Shown piece after piece: positions 1 through 64,000 of a DNA stretch of 64,000 bases. Origin of the DNA: Candidatus Poribacteria bacterium (GTDB lineage: Bacteria > Poribacteria > WGA-4E > WGA-3G). Where the stretch lies: positions 213,015 through 277,014 of the forward strand of contig CBDBFU010000012.1 in NCBI GenBank assembly GCA_965205025.1, written 5' to 3'. Made by a program: the position numbers and the translations under genes. Positions within the stretch are counted from its first letter, which is position 1. Each line of letters starts with the position of its first letter. The notes beneath the pieces are model-generated. The model did not search any database. It saw only the letters and a program-made list of their open reading frames with translations, and had not been told where the DNA came from.

Positions 1-1
1 C

Positions 2-259
2 CCTTTAATCACTAAAGAGAATAAGCCTTTATCAGAAATTCGGTTCGCTTTGATTCATAACCCAATTGTTATTTTTGAACCTAATAAGGTTAAAGGGGAA
101 AGACTGTTAGGTACATCCGCTATTTATGGAGATATATCTATTCCACTTCAAAACATACAATATATCCATTTTGGAGAAAAAGCAAAATCATTCAAATCCG
201 TTTTTGCTGATTGGGTTGTCCGTCCAGCAAAAGAACCAGGATTAAGTGCTGATCGATAA
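2..259 (+). CDS. Possible 3' end of a CDS running in from upstream of the window (partial); competes with a minus-strand ORF 148..387
   Basis: The frame is open from position 2 to the TAA at 257-259. The translation has no recognisable motif. The overlapping antisense ORF makes this assignment ambiguous. Confidence 0.2.
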   Translation, partial: PLITKENKPLSEIRFALIHNPIVIFEPNKVKGERLLGTSAIYGDISIPLQNIQYIHFGEKAKSFKSVFADWVVRPAKEPGLSADR

Positions 260-404
260 TCTTCGTTAATCGTTTTCCTTACCAAACTATATGTCTCTTG
301 TACGAAGATTTCTGATCCAAATTTGCTTTTGGGTAGTAGAAAATTCCAGTCCATAATTTTATTCTTTCTAACGTCACCATTCATCATCTGAAATTACTAT
401 ACCC

Positions 405-660
405 ATTTCTTATACCATTTCTGGTAATTAAAGTCTCATTAATAGAATCTCTTTAATGTAGCACAAACTTCATGAGGATTAAGTTTTAAATTCGGTAATT
501 CCCATTTTTCCAAACTTGGTAGGTTCGGTTTCCTAACCGAACCGAATTTCTAACACATTACCGAATTATTATTTTAATCTTCATCCAGTTTGTGTAGTAT
601 TTCAAGACATAAATATCACCTAAACATGGGAGAATCATTTATAGAAATGGTATAATTTCC
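405..660. mobile_element. Composite MITE-like element, same families as 42438..42705
   Basis: TIRs 'ttataccatttct' (409-421) and 'agaaatggtataa' (643-655). Inner junction 'gtagcacaaactt'...'cagtttgtgtag'. Inner insert 'aattcggtaatt...ggtaggttcggtttcctaaccgaaccg...attaccgaatt', which contains a perfect hairpin GGTTCGG-TTTCCTAA-CCGAACC. Confidence 0.65.
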
Positions 661-912
661 ACTTGAATACTTTTTGAAATATAAGATTTTCCTTAATCAA
701 ATGCTTAACATTTGATAAAATAAAGGATAATCACATCCTCATCATACTTCCATTTAACATAAGCAGAACTATCACAATCCTATTTTTCTATTGAGATTGG
801 GATACAAAAGGTAAACATCGAAATAACGAATTTACTTCAATAGATACCCAATTTACTCGTTATCTTGTGTAAATACAAATAAAAATAACACCAACGAAAA
901 GGAACACCAGAT

Positions 913-2373
913 ATGGATAAAAGACCCAATATATTGTGGTATTGTACAGACCAACAACGATTCGATACAATTGGTGCGTTAGGAAATAAACATATTCGCA
1001 CCCCCAGACTAAATGAACTTGTCCGTAAATCAGTCACATTTACGCATGCATATTGTCAATCTCCTATCTGTACACCTTCACGCGCAAGTTTCATGACGGG
1101 GATGTATCCTTCAACGCTGAGTGTTACAGGAAATGGTAACCCCGTTTTTCCGCAATACTATGAAGATCGTCTGATTTCTCATGTACTCGCACAAGAGGGA
1201 TACGATTGTGGATTAATAGGAAAACTACATCTCGCAAGTGCTTATGAGGCGCAGGAAAACCGAGTTAACGATGGATACCGGTATTTTCAATATAGCCACG
1301 ACCATGGAAAACCGAAAGCGTTTGGACACGAATATGCTGAGTGGGTACGAGAACAAGGAGAAGACTTGGCAGACATATTATCAAACAGAGTGGTCAACCA
1401 AAATCCTAAGAAGAAGACTGGACAGTTTCCTGAACCTACACCTGATTCTGATAACATACCACCACATCTACATCAGACTTATTGGTGTACAGAAAAAGCA
1501 ATTGAATTCATAAAGAAGAATAGAAGAAAAGATCAACCGTGGATGCTAAATATCAATCCATTTGATCCACATCCAGGATTTGACGCTCCATGGGAATATT
1601 ACCGACGGTATGATCCAGAAACTTTACCCGGTCCATACTTTGAAGACACCGATATACCATTTCAGAATAAATTAACCGAAGCAGGTATTGATTTTCAATC
1701 TAAAGCAACACACCCATCTGAGTTTGATGGGAAACAGGTACAGGCTTCTTATTACGCTATGATTGAACAAGTTGACCATGAGTTTGGACGAATCCTCGAT
1801 TTTCTCGATGCAGAAAACCTTCGTGATAACACTATAATTATATTTACTTCTGATCATGGAGAATCTCTCGGTGACCACGGACTACTCTACAAAGGCTGTC
1901 GTTTTTACGAAGGATTAGTAAGAGTTCCACTTATTATTTCAATGCCAACCCGTTTTCTCGCGGGTATATATAGTCATGACCTTGTTGAACTTATTGACAT
2001 TGTCCCTACCCTGTATGAACTGTTGGAAATTGATATTCCCTATTATGTTCAGGGTAAACCCCTAAATCAGATAATGCGTGGTACTGTTTTTCACAATGAA
2101 CACCGTGAAGCAGTCCGTTCAGAATTCTTCGGTGCATTAGCTACAGCCGATCAAACACATGCCACAATGTATAGAGATCAACGATGGAAGCTCGTTGTAT
2201 ACCATCAGAAAGGAATATGCGAACTCTATGATCTTCGGCACGATCCATGGGAACATCATGATCTCTCGGAAGATAATGATTATCAGGACATCAAGTGGGA
2301 ACTGATGCAGAAAAGTTTCGATGCAACTGTTTATGCACACCCACAAATGATACCACGTGTCGCGTCCCATTAA
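913..2373 (+). CDS. Arylsulfatase (formylglycine-dependent sulfatase family)
   Basis: ATG start. N-terminal sulfatase signature 'CQSPICTPSRASFMTGMYP' (the C-x-P-x-R FGly motif) and a 'TSDHGE' metal-binding motif. Length 486 aa is typical for the family. Confidence 0.85.
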   Translation: MDKRPNILWYCTDQQRFDTIGALGNKHIRTPRLNELVRKSVTFTHAYCQSPICTPSRASFMTGMYPSTLSVTGNGNPVFPQYYEDRLISHVLAQEGYDCGLIGKLHLASAYEAQENRVNDGYRYFQYSHDHGKPKAFGHEYAEWVREQGEDLADILSNRVVNQNPKKKTGQFPEPTPDSDNIPPHLHQTYWCTEKAIEFIKKNRRKDQPWMLNINPFDPHPGFDAPWEYYRRYDPETLPGPYFEDTDIPFQNKLTEAGIDFQSKATHPSEFDGKQVQASYYAMIEQVDHEFGRILDFLDAENLRDNTIIIFTSDHGESLGDHGLLYKGCRFYEGLVRVPLIISMPTRFLAGIYSHDLVELIDIVPTLYELLEIDIPYYVQGKPLNQIMRGTVFHNEHREAVRSEFFGALATADQTHATMYRDQRWKLVVYHQKGICELYDLRHDPWEHHDLSEDNDYQDIKWELMQKSFDATVYAHPQMIPRVASH

Positions 2374-2450
2374 CACACTAATACCAATTTTGTATAACCT
2401 TACCACCCTACAAATTGGTAATTGATACTTCATTCGCAAGGTGTGAATAG

Positions 2451-4364
2451 ATGACTGTAAGAGCCATACTCATCGGTTTAGCACTTGTCATCTTACAAAC
2501 GGCAATCACACCATATAATGACTACTACCTTCAAGGGACAGATATCTCAGGAAATCATTTCCCTTTAGGTGCGGTATTCACCCTCATATTCCTTACCTTA
2601 TTTATCAATCCCATCCTAAAGAAAGTTCTACCCCGAGCAATGTTAAATCCCAGAGAATTAATTGTAATTTGGGTGATGATGGTAGTTAGTTCAGCAATTC
2701 CTTCTAAAGGAATGATAGGTTTCTTGCTCCCCTATTTAGCCGCACCAGTCTATTTTGCAACCCCAGAAAATGAGTGGGCAGAGACGCTTCATTCTCACTT
2801 CCCTGAATGGTTAATAGTATGGGATAAACAAGCTGTTACGAATTTCTATGAGGGCGAATCCTCTGTGCCGTGGATACCTTGGATGAAGCCAATCCTTGTC
2901 TGGTCTGCTTTCATACTCTTATTCTATTGTGTCACAATCTGCGTTTCGATTGTCATACGAAAACAGTGGGTAGAACGCGAAAGGTATGTATTCCCACTCG
3001 TATCTATCCCTGTAGAGATGGTTCAACAAACATCTGGAAATATAAAGCTAAATGGTTTCTTTAGGAAACGTCTTATCTGGATAGGTTTCGGTATCGCAGC
3101 AGCATTCCATCTACTTAATGGATTGCACGAATACTTCCCTGCTATACCGTCTATTCCAAATAGATACGATTTATATACACCATTCACTGAACGTCCCTGG
3201 ATTGTGATGAGATGGTGGCCGCAATTCAGGTTCTTTTTATATTTCTCGGTAATAGGAATAACCTACTTTCTGGCAACAGAAATCTCCTTTAGTTGTTGGT
3301 TCTTCTTTCTCTTCTTTAAGTTACAATATATCATCATAAACGCATTTGCAATTCCCATCAGTCCTTGGATCAGTGCCAGAGGACAAACCATGGCTGCCTA
3401 TGTAATAATGGTTATCGCCTTTCTCATAAACAGTCGCGCACATATCAAAGATATAATACTGAAGTCTTTCCAACCTTCAAATTCTACTTCAATGATTGAT
3501 GATTCTGATGAAGTGCTCTCCTATAGAAGTGCATTCTTTGGTGGAATCATCAGTTTTCTACTACTAACTGCTTTATGTGTTTATGCTGGCATGTCGTTTT
3601 GGGTTGCCTGTAGTATCATCATACTCTTTTTAATTGCATCCACAGCACTGTCTTGGATGGTAGTAAACGGTGGAATGCTACTAATACAGGCACCAATGTA
3701 TCCTGTAGAATATTTTGAGATAATTACTGGTTCAAGAATCATAAATGCCAGTAGTTTAGCACTATTGGGTTTTCAAAGAGTTATGATGCGGGATTGGGGA
3801 GGTATATTGATGCCGAGTGTATTGCACGGGTTCAAAGCATCTGATCCAGTAGGGCTAAAACGAAAGAGTCTGTTCTTTGTAATGGCAATATCTATGGTTG
3901 TCGCAATCGGGGTTTCCTATGTGGCATCACTCCCATTGATATACGAAAAAGGAGGGTTAAATTTACAGCACGGTCCTTTTGTTGGTGCTCCGCGATACTT
4001 TAATCATATGGTTTCTCTAATTCAATATCCAAAAGATCCAAAAATGGGAGAAGCATATAGCATGTTATTAGGGGCGGGAATTACATCTTTTTTATTGATA
4101 ATGCAACGCCAATTTATGTGGTGGCAAATACACCCAATTGGGTATGTCATGGGTGCTGTTTATTCCTCCTATTTTCTGTGGTCATGTATGTTCGTCGGTT
4201 GGCTATTGAAGTACTTAATACTCAAAACAGGAGGAATCGGATACTATAGAAGACTCCGACCCGTATTCATGGGATTAATTATTGGAGAGTTTGGGATTAT
4301 TGGAGCATGGATGGTTCTGGGGATATTTACTGGTGTTAATTACCATAATGCACTACCGGGATAA
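2451..4364 (+). CDS. Polytopic integral membrane protein of unknown function (>12 predicted TM segments)
   Basis: ATG start, 637 aa. Long hydrophobic stretches run throughout (e.g. 'ILIGLALVILQTAI', 'VFTLIFLTLFINPIL', 'FFFLFFKLQYIIINAFAIPI'). No catalytic motif recognised. It lies directly downstream of the sulfatase gene. Confidence 0.6.
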   Translation: MTVRAILIGLALVILQTAITPYNDYYLQGTDISGNHFPLGAVFTLIFLTLFINPILKKVLPRAMLNPRELIVIWVMMVVSSAIPSKGMIGFLLPYLAAPVYFATPENEWAETLHSHFPEWLIVWDKQAVTNFYEGESSVPWIPWMKPILVWSAFILLFYCVTICVSIVIRKQWVERERYVFPLVSIPVEMVQQTSGNIKLNGFFRKRLIWIGFGIAAAFHLLNGLHEYFPAIPSIPNRYDLYTPFTERPWIVMRWWPQFRFFLYFSVIGITYFLATEISFSCWFFFLFFKLQYIIINAFAIPISPWISARGQTMAAYVIMVIAFLINSRAHIKDIILKSFQPSNSTSMIDDSDEVLSYRSAFFGGIISFLLLTALCVYAGMSFWVACSIIILFLIASTALSWMVVNGGMLLIQAPMYPVEYFEIITGSRIINASSLALLGFQRVMMRDWGGILMPSVLHGFKASDPVGLKRKSLFFVMAISMVVAIGVSYVASLPLIYEKGGLNLQHGPFVGAPRYFNHMVSLIQYPKDPKMGEAYSMLLGAGITSFLLIMQRQFMWWQIHPIGYVMGAVYSSYFLWSCMFVGWLLKYLILKTGGIGYYRRLRPVFMGLIIGEFGIIGAWMVLGIFTGVNYHNALPG

Positions 4365-4521
4365 TGCTACCTGGTATTCGACTTCTACCTTGGAATGATG
4401 TCTTTTCACGGTGTTTCTGTAGTGTGACTCAATGAATTGGTATATATGATAGAGATCATGTTATAATTCTCTAAATTACCATTACAGAATTATAATCACA
4501 TATCACAATTTGGATAGAAAA

Positions 4522-5181
4522 ATGTCAGCTCAAAATGCATCCAATACTGAAAAACTTACTCTAAAATACTTGGAAGTAGAAGAGATCACAATTACTGGTT
4601 CAGAGAATATACCTGATACAGCATTTCGTGCTGCCAAGCAGATTATATTAAAGATAACTTCTAAACATCCAGATATCCTTAACTATCTATCAGGATATGA
4701 ATGCATTCTTGTTGCACCGGAGGAGTGTGTACAGGCATCTGTAAGATGGAAAGAAGGACACTTCAAATCATCGGCAGGTTTGGCAATTGGACCGCGAAAC
4801 GATTTGGGGTTCCCCGGACGGTTAGCTGCTTCTATCGTATGGCGGAAAAAACCAAGTATGCGCGTATTTATTCACGAATTTGGACACGCAATCGGTTTTG
4901 TCATATCACAGATTGATACGCAGTATGAGCTATTATTACAACGAGCTTATAATAAAGCAATAGAATTGGGATTATGGCAAGATGAACCTTTTATTAAGAG
5001 AATAGGAAGACCGGGTCATGATCCTGTCGCTGAGTATTGGGCAGAAGGTGTTCGTAGGTGGTATTCATACGGTAAGGGACACAAATTCAAATCCAGAGAG
5101 GAATTTAAAAAATATGATCCAGGACTAACCCATTTGTTAACTCGTTGGATATCCAACGAGGAGATTCCTCTAACTTACTAA
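4522..5181 (+). CDS. Hypothetical protein with an HExxH zinc-metallopeptidase-like motif
   Basis: The ORF-track start at 4510 is TTG. The first ATG, at 4522, gives 'MSAQNAS...'. Contains 'FIHEFGHAIGF' (HExxH). No signal peptide is obvious. Confidence 0.45.
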   Translation: MSAQNASNTEKLTLKYLEVEEITITGSENIPDTAFRAAKQIILKITSKHPDILNYLSGYECILVAPEECVQASVRWKEGHFKSSAGLAIGPRNDLGFPGRLAASIVWRKKPSMRVFIHEFGHAIGFVISQIDTQYELLLQRAYNKAIELGLWQDEPFIKRIGRPGHDPVAEYWAEGVRRWYSYGKGHKFKSREEFKKYDPGLTHLLTRWISNEEIPLTY

Positions 5182-5398
5182 TATAGAATTTGTCAATTCG
5201 ATGTTTACAGGTGGGTGTGTAAAGTAATTGTCACTTTACTTAACACCAATGATATCTCAATTTCAATTCATCCAGTCTGAATTTCGAGAATTACAGATTA
5301 TTCTTCACTACTATAATTTTCGACAATTCTATTTCAAGGGGTAACTGAGAATCTAATGATAAGTCTATTTTTTGGAGTTTCTATATCAAAAATACCGT

Positions 5399-5468
5399 AC
5401 TCCAGCGGAGTACTATGTCTATAGAAAACAATATCGGAACAGTCTGACACTCCAGCGGAGTGCTATGT
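5399..5468. repeat. Two copies of a about 21-nt motif ACTCCAGCGGAGT(A/G)CTATGT about 50 bp apart
   Basis: 5399-5418 and 5449-5468. The motif contains the small hairpin ACTCC-agc-GGAGT. A third copy is at 45809-45829. Confidence 0.6.
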
Positions 5469-5865
5469 CCCAATACACTTCGTATGAAAAACATATAAGT
5501 ACTTAATTCATACTTAAGTTATAGTGTAATTAACGTATGTGATTCACGGAGAATTGGTCTACTTAAATTATAAACCCTTATAGAATAAGGGCTCGTAAAA
5601 TTGCTCCGTGAAGGTTTCCGTGAAAGTGCTATCATTTCAAAATGATAGATATTAACACTTTTTCCATTCACATTATCCATACATCTAACATAATTAGGTA
5701 TTTATCTCACTTTGAAAGTATAAGTAGCATTTGTGGTATCCAGATACAATAGCAGCGTAATGTTTAATGACAGAAACTTTACACACCCGATTGCCTTTCG
5801 TAGATTGATAAATATATATAGATGTGATATACTTTTTCCATAATTTATACAAGGAATTAATGTAA

Positions 5866-6783
5866 ATGAATACGGATAATGGCAAAGATGTTCAACAAAA
5901 GGACTTACCTGACGGAGCAAAATATCGACTTGGGAAGAGTAGTATTACAGGTAATGTAGTTTTTTCACCAGATGGTACACAACTATCTGTTTGTGGTGAT
6001 ATAGGCACTTGGATATATGATGCACAGAGTGGAGACGAGGTAAGCCTTCTCGCGGGACATAGAGAGTATGCATGGAGTGTAGCATATTCACCTGATAGTG
6101 GTACAGTAGCGACAGGAACCTATGAAGAGTTATGGTTATGGGATAGTTCTACAGGACTCCCAAAAACCACATTGAAAGAACATACTGACCATGTACGATC
6201 ACTTGCTTATTCCCCTGATGGAACTACTATCGCGAGTGGTGGGGCTGATAATCTAATCATTCTATGGGATACTGAAACAGAGTCGGTAAAATCAACTTTA
6301 AAAGGACACACAGGATCAGTAAGGAGTATTGCTTATTCCCCTGATGGTAGTATCATTGCAAGCGCGAGTTCCGATGAATCTGTTATTTTATGGCAAGCGG
6401 CATCGGGGAAATCTAAAGTGACACTCAAAGGACATACACACGTGGTAAATTCTGTGGCATATTCTCCTGATGGAGAAACGATTGTTACAGGAAGTTCCGA
6501 TGGTACTGTGCGTTTGTGGGATGCTTTCACAGGACAACGTAAGAGTACATTAGCAGATTATAAGTTTTATATATGGAGTGTTACATATTCCCCCGATGGT
6601 AACACAATTGCTGTCGGTGGTAGAGATGGTGCTGTCCGTTTCGTTGATCCTTCTTCAGGTGAATCAAATTCTGAACTAAAAGGACACATTGGTTCAGTGA
6701 GAAGTATCGCTTTTTCTCCTGATGGTAGCTTATTGGCAAGTGGTAGTGAAGACCATTCTGTACTTTTGTGGGATCTAAGTTAG
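5866..6783 (+). CDS. WD40 (beta-propeller) repeat protein
   Basis: About seven repeats of the form 'LKGHTxxVxSxAYSPDGxxIASGSxDxxxxLWD'. ATG start. Confidence 0.85.
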   Translation: MNTDNGKDVQQKDLPDGAKYRLGKSSITGNVVFSPDGTQLSVCGDIGTWIYDAQSGDEVSLLAGHREYAWSVAYSPDSGTVATGTYEELWLWDSSTGLPKTTLKEHTDHVRSLAYSPDGTTIASGGADNLIILWDTETESVKSTLKGHTGSVRSIAYSPDGSIIASASSDESVILWQAASGKSKVTLKGHTHVVNSVAYSPDGETIVTGSSDGTVRLWDAFTGQRKSTLADYKFYIWSVTYSPDGNTIAVGGRDGAVRFVDPSSGESNSELKGHIGSVRSIAFSPDGSLLASGSEDHSVLLWDLS

Positions 6784-6816
6784 TAGAATCTTGTGGAATT
6801 GTAATTGTTTTGATTG

Positions 6817-7518
6817 ATGATGGGAGATGACATAATGCAAAAGACAATACAGGCAGTGCCGTCAATTTTCTATCCTGAATCAGATGGGAAACCTATGGCA
6901 GAAACTGAAGTTCATCGGGACTTGATGATTGATTTTATACAGATGCTTAAACATCATTACAGAGATCGTGAGGATGTCTGTATTTCTGGCAATATGTTTA
7001 TGTACTATGAAGAAGGTGACGCAACGAAGTCTGTAGCACCAGATGTTTTCGTTGCTTTTAGTGTCGCGAAAAAGCAACGTAGGACATACTTGACTTGGGA
7101 GGAAGGACGTACACCTGATTTTGTGTTAGAGGTAGCAAGTCCAAGTACTTTTAAAGATGACATGAGAAAAAAGAAAGAACTCTACGCTTCTGTGCTTGAG
7201 GTGAAGGAGTATTTCATCTATGACCCACTTGGGGAAATCGTACCCAGTTTCATTGGATTTCGTTTGGATGAAGGTGTTTATGAAGAGATCGATTTTCTAA
7301 ATGACCGGTTACCATCGTCTGTATTAGGTTTGGAGTTAGGAGAACGGGAAGGTATATTAAAATTATATAATCCGACTACATCCGAATGGTTACAAACAAT
7401 GCCAGAAAGAGCAGAAACCGCTGAAGTTAGAGCAGAAACCGCTGAAGTTAGAGCAGAAACCGCTGAAGCTGAATTAGAAAAAGCTTTAGAAGAAATTGAA
7501 CGTCTTCGTGGAAAATAG
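6817..7518 (+). CDS. Uma2-family (DUF820) putative restriction-endonuclease-like protein with a C-terminal heptad-repeat tail
   Basis: N-terminal region 'ESDGKPMAETEVHRDLMIDFIQML...PDVFVAF...EEGRTPDFVLEVASPST' is typical of Uma2/DUF820. The C-terminus carries 'RAETAEV' x3, encoded by a 21-bp tandem repeat, followed by a coiled-coil-like 'ELEKALEEIERLRGK'. The ORF-track start at 6814 is TTG; ATG codons lie at 6817 and 6835. Confidence 0.7.
   Translation: MMGDDIMQKTIQAVPSIFYPESDGKPMAETEVHRDLMIDFIQMLKHHYRDREDVCISGNMFMYYEEGDATKSVAPDVFVAFSVAKKQRRTYLTWEEGRTPDFVLEVASPSTFKDDMRKKKELYASVLEVKEYFIYDPLGEIVPSFIGFRLDEGVYEEIDFLNDRLPSSVLGLELGEREGILKLYNPTTSEWLQTMPERAETAEVRAETAEVRAETAEAELEKALEEIERLRGK
7408..7470 (+). 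repeat. Perfect 21-bp tandem repeat x3 (agagcagaaaccgctgaagtt) inside the 3' end of the Uma2-like gene
   Basis: Read directly from the sequence. It encodes RAETAEV x3. The third unit has one substitution (gtt to gct). Confidence 0.9.
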
Positions 7519-7643
7519 CAAATAATGAAACTAACGATGTATTCGCTAAAATCAGTAATTATATATCAATTCTATGGAAACACTTGCAAGGTTTTCTGTA
7601 GCAACGATATACTGAATTATATCATAACAAGTTAATTGTTCGA

Positions 7644-9338
7644 CTACACTCGCATTACAACAGGTAGGACTAAAGGACTCCGTCGCATCTGTTCGGTGAA
7701 AAATCTACGGAGAGCCGTTCGAATTTCATCCTGAATTGTTTCTGTTTCGTGCTTCTGTTCATCACTGAGATTTTCGATAACTCTCCGCGTGATTTCTTTC
7801 GCTTCTTCCACAAGTTCTTCAGATTCATCCATATATACAAAACCACGAGAAACTATTTCTGGTTCGGTTGCTATCGCACCACCATCACTATGCATGACAA
7901 TAATCGGTATAACCATACCATCTTGGGAAAGCTGAATTCTATCCCGTAATACGATATCTTCAAGTCCAATCTCCGGTTTCCCATCCACCAATACTCTCCC
8001 TGATCGTCCCTCACGTTCATATACTTCACATGAATTAGCGGTGAGTTGTATGAGTTCACCGTCTTCTGCAACCCTAATATTATCTGCTGGTATCCCAACA
8101 GATTCAGCGAGTTCGGCATGTCGGATTAAATTTTGGTATTCACCGTGAATTGGGATGAAGAATTCTGGTTGTAGCAGATTTAACATCAGTTTAAGATCTT
8201 CAGATGCCCCATGACCAGAAACATGCACATTTGCATTCTTTTCATGGAAAATATTAGCTCCGCGTCTAAGTAGATGATTAATTACATTTCCAATGGATCT
8301 CTCATTTCCCGGAATCTGTCGGGCTGATATGACAACAGTGTCATTTGGTTCAATCTTCAAGAATGGATGATTGTCAAGGGCTAATAATGCTAATGCTGAT
8401 CTCGGTTCACCTTGACTACCAGTAGTAAATACCACGACCTCATCTGGTTTGAACATTGTCGCTTCACGCGCATCAATCAGAAAGTCCGGATTCATATCAA
8501 GATAACCAAGATCCATTGCAGTGCGGATATTATTGGTAAGAGAACGACCCGTAACAGCAACAAGACGCCGATGCTTTTCTGCCAAATCAACAAATTGTTG
8601 GATTCTGTGAAGACTTGAGGAGAAGGTGCAGAGAAATAATTGTTGTTCAGTATTTTGAAAGATATTGTCTACAGCATCGTAAATGCTTCGTTCGGATGGA
8701 GTTTGACCAGGCCAGTTCGCATTTGTGCTATCTGAAAGCAGAAGGAGGACACCGTCACCACCTAAACGTGCAAGGGTTTGAATATCGGATAGTTTGCCAT
8801 CCACTGGTGTTGTGTCAAATTTGAAGTCTCCTGTATGGACAATTATACCGGCAGGAGTGTGAAGTGCTATTGCTACGGCATCTGGTATACTGTGCGTAAC
8901 ATAAATGAATTCAGCCGAAAAATCTCCTAATTCTACCTGATCACCCGGTTCAATTACATTCAATTGTGCTTCTGCCAAAACACCATATTCTTTTAACCGA
9001 CCTGTTGCTATTGAAAGTGTTAACTGTGTGCCGTAAACAGGAGCATTAATCTGTTGTAGGACATACGCTAAAGCACCAATGTGATCCTCATGACCATGTG
9101 TTAGAAGGATTCCACGAACTTTTTCTTGTCTTTCAACCAGATAATGGATATCTGGGAAAATCAGATCAACACCGGGCATGTCTGAACTGGGTAACATGAA
9201 ACCTGTGTCAATGACAAGGATGTCATTTTCGGTTTCATAGACCATCATGTTTAACCCGAATTCTCCTAATCCTCCTAATGGAATTATCGATATATTATGG
9301 TTAGATATGTTATCACTCCTATAAAATGTATTTGTCAT
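7644..9338 (-). CDS. rnj: Ribonuclease J (metallo-beta-lactamase / beta-CASP RNase)
   Basis: The 'LLTHGHEDHIGALAYVL' metallo-beta-lactamase motif sits near the N-terminus of a 564-aa protein, with beta-CASP-like downstream motifs. ATG start confirmed on the minus strand. Confidence 0.85.
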   Translation of the reverse strand: MTNTFYRSDNISNHNISIIPLGGLGEFGLNMMVYETENDILVIDTGFMLPSSDMPGVDLIFPDIHYLVERQEKVRGILLTHGHEDHIGALAYVLQQINAPVYGTQLTLSIATGRLKEYGVLAEAQLNVIEPGDQVELGDFSAEFIYVTHSIPDAVAIALHTPAGIIVHTGDFKFDTTPVDGKLSDIQTLARLGGDGVLLLLSDSTNANWPGQTPSERSIYDAVDNIFQNTEQQLFLCTFSSSLHRIQQFVDLAEKHRRLVAVTGRSLTNNIRTAMDLGYLDMNPDFLIDAREATMFKPDEVVVFTTGSQGEPRSALALLALDNHPFLKIEPNDTVVISARQIPGNERSIGNVINHLLRRGANIFHEKNANVHVSGHGASEDLKLMLNLLQPEFFIPIHGEYQNLIRHAELAESVGIPADNIRVAEDGELIQLTANSCEVYEREGRSGRVLVDGKPEIGLEDIVLRDRIQLSQDGMVIPIIVMHSDGGAIATEPEIVSRGFVYMDESEELVEEAKEITRRVIENLSDEQKHETETIQDEIRTALRRFFTEQMRRSPLVLPVVMRV

Positions 9339-9420
9339 TTGTATGTTATATCAGTCTGTCTACTTATATAATGGATATCTACATACTTATCACTAATTTA
9401 TAGTTCAATTTTTGACACAC

Positions 9421-10446
9421 TTATTTCCAATCAAGGTGAGAGAAATCGTAATTTGTTGATGTGATTTGCTGCAGATTTCCCGTTAATACATCAACAATAA
9501 AAATCTCACTTGTACGCCTGCGATCCGAATCTGAACCAATAAAAGCAACCTGACGACTATCAGGAGACCATACTGGGGCACGACCTGCATATAGACTTAA
9601 GTTAATATACCCACTAAATTGTCCGTTTTCCACTTTGGCAACGCATACATTTCCAGATGTAATAAATAATATCTTCTTACCATCTGGGGACCATTTTTCG
9701 ACCTTATCACAGGGTGGTTCGTTGCGCTGCAGATACCAAGTCCTACCCATACTGACAACATCTGGTTCTGCAAGTGCCAAATACCCATCTGTGATAAATG
9801 CTATCCAATTTTTGTCTGGTGACCACTCTGGCCAATTTGTCCCTTCTGGTAATACTTCAAGCAATCTCCTATGAGGTTCTTTTACCTTTTTACCGTTTAC
9901 ATCCCAATGTAACCATCCTTTTGTCCACCGTTCACTCCGCCATCGTTTAATTTCTCCATCAACAGTTACCACCCAATTCTCTAAACGATCTTTGGGACGA
10001 TCAATTTCGACCACTACCAATACAGCGTCGTTATTGGGTGACCACCAAAAATCATGTATAGCAAACACCTTCTTGATAAGACGTTTCTTCTCTGTGCCAT
10101 CAGAAAACATGATGTATAACGACTTTGCTTCGTCAATACCAGAAATGTATGCTATTCGTTTCCTATCCATTGAGATTTTTGGCATACGCGAAATACCATT
10201 ATCCGTTAGTTTGCTATAATTTGTTCCATCTGGATTCATTATACCGATGTTATACTGGTAGAAATCCCACCATTTCTTAGTATCCCTTCCTTTCTCCAGA
10301 CGTCCCGTTGAGGCACGAAAACCGTCTTCAGTTAAAAAAGGTTCACGGACTGCAAAGACCAATTTACCCGCAGATTCCTCTGCAGACACAATCCCATTTG
10401 CTATGAGAACTAATATGAGAATTCCGAGAAGATTCTTAATTTGCAT
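9421..10446 (-). CDS. Secreted TolB-like PD40 beta-propeller protein
   Basis: N-terminal signal peptide 'MQIKNLLGILILVLIANGIVSAEE'. Multiple PD40-type 'WSPDG/WSPDS/WSPDK' repeats. Confidence 0.7.
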   Translation of the reverse strand: MQIKNLLGILILVLIANGIVSAEESAGKLVFAVREPFLTEDGFRASTGRLEKGRDTKKWWDFYQYNIGIMNPDGTNYSKLTDNGISRMPKISMDRKRIAYISGIDEAKSLYIMFSDGTEKKRLIKKVFAIHDFWWSPNNDAVLVVVEIDRPKDRLENWVVTVDGEIKRWRSERWTKGWLHWDVNGKKVKEPHRRLLEVLPEGTNWPEWSPDKNWIAFITDGYLALAEPDVVSMGRTWYLQRNEPPCDKVEKWSPDGKKILFITSGNVCVAKVENGQFSGYINLSLYAGRAPVWSPDSRQVAFIGSDSDRRRTSEIFIVDVLTGNLQQITSTNYDFSHLDWK

Positions 10447-10497
10447 AATTTCTTATTATCCTAAAGTGAGTTTGGTGTATGAGAACTGTAATAGATA

Positions 10498-13053
10498 TTA
10501 AACAACGATATTAACCAAATTATTCTTTGACACAACTATTACTTTTCTGATCGTCTTCCCTTCAATAAACTTTTGTATTTTTTCATCGGCAACTGCGGCT
10601 TCTTCTTTCTGTTCGTCGGTTGCTTCCGCAGGGAGTTGTAGACGGCTCCGAAGTTTTCCGTTTACTTGCACAACTATAGTGATGGTAGCTGTTTCAAGAA
10701 TACTTTCGTCGTATTCTGGCCATGTAGTATGTGCTATAAATCCTGATTCACCGAGACGATGCCACAATTCTTGGGTGATATGAGGAGCATAGGGCGCAAG
10801 TAAACGCAGGAAGATTTTAACTGTCTCTGTAGATAGTGATTTTTCTTGAGTTGCAGCATTGACGAATATCATCATTTGGCTAATTGCCGTATTCATCTTA
10901 TCTACCGATTCGGTATCTACAGTAACTTGTTTGATGGTTTTATGGAGTTCTCTCCAAAGCTCAGAGTCATCTGAACCTGGGCGGTCGGTCAACTTTTTGC
11001 TGAGTTCACCATTCTGTTCATCAACTACCAATCTCCAAGTACGTTGTAGGAATCGATAAACCCCCTCAACGCCAGCATCCTGCCACGGTGTACTTGCGGT
11101 AACAGGTCCAATAAACAATAGGTATAGACGAAGGGCATCAGCTCCATACTTATCAATAACATCATTTGGATTAATGACATTGAACCGGGACTTTGACATC
11201 TTCTCTAATTGAACATTGAGAGATGTACCAGATGTCTTTACTACAGTTTCATCCCCGTTTCGTTCGACTTCATGCGGATAATAGTATTTACCTGCATCAT
11301 CTTGAAAGGATTCTGCCAAAATCGTACCTTGGTTAAGAAGTCCTTGGAAAGGTTCTTTTGTGGATACCATCCCTGAATCATATAATACTTTGTGCCAAAA
11401 ACGTGCATATAGTAGATGAAGTACGGCGTGTTCCGCTCCACCCATATAAAGGTCTACTGGCATCCAGTACTGTTCAAGAGCGGTATCAAATGGAACATCC
11501 GTATTGTGAGCATCCAAAAATCTGAGATAATACCAACATGAACCTGCCCATTGTGGCATTATGTTTGTTTCTCGTGTGGCAATTTGACCATCAGGAAGTT
11601 TAACTTTTAACCACGTTTCATCCGCACGAGCAAGCGGTGGTTTCCCATCTTCAGTAGGCTTATACGCATCAATTGGTGGAAGTTCCACAGGCAAATGATT
11701 ATCTGGAAGTGGTACGATTGTACCATCCTCAAGATGCGCAAGAGGGAACGGTTCACCCCAATAGCGTTGACGCGAAAAAAGCCAGTCTCGAAGACGGTAT
11801 TGTATCTGTCCTTCCCCCTTCTTCTCTGCTTCAAGCCATGCAATCATCCTTTTCTTTGCATCATCTACACGTAACCCGTTGAGAAAATCGGAGTTTACAC
11901 AAACACCGTCTTCTTCAAACGGCTCCTCTTCAATAGGTTTTTCACCACCACTGATAACCTCTATTATAGGAATCCCAAAGGTTGTTGCGAATTCATGGTC
12001 TCGTTCATCATGCCCCGGAACAGCCATGATGGCACCAGTACCATACGTCATAAGGACATAGTCCGCTACCCAGATAGGGACAGGTTGGTTGTTGCATGGG
12101 TTAATGGCATAAGCACCTGTGAAGACACCGGTTTTTTCAGTAGCAAGGTCTGTCCGTTGCAGATCAGATTTATTTGAGGCTTCTTGAACATAATCGTAAA
12201 CTGAGGAAACCGCATCAGGGTGTGTTATTTGAGATACAAGTGGATGTTCCGGTGCTAAAACACAATAGGTTGCACCGAAGAGTGTATCTGGACGGGTTGT
12301 GAAAACCGTGAACGTATCATTTCTATCTTTTATACGGAAAGTTATTTCTGCCCCTTCAGATTTGCCAATCCAATGTCTCTGCATCTCTTTGAGACCATCA
12401 GGCCACTCCAATTGATCTAAGTCGTTCAACAGACGTTCTGCATAGGCAGTGATTTTCAGCATCCATTGATGCATTAACCGTCTTTCAACGGGGTCACCTG
12501 TATCAACGTATTTTCCATCTTTTACTTCTTCATTTGAAAGTACTGTACCTAATGCTGGACACCAATTGACAGGGACATCAGCAAGATATGCCAAGTCTTT
12601 TTTATACAGTTGGAGAAAGATCCATTGTGTCCATCTGTAATATTCTGGTATTGAGGTGTCGATTTTCCGAGACCAATCGTAGGAAAGGCCGATACGTTGA
12701 ATCTGCTGTTGAAATGTCTGAGTATTCCGTTTGGTAATACGTGCCGGATGTTCATTTTCGCGTACCGCTGTCCGTTCTGTAGGGAGTCCGAAAGCATCCC
12801 AACCCATCGGGTGCATGACATTATATCCCTGCATGCGTTTAAAATTTGCCAGAACATCGGTCGGTACGTAGTTTTTAGTATGCCCCATGTGTAATCCAGC
12901 ACCAGAAGTATAAGGAAACATTCCGAGTACATAGTATTTCGGTTTTTTCGATAATATCTCAATATCGTTTGGAATTTTAAATGCTTCTTTTTCTTTCCAT
13001 TCTGATTGCCAATACGGTTCTATTTCCCCAGGGGCATAACTATCTGTCTCCAT
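10498..13053 (-). CDS. leuS: Leucyl-tRNA synthetase
   Basis: 851 aa. Class-I 'HMGH' (HIGH-type) motif in 'SGAGLHMGHTKNY' and a 'KMSKS' motif in 'LEKMSKSRFNVINP'. ATG start, TAA stop. Confidence 0.92.
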   Translation of the reverse strand: METDSYAPGEIEPYWQSEWKEKEAFKIPNDIEILSKKPKYYVLGMFPYTSGAGLHMGHTKNYVPTDVLANFKRMQGYNVMHPMGWDAFGLPTERTAVRENEHPARITKRNTQTFQQQIQRIGLSYDWSRKIDTSIPEYYRWTQWIFLQLYKKDLAYLADVPVNWCPALGTVLSNEEVKDGKYVDTGDPVERRLMHQWMLKITAYAERLLNDLDQLEWPDGLKEMQRHWIGKSEGAEITFRIKDRNDTFTVFTTRPDTLFGATYCVLAPEHPLVSQITHPDAVSSVYDYVQEASNKSDLQRTDLATEKTGVFTGAYAINPCNNQPVPIWVADYVLMTYGTGAIMAVPGHDERDHEFATTFGIPIIEVISGGEKPIEEEPFEEDGVCVNSDFLNGLRVDDAKKRMIAWLEAEKKGEGQIQYRLRDWLFSRQRYWGEPFPLAHLEDGTIVPLPDNHLPVELPPIDAYKPTEDGKPPLARADETWLKVKLPDGQIATRETNIMPQWAGSCWYYLRFLDAHNTDVPFDTALEQYWMPVDLYMGGAEHAVLHLLYARFWHKVLYDSGMVSTKEPFQGLLNQGTILAESFQDDAGKYYYPHEVERNGDETVVKTSGTSLNVQLEKMSKSRFNVINPNDVIDKYGADALRLYLLFIGPVTASTPWQDAGVEGVYRFLQRTWRLVVDEQNGELSKKLTDRPGSDDSELWRELHKTIKQVTVDTESVDKMNTAISQMMIFVNAATQEKSLSTETVKIFLRLLAPYAPHITQELWHRLGESGFIAHTTWPEYDESILETATITIVVQVNGKLRSRLQLPAEATDEQKEEAAVADEKIQKFIEGKTIRKVIVVSKNNLVNIVV

Positions 13054-13240
13054 TGGATTGTCTCTCCTTTAAATGCCGATTTCACACACACTCTTATAAC
13101 ACTATTTCAATTGATTGGTGCAAAATTAATCCACAATTTTATGTATATATGGTATACTCGTTATCGTTATAAAATTCTAACATATCATGCTATACACTGT
13201 CAAAATAAATCATTGAGTATTCCTACTTGTTTCCATATAA

Positions 13241-14701
13241 TTGGAGAAGCAAACATTGAAGTTTAATTTATCTCGTCGAGAATTTATACGATACGGATCA
13301 ATTGCAACTGCCTCTGCTGCTGTAGGTTTTGGGTTTACAGGTGTAAGTCGAAAATTAATTAAACATGTTCCAGGTTTCAAACCTGAACCTCCTTACGTTT
13401 TTGTTCCAAGTCCTAATCAACTTATTGAATTGCCAGAAGGTTTTTCAGTTCATGCTTTTTCAAGAACAGGTGAAAAGATGGACGATGGACTCTGGGTTCC
13501 CGGTAAGCATGATGGAATGGCTGCATTTCCTGGTCCAAACGGAAAAACCATTCTTATTCGAAATCATGAGTTAACTGCTGCAGATAAGATTGTCGGTCCT
13601 TTTGGTTGGAATAACGAAAAACTCAATCTTGTTGACACTAATAAAATCTACGATATGGGTTCAAAAGAAGCACCTTGCCTCGGAGGAACAACAACGCTCA
13701 TTTATGATACACGTACAGGTACATTAGACAATCATTTCCTAAGTCTTGTAGGAACAATCCGGAATTGTGCTGGTGGACTAACGCCTTGGAACACATGGCT
13801 GTCTTGTGAGGAAGCTGTACAAAAGACAGAGAATACCTTTGAACAAGACCACGGATATAACTTTGAAGTCCCAGTTACCACAACTCATGGATTAGTAAAT
13901 GCAACACCTTTAAAGGCGATGGGGCGTTTTAATCATGAAGCAGTCGCTGTTGATGAAAAAACGGGTATTGTCTATCAAACCGAAGATAGAAACGATGGGT
14001 TATTTTATCGATATATACCAGATAAACCAGGAGAACTCATAAAAGGTGGACGACTCCAGGCTTTGAAAATACGAGATAAGAAGGCAGCCGATACCCGCAA
14101 TTGGAAAACCACACTAAATAAGTATGTACCGTGGACTTATAACCCGTATCCTGTGTTACAGGAACTTTCTGTCGAATGGGTAGATATTGAAAATGTAGAA
14201 TCACCCGATGACGATCTCCGTAAGCAAGGTGTTGAAGGGAAGGACGCTGCAGTTTTTGCCCGAGGTGAAGGTATATGGTATAGTGGTGACGCACTATATT
14301 TTACCTGCACAAATGGAGGGGTTGAACTGAAGGGACAAATATGGAAATATATACCCAGTCCTTACGAAGGTACAAGCCGGGAACAGAAAAAACCTGGAAT
14401 ACTTCAGCTATTTATTGAACCGAATGACAGCAATCTTCTTGAAAATGCTGACAATATTGCAGTTGCTCCATGGGGAGATCTAATTATTTGTGAAGATGGA
14501 CCAGGAGAACAGTACATTGTAGGTGTAACACCAGAAGGAAAAACCTATCAATTTGCAAAGAATGTATCTAACACCTCTGAGTTTGCTGGCTCTGTTTTCT
14601 CACCCGATGGTACAACAATGTTTGTCAATATCCAGACTCCAGGAATAACCCTTGCCATTACCGGTCCTTGGGGTGAAATTCGGCAACGACAGTTAGCATA
14701 A
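13241..14701 (+). CDS. Tat-signal secreted DUF839/PhoX-like protein (putative phosphatase)
   Basis: Twin-arginine motif 'SRREFIRYGSIATASAAV'. The C-terminal 'TTMFVNIQTPGITLAITGPWG' resembles the PhoX/DUF839 C-terminus. The ORF-track start is TTG (13241). Another TTG at 13256 is better spaced from a GGAG Shine-Dalgarno-like motif. There is no nearby ATG. Confidence 0.55.
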   Translation: MEKQTLKFNLSRREFIRYGSIATASAAVGFGFTGVSRKLIKHVPGFKPEPPYVFVPSPNQLIELPEGFSVHAFSRTGEKMDDGLWVPGKHDGMAAFPGPNGKTILIRNHELTAADKIVGPFGWNNEKLNLVDTNKIYDMGSKEAPCLGGTTTLIYDTRTGTLDNHFLSLVGTIRNCAGGLTPWNTWLSCEEAVQKTENTFEQDHGYNFEVPVTTTHGLVNATPLKAMGRFNHEAVAVDEKTGIVYQTEDRNDGLFYRYIPDKPGELIKGGRLQALKIRDKKAADTRNWKTTLNKYVPWTYNPYPVLQELSVEWVDIENVESPDDDLRKQGVEGKDAAVFARGEGIWYSGDALYFTCTNGGVELKGQIWKYIPSPYEGTSREQKKPGILQLFIEPNDSNLLENADNIAVAPWGDLIICEDGPGEQYIVGVTPEGKTYQFAKNVSNTSEFAGSVFSPDGTTMFVNIQTPGITLAITGPWGEIRQRQLA

Positions 14702-14805
14702 GAACTTCCCACCTTTCGTCATGTATGATAAATCGGAAGAGATCATACATCTACTTTGAATAACACCTTTGTTATTACTATTTTGGTTTATAAAGTGCCA
14801 ACGGT

Positions 14806-14832
14806 TTTAAGACAAAAATGTCTTATTTTTTA
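14806..14832 (+). terminator. Hairpin plus T-run downstream of the PhoX-like gene
   Basis: 'ttaagacaaaaatgtcttatttttta': 7-bp stem taagaca/tgtctta followed by a T-run. Confidence 0.5.
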
Positions 14833-14955
14833 TATTAGTGTAATCAATGATAAGCTTGTTTTTACTCAAAATAGTGAAAATTAGGTTTTTTACCATACTT
14901 CCAGAAACTGTCTAAGGAAATATATCAACTAATAACTGATTGCAGGGAGATAAAA

Positions 14956-15318
14956 ATGAACGTAAATTGGCAAAGACTAAATAATACTTGGCACATATTC
15001 TGTGAGGATACGATAAATATCATCCCTCATGGTTCTGAAGGTGTCTATGTAATTTTTACAAATTATAATAACATCCCCATAGCTAATTATGTTGGTAAAG
15101 GACACATCAAAGAAAGACTTAAAGAATATACTTTGTTTCATCCAATGAGAGAACGCAGGATGAACACAGGTTCATTATATGTAACATGGACATATATAAC
15201 TGATGAGAATGAACAACGTAATGCCGAAGCGTATCTTATACAGAAACTTTACCCAATAGAAAATAAACAACGTCCATTTCCAATGAATCCATATTTTACC
15301 ATGAATCTTCCTTGGTGA
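14956..15318 (+). CDS. Small GIY-YIG-like domain protein (120 aa)
   Basis: 'GVYVIFTNYNNIPIANYVGKGHIKERLKEY' fits the GIY-(x10-11)-YIG...R spacing of GIY-YIG nucleases. ATG start. Lies in a very AT-rich stretch. Confidence 0.45.
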   Translation: MNVNWQRLNNTWHIFCEDTINIIPHGSEGVYVIFTNYNNIPIANYVGKGHIKERLKEYTLFHPMRERRMNTGSLYVTWTYITDENEQRNAEAYLIQKLYPIENKQRPFPMNPYFTMNLPW

Positions 15319-15346
15319 TAAGAACAAGCGGTGAAAACTATAAGAT

Positions 15347-16315
15347 ATGCCTTATAAAGAAAGTCCTTACTTTTGCACCCCTTCACGAGATGCCATAATC
15401 TGGCGATACATGTCTATAGACAAATTTATGTTAATACTGAATAGTCAAACACTTTATTTTCCTAATATTTACAAATTCAATGACAAAAGTGAAGGAACAT
15501 TATCAGATAAATCTTTAGAGGAAGTTTATAAGACAAACTTATTTAATGAAGAGAATACACCCATAAAACAAGATGAAGCGTTCATTAAGCAGAAAGAATA
15601 TATAGAACAATCAGCGGAATTACAGACAAAAGAACAATTAGAAGAAAAAATAATGACACTACACTCATTTGCAACATTGCTAAAAGACTTTTCGAACCAT
15701 TTCATGTTTTGTAGCTGTTGGTTTAGAAAAGAACATGAAAGTTTTATAATGTGGGGAGAATATGGTGATAAAAGACACCCATCATCCATAGCCCTTCAAA
15801 CGACTATTGGAGATCTCATTGATAGTTTTGTTGAATATGATGAAGATTATGATGTTCACATAGGTAAGGTAAAATATAAAGATTATCGTGAAGAACATAT
15901 TGAGGGCTACGAGAACTTTGAACAAGAGAACTTAAACAATCCTGATAATGTACTTAAATTATTTTATGCTCCAATTCTACACAAGAAAAAGGTATTTAAT
16001 GACGAACATGAAGTCAGGGCAACTATTTCATTCAAATCTATTTGCAAACATCACTTAGAAGTTCAAGTTGATACATCAAACATACCATTTTACAGCGATA
16101 GAATGTTCACACCAGACTCCAGATACTTCAGTTCAGATACGACTAACTTAATGGATGACGTGCCCTCTGACGGTATCCCAATTAGAATTAACATAAGCAA
16201 ATTAATCAAGACTGTTGCAATATCTAAAATTGGATGGGAATATTTTCAAAAACCATTGGTAGAATTGTTAAAAAACAATAATTTATCTCCAGAAATCGTT
16301 ATTTCTGATATATAG
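15347..16315 (+). CDS. DUF2971-family protein (322 aa)
   Basis: N-terminal 'IIWRYMSIDKFMLILNSQTLYFPNIYKFNDKSEG' matches the DUF2971 hallmark (L-Y-F-s-x-P-x-x-F-N-D-x-x-E). A later 'CWFRKEHESFIMWGEYGD' block also matches. ATG start. Confidence 0.5.
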   Translation: MPYKESPYFCTPSRDAIIWRYMSIDKFMLILNSQTLYFPNIYKFNDKSEGTLSDKSLEEVYKTNLFNEENTPIKQDEAFIKQKEYIEQSAELQTKEQLEEKIMTLHSFATLLKDFSNHFMFCSCWFRKEHESFIMWGEYGDKRHPSSIALQTTIGDLIDSFVEYDEDYDVHIGKVKYKDYREEHIEGYENFEQENLNNPDNVLKLFYAPILHKKKVFNDEHEVRATISFKSICKHHLEVQVDTSNIPFYSDRMFTPDSRYFSSDTTNLMDDVPSDGIPIRINISKLIKTVAISKIGWEYFQKPLVELLKNNNLSPEIVISDI

Positions 16316-16495
16316 TTGATTATTCTGTTGATAAATATATTTGTGTCATTGTTCCACGATGTGGCGTATTTATCAAACCATGAATAATAGTATGAAAATG
16401 CTGAAAGTTGTTATACTTGAAGAGCGATCTATAATCTGATAACAAGTTGTCAAAGCGGAGAAGAGGATTCATTGCAATTAGGAGTCGTAAACACT

Positions 16496-19400
16496 ATGAA
16501 AAAACATCTGTCTCGGTTTATCCTTATTTCCACTGCTCTTTTATTTTATATCACCCAAAACGTTGCAGCACAGCAGAATCTTACACAAGATGTATATGCA
16601 ATCATAGAGCAATCCTGCCTGATATGTCACGGTGAAAACGGTTCCTATAGAGAATCACTGATCATTGAACACAAAGCACTCATTGAGAATGGAAAAATTA
16701 TCCCCGGCGATCCAGAAAGTTCTGTGTTCTATCAACGACTCATCGAAACGGATGTTGCTACAAGGATGCCGCTCGGACAACCACCACTAACCTCTGCAGC
16801 GATAGAAACAATACGCCAATGGATTGCTGCGGGTGCACCCGATTGGAATACCCCTGTCAGAGCAAATACAGACTTCATCACCCCTCAAGCCATGCTTGAG
16901 ACAATTGAGGCACATGTCCAATCCATTCCACCTTTTGACCGCACCTTTGCACGTTACTTTACATCAACCCATCTCTACAACGCAGGTGAATCGGATGAAG
17001 CATTAAAAGCCTATCAACGTGCCCTCTCTAAACTTGTCAATAGCCTCTCTTGGGGACGCGAAATCGTCAAACCGAAAGCAATTGATCCTATAGGAACTAT
17101 CTTCTACATTGATCTGCGAGACTATCAATGGGAGGTCGGCACTAACCGATGGACACAGATTGAAAGAATCTATCCCTACACGGATGAATACAACGCACCT
17201 TCTGAGACATCGCTCCATGAAAAACTGACAAGTTTGCAAGAAGAACTGAACTGCCAGGTGCCGTTTATTCATGTAGATTGGTTCGTCGCAAACGCCTCCT
17301 TGCCACCCCTCTATCACGATATTTTGCAGCTGCCACTGACAGAACGAGAACTTGAAGAAAAACTTGAGGTATCAGTTAAAGAAAATATTCAGAACGCCCC
17401 TGGGAAACGTGTCTGGCGCGCGGGTTTTAACGATTCTGGGGTCTCAAACCACAACAGAGTTGTAGAACGACACACTTTTCAACACGGTGCATACTGGAAA
17501 AGCTACGATTTTGCTGGGAGTGTTGGTACACAGAACATCTTCACGCATCCAATCTCTTTTGAACACGACGGCAGCGAAATCATTTTCAACCTACCGAACG
17601 GACTGCAAGCATACTACCTTGCAAATCAAAATGGAAACCGACTGAATGTAGCACCCACAGACATCGTCTCAAACCCTGCAGTAAGTGACCCAGCAGTCCG
17701 AAATGGACTATCCTGTATCGGATGTCATACCGAAGGAATGAAACAATTTGAAGATGAAGTCCGGAACGTCGTCGAACAGAACGCAAACCCACCCTACGAC
17801 AAAGCACGTGCACTCAGCCTTTATGTGGAAAAAGCCACAATGGATGCACTCCTCGCACAGGATACAGAACGTTACCGACAAGCTCTTCAAAAAACTGGCG
17901 ACGTGTTCGGCGGAATTGAACCCATTCAACGGTTCCATGAAGTCTTTCAAGGACCTATTGATTCAATACATGCCGCCGCATCTCTCGGACTACAAACCGA
18001 GATACTTATAAAAAATATCCAGCAGAATGTCGGACTACAAAACTTAGGATTGTTGGTTCTGGAGAACGGCACCATCAAACGGGATACATGGACACAACAA
18101 TGGACCGACATCGTTCATGCATTGGATTTCCCACAAGAAAGCATAGTAACACCCGTTGAACCGATCCCCGAACGCATTCCTGGAACTATAGTTAATATCC
18201 CTAACCCAACCCTGCGTACTGCAATTGAAGAAGCACTTGGAAAACCCTCCGGTACACCAATTACAGTGGATGACATGGCAATACTGACAACCCTTCATGG
18301 AGGTGGACAACCACCTCAAGATTTAGAGGGAATACAGTTCGCAACAAATCTCGAAAAATTATCTTTCTCACACGGTATAAATGATCTATCACCACTGGCA
18401 AGATTGACAAATTTGAAATATTTATCAATTTCTGGCTATCCTTTAGACCTGTCCCCACTGGCAGGATTGACAAATTTGGAGTATTTAAACATTGGTGGTC
18501 AAGACTTCGGTGTAACATCCGATACAGGACAGCTTAACAATGTTGGTTTTGATATATCGGCTTTAGCTGGATTAACAAAATTACATACGCTAAGACTTTT
18601 GGGTAAGAGAGTATACGACATATCACCTTTAGTTGGATTAACAGAATTACAGTGGCTAGATCTTGGGAATCTAAATCCTGGGGGTAACCGAATATCCGAC
18701 ATCTCACCTTTAGCTGGATTAACAGAATTACAGAGGCTAAATCTTACAGGTAACCCAATATCCGACATCTCACCCCTTTCAGGGTTGATTAATTTGGAAC
18801 GACTGTATCTCGGTGAGATGCACCACGAGGTTGTAGGGGGCGGGAATAATTTCAGTACCGCGCAAGGAGTACTATCTGATATATCGCCTTTAGTAGGGTT
18901 AACAAAATTACAGTCGTTATCCCTTAATAATAACAAAATATCCGACATTTCATCCCTCTCATCGTTGATTAATTTGGAACGACTGGATCTGCGCTTCAAC
19001 AACATATCCGAGGTTTCACCTCTCGCAAACTTGCAGAAATTGAGTGGCACATTAAATCTACTCGGCAACAACATATCCGAGGTTTCACCTCTCGCAAACT
19101 TGGAGAATTTATTAGCGTTACAACTACAGTTTAACAAAATATCCAACATATCCCCTTTGGATGGATTACCAGAGAAAACAAGAGTCTTTTGGTATGGTAA
19201 CCCGGGGTTCCCGAAAGGTGGTCCCAAAATAGAAGGACCATGGCTATGGGTACTGCTCCGCAACCTTCATGTTCCTCACGATGTTTTTATCCTGGAGGGG
19301 CGAAATGCTGTTTTCTGGGGGCGAAATGTTGTTTCATGGCGAAATTATGATTATTATGATTATCTTTCAGAAGCGAGTGACGGTAGTGTTACAGAACAAA

Positions 19401-20908
19401 CAATCGCAGCCGATGGCGCGACTGAGGGGAACTCCGTCGGGGAACACGTATGGACCTCACATAAAATCAATCCTACTAACACTGATAAATTTGGTGATAA
19501 AGGCAACATCTGGGAGATGTTAAGCACTATTGGAATTAAATGTCTGAACTGTTCTGGTAATGTCATTTATGGTTTGACCTATTTGTATTCACCGCGTGAA
19601 CAAAAGACGAACATGTTTGCAGGAAGTAGTGCTGGTCACAAGGTTTGGCTCAATGGAGAGTTAGTTCGAAACTGGCACGTTAGGAATAGGATATATGACC
19701 TTTATACCGATTATGAAGATGCTTTCCCCGTTACGTTGAAACAAGGTCAGAATGTCTTATTAGTTGCGGTTAATCATGGCTACGGAAATACTGGTAGGTG
19801 GCGTTTTAGTGGTGATTTTGGATTTGCCCCTGGCACAGAATACACCACATATATTCCGGGTGTGGAATATAGTCTATCTGATCCTACAATCTATGTCGGA
19901 GATACCTTCACACTTGACATCCGTGCTGAAGATGTTCACGATTTAGCGGATTGGCAATTTGATATTTCCTTTAATCCCAACGTACTTGAAGTCCTTGAAG
20001 TCAACGAGGGGGATTTCATGAAACAAAATGGAGGAAGCACCTATTTTCAGAAAGGAATAATTGATAACGCTGCTGGCAAAATCGAAGGACTCAGTTCAGC
20101 GATATTGACAGACACAGGAGTCAACGGCACGGGAGTACTACTCTCCGTGACTTTCAAAGCAAAAACTGAAGTTGAAACCCAAGTAGCACTCCATAACTTC
20201 CAACTATTAACAATCTTAGAAGAGACAATCCCTGCCGGTCCCCATAAGTTTATCTTCGCTATAACCCCAAAAAAGAAACCACTCACCGGGGATGTGAATA
20301 GGGACGGACAAGTGAACATTCGGGATATGATCCTTGTTTCACGATCCTTTGGAAAGGATGCATCCGACAACCCCGAGGCTGATGTAAATCAGGACGGCAC
20401 CATTAACATACAAGACCTAATCCTTGTTGCACAGCATTTAGGCGAAACAACTGACAACTCTGCTGCACCGACTATACTTGCCAAAGAGACAGAGCAGCTC
20501 ACACCGGCAATTATACAGAACTGGATAAAACAAGCACAGATTGAAGATGATGGTTCACTTGCTTTCCAGCAAGGAATAGAGTATCTACAACAGTTATTAG
20601 CGTCGTTGCTACCAGAAAAAACGATACTCCTACCGAACTACCCAAATCCATTCAACCCAGAGACGTGGATACCATATCAGTTAGCAACCCCTGCTGATGT
20701 CAGCATCTCTATTTATGCTGCGGACGGACAGGTTGTCCGAACACTACAATTGGGCAATTTGCCAGCAGGACACTATACAAGCCGAAGTCGGGCGGCACAT
20801 TGGGATGGCAAAAATAAAATAGGAGAATCGGTTGCAAGTGGTCTCTATTACTATACCCTTTCAGCAGATGAGTTTTCTGCCACACGAAGGATGTTGATAC
20901 TGAAGTAA
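16496..20908 (+). CDS. Giant secreted multidomain surface protein: cytochrome-c-like CxxCH N-domain, leucine-rich repeats, cohesin-like and dockerin-like modules, T9SS-type C-terminal sorting domain
   Basis: The ORF-track start at 16472 is TTG. ATG at 16496 gives 'MKKHLSRFILISTALLFYITQNVAAQQ' (signal peptide). 'CLICHGENGS' is a CxxCH heme-binding motif. There are about 15 LRRs ('ISDISPLAGLTELQRLNLTGNPISDISPL'). Dockerin-like pairs 'GDVNRDGQVNIRDMILV' and 'ADVNQDGTINIQDLILV'. C-terminal 'LLPNYPNPFNPETWIPYQL...SISIYAADGQVVRTLQLGNLPAGHYTSRSRAAHWDGKNKIGESVASGLYYYTLSADEFSATRRMLILK' is a classic Por/T9SS CTD. Confidence 0.8.
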   Translation: MKKHLSRFILISTALLFYITQNVAAQQNLTQDVYAIIEQSCLICHGENGSYRESLIIEHKALIENGKIIPGDPESSVFYQRLIETDVATRMPLGQPPLTSAAIETIRQWIAAGAPDWNTPVRANTDFITPQAMLETIEAHVQSIPPFDRTFARYFTSTHLYNAGESDEALKAYQRALSKLVNSLSWGREIVKPKAIDPIGTIFYIDLRDYQWEVGTNRWTQIERIYPYTDEYNAPSETSLHEKLTSLQEELNCQVPFIHVDWFVANASLPPLYHDILQLPLTERELEEKLEVSVKENIQNAPGKRVWRAGFNDSGVSNHNRVVERHTFQHGAYWKSYDFAGSVGTQNIFTHPISFEHDGSEIIFNLPNGLQAYYLANQNGNRLNVAPTDIVSNPAVSDPAVRNGLSCIGCHTEGMKQFEDEVRNVVEQNANPPYDKARALSLYVEKATMDALLAQDTERYRQALQKTGDVFGGIEPIQRFHEVFQGPIDSIHAAASLGLQTEILIKNIQQNVGLQNLGLLVLENGTIKRDTWTQQWTDIVHALDFPQESIVTPVEPIPERIPGTIVNIPNPTLRTAIEEALGKPSGTPITVDDMAILTTLHGGGQPPQDLEGIQFATNLEKLSFSHGINDLSPLARLTNLKYLSISGYPLDLSPLAGLTNLEYLNIGGQDFGVTSDTGQLNNVGFDISALAGLTKLHTLRLLGKRVYDISPLVGLTELQWLDLGNLNPGGNRISDISPLAGLTELQRLNLTGNPISDISPLSGLINLERLYLGEMHHEVVGGGNNFSTAQGVLSDISPLVGLTKLQSLSLNNNKISDISSLSSLINLERLDLRFNNISEVSPLANLQKLSGTLNLLGNNISEVSPLANLENLLALQLQFNKISNISPLDGLPEKTRVFWYGNPGFPKGGPKIEGPWLWVLLRNLHVPHDVFILEGRNAVFWGRNVVSWRNYDYYDYLSEASDGSVTEQTIAADGATEGNSVGEHVWTSHKINPTNTDKFGDKGNIWEMLSTIGIKCLNCSGNVIYGLTYLYSPREQKTNMFAGSSAGHKVWLNGELVRNWHVRNRIYDLYTDYEDAFPVTLKQGQNVLLVAVNHGYGNTGRWRFSGDFGFAPGTEYTTYIPGVEYSLSDPTIYVGDTFTLDIRAEDVHDLADWQFDISFNPNVLEVLEVNEGDFMKQNGGSTYFQKGIIDNAAGKIEGLSSAILTDTGVNGTGVLLSVTFKAKTEVETQVALHNFQLLTILEETIPAGPHKFIFAITPKKKPLTGDVNRDGQVNIRDMILVSRSFGKDASDNPEADVNQDGTINIQDLILVAQHLGETTDNSAAPTILAKETEQLTPAIIQNWIKQAQIEDDGSLAFQQGIEYLQQLLASLLPEKTILLPNYPNPFNPETWIPYQLATPADVSISIYAADGQVVRTLQLGNLPAGHYTSRSRAAHWDGKNKIGESVASGLYYYTLSADEFSATRRMLILK
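18330..19150 (+). repeat. Near-identical nucleotide-level repeats encoding the LRR array inside the giant surface-protein gene
   Basis: 'aacaacatatccgaggtttcacctctcgcaaacttg' recurs at about 19000 and 19060. 'atatccgacatctcaccttt' recurs several times. These repeats generate the spurious antisense ORF 18499..19263. Confidence 0.8.
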
Positions 20909-21167
20909 CCTTCCCTAACTCAAGATTTGGAATAATCATTCTTTACCGAATAAAATAAGAATTCAAAAAACTAAATAATCCTGCTTCCCCTCATTTTATC
21001 TTGACTATTTTCACATATTAAACATATAATTGTGGATTAATAGGTTTGAATATTATATCTAACCTACAAAATAAGGATACAATCTCATACCATTCTGAAT
21101 ATTAATTTGTAAACATAGTCGGATAGATTATCACTTATTCCAATTTAAGAAACAAAAGGAACACATA

Positions 21168-21935
21168 ATGAAAAAGATCACTCTAACATTTACTTTACTA
21201 TTTCTCGTTGGATTCGTAGTACAACCGGCACTATCACAAGTTGTTGATGGTCTTGTTGCATATTGGGATTTCAACGAAGGTTCAGGTAACATAGCAAAAG
21301 ATATGTCTGGTAATGGACATGACGGAGAATTGTTGGGAGATGCTCAGTGGACTAACGATGGGTATTTCGGTGGTGGAATCGTATTTGATGGTGCTGGAGA
21401 TGAGGTAAATATTCCTTATCATGCAGACCTCAATCCAGAAGTTTTCACCATTTGTGCTTGGGCAAACGTGGCAGATGGAGGAACAGGACATCGTGCTGTA
21501 ATCTCCTCTCGTGCGGATTTCCCACAACGCGGGTTTATCTTCTACTGCACCCCAGGAAATGTATGGCAGTTTTGGATTGGTGCGGGACCAGACAGTTGGA
21601 AATCTGCTCAAGGACCAGGTGTGACTGTTGACGACTGGGATCATCTCGCAGGGACTTATGCTAATGGGAATCATAGGTTTTATGTAAATGGTGAATTTGC
21701 TGCTGAACAGAAATTTAATATCGCTGTTAACCCTGAAGAGGAATTACTTATCGGGGCAGGCGCAAATGAAACTGCTAACCATAACTATTTCTTCAATGGT
21801 ACAATTGATGAAGTGCAAATCTATAACCGTGTCCTCTCCGATGACGAAATCGCAACCGTTATGACAAGTCCCGTGACTGCTGTAGAAGCCTTAGATAAGC
21901 TTGCACTTACATGGGGACAACTCAAAGCGAAGTAG
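21168..21935 (+). CDS. Secreted LamG / concanavalin-A-like lectin-fold protein, paralog 1 of 3
   Basis: Signal peptide 'MKKITLTFTLLFLVGFVVQPALSQ'. Conserved blocks 'DxSGNGHDGxLLGD', 'GDEVNIPYHxDLNPEVFTIxAWANVADGG', 'HRFYVNGEFAAEQ' and 'NGxIDEVxxYNRVLSDDEI'. Ends in '...LTWGQLKAK'. Confidence 0.8.
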   Translation: MKKITLTFTLLFLVGFVVQPALSQVVDGLVAYWDFNEGSGNIAKDMSGNGHDGELLGDAQWTNDGYFGGGIVFDGAGDEVNIPYHADLNPEVFTICAWANVADGGTGHRAVISSRADFPQRGFIFYCTPGNVWQFWIGAGPDSWKSAQGPGVTVDDWDHLAGTYANGNHRFYVNGEFAAEQKFNIAVNPEEELLIGAGANETANHNYFFNGTIDEVQIYNRVLSDDEIATVMTSPVTAVEALDKLALTWGQLKAK

Positions 21936-22025
21936 GATTTGCGATATTTGTGATTCACAGGTTTAAAGTGCTGTGTCTAAGTACAAAATAGCAACTCTCA
22001 ACAAAATTGAAACAGAGGAATAAAA

Positions 22026-22796
22026 ATGAAATATGTCACTTTAACCATAGCATTACTATTACTTATAGGACTGGCAGTACAACCAGTGCTTTCTCAAGAT
22101 CTAAAAAAAGGCATCGTAGCATATTGGGACTTCAACAAAGATGAAGGCGAAACTACCACTGATTCATCTGGCAATGGACACGATGGGACATTGTTAGGGG
22201 ATACAAAATGGACAAAAGACGGCTACTTTGGCGGCGGAGTTATGTTTGATGGTGCTGGAGATGAAGTAAATATTCCTTACCATAAGGATCTTAATCCAGA
22301 AGTATTCACTATCACTGCTTGGGCAAACGTCGCAGATGGTGGTGCTGGACATCGCGCTGTCGTATCATCTCGTGCTGACTTTCCACAACGCGGTTTTATC
22401 TTCTATTGTACTCCTCAGAACACATGGCAGTTTTGGATCGGTGCCGGAGCCAATCACTGGAAATCAGCCCAAGGTCCCGCAGTCAATCTTGATAAATGGG
22501 ATCACCTTGCTGGCACCTATGCGGACGGAAATCATAGGTTTTATGTAAATGGTGAATTTGCAGCGGAACAGAATTTTGATATTGATCTTAACCCCGATCA
22601 AGAATTTCTCATCGGTGCTGGAGCAAATGAAACCGCAAACCATAACTACTTTTTCAATGGTATAATTGATGAAGTACGTCTTTATGACCGTGTTCTGGAC
22701 GACGACGAAATCGAAGCAGTTATGAAGAGTGATTCCTTGGATGTTGAACCATCTGGTAAGATCGCTATTACTTGGGGACAACTCAAAACCAAATAG
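22026..22796 (+). CDS. Secreted LamG-fold protein, paralog 2 of 3
   Basis: Same blocks as 21168..21935, with about 70% identity by eye, visible even at DNA level. Signal peptide. Ends '...ITWGQLKTK'. Confidence 0.8.
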   Translation: MKYVTLTIALLLLIGLAVQPVLSQDLKKGIVAYWDFNKDEGETTTDSSGNGHDGTLLGDTKWTKDGYFGGGVMFDGAGDEVNIPYHKDLNPEVFTITAWANVADGGAGHRAVVSSRADFPQRGFIFYCTPQNTWQFWIGAGANHWKSAQGPAVNLDKWDHLAGTYADGNHRFYVNGEFAAEQNFDIDLNPDQEFLIGAGANETANHNYFFNGIIDEVRLYDRVLDDDEIEAVMKSDSLDVEPSGKIAITWGQLKTK

Positions 22797-22824
22797 CATC
22801 AACACTTTATCCATTTGAATTACT

Positions 22825-22871
22825 TAATATAACAAAGGAGTCGGGTTTAACCCACTCCTTTGTTATATTAA
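22825..22871 (+). terminator. Long perfect inverted repeat (17-bp stem) downstream of LamG paralog 2
   Basis: 'ttaatataacaaaggagt cgggtttaaccc actcctttgttatattaa'. Confidence 0.6.
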
Positions 22872-22876
22872 GTATA

Positions 22877-22965
22877 CAGTGTATCTCATAAATACGAATC
22901 CATTCTACCGATATAATTTCTCTTCGTAGTGGGCGGGATCTCCCCACCCGTTGTTTCAAAATTTA
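22877..22965. repeat. about 90-nt dispersed repeat ('cagtgtatctcat...ttcgtagtgggcgggatctccccaccc...ttcaaaat'), copy A
   Basis: Shares the 'cagt.tatctcat' head and the 'TTCGTAGKGG..GG.T..CC....CC' core with 39871-39965, 41961-42055 and 56560-56615. Confidence 0.5.
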
Positions 22966-23087
22966 TTACATTGACTGACTTTATAGAAAATATTGTACAT
23001 AAACCCTGAGTATTTACTTTGAAAATACCACTGTTACTTGGAAACAACTAATAACTATAAACTAATCCTTAGATGAGGGTATATGAG

Positions 23088-23852
23088 ATGAAGTATATAT
23101 GTATTACATTTGCTTTAATATTCTTTGTTGGATTCATAATACAATCGGCACTATCTAAGAATATTGATGAAGGTATCGTTGCCTATTGGGGACTAAACGA
23201 AGATAATGGTGAAACGGCTAAAGATGATTCTGGGAATGGACACGATGGAAAGTTGCTTGGAGACCCACAGTGGACAAAGGAAGGATATTTTGGAGGAGCT
23301 CTTGAATTCGATCAGGTTGGAGATGAAGTTAACGTTCCATTCCATAAAGATCTCAATCAAGAATCCTTTAGTGTGTGTGCTTGGGCAAACGTTGAACCCG
23401 GAAGTGCAAATCATCGCGCAGTTGTTTCTTGTCGTGATGCCCCGCCATTGAGTGGGTATATCTTTTATGCAGAACCAGGGAATACTTGGCAATATTGGAC
23501 TGGTGATGGGTCATGGGTATCTGTTCAGGGACCTAAGGTAAATCTTGGGGATTGGGATCATCTAACAGGGACCTATGCCGATGGTGTACAAAAGTTCTAC
23601 GTTAACGGAGAATTTGTAGGTGAAAGGAACTCTAAGATTATCGTTAATACAAGACAGGAATTTCTCATTGGTGCCGGTGGGAATGAACTCGGGGCACATC
23701 AATACCTCTTTAAGGGTAGGATTGATGAGGTGCGTTTATATGACCGTGCACTGGACGAAGACGAAATCGCAGCAGTAATGGAGAGTGAAGGATTAGCCGT
23801 GGAAGCATTTCGTAAGATTGCTGTTAAATGGGGACAACTTAAAGCAAAGTAA
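23088..23852 (+). CDS. Secreted LamG-fold protein, paralog 3 of 3 (more diverged)
   Basis: The ORF-track start 23073 gives 'MRVYEM'. ATG at 23088 gives 'MKYICITFALIFFVGFIIQSALS' (signal peptide). Same motif blocks. Ends '...VKWGQLKAK'. Confidence 0.75.
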   Translation: MKYICITFALIFFVGFIIQSALSKNIDEGIVAYWGLNEDNGETAKDDSGNGHDGKLLGDPQWTKEGYFGGALEFDQVGDEVNVPFHKDLNQESFSVCAWANVEPGSANHRAVVSCRDAPPLSGYIFYAEPGNTWQYWTGDGSWVSVQGPKVNLGDWDHLTGTYADGVQKFYVNGEFVGERNSKIIVNTRQEFLIGAGGNELGAHQYLFKGRIDEVRLYDRALDEDEIAAVMESEGLAVEAFRKIAVKWGQLKAK

Positions 23853-23914
23853 GACTATTGGACGTTCAACACTTACCATTCTTTCCTCCTGACTGTTATA
23901 GTATCCAATACTAT

Positions 23915-24245
23915 TTTTGATAATTAAAGTCTCTTTAATTGTAGCATAAACTTTCAGTTTGTGCTGTATTTCAAACATGTATAGGTGTCAATTTAGGAGA
24001 AAAAATGTTGTATCTTAGGAGAAAAAATGTTGTATCCCCAGTCCGGGAGGTGCGGTTTCCCAACCGCACCAAATTTGTGCCAAACCTTGTATTGAAAGCC
24101 TTCTCGTATAATCCGCTTCGGTTAGGAAACCGAAGCTACCGTTCTTGGATGTGCACTAAATTGACGCCTATGGTGCTGTATTTCAAAAGATACATAACAA
24201 CTGTCTATAGAATAAACAATTATAAAAATGGTATAACAATAAACC
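23915..24245. mobile_element. MITE-like element copy with two inner cores and a 22-bp tandem duplication
   Basis: 'taattaaagtctctttaattgtagcataaactttcagtttgtgctgtatttcaaa' (outer TIR junction with no insert). 'gggaggtgcggtttcccaacc' and its reverse complement 'cggttaggaaaccg'. Tandem 'ttaggagaaaaaatgttgtatc' x2 at 23993-24036. Right end '...aaaatggtataacaat'. Confidence 0.55.
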
Positions 24246-24439
24246 GATTAGTTAATCTCTTCATTGAGATAAGTATTCAATAGTAGGTATTTATATACCA
24301 TCTCTACATATATGTCAATTATTCTCACATTGTCATCGCTTAATTTTTGACACACCCAATAACTTCTATGCTATAATTAGGCATTCATAAATAGAAATCA
24401 GGGGTGTAACCCCTCCTATACAGAAGGAGCCAATATATA

Positions 24440-25468
24440 ATGGCAGATATTATTCAAGGTGCTGTTCTCGGATATGGTGCAGCATTTAATATGGGAAAAG
24501 CACACGCAAATATGATGAATAACACTGATGGAATCACATGTGTTGCCGTGTGTGATATTGATCCAGAACGGACAAAAGCTGCTGAAGCAGATTTTCCAGG
24601 TGTCCGTACATACAACACAGTTGAAGATCTGGTTGCTGATGATGATGTGGATCTCATCGCAAACGTACTGCCTCATAGTCTTCACTGTGGGCCGACTGTC
24701 GCTGCTCATAATGCGGGGAAACATGTTGTCGTTGAAAAACCGATGTGCATTACTGTGGCTGAAGCTACAGAAATGATTACTGCTGCAAAAGAGAATGATG
24801 TGATGCTTTCTGTGCATCACAACCGTCGATGGGATTCAGATTTCTGGACACTCCGAGAACTTGTTCAATCCGGTATTATCGGTAAAGTTTTTAGCGTTGA
24901 AATGTGGGGTGGTGGTTACGGAAGACCTAATCCCAATTGGTGGCGAAGTGTAAAAGCAATCTCGGGTGGACATTTCTATGATTGGGGCGCACACTTCCTC
25001 GATTGGTTACTCAATGTCCTTGAAGCACCTATGATAAATGTTACAGGGTTCATGCAACCTAATCTTGTTTGGGAGGATATTACGAATGAAGACCATGTGC
25101 AGGCAGTAATACGATTCGCTGGAGCGAAATATGTCGCTGAGGGCGCATCTGCAAACATACAGATGTCAAGTATTGCTAAGGTCGGTGGAGATAAATGGAA
25201 ACTCCTCGGCTCACATGGGGCAATCGTATCTGAAGGCGGGGAATATAAAGTACTATCCGAAGTTGAAGGACATCCAAAAGAGCAGAAAGTCGGATTTCAT
25301 GGTAGACCCGGTCCAAGTTATTACCAAAATATCGTGGCTCACATAAACGATGGAACACCTTTGCTTGTCACCCCTGAATCTGCACGACGCGTTATCGCAA
25401 TTATGGATTTGGCAGAAAAATCCGCAAAAACCCATCAGTCTGAAACCATTCCCTATGAATTTGAATAA
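24440..25468 (+). CDS. Gfo/Idh/MocA-family NAD(P)-dependent oxidoreductase
   Basis: N-terminal Rossmann 'AVLGYGAAFNMGKAHANMM' and the typical 'EKPM' block. A strong Shine-Dalgarno 'aaggag' sits 8 nt upstream of the ATG. Confidence 0.75.
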   Translation: MADIIQGAVLGYGAAFNMGKAHANMMNNTDGITCVAVCDIDPERTKAAEADFPGVRTYNTVEDLVADDDVDLIANVLPHSLHCGPTVAAHNAGKHVVVEKPMCITVAEATEMITAAKENDVMLSVHHNRRWDSDFWTLRELVQSGIIGKVFSVEMWGGGYGRPNPNWWRSVKAISGGHFYDWGAHFLDWLLNVLEAPMINVTGFMQPNLVWEDITNEDHVQAVIRFAGAKYVAEGASANIQMSSIAKVGGDKWKLLGSHGAIVSEGGEYKVLSEVEGHPKEQKVGFHGRPGPSYYQNIVAHINDGTPLLVTPESARRVIAIMDLAEKSAKTHQSETIPYEFE

Positions 25469-25487
25469 TCTATATTAATTTACATAC

Positions 25488-25520
25488 ATATAAGGCGGAG
25501 TAAATTCCGCCTTATATTTT
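25488..25520 (+). terminator. Rho-independent-type terminator hairpin after the oxidoreductase gene
   Basis: 'ataaggcggagtaaattccgccttatatttt': a GC-rich stem followed by a T-run. Confidence 0.6.
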
Positions 25521-25554
25521 CACTAAACAATTACCTTCCCTCCAATTTCCGAAT

Positions 25555-26571
25555 ATGAAAGCAATTTTATTTGAGAATACACATAAGATCAGCATACAAG
25601 ACATACCTGTTCCAACTCTTGATGCCGGAGATGTACTTATCCAAATGGAATTATGTGGAATATGTGCATCTGACATTGCTGCACTCCGTGGTGATGTAAC
25701 TGACTATACTCCACCCGTAATAATGGGACATGAACTGGCTGGAATAGTAGTTGAAAGTCGACACTCCCAAGTGAAAGTTGGAGAACGGGTCACTGTAAAT
25801 CCAATGCTCTCATGCGGTGAGTGTGCAAATTGTCAAAATGACCAAGACAAGTATTGCAATAAAATTGAAGGTATTGGACACGACATTGATGGAGGATATG
25901 CAGAGTATATCCGAATGCCAAAACATGGTGTTGATACTAACAAACTTATCACCGTACCTGATAATCTACCTCCAGAAGAATTGCTCTTCCTTGAACCATT
26001 AGGATGTTGTCTAAATGCAATGTCAGATACAATCTTCAAAAACAGTGTTGCAATCCTTGGAGCAGGTCCAATTGGTTTATTGTTAACCCAACTAACAAAA
26101 AGAAAAGGTTTAACAACCTATGTGATTGATCCACTTTTACATCGAAGAAAAATTGCTGAAACTGTTGGTGCCGAGGAAACCTTTGATATCTCACCAGACA
26201 GTATTGAGAATCTAAAAGAGATTACCAATGGTGGTGTTGACACAGTTATTTCTGCCACTACCAATAATACAGCTGCAATATCCCTCGCTACTTCTATCGT
26301 ACGAAAAGGGGGTTGTATAAATTACTTTGGTCTTTCACCTGAAGGTGAGGAGCTCAAAATCAACTTAGAAGAATTTCATTATACAGGACACAAGTTGATG
26401 GCATCCTGGGCATTTTCCCGATCAAGTCTCGAAGAATCTCGCCAACTCTTGCTTGAAAAAGCACTTAACTTCATACCTTTGATAACTGATCGGTTTCCAA
26501 TCATAAAAGGTTTAGAGGCATTTGAGAATGCAATCGCGCATCGCGGTGTCAAAACCATACTGCATCCCTAA
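25555..26571 (+). CDS. Zinc-dependent medium-chain alcohol/polyol dehydrogenase
   Basis: 'CGICASDIAALRGD' and 'GHELAGIVVE' zinc-ligand motifs. Structural-zinc Cys cluster 'CGECANCQNDQDKYC'. Rossmann 'ILGAGPIGLL'. Confidence 0.85.
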   Translation: MKAILFENTHKISIQDIPVPTLDAGDVLIQMELCGICASDIAALRGDVTDYTPPVIMGHELAGIVVESRHSQVKVGERVTVNPMLSCGECANCQNDQDKYCNKIEGIGHDIDGGYAEYIRMPKHGVDTNKLITVPDNLPPEELLFLEPLGCCLNAMSDTIFKNSVAILGAGPIGLLLTQLTKRKGLTTYVIDPLLHRRKIAETVGAEETFDISPDSIENLKEITNGGVDTVISATTNNTAAISLATSIVRKGGCINYFGLSPEGEELKINLEEFHYTGHKLMASWAFSRSSLEESRQLLLEKALNFIPLITDRFPIIKGLEAFENAIAHRGVKTILHP

Positions 26572-26850
26572 GAACATTTCCCCGCCACTAAAGACAATTC
26601 CACTCCATTTTACACTTCATTAATTCCAGACATAATATTAGTAATATCTTCTTCTATTGGTTTTTGTCAGTTAGAAGCCTAATAATTCTAACTATATTTG
26701 TTCTTCATTTTTCACAGAATGATATTAGAAAAAGGTTAGATTCTGTAACTTTTTTCAAGATTTATAGTTTCTTATTTAGGTAGGATACACATTAAAAATA
26801 ACAATAAGACATACTTTAAATATATATAACAATGATCAGTTTAATAAGTC

Positions 26851-26892
26851 CTGTGAATTCAGAATTGTCTGATAAATTCTGTGAATTCACAG
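26851..26892. promoter_or_regulatory. Duplicated palindromic site TGTGAATTCA(CA) upstream of nfo
   Basis: 'cctgtgaattcagaattgtctgataaattctgtgaattcacag'. The second copy is a perfect 12-bp palindrome (tgtgaattcaca), about 80 bp upstream of the nfo start. Confidence 0.3.
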
Positions 26893-26972
26893 TAAAATAC
26901 TGTCAACAATGAATATGGAAGGAGATACCTAAGTAACGGATAATATCAGTATTCGCCACTTAGAATTAGCTT

Positions 26973-27812
26973 ATGAACCTCGGTGCACATGTTTCCACAG
27001 CGGGTGGAATTCATAACTCTATCAAAAATGGTGTTGATCTCAAATGTGACGCAATCCAGATTTTTCTTACGAATCCAAATCGTTGGGAATCAAAACCACC
27101 CTCACCTGATATAATAGATGAATTTCGTCAAGCTTGGGAAAACTCTTCTATCAAAGATATAATCGTTCATGATATTCATCTAAGTAATCTTGCATCCCCA
27201 AAAAAAGATGTGTTAGAAAAATCTCAAAAAAAATTTAAGCACCAGATTGAACTTTGTCAACAATCGGGTATATTACTATTTAATACACATCTCGGAGCAC
27301 ATCTTGGTGAAGGTGAAGAATTTGGGTTGAAACAGCTAAGTGATAGTTTGGACTTAATGTTTGAAACAGCTGATGCCACAGATGTAATAGTCTTACTTGA
27401 AACAACTGCTGGTCAAGGAACAAACTTGGGGTACTGTTTTGAACATCTTCGTGATGTAATAGGAATGTCAAATTATCCTGATCGATTCGGTGTCTGTTTA
27501 GATACCTGTCATGTTTTTGCCGCAGGATATGATCTGCGTACTGAAGAGGATTGTGAAACTACTTTTGATAAATTTGATGAGATAATTGGTTTGGAAAGAC
27601 TCAATGCATTTCATATTAACGATGCCAAATCAGAATATAACAGTCGTGTAGATAGGCATGAACATATAGGAGAAGGGAATATTGGTTCAACAGCATTTGA
27701 ATATATTTTAAATGACTCACGTTTTGCTGAAACGCCACTCATCATTGAAACACCAAAGATGAATACAATGCATGGTAAAAATCTAAAAGTCTTACGTGGT
27801 TTAGTGAAATAG
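26973..27812 (+). CDS. nfo: Endonuclease IV (AP endonuclease family 2)
   Basis: 'MNLGAHVSTAGGIHNSIKNGVDLKCDAIQIFLTNPNRW' is a canonical Nfo N-terminus. Downstream His/Asp/Glu metal-ligand blocks ('HINDAKSEYNSRVDRHEHIGEG'). Confidence 0.88.
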   Translation: MNLGAHVSTAGGIHNSIKNGVDLKCDAIQIFLTNPNRWESKPPSPDIIDEFRQAWENSSIKDIIVHDIHLSNLASPKKDVLEKSQKKFKHQIELCQQSGILLFNTHLGAHLGEGEEFGLKQLSDSLDLMFETADATDVIVLLETTAGQGTNLGYCFEHLRDVIGMSNYPDRFGVCLDTCHVFAAGYDLRTEEDCETTFDKFDEIIGLERLNAFHINDAKSEYNSRVDRHEHIGEGNIGSTAFEYILNDSRFAETPLIIETPKMNTMHGKNLKVLRGLVK

Positions 27813-28088
27813 AAAACATAGCAGGAAATAGTACCCAACGAATCTATAGTTATAGGAATATTATTAACGTGAGTTTGAAAATAGTTATATGAACATCATT
27901 TCCAAAATATGGTATTATAATGGATCATGAAAGCATATAGAAGATCCTGATAAGTGCGGATTCACGTTGAGTATAAGTTGTGGTACATACACAAGCTTTG
28001 TCCAAACCCAAGGCACGTGCACTGACAGAGATTACGACAACCGTGATGATAATAAAGACAATTTCAATCAACTTTTCAATTTTTATTT

Positions 28089-29396
28089 ATGGATACAGCA
28101 AGAATTCAGATAAAAGCAGGAAACGGTGGAAACGGGTGTATTAGTTTCCGTAGAGAAAAATTCGTACCTCGAGGTGGTCCTGATGGTGGTGATGGTGGGA
28201 AGGGAGGACACGTCATCCTCGTCGCAACCCTTGGGATGAGCACACTAATTGATTTACACCATAATCCTCGCCAATCAGCCGAAAATGGTGGGCACGGTAC
28301 AGGTAAGAAGCGAGATGGCGCGGATGGTGCAGATCGAATCATAAAGGTTCCTGTTGGTACTATCATTAAAGACTTTGATACTGAAGAAATACTTGCGGAT
28401 CTCACACAACCTGATCAATCTGTTATCGCTGCACGGGGTGGTATCGGTGGAAAGGGAAATTCACGATTCAAGAGTAGTACTTTTCAGAGTCCACGGGTCG
28501 CTGAAAAAGGAGAACCCGGTATTGAACGGGAGATCAGTCTTGAAGTTAAAATAATTGCGGATGTCGGTTTAGTAGGGTATCCAAATGCTGGAAAATCAAC
28601 TTTACTCTCACGGACATCCGCTGCAACTCCAAAAATCGCTTCCTATCCTTTCACTACGCTTATACCGAACTTAGGGGTTGTTCGAATTGATCAAGAACAG
28701 AATTTTGTTTTGGCTGACATACCAGGTCTGATTGAAGGCGCACATAAAGGGGCAGGTTTAGGACACCAATTTTTACGGCATATTGAACGTACCAAAATGC
28801 TTATCCATGTTATTGATCTTAGTGCAATAGATGGTCGAGATCCAATTGAAGATTACGAACAATTGAATCTTGAACTTGGACACTATAATTCACTGTTGAC
28901 TGAACTCCCTCAACTCATTGCATTAAATAAGGTTGATATGCCTGAATCAGAATCAAATATAGAACGAGTGAAAGCATATTTTGGAAAAAGAAAAGTATTT
29001 CCAATTTCTGCAATTACGGGTGAGGGGATCAATTCTCTCATGCAACAAGCCTACAGATCCCTACAATATCTTGAGTCTAAGGCAAGGGAAGAAGCAGAAA
29101 CAACCATCACATTTGAACATGAATTACCTCCCGAACCTCGCAAACGTTTTGAACTGGAAAAGACCGAAGAAGGCTTTATTGTTACAGGGGATGAACCAAA
29201 ACGAGCTGTGGTTATGACAGATATGGAGAACGAACAAGCATTGATGCTCCTATTCCGTAAATTAAAAAAAATGGGAGTGATAAACGCTCTCACACGTTCA
29301 GGCGTCAAAGAAGGCGATACGATTAAAATTGATGATTTCGAATTCACCTACAGTCCTAAAGTAATAAAATCAAATGACACAGAACGGACAGATTAA
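28089..29396 (+). CDS. obg: GTPase Obg/CgtA
   Basis: Obg-fold glycine-rich N-terminus 'IKAGNGGNGCISFRREKFVPRGGPDGGDGGKGGHVIL'. G1 'GYPNAGKSTLLS', G3 'DIPGLIEGA' and a C-terminal TGS/Obg_CT-like tail. Confidence 0.9.
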   Translation: MDTARIQIKAGNGGNGCISFRREKFVPRGGPDGGDGGKGGHVILVATLGMSTLIDLHHNPRQSAENGGHGTGKKRDGADGADRIIKVPVGTIIKDFDTEEILADLTQPDQSVIAARGGIGGKGNSRFKSSTFQSPRVAEKGEPGIEREISLEVKIIADVGLVGYPNAGKSTLLSRTSAATPKIASYPFTTLIPNLGVVRIDQEQNFVLADIPGLIEGAHKGAGLGHQFLRHIERTKMLIHVIDLSAIDGRDPIEDYEQLNLELGHYNSLLTELPQLIALNKVDMPESESNIERVKAYFGKRKVFPISAITGEGINSLMQQAYRSLQYLESKAREEAETTITFEHELPPEPRKRFELEKTEEGFIVTGDEPKRAVVMTDMENEQALMLLFRKLKKMGVINALTRSGVKEGDTIKIDDFEFTYSPKVIKSNDTERTD

Positions 29397-29432
29397 AATC
29401 TTATCTTATCCTACAATAGCCAACCCATAAAA

Positions 29433-30578
29433 ATGCACTCTATGCAAAATACACCAACTTACAATAGAAATGGATTATCGGCTGTTAAACGGATTGTTGT
29501 AAAGGTTGGGAGTAGTACAATCTCTGATAATCTGGTTATCAATGAAGCTGCACTTGATGGACTTGTTCACGATTTAGCAACTGTTAAGCAGCAAGGAATT
29601 GAAGTTATTCTTGTTACTTCAGGAGCAATTGCTGCAGGCTGGCCTCACCTCGGTTTTTCAACCCGTCCTCAGACACTTCCTGAATTACAAGCTGCCGCAG
29701 CAGTCGGACAGACACGTCTTATGTCAGAATATGCTGACCGATTTTCACACTACAAACAATGTGTGGCACAAGTGCTTCTCACACAAGATGACTTTTCGGA
29801 TCGAAGACGTTATACCCGAATGAATGACACTTTGCAAACGCTACTCCAACTCAATGCTATTCCAATTATTAATGAAAATGATAGTGTTTCCGTGGAGGAA
29901 ATTAGGGTTGGTGACAACGACACACTATCAGCCTATGTTACAAACCTTGCACAAGCCGATTTACTTATAATCCTATCAGATCAGCAAGGGTTTTTTACCG
30001 AAGATCCACGGTTCAATCCTGATTCTGAATTACTACACACCATTACTGATATTTCCGATGAAACCTGGCAGGCTGCTGGTGATGCTGGGACAAATAGCGG
30101 TACAGGCGGAATGCTAACAAAGTTACGTGCAGCCGAAATCGTTACTGGGTCTGGAGAAATGATGGTGATTGCTTTTGGTCGAGAACCCCTTGTTATCACA
30201 CGTATTTTAAAAGGTGAATTACTCGGTACACTTTTTATGCCAAATACTCGTATGTCAGGACGTAAAAGATGGATAGCATATTCTCGTCCACCAAAGGGAT
30301 ATCTTGTGGTAGATAAAGGTGCGCGCAATGCCCTTGAGCAAAATGGAAGAAGTTTATTGCCTGCTGGTATACAGCGAGTAGTAGGACACTTCAACTATCA
30401 AGACACAGTCTCGTGTATTTCTGAAAACGGTGCAGAATTCGCAAGAGGTTTAACAAACTATAATTCCACAGAGACAACAAAACTCGCTGGTAAACAAACA
30501 CAAGATATAGAAAACATCCTCGGTTATCACGATTACGATGAAGTAATTCATCGGGATAATCTAGTCCTACTCGGTTAA
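29433..30578 (+). CDS. proB: Glutamate 5-kinase with C-terminal PUA domain
   Basis: 'VKRIVVKVGSSTISDN' amino-acid-kinase N-terminus. 381 aa includes a PUA-like tail. Conserved obg-proB synteny. Confidence 0.88.
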   Translation: MHSMQNTPTYNRNGLSAVKRIVVKVGSSTISDNLVINEAALDGLVHDLATVKQQGIEVILVTSGAIAAGWPHLGFSTRPQTLPELQAAAAVGQTRLMSEYADRFSHYKQCVAQVLLTQDDFSDRRRYTRMNDTLQTLLQLNAIPIINENDSVSVEEIRVGDNDTLSAYVTNLAQADLLIILSDQQGFFTEDPRFNPDSELLHTITDISDETWQAAGDAGTNSGTGGMLTKLRAAEIVTGSGEMMVIAFGREPLVITRILKGELLGTLFMPNTRMSGRKRWIAYSRPPKGYLVVDKGARNALEQNGRSLLPAGIQRVVGHFNYQDTVSCISENGAEFARGLTNYNSTETTKLAGKQTQDIENILGYHDYDEVIHRDNLVLLG

Positions 30579-30629
30579 TTTTTCACACACAAAAATATGA
30601 AGTATAAAACTCACGGAATTTATAGACAT

Positions 30630-30712
30630 ATTTCAGTTTGTACGGTATTTCAAACCATGCTTATCAACTTTTCATAGGATAAACATCTATAGAAATGGTA
30701 TTACTTGAACAT
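30630..30712. repeat. Half-copy (right arm) of the outer MITE family
   Basis: 'tttcagtttgtacggtatttcaaacc...ctatagaaatggtattac'. Confidence 0.45.
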
Positions 30713-30857
30713 TTCTATAAACCAACCCAATCGAATGATTCACAAGTAAACCAGAATACGCATTATGCGTTACAATTAGTGATAAAATGAACTTCTTAAA
30801 ATAGGAGACAGAATGCGTTGAATGAATTAATGTCTCAGCGGATTCTTGTGGTAATTT

Positions 30858-31973
30858 ATGATTAGACTTTATGCTCTGATATTCGGAGTCATTATAATTT
30901 TTCACAATAATGTATATGCAGGACCAGGACGGACGGGTGCTCAAATATTAAATCTGGGTGGAGGAGCACGAGCCAGAGCATTAGGAGACGCATTTTCTGC
31001 TATGTCTGGAGATGTAACAACCTCCCTATGGAATCCCAGTGGCTTGGCAATTTTGCCTGAAAGTAAATTACAGACTGGACGGAAAGGTGCTCAAGCTTCA
31101 ATGTTCTATACCGATTATAGTGGTCCTTTTGGTGAAGCAGGTGAAGGTTTATATTATACTTTTGTCTCTGGGGCAATACCTTTAGGAGAATACGGGACAG
31201 TCGGAGCAACACTACAGCTGCAAGGACAAGGAACTATAGCGGTTACCAGTGATTCACCTGACATCTTACGGGAGGAGAGTCTCGGGACAAACATGGCACT
31301 AACCTTATCCTATGCTGATAGTATTACACAGTCTTTGACCGGTGGTATAAATGGAAAAATGATCCGGATGGTCTTAGGAAGAGAGAGTGGTAGTTCCTAC
31401 GCCGTAGACCTTGGAATTCAATATAAGTTGCCTTTTGTTGAGATTATCCCGACAACAATCGGTGCAGTCATACAAAATGTCGGACCAGGTATTTCTTTTA
31501 TTGATGAGAACCAGGCAGATCCATTACCACGTTTGTTTAGATTAGGAACTTCAACGAGTCTGTATCAAGATAGATATAACCATGTACGCTTAGTATCTGG
31601 TATTACTGCTTATATTGATAAATTGAGAGAGGATGAAATAGAATTAGAGGCAGACTTGGAAAGAATTAATGCCGATAGAACTGAAAAACTTACAAAAAGT
31701 CAACTCTTATCAGATAGAGGCGTGGGTATTAGAGCATTTGAATGGCGGCATCTGCAAAAGAATATTGGACTGGAGTATTGGCTTGTAAACATTCTCGCAT
31801 TAAGAATTGGGTATAAGTCTGAACCAGGAATCTCTCTACCCAATTGGTTTGATCATGTTACCTATGGAATTGGAGCTAAGGTTTCTATGTTCAATCTTGA
31901 TATAACTTATGGACCCCGTTTCGGTCCAAGTCAAGAACGGTTGATTGAATTTACGGGTTTAGTACTATTTTAA
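30858..31973 (+). CDS. Outer-membrane beta-barrel of the PorV/LptO-like (UPF0164) family, T9SS-associated
   Basis: Signal peptide, then 'GRTGAQILNLGGGARARALGDAFSAMSGDVTTSLWNPSGLA', which matches the PorV-family N-terminal signature (GAxFL.IG..ARA.AMGDA..A...D..S..WNPAGLA). Ends in an aromatic 'LVLF'. Confidence 0.55.
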   Translation: MIRLYALIFGVIIIFHNNVYAGPGRTGAQILNLGGGARARALGDAFSAMSGDVTTSLWNPSGLAILPESKLQTGRKGAQASMFYTDYSGPFGEAGEGLYYTFVSGAIPLGEYGTVGATLQLQGQGTIAVTSDSPDILREESLGTNMALTLSYADSITQSLTGGINGKMIRMVLGRESGSSYAVDLGIQYKLPFVEIIPTTIGAVIQNVGPGISFIDENQADPLPRLFRLGTSTSLYQDRYNHVRLVSGITAYIDKLREDEIELEADLERINADRTEKLTKSQLLSDRGVGIRAFEWRHLQKNIGLEYWLVNILALRIGYKSEPGISLPNWFDHVTYGIGAKVSMFNLDITYGPRFGPSQERLIEFTGLVLF

Positions 31974-31998
31974 TGAATTGAGGTACATTATAATCGTG

Positions 31999-32796
31999 AT
32001 GTTAAATAAGAGAATAGTTTTATATATTGCACTAATTACCTTACTCCCCTCTATTGTTTTTGCATCCCAACTATCACAATCTTCAATATTCAATGGATTT
32101 CATTTAAGGTCGTCAATTGGATCAAAAATACTTAAAGATGAATCTTCCACTACATTAGTCACAACTAATAATTCAACTGCTCTGAAATCTCCAAATGAAG
32201 CATTTTTGTATTCAATGGTTGTCCCAGGTTTAGGACAGATTAACAATGGTGCAAAATATGGGTACATCTATACTGCTGCTGAAGTAGGATTATTGACGAC
32301 CTTTTTTATTCTGCGAAACAATGCAGCGAATACACGAGAAAACTACCGTGATATCGTAAGAGACAATGTAATCTTTGAAGGTCCAGGAAATTTTGAGAAT
32401 TGGGATCCAATTGAAGATTTTGAACATGCCACACAATATGAGAACTGGAATCACGTATATGATTCAGATGCAACAAGAGATCGTACCGGGAAATGGTATT
32501 GGAAAGATCTTGATCCGACTTTAAAAAGTGAAAAGGATACAGAAATTGACTTTGATTCAAAATATAGATTAGAAGCTTTTGATTTAAGAGAACAAGCAAA
32601 TGATAGATTTCAAACCGCACGGACTGTCTTAGGAGTAGTGATTCTTAACCATATTGTTAGTGCCGTTGAAGCACGTATAAACACAATACGATACAATAAT
32701 CAACATTTACAGAACAATAGTTTTGAAATTGAAACAAATACTGATATTTCATCTGGATCCATTACTGGAGTTCTGGTTTTTAAGAAAAGGTTTTAG
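31999..32796 (+). CDS. DUF5683-like secreted/membrane protein
   Basis: The ORF-track start 31978 is TTG. ATG at 31999 gives the signal peptide 'MLNKRIVLYIALITLLPSIVFAS'. 'FLYSMVVPGLGQINNGAKYGYIYTAAEVGLL' matches the DUF5683 hallmark (S..vPGlGQiyN..ywK). Confidence 0.5.
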   Translation: MLNKRIVLYIALITLLPSIVFASQLSQSSIFNGFHLRSSIGSKILKDESSTTLVTTNNSTALKSPNEAFLYSMVVPGLGQINNGAKYGYIYTAAEVGLLTTFFILRNNAANTRENYRDIVRDNVIFEGPGNFENWDPIEDFEHATQYENWNHVYDSDATRDRTGKWYWKDLDPTLKSEKDTEIDFDSKYRLEAFDLREQANDRFQTARTVLGVVILNHIVSAVEARINTIRYNNQHLQNNSFEIETNTDISSGSITGVLVFKKRF

Positions 32797-32808
32797 AAGG
32801 AGAAATCA

Positions 32809-33747
32809 ATGTCGTTAGAGTTACCGCAACTATTGGATGCTCTAAATTCTGTAACAACCATTCCCATTATCCCATTTAATGATGGTAAGATAGATTATGC
32901 TGGTCATTCAAAGAATATTGACTATTTAATGACAAATAACTATCTGGATGAAGACCGGAAACGGGTCATTGCAATTGCAGGCACAAGTTTAATACATCAT
33001 ATATCTGAAACGAATCAGTTGAGATTAATTGAGAGAACGGGAGCACTGATGGGGAATGATGGTGTATTGATGTCCGGTATTGTTCCAAACCCTATTAAAC
33101 AAGCAGGACAACTCATTGAAGCGCAATCTGAACTAAATAGACCACCAGATGTCTATTTATTGATGCCGTTAACAGGGGTTTCTAATCCAGATGGTATATA
33201 TGAAGAGTATATGCAATTTGCTGAAAATTTTGGAACTAAATGTAATGCAAGATTTATCTACTATTTCCGACAAAAACGGGATTTAGAAGTTGTTATACGT
33301 TTGTTGAATGATTCACCACATTTTATTGGCGTAAAAATCGGTACAGATATGGATGATGTACAACCGATTGTTGAAGGTGTTGGGAATAACGGGATTGTCA
33401 TGTGGGGTATAGGGGATAGATGTACACAACCTGCTCAATTAGGTACGAAAGGTCATACATCAGGTATCGCAGTTGCTTATGCACGTGCTTCAGATGAGAT
33501 CAATAATGCACAACGGAAGAGCGATTACGATACATCTGCGCGTATTGAAGCAGATATTAGTTCACTTGAAGAAATTCGGTTCATGAATGAACGGATATAC
33601 AATTATTCAGCTGTCGTTGAGACTATGATTTTAGGTGGTTTTGAAGATATTGAGGCTGGAACAGGGGGACCTTTTAACCCACGTGTACCACCTGAAATTA
33701 GAAAAAAACTTAAAACAATTACACAGGATTTAAAACGATATCATTAG
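32809..33747 (+). CDS. DapA/NAL-family (dihydrodipicolinate synthase / N-acetylneuraminate lyase-like) aldolase, tentative
   Basis: 'TIPIIPFNDGKIDYAGHSKNIDYL...VIAIAGTSLIHHISETNQLRLIE' follows the TPF..dG.iD...id.l...G..GTtGE..Ls..E pattern only loosely. Strong SD 'aaggag' upstream. Confidence 0.4.
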   Translation: MSLELPQLLDALNSVTTIPIIPFNDGKIDYAGHSKNIDYLMTNNYLDEDRKRVIAIAGTSLIHHISETNQLRLIERTGALMGNDGVLMSGIVPNPIKQAGQLIEAQSELNRPPDVYLLMPLTGVSNPDGIYEEYMQFAENFGTKCNARFIYYFRQKRDLEVVIRLLNDSPHFIGVKIGTDMDDVQPIVEGVGNNGIVMWGIGDRCTQPAQLGTKGHTSGIAVAYARASDEINNAQRKSDYDTSARIEADISSLEEIRFMNERIYNYSAVVETMILGGFEDIEAGTGGPFNPRVPPEIRKKLKTITQDLKRYH

Positions 33748-33837
33748 TCAATCTCCTCTACGTATGCTACAACTCGAATCCGGGATTATTTATCCTGGAT
33801 AGCGGACTAATTGACTCTGCAGTGAGAATACCACCCA

Positions 33838-35544
33838 ATGTCATTTGATAGCTTAATCCTTAGAAATGTCACACACGAATATCAACAAACATTCTTGGGT
33901 GGAACAATACGACATATCCAACAAGTTAACCCTACCGATTTTTCATTCAAAATCGCACATGGTACACACACTCATTGGATCATTATTTCGGCACATTCTA
34001 CCCATGCACGGACACATCTGATTCATAAATCCCCTCCAGGTCAAAAGCAATCCTATTTGGCGGATTTTCTATCAACTCATCTAAAACATGGTACCATTAC
34101 CGATATTTCTCAGATTGGCTTGGATCGGATCTTAAGAATTTCAGTTCAACCTGTATCTGATGATCCAATACAACCAAACCCAAAATCCCTTTACTTAGAA
34201 TTTATGGGGAAACATAGTAATATCATCCTAATTGACGATACCGATAAAAGAATCCTTGAATGTTTGAAACATATTGACGAATCTATAAGTCGATTCCGTG
34301 AAGTTCTTCCAGGAGAAAACTATACTTTACCACCTCAACAGGACAAATTAGATCCTTTTTCCATTGATGAAGCACAGTTTTCTCAGATTTCTCAAGACAC
34401 CGATGGAGGTTGGAAATCTCTTTTTAACAATATTGATGGTTTAAGTCCTACTCTTGCAAAAGAAATAATTAAAAGAGCAGAAAATACAAAACTATGGGAG
34501 GCATTCAAGCAAGTTATCAAATATTTTCACATAGAACATAGTGTGCCTCAAGTAATTATAGATGGTGAAAAACCTTTAGTCGCTTCATCCCTACCCTTAC
34601 ATCAATTTTCAGATACTGAATCATTACCATTTAATACAATGAGTGAAGCACTCACAACATATTATAATAGAGTATCTGAAAACGAAAAAAGAATAGCTGA
34701 TAAGAACAAACTTTTACAAGCCTTAAAAAAGCAAGAAAGTTTACTAAAACGAAAAGAGAAAGGATTAACACAGGATTTAGCGAGAGCAGAGAATGCAGAT
34801 AATTATCGGATACAAGGGGAGTTAATATTAGCAAATATTAATAAAATTACACGCGGACAGAAAAGTGCAGAATTGCAGAATTATTATAGTCCAGATCTTG
34901 AAACCCTTATGATTTCTCTTGATCCTGAATTAACTCCATCTGATAATGCACAGAGATATTTCAAAAAATATACGAAAGCGAAACGTGGTTATTCTGAGAT
35001 TCAACAGAGACTCGCTGACCTCGAAGCAGAACATGAAGTATTAAATTCAAATGAATCTAAAGTTGCTTCAGCAGAAACACTTCAAGAACTGGATAAGATT
35101 CTAAATGAATTTATTCAGATTGGTTATATCAAAACCCAAAAACATGGCAAACAACAAGATACAGGAGAAGGACCATTTCGACGATATACATCATCTAACG
35201 GTTTCCAAATTTATGTTGGACGTAATAGTCAATCAAACGATCTGTTGCTACGTCAGATTGCTAAACCTCGTGATATGTGGCTTCATGCAAAGCAGATTCA
35301 CGGTTCGCATGTAATTATCCGTAATCCTGAAAACCGTCCTGATATTCCAATGCCAACTTTACTCCAAGCCGCACAACTTGCAGCCTTTTATAGTAAGGCA
35401 CATCATTCCAGTTATGTCCCAGTTGACTACACCTGGGCGCGCTATGTCGTGAAACGTAAGGGAAATGTAGCAGGTTTTGTACATTACACTCAGGAAAAAA
35501 CTCTATATGTTGAACCTGCTGTCCCTTCCTTAGTGAAAGACTGA
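33838..35544 (+). CDS. RqcH/FbpA-like NFACT-family protein (fibronectin-binding protein A N-terminal domain + DUF814)
   Basis: 'MSFDSLILRNVTHEYQQTFLGGTIRHIQQVNPTDFSFKI' (FbpA N-terminus), central coiled-coil, and C-terminal 'WLHAKQIHGSHVIIRN' (DUF814/NFACT-R motif). Confidence 0.8.
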   Translation: MSFDSLILRNVTHEYQQTFLGGTIRHIQQVNPTDFSFKIAHGTHTHWIIISAHSTHARTHLIHKSPPGQKQSYLADFLSTHLKHGTITDISQIGLDRILRISVQPVSDDPIQPNPKSLYLEFMGKHSNIILIDDTDKRILECLKHIDESISRFREVLPGENYTLPPQQDKLDPFSIDEAQFSQISQDTDGGWKSLFNNIDGLSPTLAKEIIKRAENTKLWEAFKQVIKYFHIEHSVPQVIIDGEKPLVASSLPLHQFSDTESLPFNTMSEALTTYYNRVSENEKRIADKNKLLQALKKQESLLKRKEKGLTQDLARAENADNYRIQGELILANINKITRGQKSAELQNYYSPDLETLMISLDPELTPSDNAQRYFKKYTKAKRGYSEIQQRLADLEAEHEVLNSNESKVASAETLQELDKILNEFIQIGYIKTQKHGKQQDTGEGPFRRYTSSNGFQIYVGRNSQSNDLLLRQIAKPRDMWLHAKQIHGSHVIIRNPENRPDIPMPTLLQAAQLAAFYSKAHHSSYVPVDYTWARYVVKRKGNVAGFVHYTQEKTLYVEPAVPSLVKD

Positions 35545-35653
35545 TATTTCTTCTTCAACCAATCTTGGTTAACCTTCCTCCATTGCCAAGAATTTGTTGA
35601 CACAATACCTGCATATAATTATACTTACTCTCAATAAAAGGAGGAATAGTACA

Positions 35654-36373
35654 ATGTTACAGAAGCTAATACTGGTATTGCTTGTAATTTGTTGTATAAT
35701 ATCTTTTTCTGTAGAACAAACAATCGCCTTAGAAGAATGGGTGCCAATTGATATAGAACCCTATTCAAATACGAAATTAAAAGGTCATCAATGGTGGACA
35801 TTGAATGCTGGTGACAGCACGTACTCTCGTCTTCCTATTGGTGAAGTAGCAGATTTTGAAGGTCCTGAGAAAGAGGTTAAATTTCAGATAATTGATGGAG
35901 CAATTGTCCTTTTCGGTACAAATGCTGCTCGATGGCCGAAATCTGTTGACGATATTACTATCGGTGGAAAAGCAAAATCAATATATTTTCTGCATGCAAC
36001 GGGTTGGAGCGCAGCGGGTGTACCAAGTTATAAGTTTGTAATGAATTATAATGGTGGAAAGCAAGAAGTCCTTGAAATGATTACCAATGTCAACTCACAT
36101 GATTGGTGTCATGAAACAAAAGTATTTGAAGATAAAAACTCCGTTTGGGGGTGGACATTAAATGAAGGACCTCCGTGTGGACACGCAGGGGCAATCACGA
36201 CGAAATGGGATAATCCTCATCCTACCTCCGAAATTATATCTATTGATGCAGTTTCCTTAGAATTAGGTGCTGTACCCATAATTCTTGCAATTTCATTAGG
36301 TGATGGGTCATTGGATGTATACCCAACAGAAAAAATGACACTTACATGGGGAAGTCTCAAAAAGTCATTCTGA
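35654..36373 (+). CDS. Secreted hypothetical protein (about 240 aa) sharing the C-terminal 'TWGxLKK' tail with the LamG paralogs
   Basis: The ORF-track start 35594 is TTG. ATG at 35654 is preceded by SD 'aaaggagg' and gives the signal peptide 'MLQKLILVLLVICCIISFS'. Ends '...MTLTWGSLKKSF'. Confidence 0.6.
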   Translation: MLQKLILVLLVICCIISFSVEQTIALEEWVPIDIEPYSNTKLKGHQWWTLNAGDSTYSRLPIGEVADFEGPEKEVKFQIIDGAIVLFGTNAARWPKSVDDITIGGKAKSIYFLHATGWSAAGVPSYKFVMNYNGGKQEVLEMITNVNSHDWCHETKVFEDKNSVWGWTLNEGPPCGHAGAITTKWDNPHPTSEIISIDAVSLELGAVPIILAISLGDGSLDVYPTEKMTLTWGSLKKSF

Positions 36374-36412
36374 GATTAAGAATATCACGAGTCTAATGCT
36401 TAAATTGATGCC

Positions 36413-36439
36413 TATAGGGCGGGGAAACCCCGCCCTACG
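36413..36439. terminator. Bidirectional terminator hairpin between convergent genes
   Basis: 'tagggcggggaaaccccgcccta': 10-bp GC-rich stem with an 'aaa' loop. Confidence 0.6.
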
Positions 36440-36506
36440 ATAATTTATGAACTTGATTACCGAACTATTTAAACTTCATCTGGCTCATCAAATTACCTTC
36501 CAATAT

Positions 36507-37394
36507 TTAACCCTTTGGTAAGAATTGACGAAGATGGTTTCCACCGATCGCAAAACCTTCCAATCCAGGGGCACCACGATCCTCATTTTCAACACACAAC
36601 ACATAATCATATCCAGATTCAAGCAATGCCCCAATAATTGTTCCCCAATTCAACTGTCCTCTACCGGGAACACGATACTGCCACCACCAATTTCCAATTA
36701 TTCCCTGACGGAATAACATGCGTGGACTAATCTCACAATCTTTGACATCCGCATAATACCATTTACCATCAAACATTCGAATTGCATCCTCTGCAGGTAA
36801 TATTCCCATCCACAACCAATGGGATGGATCGCAAGATAGACCCAAGGCTTCTGATGGTACAGACTGAAGAATACGTTCCCACATCTCAGGATTACAAGCG
36901 ATATTCCCCATACGCACTGCACAATCCAAAGCGAGTTTCACACCTTTGTCCTCAGCGTATTCAACCACAGGTGTCCACATTTCCTTAAAACGTCCTACCA
37001 ATTCTACAGAACGATCACCAGGATTGCCTGGATCCGATGAAAATTGTCCATAAAAGTGCCAACTCACAGGACTACCAGCATATGTTACAACCACAGGTGT
37101 ATCAAGAATATGTGCAGCCTCAACTGCTTGTATTAGGTTATCACGCGCAGTATTACGTGTTTCTAAGTCATCATCCAGAAGATTACAATGTGCTGTTAAT
37201 GCAGCAACATAAATACTTACTTCAGACAATAAATCCTTGACTTCTTCACCTTCAGATTCTATAATCTTGTTCGGTTCAAATAAGCCATTTACATTCGGTC
37301 TGATTGCATCAAAGTTGTTAGCTATTGACCATTCTGCACATTCCTGAAGACTCCATGCACCACCACCGACACTCGTGCTAAAACAAATATCCAT
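36507..37394 (-). CDS. Sugar phosphate isomerase/epimerase (xylose-isomerase-like TIM-barrel) family protein
   Basis: 295 aa. Multiple conserved His/Glu/Asp residues in TIM-barrel-like spacing ('LALDCAV', 'PSHWLWMG', 'VLCVENEDRG'). Confidence 0.55.
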   Translation of the reverse strand: MDICFSTSVGGGAWSLQECAEWSIANNFDAIRPNVNGLFEPNKIIESEGEEVKDLLSEVSIYVAALTAHCNLLDDDLETRNTARDNLIQAVEAAHILDTPVVVTYAGSPVSWHFYGQFSSDPGNPGDRSVELVGRFKEMWTPVVEYAEDKGVKLALDCAVRMGNIACNPEMWERILQSVPSEALGLSCDPSHWLWMGILPAEDAIRMFDGKWYYADVKDCEISPRMLFRQGIIGNWWWQYRVPGRGQLNWGTIIGALLESGYDYVLCVENEDRGAPGLEGFAIGGNHLRQFLPKG

Positions 37395-37437
37395 ATTATA
37401 ACCCCAATGAGAGAAATCAAATCATAGTATAACAGTT

Positions 37438-38112
37438 ATGCAAATTATTTGTGAAGGTAATATAAAGACTCAACTACTTGACCTATATCAACAACTACAA
37501 TCAGAACACGGAAAATTAAGATGGTGGCCAGCAGATACTCCTTTTGAAGTGGCTCTTGGGGCAATTCTTACGCAAGCAACTGCATGGCGAAATGTCGAGA
37601 AGGCACTGGATAATCTAAAAGCTGCCGATAAGTTTACACCCGAAAAAATCAATAAACTCAATCAAGACGAGTTGGAAGAACTTGTACGACCTTCTGGTTA
37701 TTTTCGAGTTAAGGCAAAGAAGGTACGGGCATTTGTTGAACATCTTATTGAACGCCCCATGTCTGCCATGTTCAAGCAGGATGTTCCTGAGTTAAGAGAA
37801 GAATTGCTATCTATCTTCGGTGTAGGTCCGGAAACTGCAGATTCAATTATCTTGTATGCTGCAGAAAAACCAAGTTTTGTTGTTGATACTTACACATACA
37901 GATTGGTGAGTAGATTAGGATGGGTTGAAGGTAATTTTCACTATGAAAGACTAAGAGCTCTATTTATGGATAACCTTCCGCACGATGTTGAACTATTCAA
38001 CGAATACCATGCACTCGTCGTACGGCATGGTGCACGAGTATGTAAAAAAACTCCTGAGTGCATAGCCTGTTGTCTACAAGAAAATTGTGATTACTATTCC
38101 AATTTAGAATAG
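37438..38112 (+). CDS. HhH-GPD-family DNA glycosylase (endonuclease III-like)
   Basis: HhH motif 'LLSIFGVGPETADSIILYA' with a downstream Asp. 224 aa. Confidence 0.7.
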   Translation: MQIICEGNIKTQLLDLYQQLQSEHGKLRWWPADTPFEVALGAILTQATAWRNVEKALDNLKAADKFTPEKINKLNQDELEELVRPSGYFRVKAKKVRAFVEHLIERPMSAMFKQDVPELREELLSIFGVGPETADSIILYAAEKPSFVVDTYTYRLVSRLGWVEGNFHYERLRALFMDNLPHDVELFNEYHALVVRHGARVCKKTPECIACCLQENCDYYSNLE

Positions 38113-38115
38113 AGT

Positions 38116-38230
38116 TATACCATTTCTTATTATTAAAGTCGCTTAAATGTAACATAAACTTCCAGTTTGTGCGGTATTTCAAGACTTCCATGCCATCGTT
38201 CCATAACAACTATTTATGGAAAAGGTATTA
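38116..38230. mobile_element. Short (about 115 bp) outer-family MITE copy without inner insert
   Basis: 'ttataccatttcttattattaaagtcgcttaaatgtaacataaacttccagtttgtgcggtatttcaag...tatggaaaaggtattac'. Abuts the 3' end of the FG-GAP gene. Confidence 0.55.
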
Positions 38231-39883
38231 CTTTTCTTCTGTAATGGTAATAAATTGATTAGATTCAACATCTTTCAATGTCTGAACATGACCACAAATC
38301 CATTCCACTGTCACCAAATCAATCTTCTCAACATTTCCTAAACCAAAATGTAATCTCATATCATTCTGACTGAGATATCCCGAACCACTCTTAACCTCCC
38401 GAATTTGGGTTAAGTTATCTGTCCTAACAGACACACGTGCTCCAATAGCATCTTTTGCACAATGCATCCCCACAAGTCTTACAGATAACCAATTCCGTGA
38501 GTTTCCATTCTCATTACGGATAACAGTCGGGGAATCTTTAAGGTTTGCTACAACAATATCCACATCACCATCATTATCAATATCTCCAAATGCTGTTCCT
38601 CTACTTACTTTGTGTGGTAAAGCCAGATCTACCTCTTCAAATGTAACCCCTTCTTTACTCATAAATAGTTGGTTAGGCTGTGTGTATGTACCCACAGGAT
38701 CATAATCTTCAACATTATCATCCAAATGTCCGTTAGCAACAAAGAGATCCAACCAACCATCGTTGTTAAAATCCATGAAATCCACACCCCAAGCCAAATA
38801 CGGTAGACTCTTTGCTCCTATTCCGATTGGAAAACTCACATCCTTAAAATACTTCTCATGCTCATTATGATAGATGTTATTTACCTGATCCTGAAAATTC
38901 GTAATGACAATATCCAGAAATCCGTCATTGTCATAATCACCAAGATTTGCTCCCATTCCGCTATAAGGACGTCCTTCCTCACTTAACGCAACACCACTAA
39001 ATAAGGCATCTTCAGTAAACGTGCCATCTCCATTGTTATAGTAGAGCATATCAGGTGTTGTGTCATTCGCAATAAAAATATCTATATCACCATCATTATC
39101 CACATCGCCACAAACCACACCCAAACCTTTTCCCGCAGGGGCAGTAATACCTGCTTTTTCGGTTACATCAGTAAACGTTCCGCCACCATTGTTACGGTAG
39201 AGTATATCTGCTTCGGCATTGAGTGCTTCAGGTGTGCAATACACAGGAATATCTTGATGGGTACACTCAGGATTAGATTCTGTATCAAATTGAACATAAT
39301 TGACAACATATAGATCAAGGTATCCATCCGCATCATAATCTATAAAAGCACACCCACTACTGAATTGACTACCACCCACACCTGTCTGATCGGTTACATC
39401 GGTAAATGTACCATCACCATTATTCTTATATAGTATATTCTTACCATAATTTGTTACATACAAATCGACGAATCCATCATTATTGAAATCACCTACGCAA
39501 CATCCATTCCCGTATCCGATATCCCCCACAGAGGCGTCATTTGTCACATCGGTATACTTACCATTATCGTTGCGATATAACACATTCGTCGCACCTTTTT
39601 CAGATGCAACCCATGGTAAATCCGAGCCGTTAACCAAGTACAAATCTAAATCTCCATCATTATCATAATCAAATAAAGCCAAACCTCTACCGAGGGGTTC
39701 GATAAAGTACTTCCTACCACTCTCTCCATTGACATCTTGAAAATCAATTCCAAGTTCATCTGTTATCTCACTAAAAACTGGATTATCAGATAAAAAAGGC
39801 GAGTCCTGAGTCAATGTATTCTTTACTGGAAAAAGTAGAAAAAGAATGGATAGAATCCACATGAAATATACAGTCAGTCTCAT
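38228..39883 (-). CDS. Secreted FG-GAP/VCBS-repeat protein with C-terminal ASPIC/UnbV domain
   Basis: Signal peptide. Repeated 'YxNNGDGTFTDVT' and 'DxDxDGxxDLxV' FG-GAP calcium-binding motifs. C-terminal 'SGSGYLSQNDMRLHFGLG' is the ASPIC/UnbV hallmark. Confidence 0.8.
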   Translation of the reverse strand: MRLTVYFMWILSILFLLFPVKNTLTQDSPFLSDNPVFSEITDELGIDFQDVNGESGRKYFIEPLGRGLALFDYDNDGDLDLYLVNGSDLPWVASEKGATNVLYRNDNGKYTDVTNDASVGDIGYGNGCCVGDFNNDGFVDLYVTNYGKNILYKNNGDGTFTDVTDQTGVGGSQFSSGCAFIDYDADGYLDLYVVNYVQFDTESNPECTHQDIPVYCTPEALNAEADILYRNNGGGTFTDVTEKAGITAPAGKGLGVVCGDVDNDGDIDIFIANDTTPDMLYYNNGDGTFTEDALFSGVALSEEGRPYSGMGANLGDYDNDGFLDIVITNFQDQVNNIYHNEHEKYFKDVSFPIGIGAKSLPYLAWGVDFMDFNNDGWLDLFVANGHLDDNVEDYDPVGTYTQPNQLFMSKEGVTFEEVDLALPHKVSRGTAFGDIDNDGDVDIVVANLKDSPTVIRNENGNSRNWLSVRLVGMHCAKDAIGARVSVRTDNLTQIREVKSGSGYLSQNDMRLHFGLGNVEKIDLVTVEWICGHVQTLKDVESNQFITITEEK

Positions 39884-39965
39884 AAATATGAATCGTTCCT
39901 ACCGATAATATGACCTTTCGTAGGGGCAGGTTCTCCTTACCCTAATAGTGTCAATTTTAGCATTA
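39871..39965. repeat. Same about 90-nt repeat, copy B; overlaps the start codon of the FG-GAP gene (minus strand)
   Basis: 'cagtcagtctcataaatatgaatcgttcctaccgataatatgacctttcgtaggggcaggttctccttaccc'. Confidence 0.5.
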
Positions 39966-39994
39966 ACGTCAGTTTGACAATAAAAAAATGTCAG

Positions 39995-40050
39995 TTCGAT
40001 AAACAGAATTTTGTCCTGAAGATAGTCTTTGTAGCACAAACTTTCCAGTT
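39995..40050. repeat. Fragment of the outer MITE family (central junction only)
   Basis: 'tttgtagcacaaactttccagtttgtgcactc'. Confidence 0.4.
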
Positions 40051-40362
40051 TGTGCACTCTGGTGTTAACTAAAAGATCGGGTTACAGTGTGCTTATCAAA
40101 CTCACGTTAGCATTAGGATCTTTGTAGGCATGATTCCGATCCCCGATCCTTTCATTATATTGTACCTGATAAGATCTAAGTATTCTCCAAAAATATCATT
40201 TATGAAATATAGTTTTTTATATCGCATAGTAAACGGATTATGATATAATCAGATAAAATAGTCCTTCATAAATACCAGTCTTTTAATCTATAATTCTGGT
40301 GAATATATTATAGATGTTCCACTTGTTATTATCCAATTAAGTTTGAAACCAGGAGAGAAATA

Positions 40363-41328
40363 ATGGCAAATTTACGTTTTGGTGTTGTCGGTTTAGGTAT
40401 GGGAATGAATCGATCAAGTATTATCCACAGCACAGAGGGTGCTGAACTCGTCGCTGTTGCTGATCTTGATGAAAATCGACGGAAGGCAGCAGAGGAAAGG
40501 TTTGGGTGTGAAAGTCATGACGACGCTTTAGAAATGTTTGATCGAGATGATATTGATGTAGGAATGATTATGACACCAAGTGGTCTCCACGGCAAGTTCG
40601 GGGAAGAAGCAGCACGCCGCGGAAAACATGTCATTACCACAAAACCTATGGATGTGAGCGTCGAAAATTGTAATTCGCTCATCAAAACCTGTGAAGAGAA
40701 TAATGTAAAACTGCTTGTTGACTTTGGCGAACGGTACGGAAATCATAATCGAAGAATTAAAACTGCTTTAGATCAAGGGGCACTCGGCAGACCTTTACTG
40801 TGTGAACTCCGGATGAAATGGAAACGACCTGATAGCTACTATGTCGGTTGGCATGGTACATGGGAATTTGATGGTGGTGGTTCAATTATGAACCAAGGGG
40901 TACACTATATTGATCTAATGTTGTGGTTTATGGGACCTGTAAAACGGATCATAGGTGCTCATTTTGATGTTTACGACCACGAAAATTGCGAAACAGAAGA
41001 TATGACCTCTGCCATATTAGAATTTGAAAACGGTGCTCTTGGACACGTTTTGACGACGACAACATTTCCTGGAAGTAGTGTTTCAATGATTCACATTCAT
41101 GGCGAGAAAGGCATTGTCGGTCTTGGACCAGAAATGTGGCAGTTCGCTGACGATGAAGAACCTGAAATTGAACTTCCAGCATATCCTGACAATGTTATTC
41201 AGGATGCACTACAAGTTATTAACGATGGCGCGTCCCCAGCAGTTGATGGTTATGAAGGTAGACGATCCGTTGAACTCAACATGGCTATATATGAATGTGC
41301 CCGAACAGGAAAACCCATTACAATGTAA
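40363..41328 (+). CDS. Gfo/Idh/MocA-family oxidoreductase (second copy)
   Basis: 'LRFGVVGLGMGMNRSS' Rossmann N-terminus and a 'TTKPMD' block. 321 aa. Confidence 0.75.
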   Translation: MANLRFGVVGLGMGMNRSSIIHSTEGAELVAVADLDENRRKAAEERFGCESHDDALEMFDRDDIDVGMIMTPSGLHGKFGEEAARRGKHVITTKPMDVSVENCNSLIKTCEENNVKLLVDFGERYGNHNRRIKTALDQGALGRPLLCELRMKWKRPDSYYVGWHGTWEFDGGGSIMNQGVHYIDLMLWFMGPVKRIIGAHFDVYDHENCETEDMTSAILEFENGALGHVLTTTTFPGSSVSMIHIHGEKGIVGLGPEMWQFADDEEPEIELPAYPDNVIQDALQVINDGASPAVDGYEGRRSVELNMAIYECARTGKPITM

Positions 41329-41526
41329 AATCTCAAATTATCTTTTATATCCGGTGCGGTTCCCATAGAATTCATTCACGAATTCTACTTTAATCCCCGC
41401 ATCGGATATCCATACTCTCAAAATTATTTATACAGAAATAGAAAACAAGCTCAAACAAATACAACACGCACAATAAATTATCCTTTAATATCCCTTTCTG
41501 ATTTTTCCAAACTATATTTATTCAAA

Positions 41527-42283
41527 AAAATAAAATGAAGAAAACAAAAACTTCTAACAACAAATATACATACATCACAACAACCTAAAGTAAATTAAAA
41601 ATATATGTCAAAATAAACTGGAGAATAGGATTATCTATGTTAGAATTACAACTAAAAACATCAGAAATCTTAACAATTGAGAATCATTCACAAATCATAT
41701 ATATTCGTAGCCTAATAAAACAGGTACAGTGGATTATCAAAGTCAGTTTCACCACATATTTTTTTAGTTTTTCAAATTTTAAAATTTTACACCTATTAAT
41801 CAAATCCTTTGTTATCCCAATCCCTAACAGGGTTTACAGCGAATTAAAAAGTCATTTTTTTAAAAGCGACTCAAAAAACTTGAAAAACTTGAAAAACTCA
41901 AAAAACTTGAAAATAGACCTATTTCAAACAATGCACACTATCATATACATCAGTAAACTACAGTGTATCTCATTACTACGAAGCGTCTATACAGATAGAA
42001 TTTTCTTCGTAGTGGCAGGATTTCCCTGTCCATTGGTTCAAAATATTGCAAATGGTAAAACCAATGAATCCTCCAAATCTATGATTTATGAGATATGTTC
42101 TAATGCCTTGTCAAAATCAAAGGATAAGATATTTCACATTCAAACAATTCCAAATCAATGGATCAAAAGAAAAGTAAAAGACACAAAATTCATCCACAAT
42201 TTATATTTGGTGCAAATTCTTGTAACCTTAAAAAAGTGGCTCTAAACCCAGTGTACTACTGACGAGAAAGAGGTTTTACCAAT
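41527..42283 (+). repeat. ~760-bp repeated element, copy 1; contains a 9-bp iteron-like tandem array (aaaaacttg)x4 and a copy of the 'TTCGTAG..' motif; carries a low-complexity ORF (41637..42245)
   Basis: It shares these blocks with 63221..64000: 'aaaataaaatgaagaaaaca..cttctaacaac', 'ttttaaaattttacacc.att.atcaaatcctttgttatcccaatccc.aacagggtttacagc', the (aaaaacttg)n array, and 'caaattcttgtaaccttaaaaaagtg.ctctaaacccagtgta.tactgacg.gaaa.aggttttaccaa'. Confidence 0.8.
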
Positions 42284-42437
42284 GTCACACCATGTGACAA
42301 AAAGTGTAACTTTTATCAACATATTGGTAATATATAATTAACTATTCGTGAACAACTAAAACAGTAAATTACACAAGAATTACCCTTGAATAACTAAAAA
42401 CTAAAAACTATAAACTATAAACTGTTAACTGTTAACT

Positions 42438-42705
42438 AATACCATTTCTAATTGAAAATGTCTCTTTTTTGTACCACAAACTTTATGAAGATAAAGAAAA
42501 TATTTCGGTAATTCTAATTTTCCAAAACCCGGTAGGTGCGGTTTCCTAACCACGGGGAATGCTAAATAGCATTCATACCGTTGATTTGGATCTTTTTCCA
42601 AAATTACCGAATTTAAATATTAATCTTCATTCAGTTTGTGACCTGAAAAATGGCTACCATAATAACCGCCTAATGAGACAATAATTTATAGTAATAGTAT
42701 AATAA
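42438..42705. mobile_element. Composite MITE-like element: outer element with an inner hairpin element inserted
   Basis: Outer TIRs are 'taataccatttct...' and '...tagtaatagtataat'. There is an internal 'gtaccacaaactt'/'cagtttgtgac' junction. The inserted inner element is bounded by 'ttcggtaatt'/'aattaccgaatt' and carries the 'ggtaggtgcggtttcctaacc' core. Confidence 0.6.
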
Positions 42706-42999
42706 CCATAAGTTCTGTCATATTCAGGAAAAAACTTTAAATATCCTTATGTGCTTTTAACCTTGACTTAAACATTCTACATAGGATATAATTGACACAA
42801 CGTATATATTTGTGACTTAGGTATAGAAGGTTTAATCATATTAAGTATTACCACGTAATGTAAAAGGCAACATCGTTAATCTAAGAAGAGAAAGTTCAAC
42901 CGTATAAACAATTTACAAGATTAATCTTATATTATCTGATTATCACTGAATGCTACTTATAATAGCGATATAACAGGTAACCCCACTTAGGAGGACACA

Positions 43000-44313
43000 A
43001 TGCCTAATAGAGACAGTTTAAACACAGACTGTGAAGGATTTTATCGCAGAGATCTAATTAAAGCGGGTGTACTTGGCTTTTTTGGTTTTGGTCTCACCGA
43101 CTTCTTTCGGCTGAAAGCATTCGCAGAACCCACTGCAAAACCCGGCACCGCAAAATCAGTTATTCTGGTATGGTTAGGGGGTGGTCCCAGCCATCTTGAT
43201 ATGTGGGATCTCAAACCCAATGCACCAGAAGAGATTCGTGGACTTTTCAAACCTATCAATACCAATGTCAATGGGATACAGATCAGCGAACATATGCCGA
43301 AACTGGCACAACAAACAGACAAACTATGTATCGTTAGGTCTATGACCTCACCCGAAGCAGCACATGAACGTGGAACGCACTACATGATTACTGGATATCA
43401 ACCTCTACCAGGTTTTGCTGTTCCCGGACACGGAGCTGTTGTTTCCAAACTTAAAGAACAACGTAGTGCTTTACCCCCATATATCGCTATTCCTTCACCT
43501 GTTGCTTATGGTGATGGAGGATTCTTAGGCGCATCACTTGCTCCATTTTCTCCTAACGGCAATCCCGCAAGCAAAAACTTCAAAGTACGGGATTTAGAAC
43601 CACCAAAAGGTGTTTCCTACGAAAGAGTTGAAGGACGGCGTAACCTACGAGATGCAGTTGATACGGCATTCAAGAAATATGAAGCAGGAAACCCACGCGT
43701 TGAAGCAATGGATAATTTCTATACTGCTGCTTACAACCTAATGAGTTCTGAAGATGCACGGGCTGCATTCGACCTTAATAACGAACCTAAGCAGATCCGG
43801 GACGCATATCTACGAAATACTTTTGGACAAAGTTGCCTACTGGCTCGTAGACTTGTTGAAGCTGGCGTAAACTTTGTCACTGTAAGCAATGGTGGTTGGG
43901 ATAACCATAACAATATCTTTTCTTCACTACCCGGCAAACTCAATAACTTTGATACCACAATGGCAACACTCATAAATGATCTCACACAACGTGGACTACT
44001 TGATAGTACACTGGTGATTGCTATGGGTGAGTTCGGTAGAACTCCTGTAATCAACCGTAACGGTGGAAGGGATCATCATTCTCGAGTATTCTCAATAATG
44101 CTTGCTGGTGGTGGTGTAAAAGGTGGACAAGTTGTTGGGGCTTCCGATCCATTTGGAATGGAACCCGCAGAGACACCTGTACGACCCGAAGATCTTTCTG
44201 CTACTATCTATAAGAGTCTCGGTATCGATTACAATCAAAGTATTGAATCCCCTGATGGTGTCCGCATTGTACTTTCTCGCGGTGGACGGCCTATCCGAGG
44301 TGTCTTAGCATAA
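43000..44313 (+). CDS. DUF1501-family protein (sulfatase-like fold) with Tat-type signal
   Basis: 'RRDLIKAGVLGFFGFGLTDF' Tat-like N-terminus. Conserved DUF1501 blocks 'VWLGGGPSHLDMWDLKP' and 'GEFGRTPVINRNGGRDHH'. Confidence 0.8.
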   Translation: MPNRDSLNTDCEGFYRRDLIKAGVLGFFGFGLTDFFRLKAFAEPTAKPGTAKSVILVWLGGGPSHLDMWDLKPNAPEEIRGLFKPINTNVNGIQISEHMPKLAQQTDKLCIVRSMTSPEAAHERGTHYMITGYQPLPGFAVPGHGAVVSKLKEQRSALPPYIAIPSPVAYGDGGFLGASLAPFSPNGNPASKNFKVRDLEPPKGVSYERVEGRRNLRDAVDTAFKKYEAGNPRVEAMDNFYTAAYNLMSSEDARAAFDLNNEPKQIRDAYLRNTFGQSCLLARRLVEAGVNFVTVSNGGWDNHNNIFSSLPGKLNNFDTTMATLINDLTQRGLLDSTLVIAMGEFGRTPVINRNGGRDHHSRVFSIMLAGGGVKGGQVVGASDPFGMEPAETPVRPEDLSATIYKSLGIDYNQSIESPDGVRIVLSRGGRPIRGVLA

Positions 44314-44534
44314 GCAGAATGGGTATCACTATTTTGCATTAATGTAGTGCTGGGGTTTACAATTGTTGACACCAGCACTACACACTGCTAACTGAGGTTG
44401 AGGCTTGATAGTTCTCTGGAATTCTGATGATGGTTAGCCTGAATTAGCAGATCATTATATTCCGGCTGTTATACCTTCCTACATATTAATCTTTTCCTCC
44501 ATATCAAACCTTCCTCATTGCATGGATTTATACC

Positions 44535-45578
44535 ATGAAAAACAACTGCTTTTATTTTATCTCTTTCTTTTCATCAATTTTTCTGTGTGTTCTGTTTGGA
44601 AATATAACCCAAGCAGATGAGCATTTGCAGGAACAGAGAGAAAAATTATCCCCAATCTGGTCAGTACAATTTAGTCCTGATGGACGTACACTGGCTGTTG
44701 GTAAATATCAGTGGGTCGAACTCTGGGATATTGAGACACAGAAAATGATACACGCCTATGAACCTCATGCCGGACGGGTCCGGTGTATTAAGTTTTCTGA
44801 AGATGGAAAAACACTCTTCGCTGGTGGTGGTTCAGCTGCACAGAGTGGAGAAATTAAACTCTGGGATGTTCCAACTGAAGAACTCATTAAGACCATTGAG
44901 ATACATGCAGACACCATTGAATCTATTGCTATCAGTCCAGATAACGCAAAATTGCTGACAGCAAGTATGGATGAGTTTAGCGCAGTAATTGACCTATCGC
45001 TGCATGATGAAAACCTTTCTATTGCTGATCAGGCAAAATGGCTCACTCAGCATGTCGGGAGAGTTTTGAGTACGCTTTACCATCCAAGCGGAAGTTTCTT
45101 CGTCACTGGGAGTGAAGACAAGACTTTAAAAGTATGGGATGCAAAGGATTATTCAGTTCTGGTCAGTTTTGATGGAAACGATGATTCTGTTTATTCACTC
45201 GCCTATGCTGATCGAGAAAACCTGATTGTTTCAGGTTCAGCTGATACCACTGTCAGATCTTGGAGAATCACACAAACAAACAACGGTGAGACCCGGGGAG
45301 ACCCAGTTCGACAATTCAACCAACATGAAGGTCCAGTCTATAGTGTTGATTGTGGTATTTCGAATGGAATAGAGATAATCGCATCAGGAAGTGCTGATAC
45401 ATCTGTCATTATTTGGAACATTCGCAACGGGAACAGACGCCGTACCTTTAACGATGCAACAGATGAAGTCTATACTGTACATATCAGTCCAGATGGTAAT
45501 CATGTTGCTTCCGGAAGTCGGGACGGGAAGGTTCGGATTTGGAATATCAGTAATAATTCTTTATCACATGAATTCTAA
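44535..45578 (+). CDS. Secreted WD40 repeat protein
   Basis: Signal peptide 'FYFISFFSSIFLCVLFG'. WD repeats 'GSxDxTVRxWxI' and 'SGSRDGKVRIWNI'. Confidence 0.8.
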   Translation: MKNNCFYFISFFSSIFLCVLFGNITQADEHLQEQREKLSPIWSVQFSPDGRTLAVGKYQWVELWDIETQKMIHAYEPHAGRVRCIKFSEDGKTLFAGGGSAAQSGEIKLWDVPTEELIKTIEIHADTIESIAISPDNAKLLTASMDEFSAVIDLSLHDENLSIADQAKWLTQHVGRVLSTLYHPSGSFFVTGSEDKTLKVWDAKDYSVLVSFDGNDDSVYSLAYADRENLIVSGSADTTVRSWRITQTNNGETRGDPVRQFNQHEGPVYSVDCGISNGIEIIASGSADTSVIIWNIRNGNRRRTFNDATDEVYTVHISPDGNHVASGSRDGKVRIWNISNNSLSHEF

Positions 45579-45671
45579 CATAACCCAAGTTGCTACAAAT
45601 GCATTTTGATCGTTTCAACACAGTTTTCAGCACACTTTACTTACCCCAGATGAAGTTAAAAAAATAAAATA

Positions 45672-45756
45672 GGTAATTTGGACCCAGAGCTGGTAGGTGC
45701 GGTTTCCTAACCGTACCGGATTCTACAAGAAACTGAAAATTACCCGAATAAATTCT
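45672..45756. repeat. Solo copy of the inner hairpin element
   Basis: 'ggtaatttgg...ctggtaggtgcggtttcctaaccgtaccgg...aaaattacccgaat'. Confidence 0.5.
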
Positions 45757-45776
45757 TTAACTTCATGAGGGGTGAT

Positions 45777-45829
45777 ATGTCCATAGAAAAATGTATATCA
45801 CCGTCCTGCACTCCAGCGGAGTGCTATGT
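45777..45829. repeat. Third copy of the ACTCCAGCGGAGTGCTATGT motif, with the associated 'tgtc(c/t)atagaaaa' block
   Basis: 'atgtccatagaaaaatgtatatcaccgtcctgcactccagcggagtgctatgt'. Confidence 0.55.
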
Positions 45830-45910
45830 AAGTAAATATATGGCAACATAGGTTAACATTTTATCAAAGGAACATATTCAGATCTGACACATAATTGGAG
45901 GTGGAATACC

Positions 45911-48907
45911 ATGCGTGTAAATAAGAAATCTACCATTTTAAATAGACATATACGCAATACGGGTTCAATCAAATTCGTCATACTCTTTCTATGCCTCATA
46001 CTGCTGTATTCAATTGGTACACCCTATTGTGTAAATGCCCAAACCACACCACGATTGAATTCGTTATTTCCTGCGGGTGCACAGGTAGGAAAATCAGTTG
46101 AGGTAAAAATTGAAAGTTCAGATTTAGAAGGCGCGCATACACTTATCGTTGAAGGTGAACCCGGGATTAAAGGGGTACTCAACCCAGGCGGGGGAGAAGT
46201 TGATGAAACTCACAAACCTGTATTTGAAGCCAATTGTGGACAGTGCCACGAACTACGTTCACCAAGTAACCGATCAATGACTGCTACACAATGGCAAAAT
46301 GTGGTTAAACGAATGGTTACTGAAAAAGGTGCAGATATTAATGAAGACGATCAGTCAAAGATAATCCACTATCTAAAATCCGCTGCAAAAGCAACCGGGG
46401 GTATGACGGTTGAGTTCGATATCGCACCGGATGCACAAATCGGTGTACGTGAAATACGTATTGTTGGTAGGAACGGAACTTCAACCGCATGGCCATTTGA
46501 AGTCAGTGATGTCGCTGATATAGTTGAAACTGAATCTAACGATAATTCAGAATCCGCTACATCCATAGAATTACCTATTATTATCAATGGAGTCATCAAT
46601 CCGGGTGGGGATGAGGATTACTACGCATTTCAAGGAACAGAAGGGGATCGTTGTGTCTTCAATGTGAAAGCATACCGCTATAATAACATTAGTCAACAAT
46701 ACTTCAATCCCACAATATCACTATATGATATCAATGGTAAAGAACTCGCACGTAGCAACGGCTTTTTTAGCCTTGATCCACTCATAGATTTCACATTACC
46801 GGAAGATGGAGTCTATTTTCTACGTATTCGTGACCTACTTTACCGTGGAAATCCTAATTCTGTATACAGATTAACAAGTGGTGTTGTTCCTTACAATACC
46901 TATATATATCCAACAGGGGGTGAAATCGGGACTGTAACACAAACCACAATCGGTGGTGAGAATTTACCTGAAACCAAATGGGATGTCGATTTACCAAGCG
47001 ACCATCCACCAGGGATAAAACTTGTCCGGACACCCTTCGGGATCTTTCCATTCATAGCAAATGAATATACAGAAGATATAGAACTAATTTCAGAAAACAC
47101 AAGCAATACTGAAGACACGGATACAGCAGATAGTAATGAAGGACAGGTACGTAACGCTGAATCTGAAATACTATTCCAAACTAAATGTACCGTTTGTCAT
47201 GAACTTCGATCTCCAAACAACAGAGCACTGACTGCCGAACAGTGGGAAAATACTATCATCCGTATGTCAGAGAAAGAAAATGCGGATATTACACCTACAG
47301 ATAGAGATCGTATCATCGCTTTTGTTGCTGAAGAAGTTGAACGAATGGGACAACTCATAGCAAAACAAATTGAAGTATCACAACATATTGAAACACCTGG
47401 TGCAATCAGTGGACGTATCTCAATACCTGGAGAGACAGACTACTACAAGTTCACAATTGCTGAAGGTTCACGCCTCGGCCCGTGGTGGGTTATACACCCG
47501 TTTGATAATGAAGACGAAAAAGGATTCGATACTGTGTATCCTCCTGAAGTTGAAATTGACTTCAAAAAGGAGTATACCGGTAAAGATGGACGAATTATAA
47601 AATGGTATCGGACAAATAGAAGAGGAGAAAACGTCTTTTCTAATGTTCCCGAAGATGATGTCACCGGATACGCACTTACCTATTTTGAATCTGAAAGAGA
47701 TCAAAAATATCTGTTATCACTCGGTTCAGATGATACCATAAAGATTTGGGTGAATGACCAACTGATCTTTAGCAAGTATGTTCATAGACCTCTCAGACGC
47801 GCGGACGATGTCATTGAATTACCAATATCTAAAGGAAGAAACAAAATCCTATTCAAAATTACAAATGGGTACGGTCCCTGGGGATTCTTCGCTGATATCG
47901 GGGGCTATTCCATAGAATTATTTGCCGAAAACCTCAATTCCCCTCTAAGTCCTTCACTAACCCTTTTGAATCCAGAGGGACGAGTTATTAGGAATAACGC
48001 TGGTACAGGTGGCAGAAGAAATGCTGTTATAGACTATAGTTTTGCACAGCCCGGAATATACGGATTACGTGTGGAAGATGTAGCTGGTAATGGTGGCGCA
48101 GGTTATGTATACCATTTAGATATACGACCAACTGTGCCCGACTTTGCTATATCAGTTACACCTGATAATCCTAATATAGGACGGGGTGGCACAGTGCTCA
48201 TGGATGTTACATTACAACGTCGCGTAGGATTCACCGAACCCATACTATTATCCGTTGAAAACCTGCCACCCGGTATAAAAGCAAGCCAGAGTGCTATTCT
48301 CTCTGAAGGGGGGAACGAACAAGGATTCCTCACACTTACTGCTGAGCCAGATGCAGATTTAGTACATAGTGTCGTTCAAGTGGTTGGTACAGTTACCACA
48401 TCAGCTGGGCAGCAGATTCGACGGGCTGCAACACCTGTTGAAGTATATCGTGTACAAAACTCAAATCAAACAGTCAGACGGAAAAATGTGGTCGTCAGTG
48501 TGACTGAATCAACTCCATTGATTGTAACTGTGGATCCAAATGAAGTAATTGTGACACCAGACGGACCAGTTGAGATTACTGTCAAGGTAAACCGAAAAAA
48601 AGGTAATCGACAGAATATGAACCTAACTGTTGTCGGTTTGCCTTTTGGTGTTGAACTTCAAAGACAGACAACTGTGCTTCGATCAGGAAAATCTGAGGCA
48701 ACAATCACACTCGTTCCAGATATAGTTGCCACTGGAGATAATGAATTAAGACGAAATCCATTCATTGGAAACAACCAGACCAGACCACATACATTTGTTG
48801 TGAACGCGTCTGTTGGGAACCGTCGAGTCGCAAGCAGTCCTGCTGTTGATCTCTGGATTGGAAACCCACCAACTTCTGATGAGCAGACAAATATTGGTGG
48901 TAATTAA
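45911..48907 (+). CDS. Large secreted protein with two CxxCH cytochrome-c-type motifs each followed by a PPC (pre-peptidase C-terminal)-like domain, plus C-terminal Ig-like repeats
   Basis: Signal peptide. 'CGQCHELRSPSNRSMTATQWQNVVKRM' and 'CTVCHELRSPNNRALTAEQWENTIIRM' are a duplicated module. 'GDEDYYAFQGTEGDRCVFNV' and 'GETDYYKFTIAEGSRL' are PPC-like D-x-D-x-Y-x-F motifs. Confidence 0.6.
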   Translation: MRVNKKSTILNRHIRNTGSIKFVILFLCLILLYSIGTPYCVNAQTTPRLNSLFPAGAQVGKSVEVKIESSDLEGAHTLIVEGEPGIKGVLNPGGGEVDETHKPVFEANCGQCHELRSPSNRSMTATQWQNVVKRMVTEKGADINEDDQSKIIHYLKSAAKATGGMTVEFDIAPDAQIGVREIRIVGRNGTSTAWPFEVSDVADIVETESNDNSESATSIELPIIINGVINPGGDEDYYAFQGTEGDRCVFNVKAYRYNNISQQYFNPTISLYDINGKELARSNGFFSLDPLIDFTLPEDGVYFLRIRDLLYRGNPNSVYRLTSGVVPYNTYIYPTGGEIGTVTQTTIGGENLPETKWDVDLPSDHPPGIKLVRTPFGIFPFIANEYTEDIELISENTSNTEDTDTADSNEGQVRNAESEILFQTKCTVCHELRSPNNRALTAEQWENTIIRMSEKENADITPTDRDRIIAFVAEEVERMGQLIAKQIEVSQHIETPGAISGRISIPGETDYYKFTIAEGSRLGPWWVIHPFDNEDEKGFDTVYPPEVEIDFKKEYTGKDGRIIKWYRTNRRGENVFSNVPEDDVTGYALTYFESERDQKYLLSLGSDDTIKIWVNDQLIFSKYVHRPLRRADDVIELPISKGRNKILFKITNGYGPWGFFADIGGYSIELFAENLNSPLSPSLTLLNPEGRVIRNNAGTGGRRNAVIDYSFAQPGIYGLRVEDVAGNGGAGYVYHLDIRPTVPDFAISVTPDNPNIGRGGTVLMDVTLQRRVGFTEPILLSVENLPPGIKASQSAILSEGGNEQGFLTLTAEPDADLVHSVVQVVGTVTTSAGQQIRRAATPVEVYRVQNSNQTVRRKNVVVSVTESTPLIVTVDPNEVIVTPDGPVEITVKVNRKKGNRQNMNLTVVGLPFGVELQRQTTVLRSGKSEATITLVPDIVATGDNELRRNPFIGNNQTRPHTFVVNASVGNRRVASSPAVDLWIGNPPTSDEQTNIGGN

Positions 48908-48976
48908 GCTCCATATAAATGAAAATTGCTCAAACATTCTAAGTACAAGTCAAAACTCATTATAGTATCAATTTTG

Positions 48977-49040
48977 TAAGACGAGGTATCAAGAATGCCG
49001 CGAGGGCATTCATTATAATTTGATACCTCGTCTTATCTTT
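48977..49040 (+). terminator. Compound terminator: 15/16-bp outer stem enclosing an inner GC hairpin, then a T-run
   Basis: 'taagacgaggtatcaa gaatgccgcgagggcattc attataatt tgatacctcgtctta tcttttatttt'. Confidence 0.6.
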
Positions 49041-49086
49041 TATTTTCTATACTCAAATATAATATTACGACATTACGGAGGTGTAA

Positions 49087-52000
49087 ATGTCAGGATACTA
49101 TCGATTCCCTACCATTTCAAAGGATACTATTGTTTTTGTGTGTGAAGACGATTTATGGACAGTTTCTGTAACAGGCGGTGTTGCACGGAGACTTACATCA
49201 AATTTAGGGGCAACTGGATCTCCCCAATTATCACCAAATGGAGAAATCCTTGCTTTTGCTGGACGTGAAGAAGGTCCAACTGAAGTGTATGTAATGCCTG
49301 CTCTTGGCGGTGAAGCAAAGAGATTAACATACCAAGGAAGTCAAGCAAGTATTGTCGGTTGGAGTTCTGATGGGGAGAATATCCTGTATTCAAGCGGGGC
49401 AAATTCTGCCTTTGGTGCTTGGATATGGAGTCTATCTCCGGAAGGTGGAGAACCACAACGACTACCTTACGGACCTGCTAATCATGTGTCCTATGGGAGT
49501 AATGGTGGTGTAATACTGGGTCGATTAACACGTGAACCGGCAAGATGGAAACGTTATCGCGGAGGAACTGCAGGACAACTATGGATAGATGTAGATGGAG
49601 ACGGAGAATTTCAACCATTCAAGCCAGTTGAGAGTAATTTCACAACACCGATGTGGATTGGGGATCGCATATACTTCATTTCCGATCACCAAGGTGTTGG
49701 AAATATCTATTCATGCGACACCTCCGGTGAAGATTTGCAACGGCATACTCATCAAGAAACATACTACTGTAGATCAGCACAAACTGATGGTACAAGAATT
49801 GTCTACCATGCAGGTGGGGACCTATGGATACACGAAATAGAAGAAAATAATAATTATCAAGTCGATGTTGATTTTCGAAGTCCACGCATACAAAGACAAC
49901 GCAAATTTGTCAATCCTACCAAATATCTTCAAGAATATTCACCATCTGCTGATGGGAAATTAATATCATTAACTGCTCGGGGCAAGTTATTCACAATGGG
50001 AAATTGGGATGGAGCTGTTCTACAACATGGGGATAGGAATGGCACACGCTACCGTAAAACAGAATGGCTAAATGATGGCAAACGCATTGTAACTCTTTCA
50101 GATGCTGGTGGCGAAGAAGCACTTGAAATTCATACATGCAATGGTAGTGAAGAGATACGCCGCTTAGATAACCTTGATATTGGACATGTTCGTCATTTGG
50201 CAGTTTGTCCTAAAGGTGATGACCTGAAAGATCAACTCTTAATTGTCAATCATAGGTTAGAACTTCTCCTCATAGAATTGGATGAACCAACGCTTCGAGT
50301 GCTTGATAAAAGCTTACACAGACGGATTTCAGGTGCAACTTGGTCACCAGATGGTAAATGGATAGCATATAGTTTTCCTGCAACAGAGACTACCTCATCC
50401 ATTAAGGTATGCAATGTTGAAACGGGGGATATATCATTCATTACACAACCAGAATTCAGCGATTATGCCCCGGCATGGGATCCAGATGGTAAATTCCTTT
50501 ATTTTTTATCACAGCGCGAATTTGATCCGGTGGGGGATTCACTACACTTTGATCTCGGTTTCCCTGTTTCCACACGTCCCCTCTTGGTAACACTGCAGAA
50601 GGATACACCAAATCCATTTATCCCCACTGCTCCTTCATCCGATGAAGAAAAGGATAAGGAGAAAGAAGAAAACGAGGATAAGGATAAGGACGAGAATAAT
50701 AATACAGATGAGACTAATGGAAAAGATGAGGATTCTAAAGAGAAAGAAGAAAAGAAGAAGAGAAAACCCATTGTCATAGATTTAGACGGTATTCAACAAC
50801 GGGTTGTTGCGTTTCCATATACACACGCAAATTATGGGCAAATTGCTGGGATTGAAGGCAAGGCTATTTTTACATCCTTTCCTGTTCAACATGCGGTTAA
50901 TTCTCCTGGTGAAGAAGACGGTTCTGGTGGTAAAGGGAAATTGCATGCTTACGATTTTAAAGAACAGAAAAAGGAAGTATTAGTTGGGGATATCGGTAAT
51001 TTTCAACTAACAAGAGATTACAAATCCTTGGTATACCGAACAGGAGATCGAATACGGGTCATTAAAGCCGGTAGAAAAGCGGAAGATGACCGAAAAGGGG
51101 AAAAGAAAGGCAGTAATCCGAGACACAACGGTTGGATCAATATAAGCCGTATCAGACCTTCTGTAATTCCATCTGCTGAGTGGGCACAAATGTACAGGGA
51201 AGCGTGGAGACTGCAACGCGATTATTTCTGGACTGAAGATTTGTCCGACGTTGATTGGGAAGATGTTTACAAACGCTATCTACCTCAACTTGAAAAAGTT
51301 GCTACTCGGGCAGAATTCTCTGATCTTATGTGGGAAATGCAGGGAGAACTCGGAACATCTCATGCCTATGAATCAGGTGGAGACTACCGGAGTTCACCAA
51401 ACTACGCACAAGGATTTCTTGGGGCGGATTACAGTTACGATTCTGAAAATGAGGGGTATCGTATAACCCATATTGTTCAGGGTGATACATGGAATGAACG
51501 TAGAGATTCTCCACTAAGAGCACCAGGAATTAACATCCAAGAAGGTGATGTTCTCCTATCTATCGGTGGACAAAAACTAAGTGAAAATGTCTCTCCGGGT
51601 GAGTTATTGGTTAATCTTGCTGGACAAGAGGTACAGACAACGTTCAAGAATGCTTCGGATGGTGAAAAACGGGTTGTCACCATGAAAATCCTCGGTAGTG
51701 AATCTGAATTACGATACCGTGAATGGGTGTCACAGAATAGAAAATATGTACACGAAAAAACTGATGGAAAGATCGGGTATGTTCACATTCCAGATATGGG
51801 AAGACGTGGTTATGCAGAATTCCATCGAGGATACTTATGTGAAGTCAGTTATCCCGGACTACTCGTGGATGTTCGATATAATGGTGGTGGAAACGTCTCC
51901 CAGCTGATATTGGAGAAATTGTCTCGTCGACGTATTGCGTATGTACAACCACGATGGGGTACACCAAATTCATATCCGGCTTCATCGGTTTTGGGACCTA

Positions 52001-52392
52001 TGGCAGTTGTCACAAATGAAAATGCTGGTTCTGATGGAGACATCTTCTCACACTGCTTCAAGTTAATGGACTTAGGAAAACTTATCGGAAAACGTACATG
52101 GGGCGGTGTAATTGGTATATCTCCACATCAAGGCTTCGTTGATGGAGGATCAACAACCCAACCCGAATACTCATTCTGGTTTGTTGATGTTGGATGGAAC
52201 GTAGAAAACTATGGAACCGATCCTGACATAGAAGTAGACTATCGACCACAAGACTATACCACAGACAGCGATCCACAACTCGATTGTGCAATTGAACTCC
52301 TGCTACAGGAAATGGAAGAGAATCCACCACAACTCCCAGATTTCGGTGACCGTCCACGTCTTACACTTCCAACTTTACCCAAAGCAGAATAG
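49087..52392 (+). CDS. Tricorn-protease-like S41 peptidase (N-terminal beta-propellers plus C-terminal S41 domain) with an acidic/Lys-rich low-complexity insert
   Basis: '[35 protein letters not shown]' is a tricorn-type N-terminus. PD40-like '[10 protein letters not shown]' and '[10 protein letters not shown]'. Insert '[44 protein letters not shown]'. 1101 aa. Confidence 0.75.
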   Translation: [1101 protein letters not shown]

Positions 52393-52463
52393 TAGTTTCC
52401 AGTTAGATCTACTTCGTAAGGTATATAACTCAATTATTATCTCAAGGTTTAACCAGAGAACAG

Positions 52464-55400
52464 ATGCGAAAACTTTTTGCTCCACGATGTAGTGTTCTGA
52501 TTTTCTTTTGTTTCTACATTGCCACTGCACATGCCCAAGATAGGGTTCCCACTCATCCCGTTGATGGCACTTTCATCAAAGAGTGGTTGGTGCTGGGTCC
52601 CTTCTTTCCAGAGGATTTGGAGACCGATTTCCTCGCGTCAGTTAACGGCGAGGTTCTTGTTAATCCCAAACCCGGCGATACAGTGACCACCGCTGATGGA
52701 AAGATGTTGACTTGGACGGTATACCGTAGCAAAGGAAACCTTTTCAATCTGCTTCATGCTGTTGGAAACCATCGAGAGGCGGTCTGCTATACTTTCTGCC
52801 TATTGGAAAGCGATCGAGGTGGTGATGGAGAGTTTCTTGTCGGCAGTGATGATGGCGTTGTGGTTTTTCTCAACGGTCAGAGGGTACACACACAGCCAAT
52901 TAGGAGACCTATGGTCGTAGATGAAGATAGGGTCGCTGTTTCATTGCGCCCAGGCAAAAACCGCTGTCTGATGAAGGTCTCAAACGGGTACCAGAATTGG
53001 GCATTAACAGCGCGTGTTTTTCCATCTACTCGTGCAGTGATAGCAGGCGTCATTTCCAATGAAACAGGGAAGACCTTATCCAATGCCATCGTGAACCTGT
53101 GGCAAGGCAGGACCCTGATTGCAAAAACAGAGACCGACACCAGAGGGAATTATCAGTTTTCGGTCTATCCAGCAAGTGGACACTATGATATTCAAGCCAC
53201 CCACGGGGACAGAGGCACTTGGAAGATAGATGTACAACTTTCTACTGGTGTGCGGGTAAACATGAACTTGACTTTACAGAAAGCTATCAGTATCTCTGGG
53301 CACCTGCTAACGCTTGATAATACCCCACATGTTGGTGTCCTTGTGGAAGCATTATCTCTTGGCGAGAGTGGGCCCCGCCAAAGGAGGGTAACGACCTTTT
53401 CAGATAGAGTAGGAAGATATAAATTCATCAACCTGGAACCTGGATCGTATCAATTACGTTGCCACACCTCGGGCGCGTATAGCAGTTTTCAAAAAATAAT
53501 TGTCTCCGTTAGTTCCGAAAAAACTGAGAATATTGGTTTCAGTTTTCCTCCTTTCAAACATGGGACATGGAAAAACTACACTTATCTGGATGGATTGAAA
53601 GATAACTTTATTGAGTCGATTTACCAAGACCGAGACGGTTTTCTTTGGTTTGGGACGCTCAGTAGTGGTGTCTCTCGGTACGATGGCGAAAGGTTCGCCA
53701 ACTTCACCACGGATGATGGTCTTGCATCCGACTCTATCCGATGGATCCATGAAGACAATGCGGGACACCTCTGGTTTAGCACTTGGGGAGTTGGCGTTTC
53801 TCGGTATGATGGCGAAGAGTTTATTAACTTCACCACGGATGAGGGACTCGCATCCAACTTTGTCCGGGCGATTCATCAGGACCGGGAGGGTTACATCTGG
53901 TTCGGGACATACGACGGCGTTTCTCGGTACGATGGTGAAAAGTTCGTCAACTTCACCACAGATGAAGGACTCGTATCCAACTTTGTCCATGCGATCCATG
54001 AAGACAAAGCGGGACACCTCTGGTTTGGCACTTGGGAGGTTGGCGTTTCTCGGTATGATGGAGAAGAGTTTATCAGTTTCACCACGGATGAGGGACTCGT
54101 ATCTAACTCTGTAGCGACGATTCATCAGGACCGGGAGGGTTACATCTGGTTCGGGACAAACGACGGCGTTTCTCGGTACGATGGTGAAAAGTTTGTAAAC
54201 TTCACCACAGATGAGGGCCTCGCATCCAACTTTGTCCAAGCGATTCATCAGGACCGGGAGGGTTACATCTGGTTCGGGACAAGCGGTGGTGCTTCTCGGT
54301 ATGATGGCGAAAAGTTTGTAAACTTCACAATCGGTAAGGGGCCCGCATTTAACGTTGTGACGGCGATCCATCAAGACCGTGAGGGTTACATCTGGTTTGG
54401 AACAGAGGGCAATGGGCTTAGTCAATACGATAGCAGCGGGGTAATCAACTACACGACTTCTGATGGGCTCGTAGACAATCTTGTTTACACAATTTATCAA
54501 GACCATGAAGGGTACATCTGGTTTGGAACCAGGGGCGGAATTAGTCGATATGATGGCGAAAAGTTTATCAATTTTACAACCGATGCTGGACTCGTACACG
54601 ATTTTGTAAATTCGATCTATCAAGACCGTGAGGGGTACATCTGGTTCGGGACACAAGACGGAGTCTCCCAATACGATGGCGAAAAGTTCGTCAACTTCAC
54701 AATTAATGACGGACTCCCAAGCAATTCCGTATGGGCGATCTATCAAGACCATGAGGGTTACATCTGGTTCGGGACAAATGGTAGTGGGGTCTCTCAATAT
54801 GATGGTGAAAATTTTATTAACTTCAATACCGAAGACGGATTGGCACAAAATTATGTGATCTCAATTTATCAAGACCGTGAGGGTTACATCTGGTTCGGGA
54901 CAAACAACGGCGTTTCTCGGTACGATGGCGTAGAGTTCGTCAACTTTACCACGGATGCGGGGCTTGCATCCAACTTTGTCTATGCGATCCATGAAGACAA
55001 AGCGGGACACCTCTGGTTTGGAACCACAGGCGGCGAGGGGGTCTCCCGATATGACGGTGTGAATTTTGTCAACTTCACAAACACTGATGGACTCGCGCAA
55101 AATGATGCAACCTCGATTTACAAAGACCGAGACGGTTTTCTCTGGTTTGGGACGCTCAGCGGTGGTGTCTCTCAATATGACGGGACCGCCTGGACATCTT
55201 TAGATACGCGAGATGGACTCATAAGTGATCAGATTTCAAAAATTTATCAAGACTCAGATGGAAGGTTCTGGTTTGCAACGCTTGATGGGGTGTCCCAATA
55301 CAACCCGAATCGCGTTCCACCGCGTGTGCGGATCGTTTCAGTTCAGAGCCACAAGACATCTGCACAAACTGAATCTCTTAAGACAATTAAGGACATTATG

Positions 55401-56501
55401 ACCGATACTCGTGTAACTATCAAGTATAGTAGTATTGACTTCAAAACCCTAAAAGAAAAACGACAGTATCGAGTTCGCATCAAAGAGATTGACGCTGATT
55501 GGCGTAAACCAACACTATCGGACACCCTTAATATCAGCTTTGATAAACCGGGAACTTATACTTTCGAGGTCGTTGCAATTGACCGTGACCTAAACTACTC
55601 TAACCCGGCAAGCTTGACGTTGACTGTTGTGTTACCGTGGTATCAAAATAAGTGGATTCTCTATCCTTTAGGTGGAGCGATTGTTGTGTTAATGTTACTT
55701 TGTGGTACCTTTGTGTATCGTTACTACCAGCAGCATCAACAAGTTTTAGCCTATCAGCGGGAAGCGGTTTCTGAACTCGCTGATGCACAAGAGATGCAGA
55801 TGGGATTAATACCGCAAACCCCCCCTGAGGTCCCAGGATTTGAGATTGCAGGAGTCTGTATCTCTGCCCGTACCGTCAGTGGGGATTTTTTTGACTATGT
55901 TCCGCTCAGCAACGGAACGCTTGCGGTTGTGCTGGCAGATGTCGCCGGTAAAGGTATGAAGGGGGCAATGAATGCTATTTTATCTTCTGGTGCACTTTAT
56001 TCTGTGGCGCAGTTGGAAATGTCTTCATCTCAAATGTTGTGGGCATTGAACCAGAATCTTTATTCTCGATTTCAACGATATACTAATTGTGCTATGGCGA
56101 TACTGACAATTGACCCAACGGATAAGACGTTTAAATATGCTAACGCCGGAATTCCTTATCCTATGATCAAACGTGGTGAAGGTGATGTTGAAGAAATATC
56201 AATAGATGGACTCCCATTGGGCGCGTTTAAATCATCTGAATATGAAGAAACACCATCCGTTGAACTGAAGTCTGGAAATTTAATAATCCTTTTCAGTGAT
56301 GGCATTACCGAAGCATCTCAAAGAGACAATTCTGACCAACTTTACATGGAAACCGACCGCTTGACATACCTTATCAAAGAACTGGATAAAACAATGAACG
56401 CAGAAGCGGTGATAGATGCGATTATTAACGATGTTCGTGATTTTTCTGGTGACACTCAACAGAACGACGACATGACTATTGTAGTTATCAAAGCATTGTA
56501 A
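52464..56501 (+). CDS. Membrane-anchored sensor: periplasmic CarboxypepD_reg-like domains, about 18 Reg_prop (two-component regulator propeller) repeats, a Y_Y_Y-like Ig domain, one TM, and a cytoplasmic PP2C/SpoIIE-type Ser/Thr phosphatase
   Basis: Signal peptide. About 18 x 'GYIWFGTxxGVSRYDGEKFVNFTTDEGLxSN'. TM 'ILYPLGGAIVVLMLLCGTFVY'. SpoIIE-like 'SGDFFDYVPL...LADVAGKGMKGAM...FSDGITEA...NDDMTIVVIKAL'. No histidine-kinase motifs. Confidence 0.8.
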   Translation: MRKLFAPRCSVLIFFCFYIATAHAQDRVPTHPVDGTFIKEWLVLGPFFPEDLETDFLASVNGEVLVNPKPGDTVTTADGKMLTWTVYRSKGNLFNLLHAVGNHREAVCYTFCLLESDRGGDGEFLVGSDDGVVVFLNGQRVHTQPIRRPMVVDEDRVAVSLRPGKNRCLMKVSNGYQNWALTARVFPSTRAVIAGVISNETGKTLSNAIVNLWQGRTLIAKTETDTRGNYQFSVYPASGHYDIQATHGDRGTWKIDVQLSTGVRVNMNLTLQKAISISGHLLTLDNTPHVGVLVEALSLGESGPRQRRVTTFSDRVGRYKFINLEPGSYQLRCHTSGAYSSFQKIIVSVSSEKTENIGFSFPPFKHGTWKNYTYLDGLKDNFIESIYQDRDGFLWFGTLSSGVSRYDGERFANFTTDDGLASDSIRWIHEDNAGHLWFSTWGVGVSRYDGEEFINFTTDEGLASNFVRAIHQDREGYIWFGTYDGVSRYDGEKFVNFTTDEGLVSNFVHAIHEDKAGHLWFGTWEVGVSRYDGEEFISFTTDEGLVSNSVATIHQDREGYIWFGTNDGVSRYDGEKFVNFTTDEGLASNFVQAIHQDREGYIWFGTSGGASRYDGEKFVNFTIGKGPAFNVVTAIHQDREGYIWFGTEGNGLSQYDSSGVINYTTSDGLVDNLVYTIYQDHEGYIWFGTRGGISRYDGEKFINFTTDAGLVHDFVNSIYQDREGYIWFGTQDGVSQYDGEKFVNFTINDGLPSNSVWAIYQDHEGYIWFGTNGSGVSQYDGENFINFNTEDGLAQNYVISIYQDREGYIWFGTNNGVSRYDGVEFVNFTTDAGLASNFVYAIHEDKAGHLWFGTTGGEGVSRYDGVNFVNFTNTDGLAQNDATSIYKDRDGFLWFGTLSGGVSQYDGTAWTSLDTRDGLISDQISKIYQDSDGRFWFATLDGVSQYNPNRVPPRVRIVSVQSHKTSAQTESLKTIKDIMTDTRVTIKYSSIDFKTLKEKRQYRVRIKEIDADWRKPTLSDTLNISFDKPGTYTFEVVAIDRDLNYSNPASLTLTVVLPWYQNKWILYPLGGAIVVLMLLCGTFVYRYYQQHQQVLAYQREAVSELADAQEMQMGLIPQTPPEVPGFEIAGVCISARTVSGDFFDYVPLSNGTLAVVLADVAGKGMKGAMNAILSSGALYSVAQLEMSSSQMLWALNQNLYSRFQRYTNCAMAILTIDPTDKTFKYANAGIPYPMIKRGEGDVEEISIDGLPLGAFKSSEYEETPSVELKSGNLIILFSDGITEASQRDNSDQLYMETDRLTYLIKELDKTMNAEAVIDAIINDVRDFSGDTQQNDDMTIVVIKAL
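53560..55200 (+). repeat. about 87-bp periodic, near-identical nucleotide repeats encoding the Reg_prop array
   Basis: 'gagggttacatctggttcgggaca' recurs about 8 times. These repeats generate the spurious 464-aa antisense ORF 53454..54848. Confidence 0.85.
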
Positions 56502-56559
56502 AAACCGTTACGATATTTGGTTTGTTCTGTTGTGTCTTCCCTCTATTGTAGTTATCAAT

Positions 56560-56615
56560 TACAGTAAATTTCAAAATTACTTATACATTCGTAGGGGCTG
56601 GGTTCACCTTGTCCT
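56560..56615. repeat. Core of the same repeat, copy D
   Basis: 'cattcgtaggggctgggttcaccttgtcc'. Confidence 0.4.
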
Positions 56616-56992
56616 TCATTGCCAGAAATATCTTTGGCAATGTTGCCATCATTTTTATCTAATAGGTAAACCGCCTCAATGGTATCCTAAGGTAGAAGTC
56701 TGTTGGTTTTAAATGAGGATACAAGTTTTACCCTGGTAAGCCAATAAAAATCAGTCTGATTCTCATTGACAACAGGGTTATTTAGTTTTCAATTTTTTGG
56801 GCGTTTTTTATCACAGTTGTTAATAATCTATAAAATAGCAGATATAGTGTGACTTTTCACACCATATCTGCTATGATTCACCTTAAAACAATCACTTTTT
56901 AAGGTGAATATTGACAAAAAGAAAATCTTGCCACTTGGTAGATATGTTAGTAGAAGTTTTGACCCACGCAACAAGAAAGGAAACGACATCCG

Positions 56993-57420
56993 TTGAAGTC
57001 AATACTCGGTCTCCTCGTTGTTGGACTTATTGTGGGCATAAATAAATATCTGGACTGGGCGGGGGAGTATCACAAGTATTCCAAATATCGCTATATCTAC
57101 AAAGACCTAAACACAAGAGAAGAAAAACATAAAATCCACTATGGGATTACAAGTCTGTCCCCTGAGAAAGCGTCAGCAGAACGCTTACTATCTTTACGGC
57201 GTGGACATTGGTCAATAGAGAACAAGTCGCACTGGATGCGGGACACGCCCCTTGGAGAAGATTCATCACCTGTCTGATCTGGTGCTATTCCACAAGTCAT
57301 GGCAGCATTGCGAAATACAGCATTATCCGTATTCCGGTTCATAGGAGCTACACGGATTGCTGATATGATGAAATATTATGCTTCAAATCCTAAAATCGCA
57401 GTAAACATCATAAAATGAGA
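56993..57420 (+). pseudogene. Degenerate C-terminal fragment of a DDE transposase (IS4/ISAs1-type 'HWSIEN' family) with an in-frame TGA
   Basis: '...ITSLSPEKASAERLLSLRRGHWSIENKSHWMRDTPLGEDSSPV*SGAIPQVMAALRNTALSVFRFIGATRIADMMKYYASNPKIAVNIIK*'. The TGA at 57275-57277 is in frame. The N-terminal about 250 aa of a normal transposase, including the DDE residues, is absent. Other genes in this window use TGA as a stop. Confidence 0.6.
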
Positions 57421-57546
57421 AGTCTTAAAACTAAATAACCATGAAAGGGCAGGCTATTATGTTTTCAAATATTATAAGAAATGTTATGATATCAATCAGT
57501 AATTAGAAGCGATTCTGAAAATACTCATATTATAGGAATAGAATAT

Positions 57547-59184
57547 ATGAATGAACAACTTTCCCATCCTTTTATAAATGATGCAGCATTTAGAGACGCT
57601 GAAAAACGTGTTTTGGGAAATATTCTCACACAATTTGAAGAACTATCCAATGATGAGCTTGAGGAATTAGTTAAAACGAATGTGGAATTTCTTGGAAATG
57701 ATCATATCCGGAAGATTATTGGAAGTACTTATAACAAAGAAATAGAATCCGTTGAATATACTATTGGAAGTGCTAATTTTAATGAGAAGATCCTATCGAA
57801 TGCCTGTGCAAAGATGGAAGGGAAATGGGTAATTTCGGTAGATGAATCAATGGTGGATACAGAGAGTTTTGTCGGTGAAGTCGTATACAGACATAGTTGT
57901 GCATTCGGATATAAAATCCCAAAAACCTTGGATGAAGAAATTGTACCCAAGGAAGAGAGGATACTGGCAGTTTCATCAATTCTACGACTCCAAGATGAGG
58001 AAGATTTTGATAGAAAAATGGCACTCTTAACCTACATGCTCAACCTGTATGTTGCTTATTATACAGCAAAGATTCTTCAGTCATTGAATCAACCTATATA
58101 CGCTGTGATTTTACATGGACCTCTAATTCGGTTAATTGCCCCGTTTTTGAATCTTCTTTTTCGGAAGGAGGATATCAAAAAAGTCGTTACTGCTGATACT
58201 GAACCGCTTATAGATACTACTGATGAGATAAAAACGATTGCTTGTGGCGACTTGCTAGATTTAATAGTGGATGATCCAATTTATCAAGGTATCTCAGAAC
58301 AATTTATTGGATTATTTCCCAGAGAAAGATTGCAAAATGTGAAAGAAAGATTAGATAAAGGTGAAATAATCGGGATTGGATTTTATTTTTCTTTGCTCAG
58401 AAAATTGTCAGACTTAGCTAAAGAGATGAATTTTCACCTGATCAGTTGTGTAGATAATGCCACTTCAACAGAGTATTCAAAATTATATGTCCAGTATCAA
58501 ATTGAGCGTTTCGGGCAGGATTCTATTAACCAGGAAATCCTTCGCAAATTATTTGCAGCTTACGGTGTAAACTTTAGCAAGCAGTTCATAAAGGAAAGGT
58601 TTCGAGACTTAATTGACAAATCAGGTTGGGATGATGAAATGATTCATGCTTTTTCACTGAAATTTGATAATGAAAAGTCAATAGAATCCGAATTTACTCA
58701 ACCTGTGCCGATCCGGAGATATTTTACAGGTGGTAAAAATCAGGATATATTCGGGTTTAGGTTTGGTTCTGCATTTATTTCTGAAGATCCGTCACGGGAA
58801 ACTTTAATCAATCAGATTATAGATACTCTGTACCCGTTTAAAGACTACAGAATGTTAATGAGTTTTGTCCGTACAAGTGCTCTTAAGGCTCCAATTCGGG
58901 TGGAATTCCTTGAACAAGGAGGGGAAGATAATTGGAAAGAGGTATTGGCCTCAATCTATATTTCAAGTCTTCCGTACGGCAGTTATGGGTTACCAATATT
59001 CTTGTATTATGCAGATAAAATGGTGCGGATGCCGAAAGAAATTATATCAGTTGTTACTGAATCATACCTTGTTGAACAAGCAACGAGAGCATTGCATCAA
59101 ATCGGTTTGAGTGATGTAAAGTTAAAGGATGTCTTTTTAGGGGTCACGCAAAAGTTTAGAAGAGATTTCTATGAGCGAGGGTGA
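57547..59184 (+). CDS. Hypothetical 545-aa protein, first gene of the HerA/TGT cassette; tentatively NurA-like (RNase-H-like nuclease)
   Basis: ATG start. The TGA stop overlaps the upstream GTG of the next gene. There is no unambiguous motif. 'KWVISVDESMVD' (about aa 95), 'AVILHGPLIRL' (about aa 185) and 'HLISCVDNATS' (about aa 300) resemble the spacing of the acidic motifs of NurA-type nucleases, but this is weak. Confidence 0.7.
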   Translation: MNEQLSHPFINDAAFRDAEKRVLGNILTQFEELSNDELEELVKTNVEFLGNDHIRKIIGSTYNKEIESVEYTIGSANFNEKILSNACAKMEGKWVISVDESMVDTESFVGEVVYRHSCAFGYKIPKTLDEEIVPKEERILAVSSILRLQDEEDFDRKMALLTYMLNLYVAYYTAKILQSLNQPIYAVILHGPLIRLIAPFLNLLFRKEDIKKVVTADTEPLIDTTDEIKTIACGDLLDLIVDDPIYQGISEQFIGLFPRERLQNVKERLDKGEIIGIGFYFSLLRKLSDLAKEMNFHLISCVDNATSTEYSKLYVQYQIERFGQDSINQEILRKLFAAYGVNFSKQFIKERFRDLIDKSGWDDEMIHAFSLKFDNEKSIESEFTQPVPIRRYFTGGKNQDIFGFRFGSAFISEDPSRETLINQIIDTLYPFKDYRMLMSFVRTSALKAPIRVEFLEQGGEDNWKEVLASIYISSLPYGSYGLPIFLYYADKMVRMPKEIISVVTESYLVEQATRALHQIGLSDVKLKDVFLGVTQKFRRDFYERG

Positions 59185-59198
59185 AAGGAGAAAAGAGA

Positions 59199-61199
59199 AT
59201 GGTTTTGGGAATAATCTTTGGTGAAACATCAACGCAGGAATTTTCCTTTCTATTTGGAGATGTAGATGGCGAACGTCAAAATCAATTGAAATTTTCCTAT
59301 GTTGAAGTTAATATACCTGAAAGTAATGATAAGGTTGTTGCTAAAGTTATTGATGTAAATACAGAGAATCCACTATTGGCAAAAGATACTGCAAAGTTTT
59401 ATTCGGAGCACGAAACAGTTGGAATTTCGGTCCCTGATATAATATCGCACCGATTCACTTTGTATCAAGCCAAATGTGAAGTAATGGGGATCTATAATAG
59501 TATAGAAAACAAAATAGAACCCCTAACGCAGGCGATAAAACCCGGTGAGAAAGTAGAACTATTATCCAATGATGTGCTCAATCAACTCTTCTCTGCAAGC
59601 GAGGAATGGCATTTTCCCCTTGGATATGTTGAGATACCCGGCAGACAAACACATGCTCAAGTATCTTTGAAAGCAGACTCAATCATTACGATGCACGCTT
59701 GTGTTTTTGGCATGACAGGAATGGGTAAAACCACAACATCTGCTGTGCTCTTAGAAGAATTAATGTTCCGTGGTGCAAAGATCATCGTATTTGATCCACA
59801 CGCTGATTATATACATATTAATCGGATACGTCAAAAACTCAATGATGATTTTTCAGAAAGAATTCATAAGCATCAAGGCCTGATAGATAAAATATCAGAA
59901 TACAAGGAATTATTAATAAGTAAATGGTCAAGTAACTGGTCTCAGAGAGAAGTCAAACCTTGGGATGATTTTGATCCATCATTCAAAGATCTTATAAATG
60001 AGAAAGTCAATGAAGAATTAACATCTGAGAATATTTTTTATCGCTTACTTAGTTTATGTTCAATTAAAAATCGTAATCTAATGGTTGACTCTACGCGCAT
60101 CTCTGAACAATTGGATGACATTATTGACGGAATCACGCATCTTGATTTACATAATGGAATCCCTCAGGAACTCATTCACCGGAAGTTGACTATTAAGTTT
60201 AATGCTTTTCCTAGCCTCCAAGTATATACAGATAAAAGTCCTTACTTCACAATGAGATTGATTGAAGCAATAGCGGGTGAAGGTTTTTCAGAGGCACAAG
60301 AAGGTTTTGTAATTGATTGGCTGTCGCACCCACCAAAGCCGAATTTATCTGATGAACAACTTCTTTACTACTTAAAATCACGTATTAAGGATATGCCTAA
60401 ATCAAAAGACGGCAAACCCAATCCATCCCAAGTTCCTCTAAACCGAATTGTTGATAAGGCAAGCCGGACTGTCGTGTCTTTGATAAAACGAAAGTGCACG
60501 TCTCTAAATATCAGTAATTTTGTTGATGCTTTTTGTGCAAAGGGTGAGAGTTTATCTAATGTGGCGACAGCGGTATTTGATCTTTCAGATTTGGAAAATG
60601 ATCACGCAAGGCGAGCTTTGATTTATGCTGTTATGGAATTTGCTTTTGATAGGTATAAATCAAAAAGTTTTATTGTAGAAAAAGATAATCATCATGTAGG
60701 CAAAGATGCACATCCTGTACTTTTTGCTCTTGAGGAAGCAAGGACATTAATCCCCCGGCAAGATGAAAGTAGCACTACCGGAGAAATGCATCCCGCGACC
60801 AGAGCAGCTCGACTTGCAGCAAGACAAATTGCAACTGAAGGACGGAAGATGGGACTTGGTATGCTTGTTATCTCGCAAAAACCCGCTTCAGTAGATCCAA
60901 TAACTGTTTCTCAAGCAAATACGTTAATTTTGCACCGAGTTATTAACCCGGATGATCAGACGTACATCCGTAATGTTGGCGAATCTTTAGCTAGTGAAGA
61001 TTTGGAAACTTTGAAAACTGTAAAAGAAGGTGTTGCTATTGTTACGGGTGATGCCTTAAAAACCAGAATGTCTACATTAGTTAAAGTCAGAAATCGTTAT
61101 AGTGAACCTGGCACTGAAAAACCTCGCCCAATAGAAAGATTTTGGAACGATCCTAATAGAGAGACTTCAAGTGAAGTTCCTGAGTCTACAACGGAATAA
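59199..61199 (+). CDS. HerA/FtsK-type (DUF87) hexameric ATPase
   Basis: The ORF-track GTG start at 59181 overlaps the upstream stop. ATG at 59199 is preceded by SD 'aaaggag'. HAS-barrel-like N-terminus 'MVLGIIFGETSTQEFSFLF'. Walker A 'FGMTGMGKTTTSAV'. 'IIVFDPHADY' (HerA DPHGEY-type). Walker-B region 'VLFALEEARTLIP'. Hallmark 'GRKMGLGMLVISQKPASVDPITVSQANTLILHRVINPDD'. Confidence 0.85.
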   Translation: MVLGIIFGETSTQEFSFLFGDVDGERQNQLKFSYVEVNIPESNDKVVAKVIDVNTENPLLAKDTAKFYSEHETVGISVPDIISHRFTLYQAKCEVMGIYNSIENKIEPLTQAIKPGEKVELLSNDVLNQLFSASEEWHFPLGYVEIPGRQTHAQVSLKADSIITMHACVFGMTGMGKTTTSAVLLEELMFRGAKIIVFDPHADYIHINRIRQKLNDDFSERIHKHQGLIDKISEYKELLISKWSSNWSQREVKPWDDFDPSFKDLINEKVNEELTSENIFYRLLSLCSIKNRNLMVDSTRISEQLDDIIDGITHLDLHNGIPQELIHRKLTIKFNAFPSLQVYTDKSPYFTMRLIEAIAGEGFSEAQEGFVIDWLSHPPKPNLSDEQLLYYLKSRIKDMPKSKDGKPNPSQVPLNRIVDKASRTVVSLIKRKCTSLNISNFVDAFCAKGESLSNVATAVFDLSDLENDHARRALIYAVMEFAFDRYKSKSFIVEKDNHHVGKDAHPVLFALEEARTLIPRQDESSTTGEMHPATRAARLAARQIATEGRKMGLGMLVISQKPASVDPITVSQANTLILHRVINPDDQTYIRNVGESLASEDLETLKTVKEGVAIVTGDALKTRMSTLVKVRNRYSEPGTEKPRPIERFWNDPNRETSSEVPESTTE

Positions 61200-61217
61200 A
61201 TCAGACTTAAGTAAAAA

Positions 61218-62987
61218 ATGTGTTGGATGGGAATAGTAATAATGTCAGAATGTTTACAATCTAATCAGCAGCAACACACGGGAGGTAATTTGTTGATTTT
61301 AGGATGTTCTGACCGAAAACGTGAGTGTTACGGAAGCGCCCCAGCACTTGAAGTTTATGACGGTCCAAACTTCCAAACCCTCCGAAAGTACTTCAGGGAA
61401 AATGGATGGCCTCCCGGTCTTATAATAAAAATAATCTCTGCTAAATATAAAATCATTGACGCTACAACAATTATTGAACCCTATGATGAGCGACTGGATA
61501 AAGAAACAGCGAAAAAAATGAGGAATCGAGTAAGGTATCATTTAAAAAAAATTGAGCACCCAAAATCTGTTTTCGTCAATATGGGTAAGAACTATTTACC
61601 TGCAATTTCTTGCATTAAGTCTTTATATAATCCTGACAGAATTGAGTATGCAAAAGGTGGATATGTACAAAAACGCAAGGAGCTTAAACAGTGGCTTGAA
61701 GGTTTATCAAATAACACTGCTACAATCAATTCTCAAGAACAATCAGATAAGAAGTCTTATCTTTACTTTTTTCCAGATTGGAATGATTATGTTTATGAAT
61801 CTTTCGATCCAGAGAAAATAGATGAAAATCGGAAACCTGAGAAAGGAGTAAAAAAGTACGCTCACGAGATATTTAAGGATGATCCGCCTTATGACGGTTT
61901 ACTCCTCAGTCTTGCCCAACTGCAAACTAAAAATGGACAACTTACCCGACTTGATGAAAAAGGCTCATCGAATTTTCGAACTGAGATGCGGGTTCCTAAT
62001 AGGCTTTTATTATTCGGAGATTGCGGTGCTTTTTCATACATTGAGGATGAAAAGCCTCCCATTTCCTGTGAGGATGCGGCTTTTCGGTATAGTCAATTCG
62101 GTTTTGACCTTGGGACATCTGTCGATCATATACCGATTTCATCGATATCCAAAAGAAAGCAACGATACCGGATGGACTTAACAGCTGAAAATGCCAAAAA
62201 GTTTTTAGAAATTTGTCAGAACAACGAATACGAATTCGATCCAATTGGGAGCATACAAGGTATCATACCTAAACATTATGCTAAATTTGCCAGTGAATAT
62301 ATTAAATGGGGATATGAGCATGTTGCATTAGGTGGATTAGTACGTAGACAAGATTCAGATATTGTAGAAATAGTTGCAGCTGTTCGGGAGGCATTACAGA
62401 AAAGCACATGGAGTAAAAATAAAAATATTTGGGTACATCTTTTTGGCATTCTGAGACCAAATCTTCAACCCATTTTTCGGGAACTTGGTGTTTCCAGTTT
62501 TGACAGCGCATCTTACTTGAGAAAAGCGTGGTCAAGTCCAAATAGGAGCTATTTAACTGCATCTGGAAAGTGGTACGGAAGCATCCGAGTACCTTTTAGT
62601 ACATCAAAACCAATGCGCGAAGTTGCGAAATCTGATGCTAAGTTTTCTAAGAATGGTGCTATGCAGAAATTGGAAAAAGAATGTCTTACGAACCTTAAAC
62701 TTTTTGATGATAGGAAAATATCAGAGGAGAAAGTTCTTGAGAACATTAATGAATATAGTGCACTGCTTCAACGAAAAAAAACATATAACCATTTTTCCGA
62801 AAGACATAAGGAGTTATTAGATGAACGCCCTTGGAAAAAATGTAAATGTAAGATTTGCCAAGATTTGGGTATACATGTTGTAGTTTTCAGGGGAGCAAAC
62901 CGTAACAGACGAAGAGGTTTCCACAATACCTGGGTATTTTATCACAAAATTCTACATAAAGGTCGCAAAATATCATCTAAAGAGTAA
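61218..62987 (+). CDS. tRNA-guanine-transglycosylase (TGT/DpdA)-fold protein with an extra ~190-aa N-terminal domain
   Basis: C-terminal zinc site 'CKCKICQDLGIHVVVFRGANRNRRRGFHNTWVFYH' (C-x-C-x2-C...H, as in the TGT family). 'HLFGILRPNLQPIFRELGVSSFDSASY' resembles TGT 'MGVGKP...GVDMFDCV'. 'LLLFGDCGAFSYIED' fits the substrate-pocket Asp region. The N-terminal 'LLILGCSDRKRECYGSAPALEVYDGPNFQTLRKY...' is not part of the canonical TGT barrel. ATG 61218, with an alternative at 61242. Confidence 0.7.
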   Translation: MCWMGIVIMSECLQSNQQQHTGGNLLILGCSDRKRECYGSAPALEVYDGPNFQTLRKYFRENGWPPGLIIKIISAKYKIIDATTIIEPYDERLDKETAKKMRNRVRYHLKKIEHPKSVFVNMGKNYLPAISCIKSLYNPDRIEYAKGGYVQKRKELKQWLEGLSNNTATINSQEQSDKKSYLYFFPDWNDYVYESFDPEKIDENRKPEKGVKKYAHEIFKDDPPYDGLLLSLAQLQTKNGQLTRLDEKGSSNFRTEMRVPNRLLLFGDCGAFSYIEDEKPPISCEDAAFRYSQFGFDLGTSVDHIPISSISKRKQRYRMDLTAENAKKFLEICQNNEYEFDPIGSIQGIIPKHYAKFASEYIKWGYEHVALGGLVRRQDSDIVEIVAAVREALQKSTWSKNKNIWVHLFGILRPNLQPIFRELGVSSFDSASYLRKAWSSPNRSYLTASGKWYGSIRVPFSTSKPMREVAKSDAKFSKNGAMQKLEKECLTNLKLFDDRKISEEKVLENINEYSALLQRKKTYNHFSERHKELLDERPWKKCKCKICQDLGIHVVVFRGANRNRRRGFHNTWVFYHKILHKGRKISSKE

Positions 62988-63220
62988 CATAGATGATTCT
63001 CTCGGAGAACTATACAATCCTGTAAATCTTGGTAATCCTACAAATCTTGGTTCAGACAGTACAGGGTGTGTAATCTTTTTGTCACTTTTGAAAGCACTAA
63101 TAAATTCTCAATTCCATATACACCTATTTAGAGTTTGCCGATTACAAGGAATTCTTCACTACATTACTGCGCTTAGATATCCATCACTGACTTACCCAAA
63201 ATATAAACATTGAAGAAATC

Positions 63221-64000
63221 AAAATAAAATGAAGAAAACATTAACTTCTAACAACTAATATACATCTATTACATTAAAACAAAATGCATGAATATTATTT
63301 ATCATAATGAAAATAAATTTGAAATTATTGGTACACTATGGCAAAATTAATCTGGATTATACCCTGCACAATAGAAGTGTTTCATTAATTATAGGTTTTA
63401 TTATATGTGCTAAATTAACTATCTGGAGTAGAAGAAAATCCATGTTAGAATTACGAATAAAACATTCAGAATTGTCTCCTTATGAGAATCATCCTAAGAA
63501 CATACATACTCATAATCTAAAAAAGCTGGTACAGAGGATTATTGTACCGAATTACACCATATATTTTTTTAGTTTTTTTAGTTTTAAAATTTTACACCGA
63601 TTCATCAAATCCTTTGTTATCCCAATCCCCAACAGGGTTTACAGCATTTCAAAAAGTAATTTCTTAAAAAGCGATTTGAAAAACTTGAAAAACTTAAAGA
63701 ACTTGAAAAACTTAAAATTTGAGCAGCAACAAACAAAACAGACGATCATACACACAAGAAAACCACTAAACGTTTCGAAGGATATAATTACATTTCTTCT
63801 GTGGGTAAGGATTCCGATCCCGATCTTAACTACTTTACATATCCCTAAGATATTTAACATTCAAACAATTTCAAAACAATGGATTAGAAGAATAAAAAAA
63901 GACACAGCATACACTATTTTTGCAAATTCTTGTAACCTTAAAAAAGTGTCTCTAAACCCAGTGTAGTACTGACGGGAAAAAGGTTTTACCAAAGTTACAC
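63221..64000 (+). repeat. about 760-bp repeated element, copy 2 (runs to the window edge); direct orientation relative to copy 1; contains (aaaaacttg)-type iteron array and a low-complexity ORF (63307..63966)
   Basis: See 41527..42283. The array here reads 'gaaaaacttgaaaaacttaaagaacttgaaaaacttaaaa'. Confidence 0.8.

What the first reader, a model, noticed from the sequence alone, without database searches (positions are those of the whole stretch)
405..45756. Nested MITE-like repeat families colonising intergenic DNA
There are two families.

An 'outer' element of about 115 bp without insert has the terminal inverted repeats 'ttataccatttct' and 'agaaatggtataa'. It also has an internal palindromic junction 'gtagcacaaactt' | 'cagtttgtgc'. 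Copies lie at 405-660, 23915-24245, 38116-38230 and 42438-42705, with partial copies at 30630-30712 and 39995-40050.

An 'inner' element of about 85-130 bp is bounded by 'aattcggtaatt' and 'aattaccgaatt'. It is built around the hairpin-forming core GGTAGGTGCGGTTTCCTAACC. The copy at 510-535 forms a perfect GGTTCGG-TTTCCTAA-CCGAACC stem-loop.

In three of the outer copies the inner element is inserted precisely at the outer element's central junction, while 38116-38230 shows the empty site. The inner element also occurs solo (45672-45756) and as two opposed cores in the 24-kb copy. That is an element-within-element insertion history and a preferred target site.
Basis: seen in the sequence. Interest (0 to 1): 0.5.

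Follow-up and report, generated by a model that had tools for sequence, protein, structure and literature searches.

The report
Nested REP-type hairpin repeats in Poribacteria
The repeats are real: they are the version, in a sponge-symbiont (Poribacteria) genome, of bacterial REP elements (short GTAG-tagged DNA hairpins served by a tyrosine transposase), and they sit inside one another because new copies land in the loops of older hairpins.

Summary
The repeats exist almost as described and are far above chance. "Two MITE families" is too coarse. The window is Candidatus Poribacteria DNA.

The inner core is a GTAG-tagged hairpin, REP-A: CGGTAG-GTGCGGTT-TCCT-AACCGCAC-CG. Its stem covaries. It forms oriented inverted doublets. 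In eight other Poribacteria contigs it directly flanks a REP-associated tyrosine transposase (RAYT) gene. The outer element's "junction" is a second GTAG hairpin, REP-B.

Across 27 complete C elements:
- 21 lie exactly 2 nt from each arm of a pre-existing short hairpin, and these hairpins belong to many unrelated families;
- 25 are flanked by the same single nucleotide on both sides.

This fits integration at the middle nucleotide of a hairpin triloop with a 1-nt duplication.

One of the three claimed junction insertions is wrong. In the 24-kb copy the hairpin is intact. A different REP-A doublet element sits just downstream, flanked by 15-nt direct repeats.

Verdict: a REP–RAYT system new to Poribacteria, with an unusually clear hairpin-loop integration signature. 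The enzyme that moves the carriers is inferred, not shown.

The parts
410..655 (+). Outer carrier copy 1 (filled). Termini are TTATACCATTTCT at 410-422 and AGAAATGGTATAA at 643-655.
458..594 (+). REP-B hairpin split by the C element: GTAG-CACAAACT-TC (458-471) | C | CC-AGTTTGTG (585-594).
472..584 (+). It is flanked by C on both sides.
518..544 (+). REP-A: GGTAG + GGTTCGGTT-TCCT-AACCGAACC (hairpin at 522-543).
23907..24236 (+). Outer carrier copy 2. The left terminus is degenerate; the right terminus is AAAAATGGTATAA at 24224-24236.
23941..23964 (+). Intact REP-B hairpin GTAG-CATAAACT-TTC-AGTTTGTG. It is not interrupted.
23961..23975 (+). Left copy of the 15-nt direct repeat GTGCTGTATTTCAAA that flanks the E element.
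23981..24171 (+). E element: ATAGGTGTCAATTTAG … CTAAATTGACGCCTAT. It holds two inverted REP-A cores (REPIN-like doublet) and a 22-nt internal tandem duplication.
24045..24071 (+). REP-A core with tag variant GGAG and loop TCCC.
24114..24140 (-). REP-A core, opposite orientation: GGTAG-CTTCGGTT-TCCT-AACCGAAG. The stem carries a compensatory change.
24173..24187 (+). Right copy of the 15-nt direct repeat.
30631..30703 (+). Right half of an outer carrier: the REP-B 3' arm through terminus AGAAATGGTATTA.
36395..36480 (-).
38115..38230 (+). Empty outer carrier (116 bp) that fills the gap between convergent genes. REP-B is at 38149-38172 with loop TCC.
40031..40056 (+). Solitary REP-B: GTAG-CACAAACT-TTCC-AGTTTGTG.
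42437..42702 (+). Outer carrier copy 4 (filled). REP-B is split as GTAC-CACAAACT-TT (42471-42484) | C | TC-AGTTTGTG (42631-42640).
42485..42630 (+). C element, 146 bp, flanked by T on both sides. Its REP-A (42531-42551) has lost the 3' arm to a further hairpin module, GGGGAATGCTAAATAGCATTCATACCGTTGATTTGG (42552-42589).
45641..45775 (+). C element 45650-45766 (117 bp, flanked by G on both sides) inside the small hairpin ACCCC-AG|GA-GGGGT. REP-A is at 45692-45718 with a G·T pair.

Best explanation
The window carries a mosaic of Poribacteria REP-type elements.

Shown:
- Two GTAG-tagged DNA hairpins are the conserved cores. REP-A is GGTAG-GTGCGGTT-TCCT-AACCGCAC. REP-B is GTAG-CACAAACT-NNN-AGTTTGTG.
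- REP-A is the hairpin that flanks RAYT (REP-associated tyrosine transposase, HUH/Y1) genes in related Poribacteria.
- Each REP sits at the apex of a palindromic, non-coding carrier of about 115 bp. The C element (ATGAAG…CTTCAT) carries REP-A. The TTATACCATTTCT…AGAAATGGTATAA carrier holds REP-B in every window copy, but REP-A or other GTAG hairpins in other genomes.
- Complete C elements are found at stem-XY[C]YZ-stem'. That is, they lie in the middle of the loop of an existing hairpin of any family, with the middle loop nucleotide present on both sides.

Inferred:
- The hairpins act as single-stranded DNA. The RAYT, supplied in trans from a REP-flanked gene elsewhere in the genome, recognises the GTAG + stem + loop on one strand and copies the carrier.
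- Integration uses the unpaired apex of an extruded or replication-fork hairpin. Each new palindrome then offers a new loop, and elements pile up inside one another: outer carrier > REP-B > C > REP-A > further modules.
- The elements are genomic parasites or commensals, not gene-specific regulators.
For: 1. Identity of the core.
- 194 cores in about 1 Mb of Poribacteria DNA share a block of about 30 nt with GTAG more than 90% conserved, and unrelated flanks.
- The stem covaries: 95.9% of cells are paired against 87.6% in shuffles (0 of 500 reach it). There are 68 double-change cells against 15.7, and 4 of 9 pairs show compensatory types.
- The loop TCCT is invariant or nearly so.

2. REPIN-like doublets.
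- Close inverted pairs are almost all tag-outside: 10 at 39-42 bp and 4 at 65-69 bp. No tag-inside pair lies closer than 91 bp.

3. REP-flanked RAYT genes ('REPtrons').
- The L038 ORF scores 128 bits on NCBIfam REP_Tyr_transpos (cutoff 80). It matches Pfam Y1_Tnp at 1.7e-16 and has the HUH and Y motifs.
- It lies among arrays of REP-A.
- All seven homologues of 63-84% identity that were examined (L118, L119, L120, L121, L125, L126) are flanked by REP-A-type hairpins.
- More distant RAYT clades (L107, L122/L123, L124) are each flanked by their own hairpin.

4. Strand asymmetry.
- G·T mismatches on the GTAG strand number 33, against 13 A·C. This fits a strand-specific single-stranded substrate, as published for TnpAREP (PMC8266576).

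5. Integration signature.
- 25 of 27 C elements have the same nucleotide on both sides (p = 2e-13).
- 21 of 27 have a perfect stem of at least 5 bp starting exactly 2 nt out. Random controls reach 2.6%.
- The host hairpins belong to about 10 families that also exist uninterrupted.
- Uninterrupted REP-B loops are TCC, TTC, TTT or GTT. Occupied ones read TC|CC, TT|TC, TT|TT or GT|TT.
- The same C subfamily occurs in different host hairpins.

6. Not conserved with genes.
- 198 of 219 REP-A copies are extragenic, with no sense bias (67 against 51).
- The elements are absent from syntenic intergenic regions in L128 and L129.
- There is no Rfam match.
Against: - No RAYT gene lies in this 64-kb window, so the link rests on other Poribacteria genomes.
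- No RAYT flanked by REP-B was found.
- Y1 transposons of the IS200/IS605 type have no terminal inverted repeats and make no target duplication. The C element has both inverted termini and a 1-nt duplication, which looks more like a cut-and-paste enzyme.
- Window copies are only 65-85% alike, so recent movement is not shown.
- Filled and empty sites were compared between paralogous or merely nearby copies, not strict orthologues.
- The loci used were fetched by a REP-A pattern, so copy densities are biased.
- The E element's 15-22 nt direct repeats are not explained by this model.
Confidence: 0.7

Rival explanations
1. The C element and the outer carrier are classical MITEs. They would be deletion derivatives of an insertion sequence, moved by a DDE-type transposase that recognises the terminal inverted repeats. 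That enzyme would happen to target hairpin loops, as IS1397 does with REP/BIME. REP-A and REP-B would be passengers captured once and then propagated.
For: - The ends are real inverted termini.
- The size is 105-146 bp in most copies.
- There is a 1-nt flanking duplication in 25 of 27 copies.
- A few C elements have a different centre without REP-A: 4 of 27.
- IS elements that insert specifically into REPs are documented (cited in PMC3116915 and PMC3733652).
Against: - No longer element with these termini and a transposase ORF was seen in about 1 Mb. That is weak negative evidence.
- A 1-bp duplication is not typical of known DDE families (own knowledge).
- The most conserved part of the element is the GTAG hairpin at the apex, not the termini.
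- The same GTAG hairpin flanks RAYT genes in eight contigs.
Confidence: 0.2
2. The repeats are functional RNA or regulatory modules kept by selection at each locus. They could be transcript-stabilising or terminating hairpins, small RNAs, or promoter cassettes (the right terminus reads TGGTATAAT in copy 1). On this view they are not mobile DNA.
For: - The stem covaries and the loop is conserved.
- G·T is tolerated on the GTAG strand.
- REPs in other bacteria are known to affect mRNA stability and termination (PMC3733652, abstract).
- All REP-B copies in the window are co-oriented with the neighbouring genes.
Against: - There is no T-run after the hairpins, and no excess of terminator-like or promoter-like sites.
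- The -10-like box loses its T6 in most copies.
- Across loci there is no orientation bias relative to genes.
- The elements are absent from orthologous intergenic regions.
- Arrays flank transposase genes.
- No Rfam family matches.
- Elements interrupt one another.
Confidence: 0.06
3. The nesting has no dedicated enzyme. Palindromes would grow by replication template-switching or hairpin-primed repair and spread by recombination between copies.
For: - Long direct repeats flank the E element, often a whole duplicated hairpin.
- There is a tandem 22-nt duplication inside it.
- REP arrays have fixed periods.
Against: - Template switching does not explain a 115-bp unit of constant length at about 27 unrelated sites in many genomes.
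- It does not explain the fixed 2+2 register and 1-nt duplication.
- It does not explain the association with RAYT genes.
Confidence: 0.04

Closest known systems
REP / REPIN-RAYT systems ('REPtrons'), especially group-3 REPs of Stenotrophomonas maltophilia and Marinomonas (PMC8266576; PMC3116915; PMC2817692)
   Same: - The core is a GTAG tetranucleotide followed by a perfect 8-9 bp palindrome with a 3-4 nt loop whose sequence matters.
- Copies are extragenic.
- Inverted doublets occur at fixed spacing.
- The RAYT gene is flanked by the REP.
- Different RAYT clades have different REPs.
   Different: - The host is Poribacteria, and no description was found in the searchable literature.
- Most copies here are single REPs at the apex of AT-rich palindromic carriers of about 115 bp, not plain REP doublets.
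- There is a defined integration signature: hairpin-loop centre with a 1-nt duplication.
- Some RAYT-flanking copies are tagged GCTG instead of GTAG.
REPs embedded in other palindromes: Anabaena variabilis GTAG-15 dimers inside TATAGGA…TCCTATA palindromes, and Thermomicrobium roseum GTAG-23 inside CCGSSCC(n3-4)GGSSCGG (Di Nocera et al. [quoted passage not shown]
   Same: - GTAG REPs sit regularly inside longer or shorter palindromes.
- The carrier termini begin TATA-.
- Free copies of the small target palindrome exist in the genome.
   Different: - Here the inserted unit is a whole 115-bp carrier.
- The host hairpins are of many unrelated sequences, so the target is a structure, not a sequence.
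- The register (2 nt + 2 nt) and the 1-nt duplication are quantified.
- Nesting reaches 4-5 levels.
E. coli BIMEs and IS elements that target REPs (IS1397, ISPpu9/ISPpu10, IS621; cited in PMC3116915, PMC12288879, PMC11208160)
   Same: - These are mosaic intergenic clusters built from REPs.
- REP hairpins are used as insertion targets by other mobile DNA.
   Different: - Those insertions are by autonomous ISs recognising a particular REP sequence.
- Here the inserting element is non-coding and itself carries a REP.
- It enters hairpins of about ten different families.
Bacterial MITEs (Correia/NEMIS, ERIC, RUP and others) and IS200/IS605-derived palindrome-associated elements
   Same: They are non-coding, 100-300 bp, intergenic, with inverted ends, and able to fold into long hairpins.
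   Different: - No parent IS with the same ends was found.
- The conserved part is the apical GTAG hairpin.
- IS200/IS605 derivatives lack inverted termini and make no duplication, whereas these elements have both.
Small dispersed repeats (SDR) of Nostoc/Anabaena (Elhai et al. 2008, Genome Res 18:1484; recalled from memory, paper not held in the library)
   Same: They are very small hairpin-forming repeats found nested within other repeats in a genome crowded with repeat families.
   Different: - No RAYT link was described for the SDRs.
- I could not check whether a loop-centre rule was reported.

Membership tests
REP / REPIN-RAYT system | Short (20-40 nt) palindromic unit able to form a stem-loop | tested here: met
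   REP-A has a 9-bp stem and 4-nt loop. 95.9% of cells are paired, with compensatory changes at 4 pairs. REP-B has an 8-bp stem and a 3-4 nt loop.
REP / REPIN-RAYT system | Conserved unpaired GTAG tetranucleotide at the 5' foot of the hairpin | tested here: met
   G7, T8, A9 and G10 are at least 90% conserved in 100 REP-A cores. The fetching pattern required GTAG for one copy per locus, but additional copies in the loci also carry it. REP-B reads GTAG in 3 window copies, GTAA in 1 and GTAC in 1. 179 of 395 perfect hairpins in the loci are GTAG-tagged, the top tetranucleotide.
REP / REPIN-RAYT system | High copy number, predominantly extragenic | tested here: inconclusive
   There are 5 REP-A and 6 REP-B in 64 kb. 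More than 117 genomic stretches were found, all Poribacteria, with the scan truncated. 198 of 219 copies lie outside ORF proxies. A whole-genome count for the window's own genome could not be made.
REP / REPIN-RAYT system | Inverted doublets (REPINs / dimers) at characteristic spacing | tested here: met
   There are 14 tag-outside pairs at 39-42 or 65-69 bp and no close tag-inside pairs. The window pair is 24054/24120.
REP / REPIN-RAYT system | Cognate RAYT gene (Y1/HUH) flanked by the same REP | tested here: met
   The test is met in related genomes only. L038 scores 128 bits on NF047646 (cutoff 80). L118-L121, L125 and L126 are flanked by REP-A-type hairpins. The feature is not present in the 64-kb window. 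No REP-B-flanked RAYT was found.
REP / REPIN-RAYT system | RAYT binds and cleaves its REP as single-stranded DNA; mobility depends on it | not testable with these tools
   There is only indirect support: strand asymmetry of G·T against A·C mismatches, 33 against 13.
MITE (IS-derived miniature inverted-repeat element) | Terminal inverted repeats and small size without coding capacity | tested here: met
   The C element has ATGAAGWTTAA… / …TTAAWCTTCAT ends and is 105-146 bp. The outer carrier has TTATACCATTTCT / AGAAATGGTATAA ends and is 114-116 bp when empty.
MITE (IS-derived miniature inverted-repeat element) | Target-site duplication of fixed length | tested here: inconclusive
   The C element has a 1-nt duplication in 25 of 27 copies. 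The outer carrier shows no consistent duplication.
MITE (IS-derived miniature inverted-repeat element) | A full-length IS with the same termini encoding the transposase | tested here: not met
   No pair of matching termini encloses a transposase-sized segment in about 1 Mb of Poribacteria DNA. The sampling is limited.
IS200/IS605-derived non-autonomous element | Different subterminal hairpins at the two ends, no inverted termini, no duplication, insertion 3' of a fixed tetra- or pentanucleotide | tested here: not met
   The C element has inverted termini, one apical hairpin and a 1-nt duplication of variable identity (T 14, C 5, G 4, A 2).
Rfam structured RNA families | Match to a curated covariance model | tested here: not met
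   There were no hits at gathering threshold over the window and no hits at E<=1 on 380-700.

The most novel reading that the evidence does not exclude
The 115-bp REP-A-carrying C element integrates by recognising DNA structure, not sequence. It enters the apex of any short hairpin, at the middle nucleotide of a triloop, and duplicates that single nucleotide. If a RAYT does this, it would be the first clear genomic footprint of how REP/REPIN-type elements integrate. It would also explain how REP mosaics (BIME-like clusters) build up. The companion E element, flanked by direct duplications of a whole 15-22 nt hairpin, could mark a second, undescribed integration mode.
Probability: 0.35. Interest if true: 0.7.

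Novelty: new variant of a known kind. Interest (0 to 1): 0.5.

Why it matters
REPs are among the most abundant non-coding repeats in bacteria, yet how they spread is still described as poorly understood (PMC8266576). This matters on three counts:
- The Poribacteria elements extend the REP–RAYT partnership to an uncultured sponge-symbiont phylum.
- They show carriers with one REP at the tip.
- They leave an unusually legible insertion footprint: hairpin-loop centre, a fixed 2+2 register and a 1-nt duplication, across about ten unrelated host hairpins.

That footprint gives a concrete, testable target for biochemical work with a RAYT and hairpin oligonucleotides. It also explains why intergenic DNA in these genomes becomes a stack of palindromes. 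In practice, these repeats will break short-read assemblies and can mislead searches for small RNAs, terminators or CRISPR-like arrays in Poribacteria MAGs.

Tried and rejected
- **Rfam.** There was nothing at gathering threshold over the whole window, and nothing at E<=1 on copy 1.
- **Promoter or terminator reading of the termini and hairpins.** Counts were no higher than in shuffles. The TGGTATAAT box of copy 1 is not kept in other copies.
- **RAYT in the window.** tblastn with the L038 RAYT found none.
- **Autonomous partner IS.** No long pair of C or outer termini enclosing an ORF was found.
- **RAYT flanked by REP-B.** Nine RAYT contexts were examined and none has REP-B.
- **Target duplications for the outer carrier.** No consistent pattern was seen.
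- **Strict orthologous filled and empty pairs.**
  - L103 has the closest empty relative of the 42437 copy, with arms 87-92% identical and loop TTC against TT|TC. It lies in a rearranged context and in the opposite orientation.
  - L128 and L129 are syntenic but lack the whole elements, not just the insert.
- **Literature on Poribacteria REP/RAYT.** Only false hits turned up, on the author name Raytselis.
- **Elhai 2008.** The paper could not be opened.
- **Orientation relative to genes.** There was no useful bias.

Full report
**1. The observation**

I read all stated copies and ran repeat detection and pattern counts with shuffled controls. The outer termini, the junction motif and the inner core are all present at or near the stated coordinates, far above chance. 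For example, the core GGTTTCCTAACC occurs 5 times against 0.28 expected.

As single-stranded DNA the composites fold into nested hairpins. Energies are well below those of shuffles: z = -7.5 for 405-660, -5.2 for 42433-42706 and -5.4 for 23904-24240. The empty copy at 38111-38232 folds only at its central hairpin (z = -1.3).

All copies lie between ORFs whose products are ordinary enzymes and surface proteins: sulfatase, LamG, GFO/IDH/MocA, FG-GAP and DUF1501.

**2.

- The perfect stem-loop is at 522-543.
- The inner element extends outward to ATGAAG…CTTCAT: 472-584, 42485-42630 and 45650-45766.
- In the 24-kb copy the junction hairpin is intact (23941-23964). The insert is another element, 23981-24171, bounded by ATAGGTGTCAATTTAG / CTAAATTGACGCCTAT. 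It is flanked by the 15-nt direct repeat GTGCTGTATTTCAAA.
- The 'solo' inner copy lies between ACCCC and GGGGT.
- A further partial composite sits at 36395-36480.

**3. Where the window comes from and how widespread the core is**

A scan of one genome per species for GGTAGNNNCGGTTTCCTAACCG returned more than 117 stretches. The window itself is not among them. Its genes are 70-86% identical to several of them at the DNA level.

**4. What the inner core is**

- Across 194 cores in about 1 Mb, only a block of about 30 nt is conserved: CGGTAG-GTGCGGTT-TCCT-AACCGCAC-CG. The flanks are unrelated family-wide.
- The stem covaries: GTGCGG/CCGCAC, GTTCGG/CCGAAC, ATGCGG/CCGCAT, GCGAGG/CCTCGC and GCACGG/CCGTGC.
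- On 100 cores, 95.9% of cells pair against 87.6% in shuffles (0 of 500). There are 68 double-change cells against 15.7.
- Close inverted pairs are nearly all in one relative orientation, at 39-42 or 65-69 bp. The window's 24054/24120 pair belongs to the second class.

A GTAG tag, a perfect short palindrome, a conserved loop and oriented doublets together define REPs and REPINs (PMC3733652, PMC3116915, PMC8266576).

**5. The transposase**

- In L038 an ORF of 157 aa lies among arrays of this hairpin.
- It passes the NCBIfam equivalog model for REP-associated tyrosine transposase (128 bits, cutoff 80). It matches Pfam Y1_Tnp and has the HUH and Y motifs. It weakly matches the E. coli TnpAREP structure 4er8.
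- A protein search gave 91 relatives of at least 53% identity. Those that carry names are from Poribacteria.
- I fetched nine genomic contexts.
  - L118, L119, L120, L121, L125 and L126 (63-84% identity) are flanked by REP-A-type hairpins. Some have single inverted pairs at the gene ends and others have arrays.
  - The more distant L122/L123 and L107 are flanked by CTGTGGGAG-hairpin-CGAT repeats, and L124 by GTAG-GGCGGGGCA….
- Each RAYT clade therefore has its own hairpin, as in other bacteria.
- The window contains no RAYT.

**6. The 'junction' of the outer element is a second REP**

GTAG-CACAAACT-(3-4 nt)-AGTTTGTG occurs in many Poribacteria loci. It is often found as GTAG…CTAC inverted doublets. 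Other GTAG-tagged hairpin families are present too. I found no RAYT flanked by REP-B.

**7. Carriers**

- Its arms are 29 nt (ATGAAGWTTAA…CGGTAATT). One REP-A sits asymmetrically at the centre.
- Longer copies have extra modules inserted into the REP-A, as at 42552-42589.
  - In the window, L065 and L103 it holds REP-B.
  - In L046, L105 and others it holds REP-A or another GTAG hairpin.
- Di Nocera et al. described Anabaena REP dimers inside TATAGGA… palindromes and T. roseum REPs inside small palindromes. REP carriers and palindromic targets therefore have precedent.

**8. The insertion rule**

I took the 27 complete C elements and looked immediately outside ATGAAG/CTTCAT.

- In 21, a perfect stem of at least 5 bp begins exactly 2 nt away on both sides. 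Random control positions reach 2.6% for at least 5 bp in any register.
- In 25, the nucleotide touching the element is the same on both sides. The binomial p is 2e-13 and the identity varies (T 14, C 5, G 4, A 2).
- The host stems are REP-B, REP-A, GTAGGCGCGCTT, GTAGGCATAC, GCACTCC, AGTCCC, TCCCCCT, CATATCT, GGTTTTTT and ACCCC. Most of these also occur uninterrupted.
- One C subfamily is found in several host types, so the stems are targets and not part of the element.
- Uninterrupted REP-B loops are mostly 3 nt (TCC, TTC, TTT, GTT). Occupied ones read TC|CC, TT|TC, TT|TT and GT|TT.
- The simplest reading is integration at the middle nucleotide of a triloop with a 1-nt duplication. This is inferred from comparison of non-orthologous copies.
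- The nearest thing to an orthologous pair is L103 (empty, loop TTC) against the window's 42437 copy (TT[C]TC). The arms are 87-92% identical, but the contexts are rearranged.

**9. Mobility against conservation**

- In L128 and L129 the DUF1501 gene, its WD40-like neighbour and the following large gene are syntenic with the window. The intergenic regions there are short and lack both the C element of 45650-45766 and the outer composite of 42437-42702.
- Across loci REP-A is about 90% extragenic and shows no orientation preference relative to neighbouring genes.
- Hairpins lack T-runs, and promoter-like and terminator-like counts equal shuffles.
- G·T mismatches are commoner than A·C on the GTAG strand, 33 against 13. 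This is what a strand-specific single-stranded substrate would tolerate.

**10. Mechanism, with its weak points**

- Shown: REP identity, the RAYT association in relatives, the carrier structure and the insertion footprint.
- Inferred: the RAYT moves the carriers, and the target is an extruded or replication-fork hairpin.
- Against the RAYT step: IS200/IS605-type Y1 elements lack inverted termini and make no duplication.
- A cut-and-paste enzyme that targets hairpin loops therefore remains a serious rival, although no parent IS was seen.
- The E element is a separate puzzle. In the window and in at least eight other loci it is flanked by direct repeats of 15-22 nt. Often the repeat is a whole REP-A hairpin that lacks its tag on one side.

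**11. Novelty**

I found no paper linking Poribacteria with REPs or RAYTs. The base layer is a new member of the REP–RAYT kind. Three features together amount to a variant of that kind:

- single-REP carriers;
- multi-level nesting;
- the quantified loop-centre, 1-nt footprint across unrelated hairpins.

They also give a handle on the unsolved question of how REPs integrate. The literature search was limited to open-access text, so prior description elsewhere cannot be excluded.

Noticed in passing
window 5399-5418, 5449-5468, 45810-45829: A third hairpin repeat, ACTCCAGCGGAGTRCTATGT, has 3 exact copies against 0 expected. The same motif and its relative GCCCCGTAGGGGC flank a different 158-aa Y1_Tnp-like gene family in L007 (5634-6113), L078 (463-939) and L062. 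This may be a second transposase-hairpin partnership.
   Followed up: partly
window 23961-24187; L111 2104-2303, L044 1325-1608, L045 2000-2201 and 6940-7234, L072 4690-4964, L042 1564-1892, L074 2869-3009, L099 5350-5595: The E element (ATAGGYGTCAATTTAG…CTAAATTGACRCCTAT) is flanked by long direct repeats of 15-22 nt. Often the repeat is an entire REP-A hairpin without its GTAG on one side. No known transposition mode I can name gives this.
   Followed up: partly
It holds half a C arm, a GTAG-GGCGGGG-TTT-CCCCGCCC hairpin on the minus strand and an ATAGGCATCAATTTAA module.
   Followed up: partly
window 42552-42589; L038 1560-1690; L098 ~1830: A further small module, GGGGAATGC-loop-GCATTCATACCGTTGATTTGG, replaces or splits REP-A arms in several genomes. 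In L038 a 31-nt module, TGCGGCGTACTCGACCAAATGCGACCTGCAT, splits REP-A in its loop.
   Followed up: no
L121 1211-2965: A TnpB-like gene (OrfB_IS605 / Cas12f1-like_TNB) lies directly upstream of a RAYT homologue. REP arrays lie downstream.
   Followed up: no
L119 2361-2991, L120 2457-2990: RAYT genes are bracketed by a single inverted pair of REP-A-type hairpins whose 5' tag is GCTG instead of GTAG.
   Followed up: no
window 42763-42792: A sigma-70-like promoter, TTGACT-18-TATAAT (11 of 12 matches), lies upstream of the DUF1501 gene. It is conserved in sequence and position in L127, L128 and L129. The outer composite sits about 60 bp upstream of it.
   Followed up: partly
window 21168-23852: Three tandem paralogous ORFs of 255-259 aa are 66-76% identical at the DNA level. 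The one scanned (23073-23852) is a Laminin_G_3 (concanavalin-like) protein.
   Followed up: no
window 52464-56501: A large ORF contains 12-14 tandem repeats of 123-126 nt (41-42 aa). Local GC is 46-47% against about 40% elsewhere.
   Followed up: no
window 22821-22874: A near-perfect hairpin with 24-nt arms (96% complementary, 6-nt gap) lies just after the second of the tandem paralogous ORFs at 21168-23852.
   Followed up: no
window 41618-41917 and 63423-63722: A 300-nt direct repeat, 78% identical, lies within ORFs 41637-42245 and 63307-63966, so these are paralogous genes. The first has no Pfam family.
   Followed up: no
L103 5645-6922 vs window 40369-45766: In L103 the empty outer carrier and a C-type element lie 35 nt apart, right after the GFO/IDH/MocA gene. 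In the window their closest relatives are inverted and separated by about 3 kb that holds the DUF1501 and WD40-like genes. This suggests rearrangement at the repeats.
   Followed up: no

Follow-up and report, generated by a model that had tools for sequence, protein, structure and literature searches.

The locus and its base composition

The window, that is, the whole stretch of Candidatus Poribacteria DNA analysed here (64,000 nucleotides), contains two adjacent genes, denoted A and B, both of which are real ORFs. They lie, as the first-pass annotation had it and as the coordinates and Pfam confirm, between a PhoX gene (Pfam PhoX, 3.5e-82) and the gene of a giant surface protein (Table 1). 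Since the spacer between A and B is so short, the two genes are likely to form one operon; the gap is similar elsewhere, 29–32 nt in loci L001, L005 and L020. On the other hand, the claim that the pair has no housekeeping neighbours is wrong: the LeuRS gene is situated 1.9 kb upstream, and the rest of the window is core chromosome.

Table 1. Genes and other features at the A–B locus (positions in the window).
Feature	Position	Strand	Description
LeuRS gene	10498–13053		upstream of the pair
PhoX gene	13241–14701		upstream neighbour
Upstream intergenic region	14702–14955	+	AT-rich, about 28% GC; context-specific except the last ~13–29 nt
Promoter-like hexamers upstream of A	14807–14836	+	promoter scan
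DNA-level common unit	14927–16318	+	two ORFs with 13–29 nt upstream and 1–3 nt downstream
Shine-Dalgarno-like AGGGAG before A	14943–14948	+	
Gene A	14956–15318	+	120 aa; UvrC-type GIY-YIG, catalytic domain only, short N-terminal extension
A–B spacer	15319–15346	+	28 nt; one operon implied
Gene B	15347–16315	+	322 aa; DUF2971 superfamily, DarT-like ART fold, large helical inserts
CCC run in B	15560–15562	+	codon P72 in the conserved NTPIKQD
Imperfect AT-rich hairpin 3' of B	16319–16388	+	possible but unconvincing terminator
LRR/cohesin/dockerin/FlgD_ig gene	16472–20908		1478 aa; downstream neighbour

The segment between the flanking genes (14702–16471, 1.77 kb) had been described as conspicuously AT-rich, and indeed its GC content is 31.6% (0.316) compared to the window mean of 39.4% (0.394). 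This is within the lowest 1% of 1770-bp windows, lower values being seen only at 41.0–43.0 kb. The AT run quoted as an example, aattataataacatcc, is found at about position 15061. The GC3 values of A and B (0.26–0.28) are approximately equal to that of PhoX (0.27), hence the drop in GC sits in the first two codon positions and in the intergenic DNA.

The promoter scan upstream of A produced 13 sites, compared to 11.0 ± 3.2 in shuffled sequences, that is, no excess. The hairpin downstream of B has a folding energy of −18.3 kcal/mol (z −1.68), 13 of 200 shuffles are equally stable, and the terminator scan makes no call there. The PhoX gene was initially thought to be bounded by a terminator. However, the scan found no intrinsic-terminator-like site 3' of PhoX, and the AT-rich 9-bp hairpin at this place (−10.9 kcal/mol, z −0.58) is no better than shuffles. 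A 1345-aa ORF elsewhere in the window (52464–56501) matches in length the gene that precedes the L020 pair; it was considered as an empty site and rejected, as it shows no DNA similarity to L020.

Gene A, a predicted minimal GIY-YIG nuclease

The GIY-YIG motif noted in A at first sight is real. All 17 homologues keep the residues GVY31, Y45VG47, R54, Y58, E91 and N103 without change, and these are in register with Y19, Y29, R39, Y43, E76 and N88 of UvrC, although the score of A itself against PF01541 is below the gathering cutoff (E 0.15, 12.8 bits, cutoff 22.6). At the family level, 28 out of 45 members match GIY_YIG_2 and 24 out of 45 match GIY-YIG (E ≤ 0.1). The protein has the GIY-YIG fold, a three-stranded antiparallel sheet with flanking helices (β-β-α-α-β-α), followed by a short unstructured tail at residues 104–120.

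Two other partner subtypes, A2 and a third one, retain the equivalent catalytic positions, with histidine replacing Y58, and one A2-type relative exceeds the PF20815 cutoff (23.3 vs 22.4). The hhalign comparison of A with the A2 subtype is weak (E 0.013, probability 3%), and we accept their homology because they agree in fold, in the register of the motif and in their place in the genome.

The closest known domain is the N-terminal incision domain of UvrC and Cho, whose six catalytic residues are all invariant in A. Unlike these proteins, A has no UvrB-binding, RNase-H-like endonuclease or HhH domains, ending after the GIY-YIG part, and its gene belongs to a mobile, AT-rich module and not to the core repair genes. 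Only positions 27–109 of 289 align with the Cho model (15 bits, cutoff 367), and the sequence E-values for UvrC/Cho, 0.45 and 0.011, are not significant on their own. Still, A is 26% identical to UvrC vs 17% to homing enzymes. Hence A is a UvrC-type GIY-YIG nuclease, predicted to be active.

GIY-YIG domains may serve as defence effectors, as seen in R.Eco29kI, T4 EndoII and PD-T4-3, the latter (entry 9u75) being a modification-dependent, 5hmC-specific enzyme. However, these proteins of 134–250 aa carry their own DNA-recognition elements, whereas A has 120 aa and is always paired with an ADP-ribosyltransferase (ART).

Gene B, a predicted DarT-like ADP-ribosyltransferase

B belongs to the DUF2971 superfamily, in which it is divergent. 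This assignment, proposed earlier, stands at the family level: 74 out of 77 B-family members match DUF2971 (E ≤ 0.1), and the relatives P0046 and P0213 exceed the cutoff with 25.0 and 24.4 bits, although the window protein itself does not reach it (PF11185, 16.9 bits, gathering cutoff 22). The tblastn search from B reaches plasmid genes annotated as DUF2971 (E 1e-9 to 1e-15). The family profile yields 4,922 proteins at E ≤ 1e-10 and only 34 at E ≤ 1e-30, thus the B family is a tight clade within a huge superfamily.

The protein features the split beta-sheet of the ART superfamily. Its nearest structural neighbours are nucleic-acid ARTs, the core being most similar to DarT and Tpt1; the B profile matched no chain among the PDB sequences. 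The E220-x-E222-x-R224 motif is situated at the start of the strand 222–227, as expected for the catalytic [QE]xE motif III; in 77 sequences E220 is conserved in at least 90%, while E222 and R224 are invariant. Candidate residues of the NAD+-binding motifs I (H/R) and II (Y or STS), suggested by the sequence, are W19-R-Y21, Y37, S132, Y139, Y177 and Y180. DUF2971 was placed in the HYE clade of ARTs beside DarT and AbiGi, and the ExE motif described for it agrees with that of B (PMC12522546).

Thus B shares with DarT a conserved ExE-type motif. The differences are considerable: about 185 residues of the 322 are inserts and a C-terminal extension beyond the DarT-like core, the identity is only 9–13%, and the protein is acidic, with a family median pI of 5.3. 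The pI was also considered as a discriminator between a nuclease and an antitoxin role and is uninformative. That DUF2971 is a DarT-like ADP-ribosyltransferase had been missed in the first-pass annotation, and it is this fact that drives the mechanism proposed below.

Conservation of the gene pair

In 12 distinct contexts a mini GIY-YIG gene lies directly beside a homologue of B, and about 14 further contigs are, judging from their equal lengths, common to the A and B match lists. The linkage is kept across three diverged clades. The gene order is reversed in one of them (L008, L010–L015), and in L006 B reads in frame into the GIY-YIG gene. The pairwise identities of the partners co-vary with r = 0.95, demonstrating co-divergence, while A evolves two to three times faster than B and is about 24% identical where B is about 55% identical. 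Both genes are under purifying selection. Hence the adjacency of A and B is not accidental, and the suggestion that they form a functional pair is borne out by the 12 independent contexts, the co-divergence and the fact that the two ORFs are the only ones common to these contexts.

The search of genomes with a single protein, not an alignment, as the query yielded five loci, all five in Poribacteria, and the search of metagenome contigs yielded three. Remote DUF2971 genes on plasmids of Bacillus, Acinetobacter, haloarchaea and Ralstonia have no GIY-YIG neighbour, so the pairing is clade-specific. The literature search returned no mention of a GIY-YIG and DUF2971 pairing.

Gene decay and solitary genes

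Broken or missing copies of B are seen in four contexts and of A in one, suggesting that B is the costly partner. B has been inactivated in L003, L018 and L006, and in L034 an intact A-type gene is accompanied by a mere remnant of B. The reverse is seen in L004, where A is frameshifted and B is intact. In two separate lineages, L018 and L003, the truncation of B results from the loss of one C in the CCC run (Table 1), yielding CCA-TAA. Further, an intact B with the ExE motif occurs without a GIY-YIG gene in L028 (as an HsdS fusion), L033, L032 and L029. Where A is absent, the slot upstream of B may be taken by another gene, of 140 aa in L033 and of the HTH type in the Bacillus plasmid L024.

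These observations bear on the possibility that the pair is a toxin–antitoxin system of the DarTG type. In that case B would be an ADP-ribosylating toxin and A its antidote, either binding B or acting as a repair nickase, a private UvrC/Cho; the module would be addictive or abortive, with defence optional. DarTG, known both as a toxin–antitoxin and as an anti-phage system, combines a DNA ADP-ribosyltransferase with a macrodomain antitoxin that takes off the ADP-ribose. A–B is like it in being a two-gene operon of patchy and mobile distribution, whose small enzymatic partner could have the lesion made by B as its target. Moreover, A is small, usually upstream at 28–32 nt from B, and faster-evolving; it outlives B in L034, B is the gene inactivated in the three loci listed above, and other small genes occupy the upstream slot in L033 and L024. 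The relationship of A to the UvrC/Cho incision domain also fits, as nucleotide excision repair reportedly counteracts DarT lesions, which Lawaree and colleagues are said to have found in 2020. However, the partner of B is a GIY-YIG nuclease and not a macrodomain (DarG), and no macrodomain is seen among the neighbours in any inspected locus, those in the window being A, PhoX and the LRR protein. The role of A as an obligatory antitoxin is disfavoured because intact B occurs without A, in L028 and L033 among the four loci above, and because there are thousands of solo DUF2971 genes. The frameshifted A beside an intact B in L004 points in the same direction. Strict conservation of the catalytic residues speaks against an antitoxin that simply binds, and nicking of ssDNA lesions at replication forks would probably hurt the host and not rescue it. 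Finally, the DUF2971 system Aristaios acts as a single, non-toxic gene (PMC11381338). Hence we consider the toxin–antitoxin reading doubtful, though still a serious competitor.

Mobility of the module

The DNA shared with other contexts begins only at positions 14927–14946. The common unit (Table 1) is 82–87% identical to copies in unrelated contexts (blastn of the loci against the window), and nothing but the two ORFs is common to different contexts. The unit has neither terminal repeats nor a mobility gene, that is, an integrase or a transposase. The search for flanking direct or inverted repeats and att sites gave only chance-level matches of 11–16 nt; an exact 12-mer is present at 14440 and 16393, one of the copies being inside PhoX. 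The GC content of the module is 0.33–0.35 against 0.39–0.49 in the flanks in ten out of ten tested loci. The distribution of the pair is patchy, and pseudogenes are frequent.

The first-pass annotation mentioned a phage origin and a homing-endonuclease-like A, and neither is supported. Phage origin finds no backing in the family-alignment search of 2.9 M viral contigs, which gave no relative; a phage collection contains one Acinetobacter phage gene, 26% identical and lacking a GIY-YIG neighbour, and one PHROG of unassigned function. As for the homing-endonuclease-like nature of A, I-TevI and the Seg enzymes are defined by a linker and a C-terminal DNA-binding domain. A has neither, being a bare catalytic domain closest to UvrC, and it is found neither in an intron nor in a phage genome. 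Its copies occupy at least 12 different sites and co-evolve with B.

For the same reasons it is highly improbable that the module is a purely selfish element, with A a self-mobilising homing-type GIY-YIG endonuclease and B a hitch-hiker or an addiction gene of no benefit to the host. The many chromosomal sites, the very tight boundaries in the absence of an integrase or transposase, and AT-richness relative to every host would agree with it. But A is only a catalytic domain of about 100 aa, the varied insertion sites do not suggest a single cognate homing site, and its identity to UvrC exceeds that to homing enzymes. Besides, a hitch-hiker would not be expected to show long co-divergence and an order swap with its carrier, and both genes are under purifying selection.

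Association with defence systems

Approximately 40% of the contexts carry restriction-modification or other defence genes. In L016 the pair is situated inside a type I RM operon, beside HEC-03; in L034 the intact A-type gene and the B remnant adjoin pAgo and HsdM; and in L004 a type II RM-like pair adjoins the module. In-frame fusions of HsdS with B are observed in P0046 and P0207. On the other hand, in over half of the contexts, that of the window among them, all neighbours are housekeeping genes, which counts against the defence reading.

The PADLOC check yielded a match for B and none for A. B matches the PDC-S31 model PDLC04993 (E 7.8e-13, 46 bits) with residues ~117–289, covering a part of the model, the PADLOC models being applied without a curated cutoff. 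The relatives P0058 and P0124 match PDLC04993 at 4e-14 to 4e-15, and they match PDLC04990 and PDLC04991 as well. By definition PDC-S31 is a candidate system of one gene, whereas A–B has two. We know of no experiment on PDC-S31, and the literature search found no paper mentioning it.

Another DUF2971 system, Aristaios, is a single-gene Abi-like system of 316 aa from a Lactococcus plasmid (PMC11381338), whose antiphage activity, blocking of phage transcription, was validated by experiment (PMC11381338, PMC13064643). By family and description B resembles it in the superfamily and the length. However, a single gene suffices there, whereas B has a conserved GIY-YIG partner. The tblastn search of B against 72,556 plasmids gave no Lactococcus match, thus any relation between B and Aristaios is remote.

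Overall, AT-richness in all places, patchy distribution, pseudogenes, embedding in type I RM loci, the PDC-S31 match and the superfamily shared with Aristaios are traits that mark cargo of the defence or toxin kind. Hence of the earlier interpretation the pair and its nature as defence or toxin cargo are retained, and the homing-type A and the phage origin are not.

A role outside genetic conflict should also be weighed. B could be a symbiont effector or a regulatory ART acting on a sponge or bacterial protein, with A an unrelated linked nuclease or repair gene. Poribacteria are rich in genes of the eukaryote-like kind, LRR and WD40 genes are present in the window, B is acidic, and housekeeping contexts are in the majority. 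About 18% of DUF2971 proteins in pathogens are predicted to be secreted effectors (PMC12522546). Yet B has no signal peptide, and no secretion-system genes are seen among the neighbours in the window. Further points against such a role are the linkage to GIY-YIG, which has lasted across three diverged clades and through a change of gene order and a fusion, the RM-operon embedding, the HsdS fusions, and the nearest structural neighbours of B, which are nucleic-acid ARTs. We deem this explanation very unlikely.

Proposed mechanism

Most likely, A–B is an undescribed two-gene variant of the single-gene anti-phage family represented by Aristaios and PDC-S31. At roughly even odds (about 0.5), we propose that the pair is an anti-phage module of Candidatus Poribacteria, of the abortive-infection type, which consists of these two genes, spreads horizontally and operates by "mark and cut". 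The analysis shows the folds of A and B, the conservation of their catalytic residues, the lasting adjacency of two genes that diverge together and move as a unit, and their association with defence loci; the activities of the two enzymes, their target, the trigger and the division of labour are inferred.

In this model B would be an NAD+-dependent ADP-ribosyltransferase that, upon infection, modifies nucleic acid, most likely DNA. A would be an active UvrC-derived GIY-YIG nickase working together with B. The GIY-YIG domain of UvrC incises beside bulky lesions; by analogy, A may incise DNA at or near the ADP-ribose lesions made by B, turning a block of replication or transcription into strand breaks. 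Several observations count against this model: the Pfam scores of both window proteins fall short of the gathering cutoffs, A has no PADLOC match, most contexts are housekeeping ones, and the viral contigs searched contain no relative. In addition, an acidic protein is unusual for a DNA-binding enzyme, and the substrate of B may be protein or RNA. A small, fast-evolving, mostly upstream partner that survives the decay of B in L034 fits an antitoxin as well.

A more specific version is "write-and-cut", where B would write ADP-ribose on the invading DNA, and A, recruited to this mark or specific for it, would cleave, the HsdS-fused sisters of B then performing sequence-targeted ADP-ribosylation of DNA. 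Such a module would amount to a restriction system dependent on ADP-ribosylation. It is a tentative and rather unlikely scenario.

If the mark-and-cut model is correct, the pair would add a two-gene system missed by the current PADLOC models, and would document a defence module moving among core-genome sites of an uncultured sponge-symbiont phylum with no recognisable mobility gene. If instead A is a repair-type antidote, ART toxins would here be countered in a new way, the antitoxin excising the lesion in place of de-ADP-ribosylation. The nuclease-partnered clade, where the partnership looks obligate, and its HsdS-fused sisters give direct, testable hints that DNA is what DUF2971 transferases modify and that cleavage or sequence recognition may be linked to ADP-ribose marks. 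To our knowledge, Aristaios is the only DUF2971 member tested so far. The superfamily is very large, with about 8,600 clusters at 50% identity matching the B profile.

Locus organization

The pair consists of gene A, encoding a GIY-YIG protein, and gene B, encoding a DarT-like ADP-ribosyltransferase (ART) of the DUF2971 superfamily. The best-supported reading is that it is a mobile two-gene defence module. The tract 14702–16471 is indeed AT-rich, as the first-pass annotation had claimed, with 31.6% GC versus 39.4% in the window (lowest 1% of equal-sized windows). GC3 is about equal in A and B (0.26–0.28) and in the upstream PhoX gene (0.27), hence the drop in GC comes from the first and second codon positions and from intergenic DNA. 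The terminator supposed to follow PhoX was not recovered: the consensus scan yielded none, and the AT-rich hairpin of 9 bp is no more stable than shuffled sequences. The repeat search found no repeats flanking the pair beyond the chance level.

Elsewhere, the window carries ordinary chromosomal genes: GFO/IDH oxidoreductase, xylose-isomerase-like, NFACT, WD40 and Reg_prop/SpoIIE. A single tract exceeds the A/B region in AT content (41000–43000, about 30% GC); downstream of a GFO/IDH oxidoreductase gene, it contains a 202-aa ORF (41637–42245) with no Pfam match. In the predicted surface protein downstream of the pair, the N-terminus resembles planctomycete cytochrome c (PSCyt1), the C-terminus is of FlgD_ig/Por_Secre_tail type, and there are numerous LRRs as well as cohesin and dockerin domains; the antisense 254-aa ORF within its LRR region (18499–19263) is probably a repeat artefact.

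Features of the A/B pair and of loci with its relatives (L numbers; coordinates local to each locus)
Feature	Locus	Coordinates	Remarks
LeuRS gene	window	10498–13053	opposite strand, just upstream; 1.9 kb from pair, beyond PhoX
PhoX phosphatase gene	window	13241–14701	one flank of pair
A ORF	window	14956–15318	120 aa; ATG start; AGGGAG 8 nt upstream; same orientation as B
B ORF	window	15347–16315	322 aa; starts 28 nt downstream of A
CCC run in B	window	15560–15562	codon P72
LRR/cohesin/dockerin/FlgD_ig surface-protein gene	window	16472–20908	1478 aa; other flank of pair
CCC deletion	L018	~6607	
CCC deletion	L003	~8212	
ThrRS and AlaRS genes	L020, L003	7235–9022, 4813–7542	directly adjacent
Frameshifted B homologue	L006	8001–9289	frameshift within ExE region
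B::GIY-YIG fusion ORF	L006	8639–9286	
DUF488 (two) and DuOB (dual OB) genes	L007	1158–2854	precede pair
HEC-03B, HEC-03A	L016	3399–5266	PADLOC candidates, 469 and 108 bits; directly upstream of pair
Unannotated gene	L016	7118–8035	305 aa; between B and HsdS
HsdS::B fusion P0046	L028	7001–8584	527 aa
A2-type gene	L034	7001–7342	intact
B remnant	L034	7434–7568	45 aa

Identity of A and B

The Pfam GIY-YIG model matches A below threshold (E 0.15), but the proposed motif is invariant in the family and lies in the UvrC register. The sole NCBIfam match is the GIY-YIG portion of Cho (E 0.011). Across 16 clusters of A homologues (62–93% identity), Y31, Y45, G47, R54, Y58, E91 and N103 are invariant. 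The top PDB match of the family profile, the GIY-YIG domain of Thermotoga UvrC, is non-significant alone (E 0.45), but it is in register, the invariant residues aligning with UvrC Y19, Y29, R39, Y43, E76 and N88, said to have been described as catalytic by Truglio et al. in 2005. UvrC also tops the comparison (9.4, 26% identity), followed by R.Eco29kI (9.2), T4 EndoII (7.0), I-TevI (6.9) and PD-T4-3 (5.8). Hence A is a bare UvrC-type GIY-YIG domain, probably active, that lacks any DNA-binding or partner-binding domain.

As for the DUF2971 assignment, B of the window itself stays below the HMM threshold (16.9 vs 22 bits), but 74 of 77 family members match, some above threshold. In PADLOC, B matches the candidate defence family PDC-S31 (7.8e-13), while A has no model; among phage protein families, B matches phrog_34615 (4.3e-27). 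The B profile, run against 1.84 billion representatives, retrieved 8,583 proteins at E≤1e-3, 4,922 at ≤1e-10 and only 34 at ≤1e-30; the clade is small and sharply delimited within a very large superfamily. Remote relatives (21–31% identity), annotated as DUF2971, reside on Bacillus, Acinetobacter, Ralstonia and haloarchaeal plasmids. The conserved E220-x-E222-x-R224 at the beginning of a core strand agrees with the ExE motif of DUF2971, which a 2025 survey assigned to the HYE ART clade beside DarT and AbiGi (PMC12522546). Experiments have established Aristaios, a single-gene DUF2971 system, as an Abi-type antiphage gene that blocks phage transcription (PMC11381338, PMC13064643). Both components are from known families, and DUF2971 is already a candidate (PDC-S31) and a validated (Aristaios) single-gene defence; in the library searched, no paper was found that describes HsdS::ART fusions or a minimal GIY-YIG nuclease as a conserved partner.

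Conservation of the pair

Twelve distinct contexts have a mini GIY-YIG gene directly beside a B homologue: the window with the near-identical L017–L019; each of L001–L008; L010–L015; L016; and L020–L022. About 14 additional contigs are apparently common to the A and B match lists, to judge by their equal lengths. Candidatus Poribacteria MAGs account for every named relative and for all five matches from the species-level genome collection. There are three partner subtypes: A-type genes accompany B of at least 68% identity, A2-type genes ("MARIGPMN...") B of about 50–60%, and the third type ("MPKITD...") lies downstream of B of about 45–50%; all three retain the GIY/YIG/R/(Y or H)/E/N set. Pairwise identities among partners and among B proteins are correlated (r = 0.95); the partner changes much more rapidly (about 24% identity where B has about 55%), and both are under purifying selection (omega 0.13–0.21 for B, 0.15–0.46 for A). 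DNA similarity across contexts is limited to 14927/14946–16316/16318 of the window, that is, both ORFs and the ribosome-binding region, and GC of the module is 33–35% vs 39–49% in host flanks. The two-gene pair proposed in the first-pass annotation is thus supported by adjacency, correlated identities and the extent of shared DNA. Its suggestion that A resembles a homing endonuclease is unlikely to hold, as A has no DNA-binding domain, co-evolves with B and occurs with it at many different sites.

B also occurs without a GIY-YIG gene (L028, L032, L033, L029–L031), and the remote DUF2971 relatives on plasmids and in phage stand alone. One 5.9-Mb Poribacteria contig (L001 and L033) has two B paralogues, the L001 copy with an A-type partner; the upstream slot of the other (P0129, 48% identity) is taken by an unrelated gene of 140 aa that matches nothing in Pfam, and an A2-type gene (P0199) lies somewhere on this contig.

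Genomic neighbourhoods

Defence genes are present in roughly 7 of 17 distinct contexts, among them L028 and P0207 with their HsdS::B fusions (described below). In L016, a type I restriction-modification (RM) operon encloses the pair in the order HsdM, HEC-03B/A, GIY-YIG, B, 305-aa gene, HsdS, HsdR. L034 is situated between HsdM with an AAA_15/DUF3696 ATPase gene and a gene for a 1127-aa SLFN-HATPase-Piwi pAgo (1722 bits in PADLOC), with Uma2 in the same island. L004 adjoins a methyltransferase and a putative endonuclease, N6_N4 methylase genes are close to L032 and L033, and the pair in L007 is preceded by DUF488 and DuOB genes, whose domains are linked to conflict systems. That B is a host effector is unlikely, given the embedding of the pair in RM operons and that no secretion signals were seen. 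The remaining contexts, including the window, are housekeeping; in three (window, L020, L003) an aminoacyl-tRNA synthetase gene is near the pair, which may be a coincidence.

Inactivated and fused copies

Three loci (L003, L018 and L006) have an inactivated B, and in L034 B has decayed to a remnant behind an A2-type gene; A is inactivated in L004 only. In L018 and L003, two separate lineages with differing genomic contexts, an identical 1-nt deletion in the CCC run cuts B short at Pro-stop (CCA TAA). Classic phase variation would need a longer run; the deletion may stem from recurrent mutation, from recombination or from an error in sequencing. In L006, the C-terminal part of the frameshifted B runs stop-free into an A2-type gene.

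In two in-frame fusions, P0046 and P0207 (639 aa), a complete DarT-like transferase of the B type is joined to HsdS (Methylase_S), the subunit that confers specificity in type I RM; in P0207, Ile replaces the Met of B. HsdS of L028 seems split, with a 158-aa TRD half upstream. The fusions suggest sequence-targeted ADP-ribosylation.

Possible mechanism

B would be an NAD+-dependent ADP-ribosyltransferase; action on nucleic acid is suggested by DarT and Tpt1 being its closest structural relatives and by the HsdS fusions in sister lineages. A may be a nickase acting together with B, incising at lesions made by B ("mark and cut"), the module presumably being triggered by infection. The main rival is a toxin–antitoxin pair similar to DarTG (DarT toxin, DarG antitoxin), in which A would serve as antidote, whether as an antitoxin that binds B or as a private repair nickase. 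The faster evolution of A, its mostly upstream position, the survival of A2 where B has decayed, and other small genes filling the upstream slot where A is absent all favour it. "Mark and cut" is preferred since A strictly retains its catalytic residues and has its origin in the UvrC domain that incises lesions, since intact B occurs without A, so that A is not an obligatory antidote, and since Aristaios demonstrates that such an ART can stay harmless until infection.

What the first reader, a model, noticed from the sequence alone, without database searches (positions are those of the whole stretch)
41527..64000. Two diverged direct copies of a ~760-bp element bracket a 21-kb segment
Copy 1 (41527-42283) and copy 2 (63221 to the window end) are in the same orientation. 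They share four conserved modules: an A-rich 5' block, a about 75-bp core, a tandem 9-bp 'aaaaacttg' iteron-like array, and a 3' block ending '...ggttttaccaa'. The DNA between the modules has diverged.

Both copies contain a about 200-aa low-complexity ORF, which I think is probably spurious. Copy 1 additionally embeds a copy of the 'TTCGTAG...' repeat.

The bracketed interval holds DUF1501, a WD40 protein, the di-heme/PPC protein, a tricorn-like protease, the Reg_prop-PP2C sensor, the IS remnant and the HerA/TGT cassette. Iteron arrays plus AT-rich DNA are reminiscent of replication origins or integrative-element ends. Alternatively, these are simply two members of a larger dispersed repeat family.
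Basis: seen in the sequence. Interest (0 to 1): 0.55.

Follow-up and report, generated by a model that had tools for sequence, protein, structure and literature searches.

The report
Old transposon-like repeat, not a boundary
The two repeats are decayed copies of a roughly 1.3-kb transposon-like element scattered through Poribacteria genomes; they do not mark the ends of a mobile 21-kb segment, though each carries an odd reading frame that is kept free of stop codons without otherwise looking like a protein gene.

Summary
Copy 1 (41527-42388 core) and copy 2 (63221 to the window end) are direct repeats, about 78% identical, with the four modules described.

The boundary reading fails.
- The same element occurs in at least 13 other loci from Poribacteria metagenome-assembled genomes (MAGs), each in a different gene context.
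- There are about four copies on the source contig.
- In a sister genome (L004), copy 2 sits at the same site next to the same sensor gene.

The repeat is the interior of a longer element bounded by terminal inverted repeats (TIRs).
- L008 holds a 1,268-bp copy with about 30-bp TIRs (GGATGTGTAAAGTTT...) and a perfect 8-bp target-site duplication.
- L009 has a 9-bp duplication.
- Copy 2's left TIR is at 63064. Copy 1's right-end remnant is at 42700-42746.
- GGnnnTG ends with 8-9-bp duplications match the published IS1 signature, and most IS6/IS26 members share the GGnnnTG ends. No transposase is encoded.
- I therefore file it as a non-autonomous MITE/MIC-like element, old and inactive: 70-83% identity within genomes, 92% between orthologous copies.

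It carries a conserved promoter, a ribosome-binding site and a roughly 200-codon frame. That frame is depleted of stops but shows no coding composition, no codon-position bias and no predicted fold. The "iteron" array is one arm of a conserved inverted repeat. What the carried unit does is unknown.

The parts
41487..42746 (+). Copy 1 of the element, whole detectable extent. The left end is eroded, and tandem 8-mers and a MITE are nested near the right end.
   Evidence: blastn family boundaries; right-end alignment A7; left-end alignment A6, where no clear TIR survives.
41527..41615 (+). 5' A-rich conserved block, which lies upstream of the promoter in intact copies. In copy 1 it is followed directly by a roughly 160-nt deletion that removed the -10 box and the leader.
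   Evidence: Alignment of the 5' parts of 11 copies; blastn coordinates.
41627..42245 (+). Ribosome-binding site AGGA (41627-41630) and a 202-codon open frame (ATG 41637, stop 42243-42245). Relative to the family frame, the last ~12 codons (from about 42208) are read in a shifted frame.
   Evidence: Stop depletion. No coding signature. No fold. No family.
41759..41788 (+). T-tract block, the left arm of the internal inverted repeat. It contains two inverted copies of the 9-mer.
   Evidence: the repeat finder I1/I2; 14-15 pairs kept in all 12 copies.
41789..41875 (+). Core enclosed by the inverted repeat. 41762-41821 is the best-conserved stretch of the family, at 90-93% pairwise identity in all three codon positions.
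41876..41913 (+). Tandem 9-bp array (AAAAACTTG units), the right arm of the inverted repeat.
41959..42044 (+). REP-like hairpin repeat ('TTCGTAG' family) inserted in frame. It is shared by a subfamily of copies.
   Evidence: 79.5% identical to window 22875-22962; present in L001, L006, L008 and L010.
42125..42316 (+). 3' conserved block. It contains the most conserved run (42211-42283), the hairpin GTCACA-cca-TGTGAC (42284-42298), and GTGTAAC followed by TTTT (42304-42314).
   Evidence: Alignment A4; RNAalifold finds one covarying pair, C-G in 4 copies and U-A in 3; identity profile.
42393..42665 (+). Secondary insertions inside copy 1: tandem 8-mers (42393-42439) and a MITE with ATACCATTTCT ends (42440 to about 42665), related to window 408-658.
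   Evidence: (D17, I1, I5). A MITE with the same ends abuts the element in L010 at 8759-8876.
42700..42746 (+). Degenerate right terminal inverted repeat of copy 1.
   Evidence: Aligns with the right ends of L008, L006, L001, L010 and L012.
63064..63220 (+). Left terminal inverted repeat of copy 2 (GGGTGTGTAATCTTTTTGTCAC...) plus the subterminal region.
   Evidence: The same end and the same spacing occur in L004 (5623) and L013 (2400).
63221..64000 (+). Copy 2 interior, cut by the end of the window. Contents: A-rich block; altered promoter region (TGGTACACT at 63330-63337); ATG 63442 with the frame running to 63966; T-tract arm 63564-63593; 9-bp array 63676-63717; 3' block from 63846.
56678..63056 (+). 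Not part of the element. A 6.4-kb insertion relative to the sister genome, ending a few bases (within about 10 bp) before copy 2's left end. It carries an IS remnant and NurA-like, HerA and DpdA-like genes.
   Evidence: Synteny break in L004; Pfam and PADLOC.

Best explanation
**What the repeats are.** Both are old, immobile copies of a non-autonomous DNA transposon family (MITE- or mobile-insertion-cassette-like, about 1.27 kb when intact). The family is dispersed at roughly 4-10 copies per genome in Candidatus Poribacteria.

**Anatomy of an intact copy, left to right:**
1. A terminal inverted repeat of about 30 bp that starts GG(G/A)TGTGTAAAGTTT.
2. An A-rich block.
3. A sigma-70-type promoter, TTGTCA-17-TA(C/T)AAT, with a TG extension.
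4. A leader of about 150 nt.
5. An AGGA ribosome-binding site and ATG.
6. An open frame of about 200 codons. It runs through a conserved inverted repeat (T-tract block against the 9-bp array) that encloses a nearly invariant core of about 60 nt.
7. A conserved 3' block with a small hairpin and a T run.
8. The right terminal inverted repeat.

**How it moved.** Insertion made 8- or 9-bp target duplications, presumably through a transposase supplied in trans. An IS1-like (or IS6-like) enzyme is suggested by the GGnnnTG ends.

**Shown:** the repeat itself, its dispersal, the terminal inverted repeats, the duplications, the orthologous position of copy 2, the conserved promoter and ribosome-binding site, and the depletion of stop codons.

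**Inferred:**
- Mobilisation in trans.
- Translation of the carried frame. My best guess is that ribosome passage, or a low-complexity basic product, matters, and that the amino-acid sequence itself does not.
- Constraint at the nucleotide level on the core and the 3' block, which are probably protein- or RNA-recognition sites.

**The 21-kb interval.** The two window copies bracket it only because two independent old insertions happen to flank it.
For: **Dispersal**
- 32 ORF-level relatives were found. Three are on a contig of the same length as the source (457,917 bp).
- One sister metagenome-assembled genome holds 4 copies.
- Loci L001-L013 have no constant neighbouring gene.

**Ends**
- L008 7646-8913: 26 of 31 terminal bases are complementary, and GTATTGTT is duplicated on both flanks.
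- L009 7630-9357: TCTTCAAGA is duplicated on both flanks.
- L011 is the same insertion in another sample.
- Left ends are present in window copy 2, L004, L013, L008, L009 and L011. Right ends are present in L001, L006, L008, L010 and L012, and as a remnant in copy 1.
- A 576-bp MITE with the same termini lies at window 5213-5788.

**Signature.** IS1 family: 740-1180 bp, direct repeats of 8-9 bp, ends GGnnnTG (PMC10425158, Table 8). Most IS6/IS26 members share GGnnnTG, with 8-bp duplications (PMC6807381).

**No transposase**
- No Pfam, PHROG or PADLOC match.
- A profile search of 1.84 billion representatives gives only 34 short relatives.
- No acidic residue is invariant.

**Age**
- Within-genome copies are 70-83% identical over the first ~100 codons of the frame. 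The orthologous pair, copy 2 and L004, is 92.2% identical across the element (90% on that same stretch), against 92.5% for the flanking genes.
- Synonymous divergence (dS) of the neighbouring sensor gene is 0.173.

**Promoter and ribosome-binding site.** Conserved in 7 and 11 copies respectively.

**Open frame**
- Stops in the first 99 codons of 14 copies number 4, 134 and 84 in frames 0, 1 and 2.
- Substitution-event test: 5 stop-creating events observed against 17 expected (P<0.0002), or against 12 expected when only variable columns are used (P=0.013). Frames 1 and 2 match expectation.
Against: - Neither window copy shows a target duplication. Copy 1's left end is eroded and copy 2's right end lies beyond the window.
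- Only two of the complete copies tested show clean duplications. L005 and L006 do not, probably because a second MITE is nested at their left ends.
- No matching autonomous insertion sequence was found in the roughly 210 kb examined, so mobilisation in trans is not shown.
- No near-identical copies exist, so activity is historical only.
- An element that merely decays would not keep a frame free of stops or keep 90-93% identity in its core. Some function of the carried unit is implied but not identified.
Confidence: 0.75

Rival explanations
1. The two copies are functional ends of a 21-kb mobile unit: an integrative element, or a composite transposon like Tn9, which is flanked by direct IS1 copies.
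For: The copies are in direct orientation around the interval. The element type has transposon ends. The sister contig carrying L004 is 15,428 bp long, a length that would place its far end inside copy 1. This suggests the same arrangement exists there (an inference).
Against: - The copies are only about 78% identical.
- The interval genes are ordinary Poribacteria genes with normal composition. There is no integrase, and the window has no tRNA.
- The arrangement is conserved between species at the same divergence as the flanking genes, which argues against recent mobility.
- The element occurs singly at all other loci.
Confidence: 0.04
2. The element is an autonomous, very small insertion sequence, and the roughly 200-residue product is an unrecognised transposase or an essential transposition protein.
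For: - The architecture resembles IS1 and IS6: about 1.27 kb, one frame, its own promoter, terminal repeats, 8-9-bp duplications.
- The frame is kept open.
- A MITE derivative shares the ends.
Against: - No similarity to any transposase.
- No invariant acidic residue, which a DDE catalytic site requires.
- AlphaFold2 mean confidence (pLDDT) is 38.
- Composition is indistinguishable from the shifted frames. G at codon position 1 is 0.10-0.13, against 0.27-0.40 in real genes.
- Substitutions are spread evenly over the three codon positions, and the dN/dS ratio equals that of shifted-frame controls.
- The frame tolerates insertion of a hairpin repeat and a compensated frameshift in L010.
Confidence: 0.06
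3. The conserved unit is a host-retained gene or regulatory cassette. It could be a small basic protein, a translated leader or portable promoter for the downstream gene, or an mRNA whose conserved 3' end yields a small RNA. Its transposon ends are then only the vehicle that spread it long ago.
For: - Copy 2 has been kept at the same site across species, at 7.8% divergence, against roughly 12-16% (counted by eye from the alignment) for flanking intergenic DNA and dS 0.173.
- The core and the 3' block are 81-93% identical among paralogues that are otherwise 61-72% identical.
- The promoter and ribosome-binding site are conserved, and stops are depleted.
- In L012 the next gene starts 11 nt after the right end.
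- The orthologous pair gives dN/dS 0.42 in frame, against 0.73 and 0.82 in shifted frames.
Against: - There is no constant neighbour. In L008 the downstream gene is convergent.
- Copy 1 has lost its promoter -10 box.
- Many copies are truncated or interrupted.
- Predicted RNA structure is weak: about -7 to -8 kcal/mol for the consensus and z about -2.
- No Rfam match even at E<=1.

This rival overlaps the best explanation and does not exclude it.
Confidence: 0.13
4. The repeat is a replication origin or iteron-type plasmid remnant, or an artefact of assembly.
For: AT-rich DNA with tandem 9-bp repeats.
Against: - There are several copies per chromosome, with no Rep or DnaA gene nearby.
- The array is one arm of an inverted repeat, and its 9-bp spacing is out of helical phase.
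- Independent assemblies from several samples carry the family.
- The longest exact run shared by the two window copies is 28 nt.
Confidence: 0.02

Closest known systems
Mobile insertion cassettes and large MITEs: non-autonomous elements with insertion-sequence ends and a passenger. MIC231 of Bacillus cereus is the example I recall; the qnrD and qnrS2 mobile insertion cassettes are named in PMC3913671 and PMC2600179.
   Same: - Terminal inverted repeats and target-site duplications.
- No transposase.
- An internal passenger with its own expression signals.
- Many dispersed and decaying copies.
- A shorter MITE shares the same ends (window 5213-5788).
   Different: - The passenger is not a recognisable gene. 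It is a 29%-GC frame that is stop-free but otherwise non-coding in character.
- No partner insertion sequence has been identified.
- No recent copies exist.
IS1 family insertion sequences
   Same: - Ends fit GGnnnTG (GGGTGTG, GGATGTG).
- Duplications of 8 and 9 bp.
- Small size, against 740-1180 bp for IS1 (PMC10425158, Table 8).
- Direct copies flanking genes recall Tn9 (from my own knowledge).
   Different: - No InsA/InsB or any DDE transposase is encoded.
- At 1,268 bp it is slightly above the family range.
- One right end reads GGGTGCG.
IS6/IS26 family
   Same: - GG ends, with GGnnnTG in most members, and 8-bp duplication (PMC6807381).
- One frame of about 200-250 codons in a small element.
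   Different: - A 9-bp duplication is also seen (L009).
- There is no DDE_Tnp_IS240-type transposase.
- There is no sign of cointegrate-type near-identical direct copies.
Correia/ERIC/RUP-type intergenic repeats that carry promoters and fold into hairpins (from my own knowledge)
   Same: - Intergenic and AT-rich.
- An internal inverted repeat and promoter-like signals.
- A location often just upstream of genes.
   Different: It is five to ten times longer and contains a long open frame with a ribosome-binding site.

Membership tests
Non-autonomous TIR transposon (MITE / mobile insertion cassette) | Terminal inverted repeats | tested here: met
   L008: 26 of 31 terminal bases complementary. Ends were found in 11 loci. 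Window copy 2 has its left end at 63064, and copy 1 has a right-end remnant at 42700-42746.
Non-autonomous TIR transposon (MITE / mobile insertion cassette) | Target-site duplication flanking the element | tested here: met
   Met in relatives: 8 bp (GTATTGTT) in L008 and 9 bp (TCTTCAAGA) in L009. Not recoverable for the two window copies, and absent in L005 and L006.
Non-autonomous TIR transposon (MITE / mobile insertion cassette) | No transposase encoded | tested here: met
   The only long frame has no Pfam, PHROG or PADLOC match, has no invariant acidic residue and gives no confident fold. All other frames are full of stops.
Non-autonomous TIR transposon (MITE / mobile insertion cassette) | Multiple dispersed copies in unrelated contexts | tested here: met
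Non-autonomous TIR transposon (MITE / mobile insertion cassette) | A partner insertion sequence with matching ends in the same genomes | not tested
   None was seen in the window or the 13 loci. The full assemblies could not be scanned.
IS1 family | Ends GGnnnTG and 8-9-bp direct repeats | tested here: met
   GGGTGTG and GGATGTG ends; 8- and 9-bp duplications. The criterion comes from PMC10425158 Table 8 and PMC6807381.
IS1 family | Encodes an InsA/InsAB' DDE transposase | tested here: not met
   No match to any Pfam family at E<=1. The profile search finds no larger relatives.
IS6/IS26 family | DDE transposase with an H-HTH domain; 8-bp duplication | tested here: not met
   No transposase. 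Duplications of both 8 and 9 bp are seen.
Integrative element / genomic island bounded by att repeats | An integrase or recombinase inside; short near-identical att repeats; often next to a tRNA | tested here: not met
   Interval genes: DUF1501, WD40, haem/PPC, tricorn, Reg_prop-SpoIIE, NurA/HerA/DpdA and an IS fragment. No tRNA in the window. The repeats are 78% identical over more than 760 bp. The interval is syntenic in a sister genome.
Iteron-type replication origin | Iterons next to a rep gene or DnaA boxes; one per replicon | tested here: not met
   Several copies per contig. No rep gene. The array is one arm of an inverted repeat.
Structured non-coding RNA (any Rfam family) | Covariance-model match, or covariation-supported structure | tested here: not met
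   No Rfam match at the gathering score or at E<=1. RNAalifold gives -6.8 and -8.1 kcal/mol, with a single covarying pair.
Conventional protein-coding gene | Codon-position bias in substitutions, coding composition, dN/dS below frame-shifted controls | tested here: not met
   - Differences by codon position: 1024, 1210 and 1226.
- dN/dS 0.65, against 0.74 and 0.62 in shifted frames.
- GC at codon positions 1/2/3 is 0.29/0.26/0.33, against about 0.5/0.4/0.3 in neighbouring genes.
- Only the absence of stops, and the start signals, look coding.

The most novel reading that the evidence does not exclude
The carried unit could be a new kind of transposon cargo. Under this reading it is a transcript that must be translated end to end although its amino-acid sequence is free to drift. 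Translation might protect or remodel the RNA, for example to deliver the conserved 3' block as a small RNA or to drive read-through into the next gene. Alternatively, it could encode an unrecognised low-complexity basic protein that acts on the element's own conserved core and inverted repeat.
Probability: 0.12. Interest if true: 0.6.

Novelty: new member of a known kind. Interest (0 to 1): 0.3.

Why it matters
- **Annotation.** It removes a false lead: the 21-kb interval is not a mobile island. It also names a repeat family that breaks Poribacteria assemblies and generates about 30 spurious-looking 'hypothetical proteins' in public databases.
- **Mobile-element biology.** It adds an IS1/IS6-style non-autonomous element in a candidate phylum where mobile elements are hardly described. 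Its passenger frame is kept open without any other coding signature, which is a small, testable oddity.
- **Genome plasticity.** A 6.4-kb NurA-HerA-DpdA cassette is inserted a few bases from the element's left end. This suggests these repeat-rich intergenic regions are places where accessory genes are gained or lost.

Tried and rejected
- **Rfam.** Gathering-score scan of the whole window, and E<=1 scans of copy 1 and of the L008 element: nothing.
- **RNA structure.** RNAalifold on the 3' block and on the core gave weak energies and one covarying pair. Single-sequence folds gave z about -2. I rejected a structured RNA.
- **Protein families.** Pfam, PHROGs and PADLOC gave only sub-threshold noise: DUF3091 at 22.7 bits against a cut-off of 25, and YoeB at E=0.08.
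- **Structure prediction.** AlphaFold2 with 15 sequences gave mean pLDDT 38, so no fold search was run.
- **Exhaustive profile search.** Only short relatives were found.
- **JGI metagenome scan.** No relatives.
- **Plasmid and phage blastn.** No match.
- **Exact look-ups.** Five exact look-ups found no record: four for NCBI-derived copies (P0005, P0010 and the copy-2 ORF on the source contig; P0003 on another) and one more. I could not read the sequence beyond the window end or the other source-contig copies.
- **Indel-length test for multiples of three across the whole frame.** Too noisy to use: 0.38, against 0.25 outside the frame. The first attempt timed out.
- **Sigma-54, ECF and CRP-site readings of the 3' block.** Considered by eye and dropped, because spacing or motifs did not fit.
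- **Promoter scan.** Promoter-like sites are not enriched over shuffles in this AT-rich DNA. The promoter claim therefore rests on conservation across copies.
- **Literature.** Searches found no description of this repeat in Poribacteria.

Full report
**1.

Reading both stretches and aligning them confirms two direct copies with 78% column identity and several indels. The four modules are all there: an A-rich 5' block, a core, a tandem 9-bp array, and a 3' block ending ...GGTTTTACCAA. Four probes of 25-35 nt, covering the 5' block, the core and the 3' block, each hit exactly these two places in the 64-kb window and never in 100 shuffles. The whole-window repeat search lists the pair as D5. The longest exact run the copies share is 28 nt, so a repeat-induced mis-join is unlikely.

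**2. It is a dispersed family, not a pair**

The 202-codon frame of copy 1 found 32 relatives among 5.8 billion predicted proteins, none with a Pfam domain. Three are on a contig of 457,917 bp, taken to be the source contig because the exact window ORF (P0001) is recorded on it. One is annotated only as a hypothetical protein of Candidatus Poribacteria. With copy 2, that makes at least four copies on that contig.

- A scan of one genome per species found five loci, four of them in a single metagenome-assembled genome (MAG).
- Exact-sequence look-ups gave eight more loci from four metagenome samples.
- The neighbours differ everywhere: dnaN and an ECF-sigma fusion, GroEL, restriction-modification genes, WD40 arrays, glycoside hydrolases, a tRNA.

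**3. The element is longer than described and has transposon ends**

blastn with copy 1 and with the L006 copy places the family's common boundaries at about 41487/41527 on the left and 42388 on the right. Several copies continue further right, to a shared motif ...ATTCATGCCAAAAACTTTACGCACCC. A repeat search inside L008 then paired that motif with its reverse complement 1.2 kb upstream.

- **L008.** It carries a 1,268-bp unit (7646-8913) whose ends match at 26 of 31 positions. The unit is flanked on both sides by GTATTGTT.
- **L009.** It carries a unit flanked by TCTTCAAGA on both sides. L011 is the same insertion in another sample.
- **Other loci.** It stands at the same distance in L004 and L013.
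- **Copy 1.** It keeps a degenerate right end at 42700-42746, beyond tandem 8-mers and a nested MITE. Its left end is eroded.
- **A shorter relative.** A 576-bp MITE with the same termini lies at window 5213-5788.

Ends of the form GGnnnTG with 8-9-bp duplications are the tabulated signature of the IS1 family (PMC10425158, Table 8). Most IS6/IS26 members share the GGnnnTG ends (PMC6807381).

**4. No transposase is encoded**

- The only long frame has no match in Pfam, PHROGs or PADLOC.
- A profile search of 1.84 billion cluster representatives returns 34 proteins, all 202 residues or shorter, and no larger or annotated relatives.
- No acidic residue is invariant.
- AlphaFold2 gives mean pLDDT 38.
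- The element has no match in plasmid or phage collections or in Rfam.

I therefore file it as a non-autonomous element of the MITE or mobile-insertion-cassette kind, with IS1/IS6-like ends. It fails membership of IS1 and of IS6 proper.

**5. The copies are old, and copy 2 is inherited vertically**

L004, from a sister MAG, matches window 51049-56678 at 92.5% nucleotide identity. It then jumps to window 63056-63837 at 92.2%. The tricorn-like protease gene, the Reg_prop-SpoIIE sensor gene and copy 2 therefore lie in the same order in both genomes.

- The sensor gene has dS 0.173 and dN 0.039.
- The element differs by 7.8%, and the flanking intergenic DNA by roughly 12-16%, counted by eye from the alignment.
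- Copies within one genome are only 70-83% identical over the first ~100 codons of the frame.
- Nothing suggests recent movement.

The L004 contig is 15,428 bp long. If it is collinear with the window, its far end falls at about window position 42,240, inside copy 1's most conserved block. That is where a short-read assembly would break, and it suggests the sister genome has copy 1 too. This is an inference, not a reading.

The interval genes are ordinary: DUF1501, WD40, haem/PPC, tricorn and the sensor. They have normal composition. There is no integrase, and the window has no tRNA.

**6. What the element carries**

Seven copies share TTGTCA-17-TA(C/T)AAT with a TG extension. All eleven copies that include the start have AGGA six bases before ATGTTAG. 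Copy 1 has lost the -10 box and about 160 nt of leader. Copy 2 and L004 have a rearranged version.

Evidence that the frame is kept open:

- One plus-strand frame is open for 200-224 codons in six copies, while the other five frames hold 4-39 stops each.
- In the first 99 codons of 14 copies there are 4 stops in frame 0, all in L005, against 134 and 84 in frames 1 and 2.
- Of 250 distinct substitution events, 5 would create a frame-0 stop on the consensus. The expectation is 17 (P<0.0002), or 12 if only variable columns are allowed (P=0.013). Frames 1 and 2 match expectation.
- L010 has a compensated frameshift. Six of nine copies keep the net frame from the ATG to the family stop codon.

Evidence that the frame is not a conventional coding sequence:

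- Differences fall evenly on the three codon positions: 1024, 1210 and 1226.
- dN/dS is 0.65 in frame, against 0.74 and 0.62 in shifted frames. Only a few close pairs are lower: 0.15, 0.19 and 0.42.
- GC at codon positions 1, 2 and 3 is 0.29, 0.26 and 0.33. G at position 1 is 0.10-0.13, the same as in the shifted frames. Neighbouring genes have GC1 of 0.46-0.59 and G1 of 0.27-0.40.
- The frame reads straight through an inserted REP-like hairpin repeat.

My reading is that the frame is translated, but that selection acts on its being open, or on a crude low-complexity basic product, and not on a folded protein. This is inference.

**7. Nucleotide-level conservation**

- The best-kept stretches are 41762-41821 (90-93% pairwise identity) and 42218-42300 (81-90%). 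Between them identity falls to 61-72%.
- The 'iteron' array is the right arm of an inverted repeat. The left arm is the T-tract block, and 14-15 pairs are kept in all 12 copies. Because both arms are invariant there is no covariation, and folding energies are unremarkable at z about -2.
- The 3' block has one small hairpin with a genuine compensatory change: GTCACA/TGTGAC in four copies and GTTACA/TGTAAC in three. It is followed by GTGTAAC and a T run.
- These blocks look like recognition sites or expression signals, not a structured RNA.
- An antisense promoter-like site, TTGATT-16-TAAAAT, lies in the core. It is untested.

**8. Verdict**

The finding is a real repeat, correctly described in outline, but it is not a boundary. 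It is a newly seen member of a known kind, a non-autonomous transposon with inverted-repeat ends, in a little-studied phylum. One unexplained feature remains: a frame that is kept open without looking coding. Interest is modest.

Noticed in passing
window 56678-63056: A 6.4-kb segment absent from the sister genome (L004). It carries a DDE_Tnp_1 transposase fragment (56993-57277), a NurA-like gene, a HerA ATPase and a DpdA-like (TGT) gene, which together look like a defence-type cassette. Its right junction lies a few bases (within about 10 bp) before the left terminal repeat of copy 2.
   Followed up: partly
window 5213-5788: A 576-bp MITE with the same GGGTGTGTAAAG... termini as the element and about 45-bp inverted ends. 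Related pieces sit next to or inside the element in L005, L006, L009 and L011.
   Followed up: partly
window 408-658 and 42440-42665; L010 8759-8876: A second MITE family with TTATACCATTTCT inverted ends. In two independent loci a MITE with these ends is inserted right after the element's tail, at ...TTCAATATA.
   Followed up: partly
window 510-548, 24037-24075, 42523-42561, 45684-45722; also 22875-22962 and 41959-42044: REP-like GC-rich hairpin repeats (GGTAGGTGCGGTTTCCTAACCG..., and the 'TTCGTAG' type) scattered in intergenic DNA. Different members are inserted at the same hot spot just after the 9-bp array in different copies of the element.
   Followed up: partly
L007 8320-8400, L005 about 6690-6760, L004 about 6500-6560, window about 45600-45650: Another repeat, ending ...AAGTTGCTAC(C/T)AACGGATTTTGATCG... 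/ ...AAACTTTCTTCACCC. It replaces or interrupts the 3' half of the element in L004, L005 and L007, and its termini resemble the GGGTG...AAAGTTT ends.
   Followed up: no
L004 about 5012 versus window 56072: The Reg_prop-SpoIIE sensor gene changes frame near its 3' end in the sister contig relative to the window. This is either a real frameshift or an assembly error.
   Followed up: no
L001 6820-6900: A tRNA gene with its own promoter-like TATAAT lies about 90 bp after the right end of the element in L001. It was seen in the sequence and not checked with ARAGORN.
   Followed up: no
window 42393-42439: Tandem 8-mers (CTAAAAAC x2, TATAAACT-like x2, GTTAACT x2) lie between the element's tail and the nested MITE in copy 1.
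   Followed up: no
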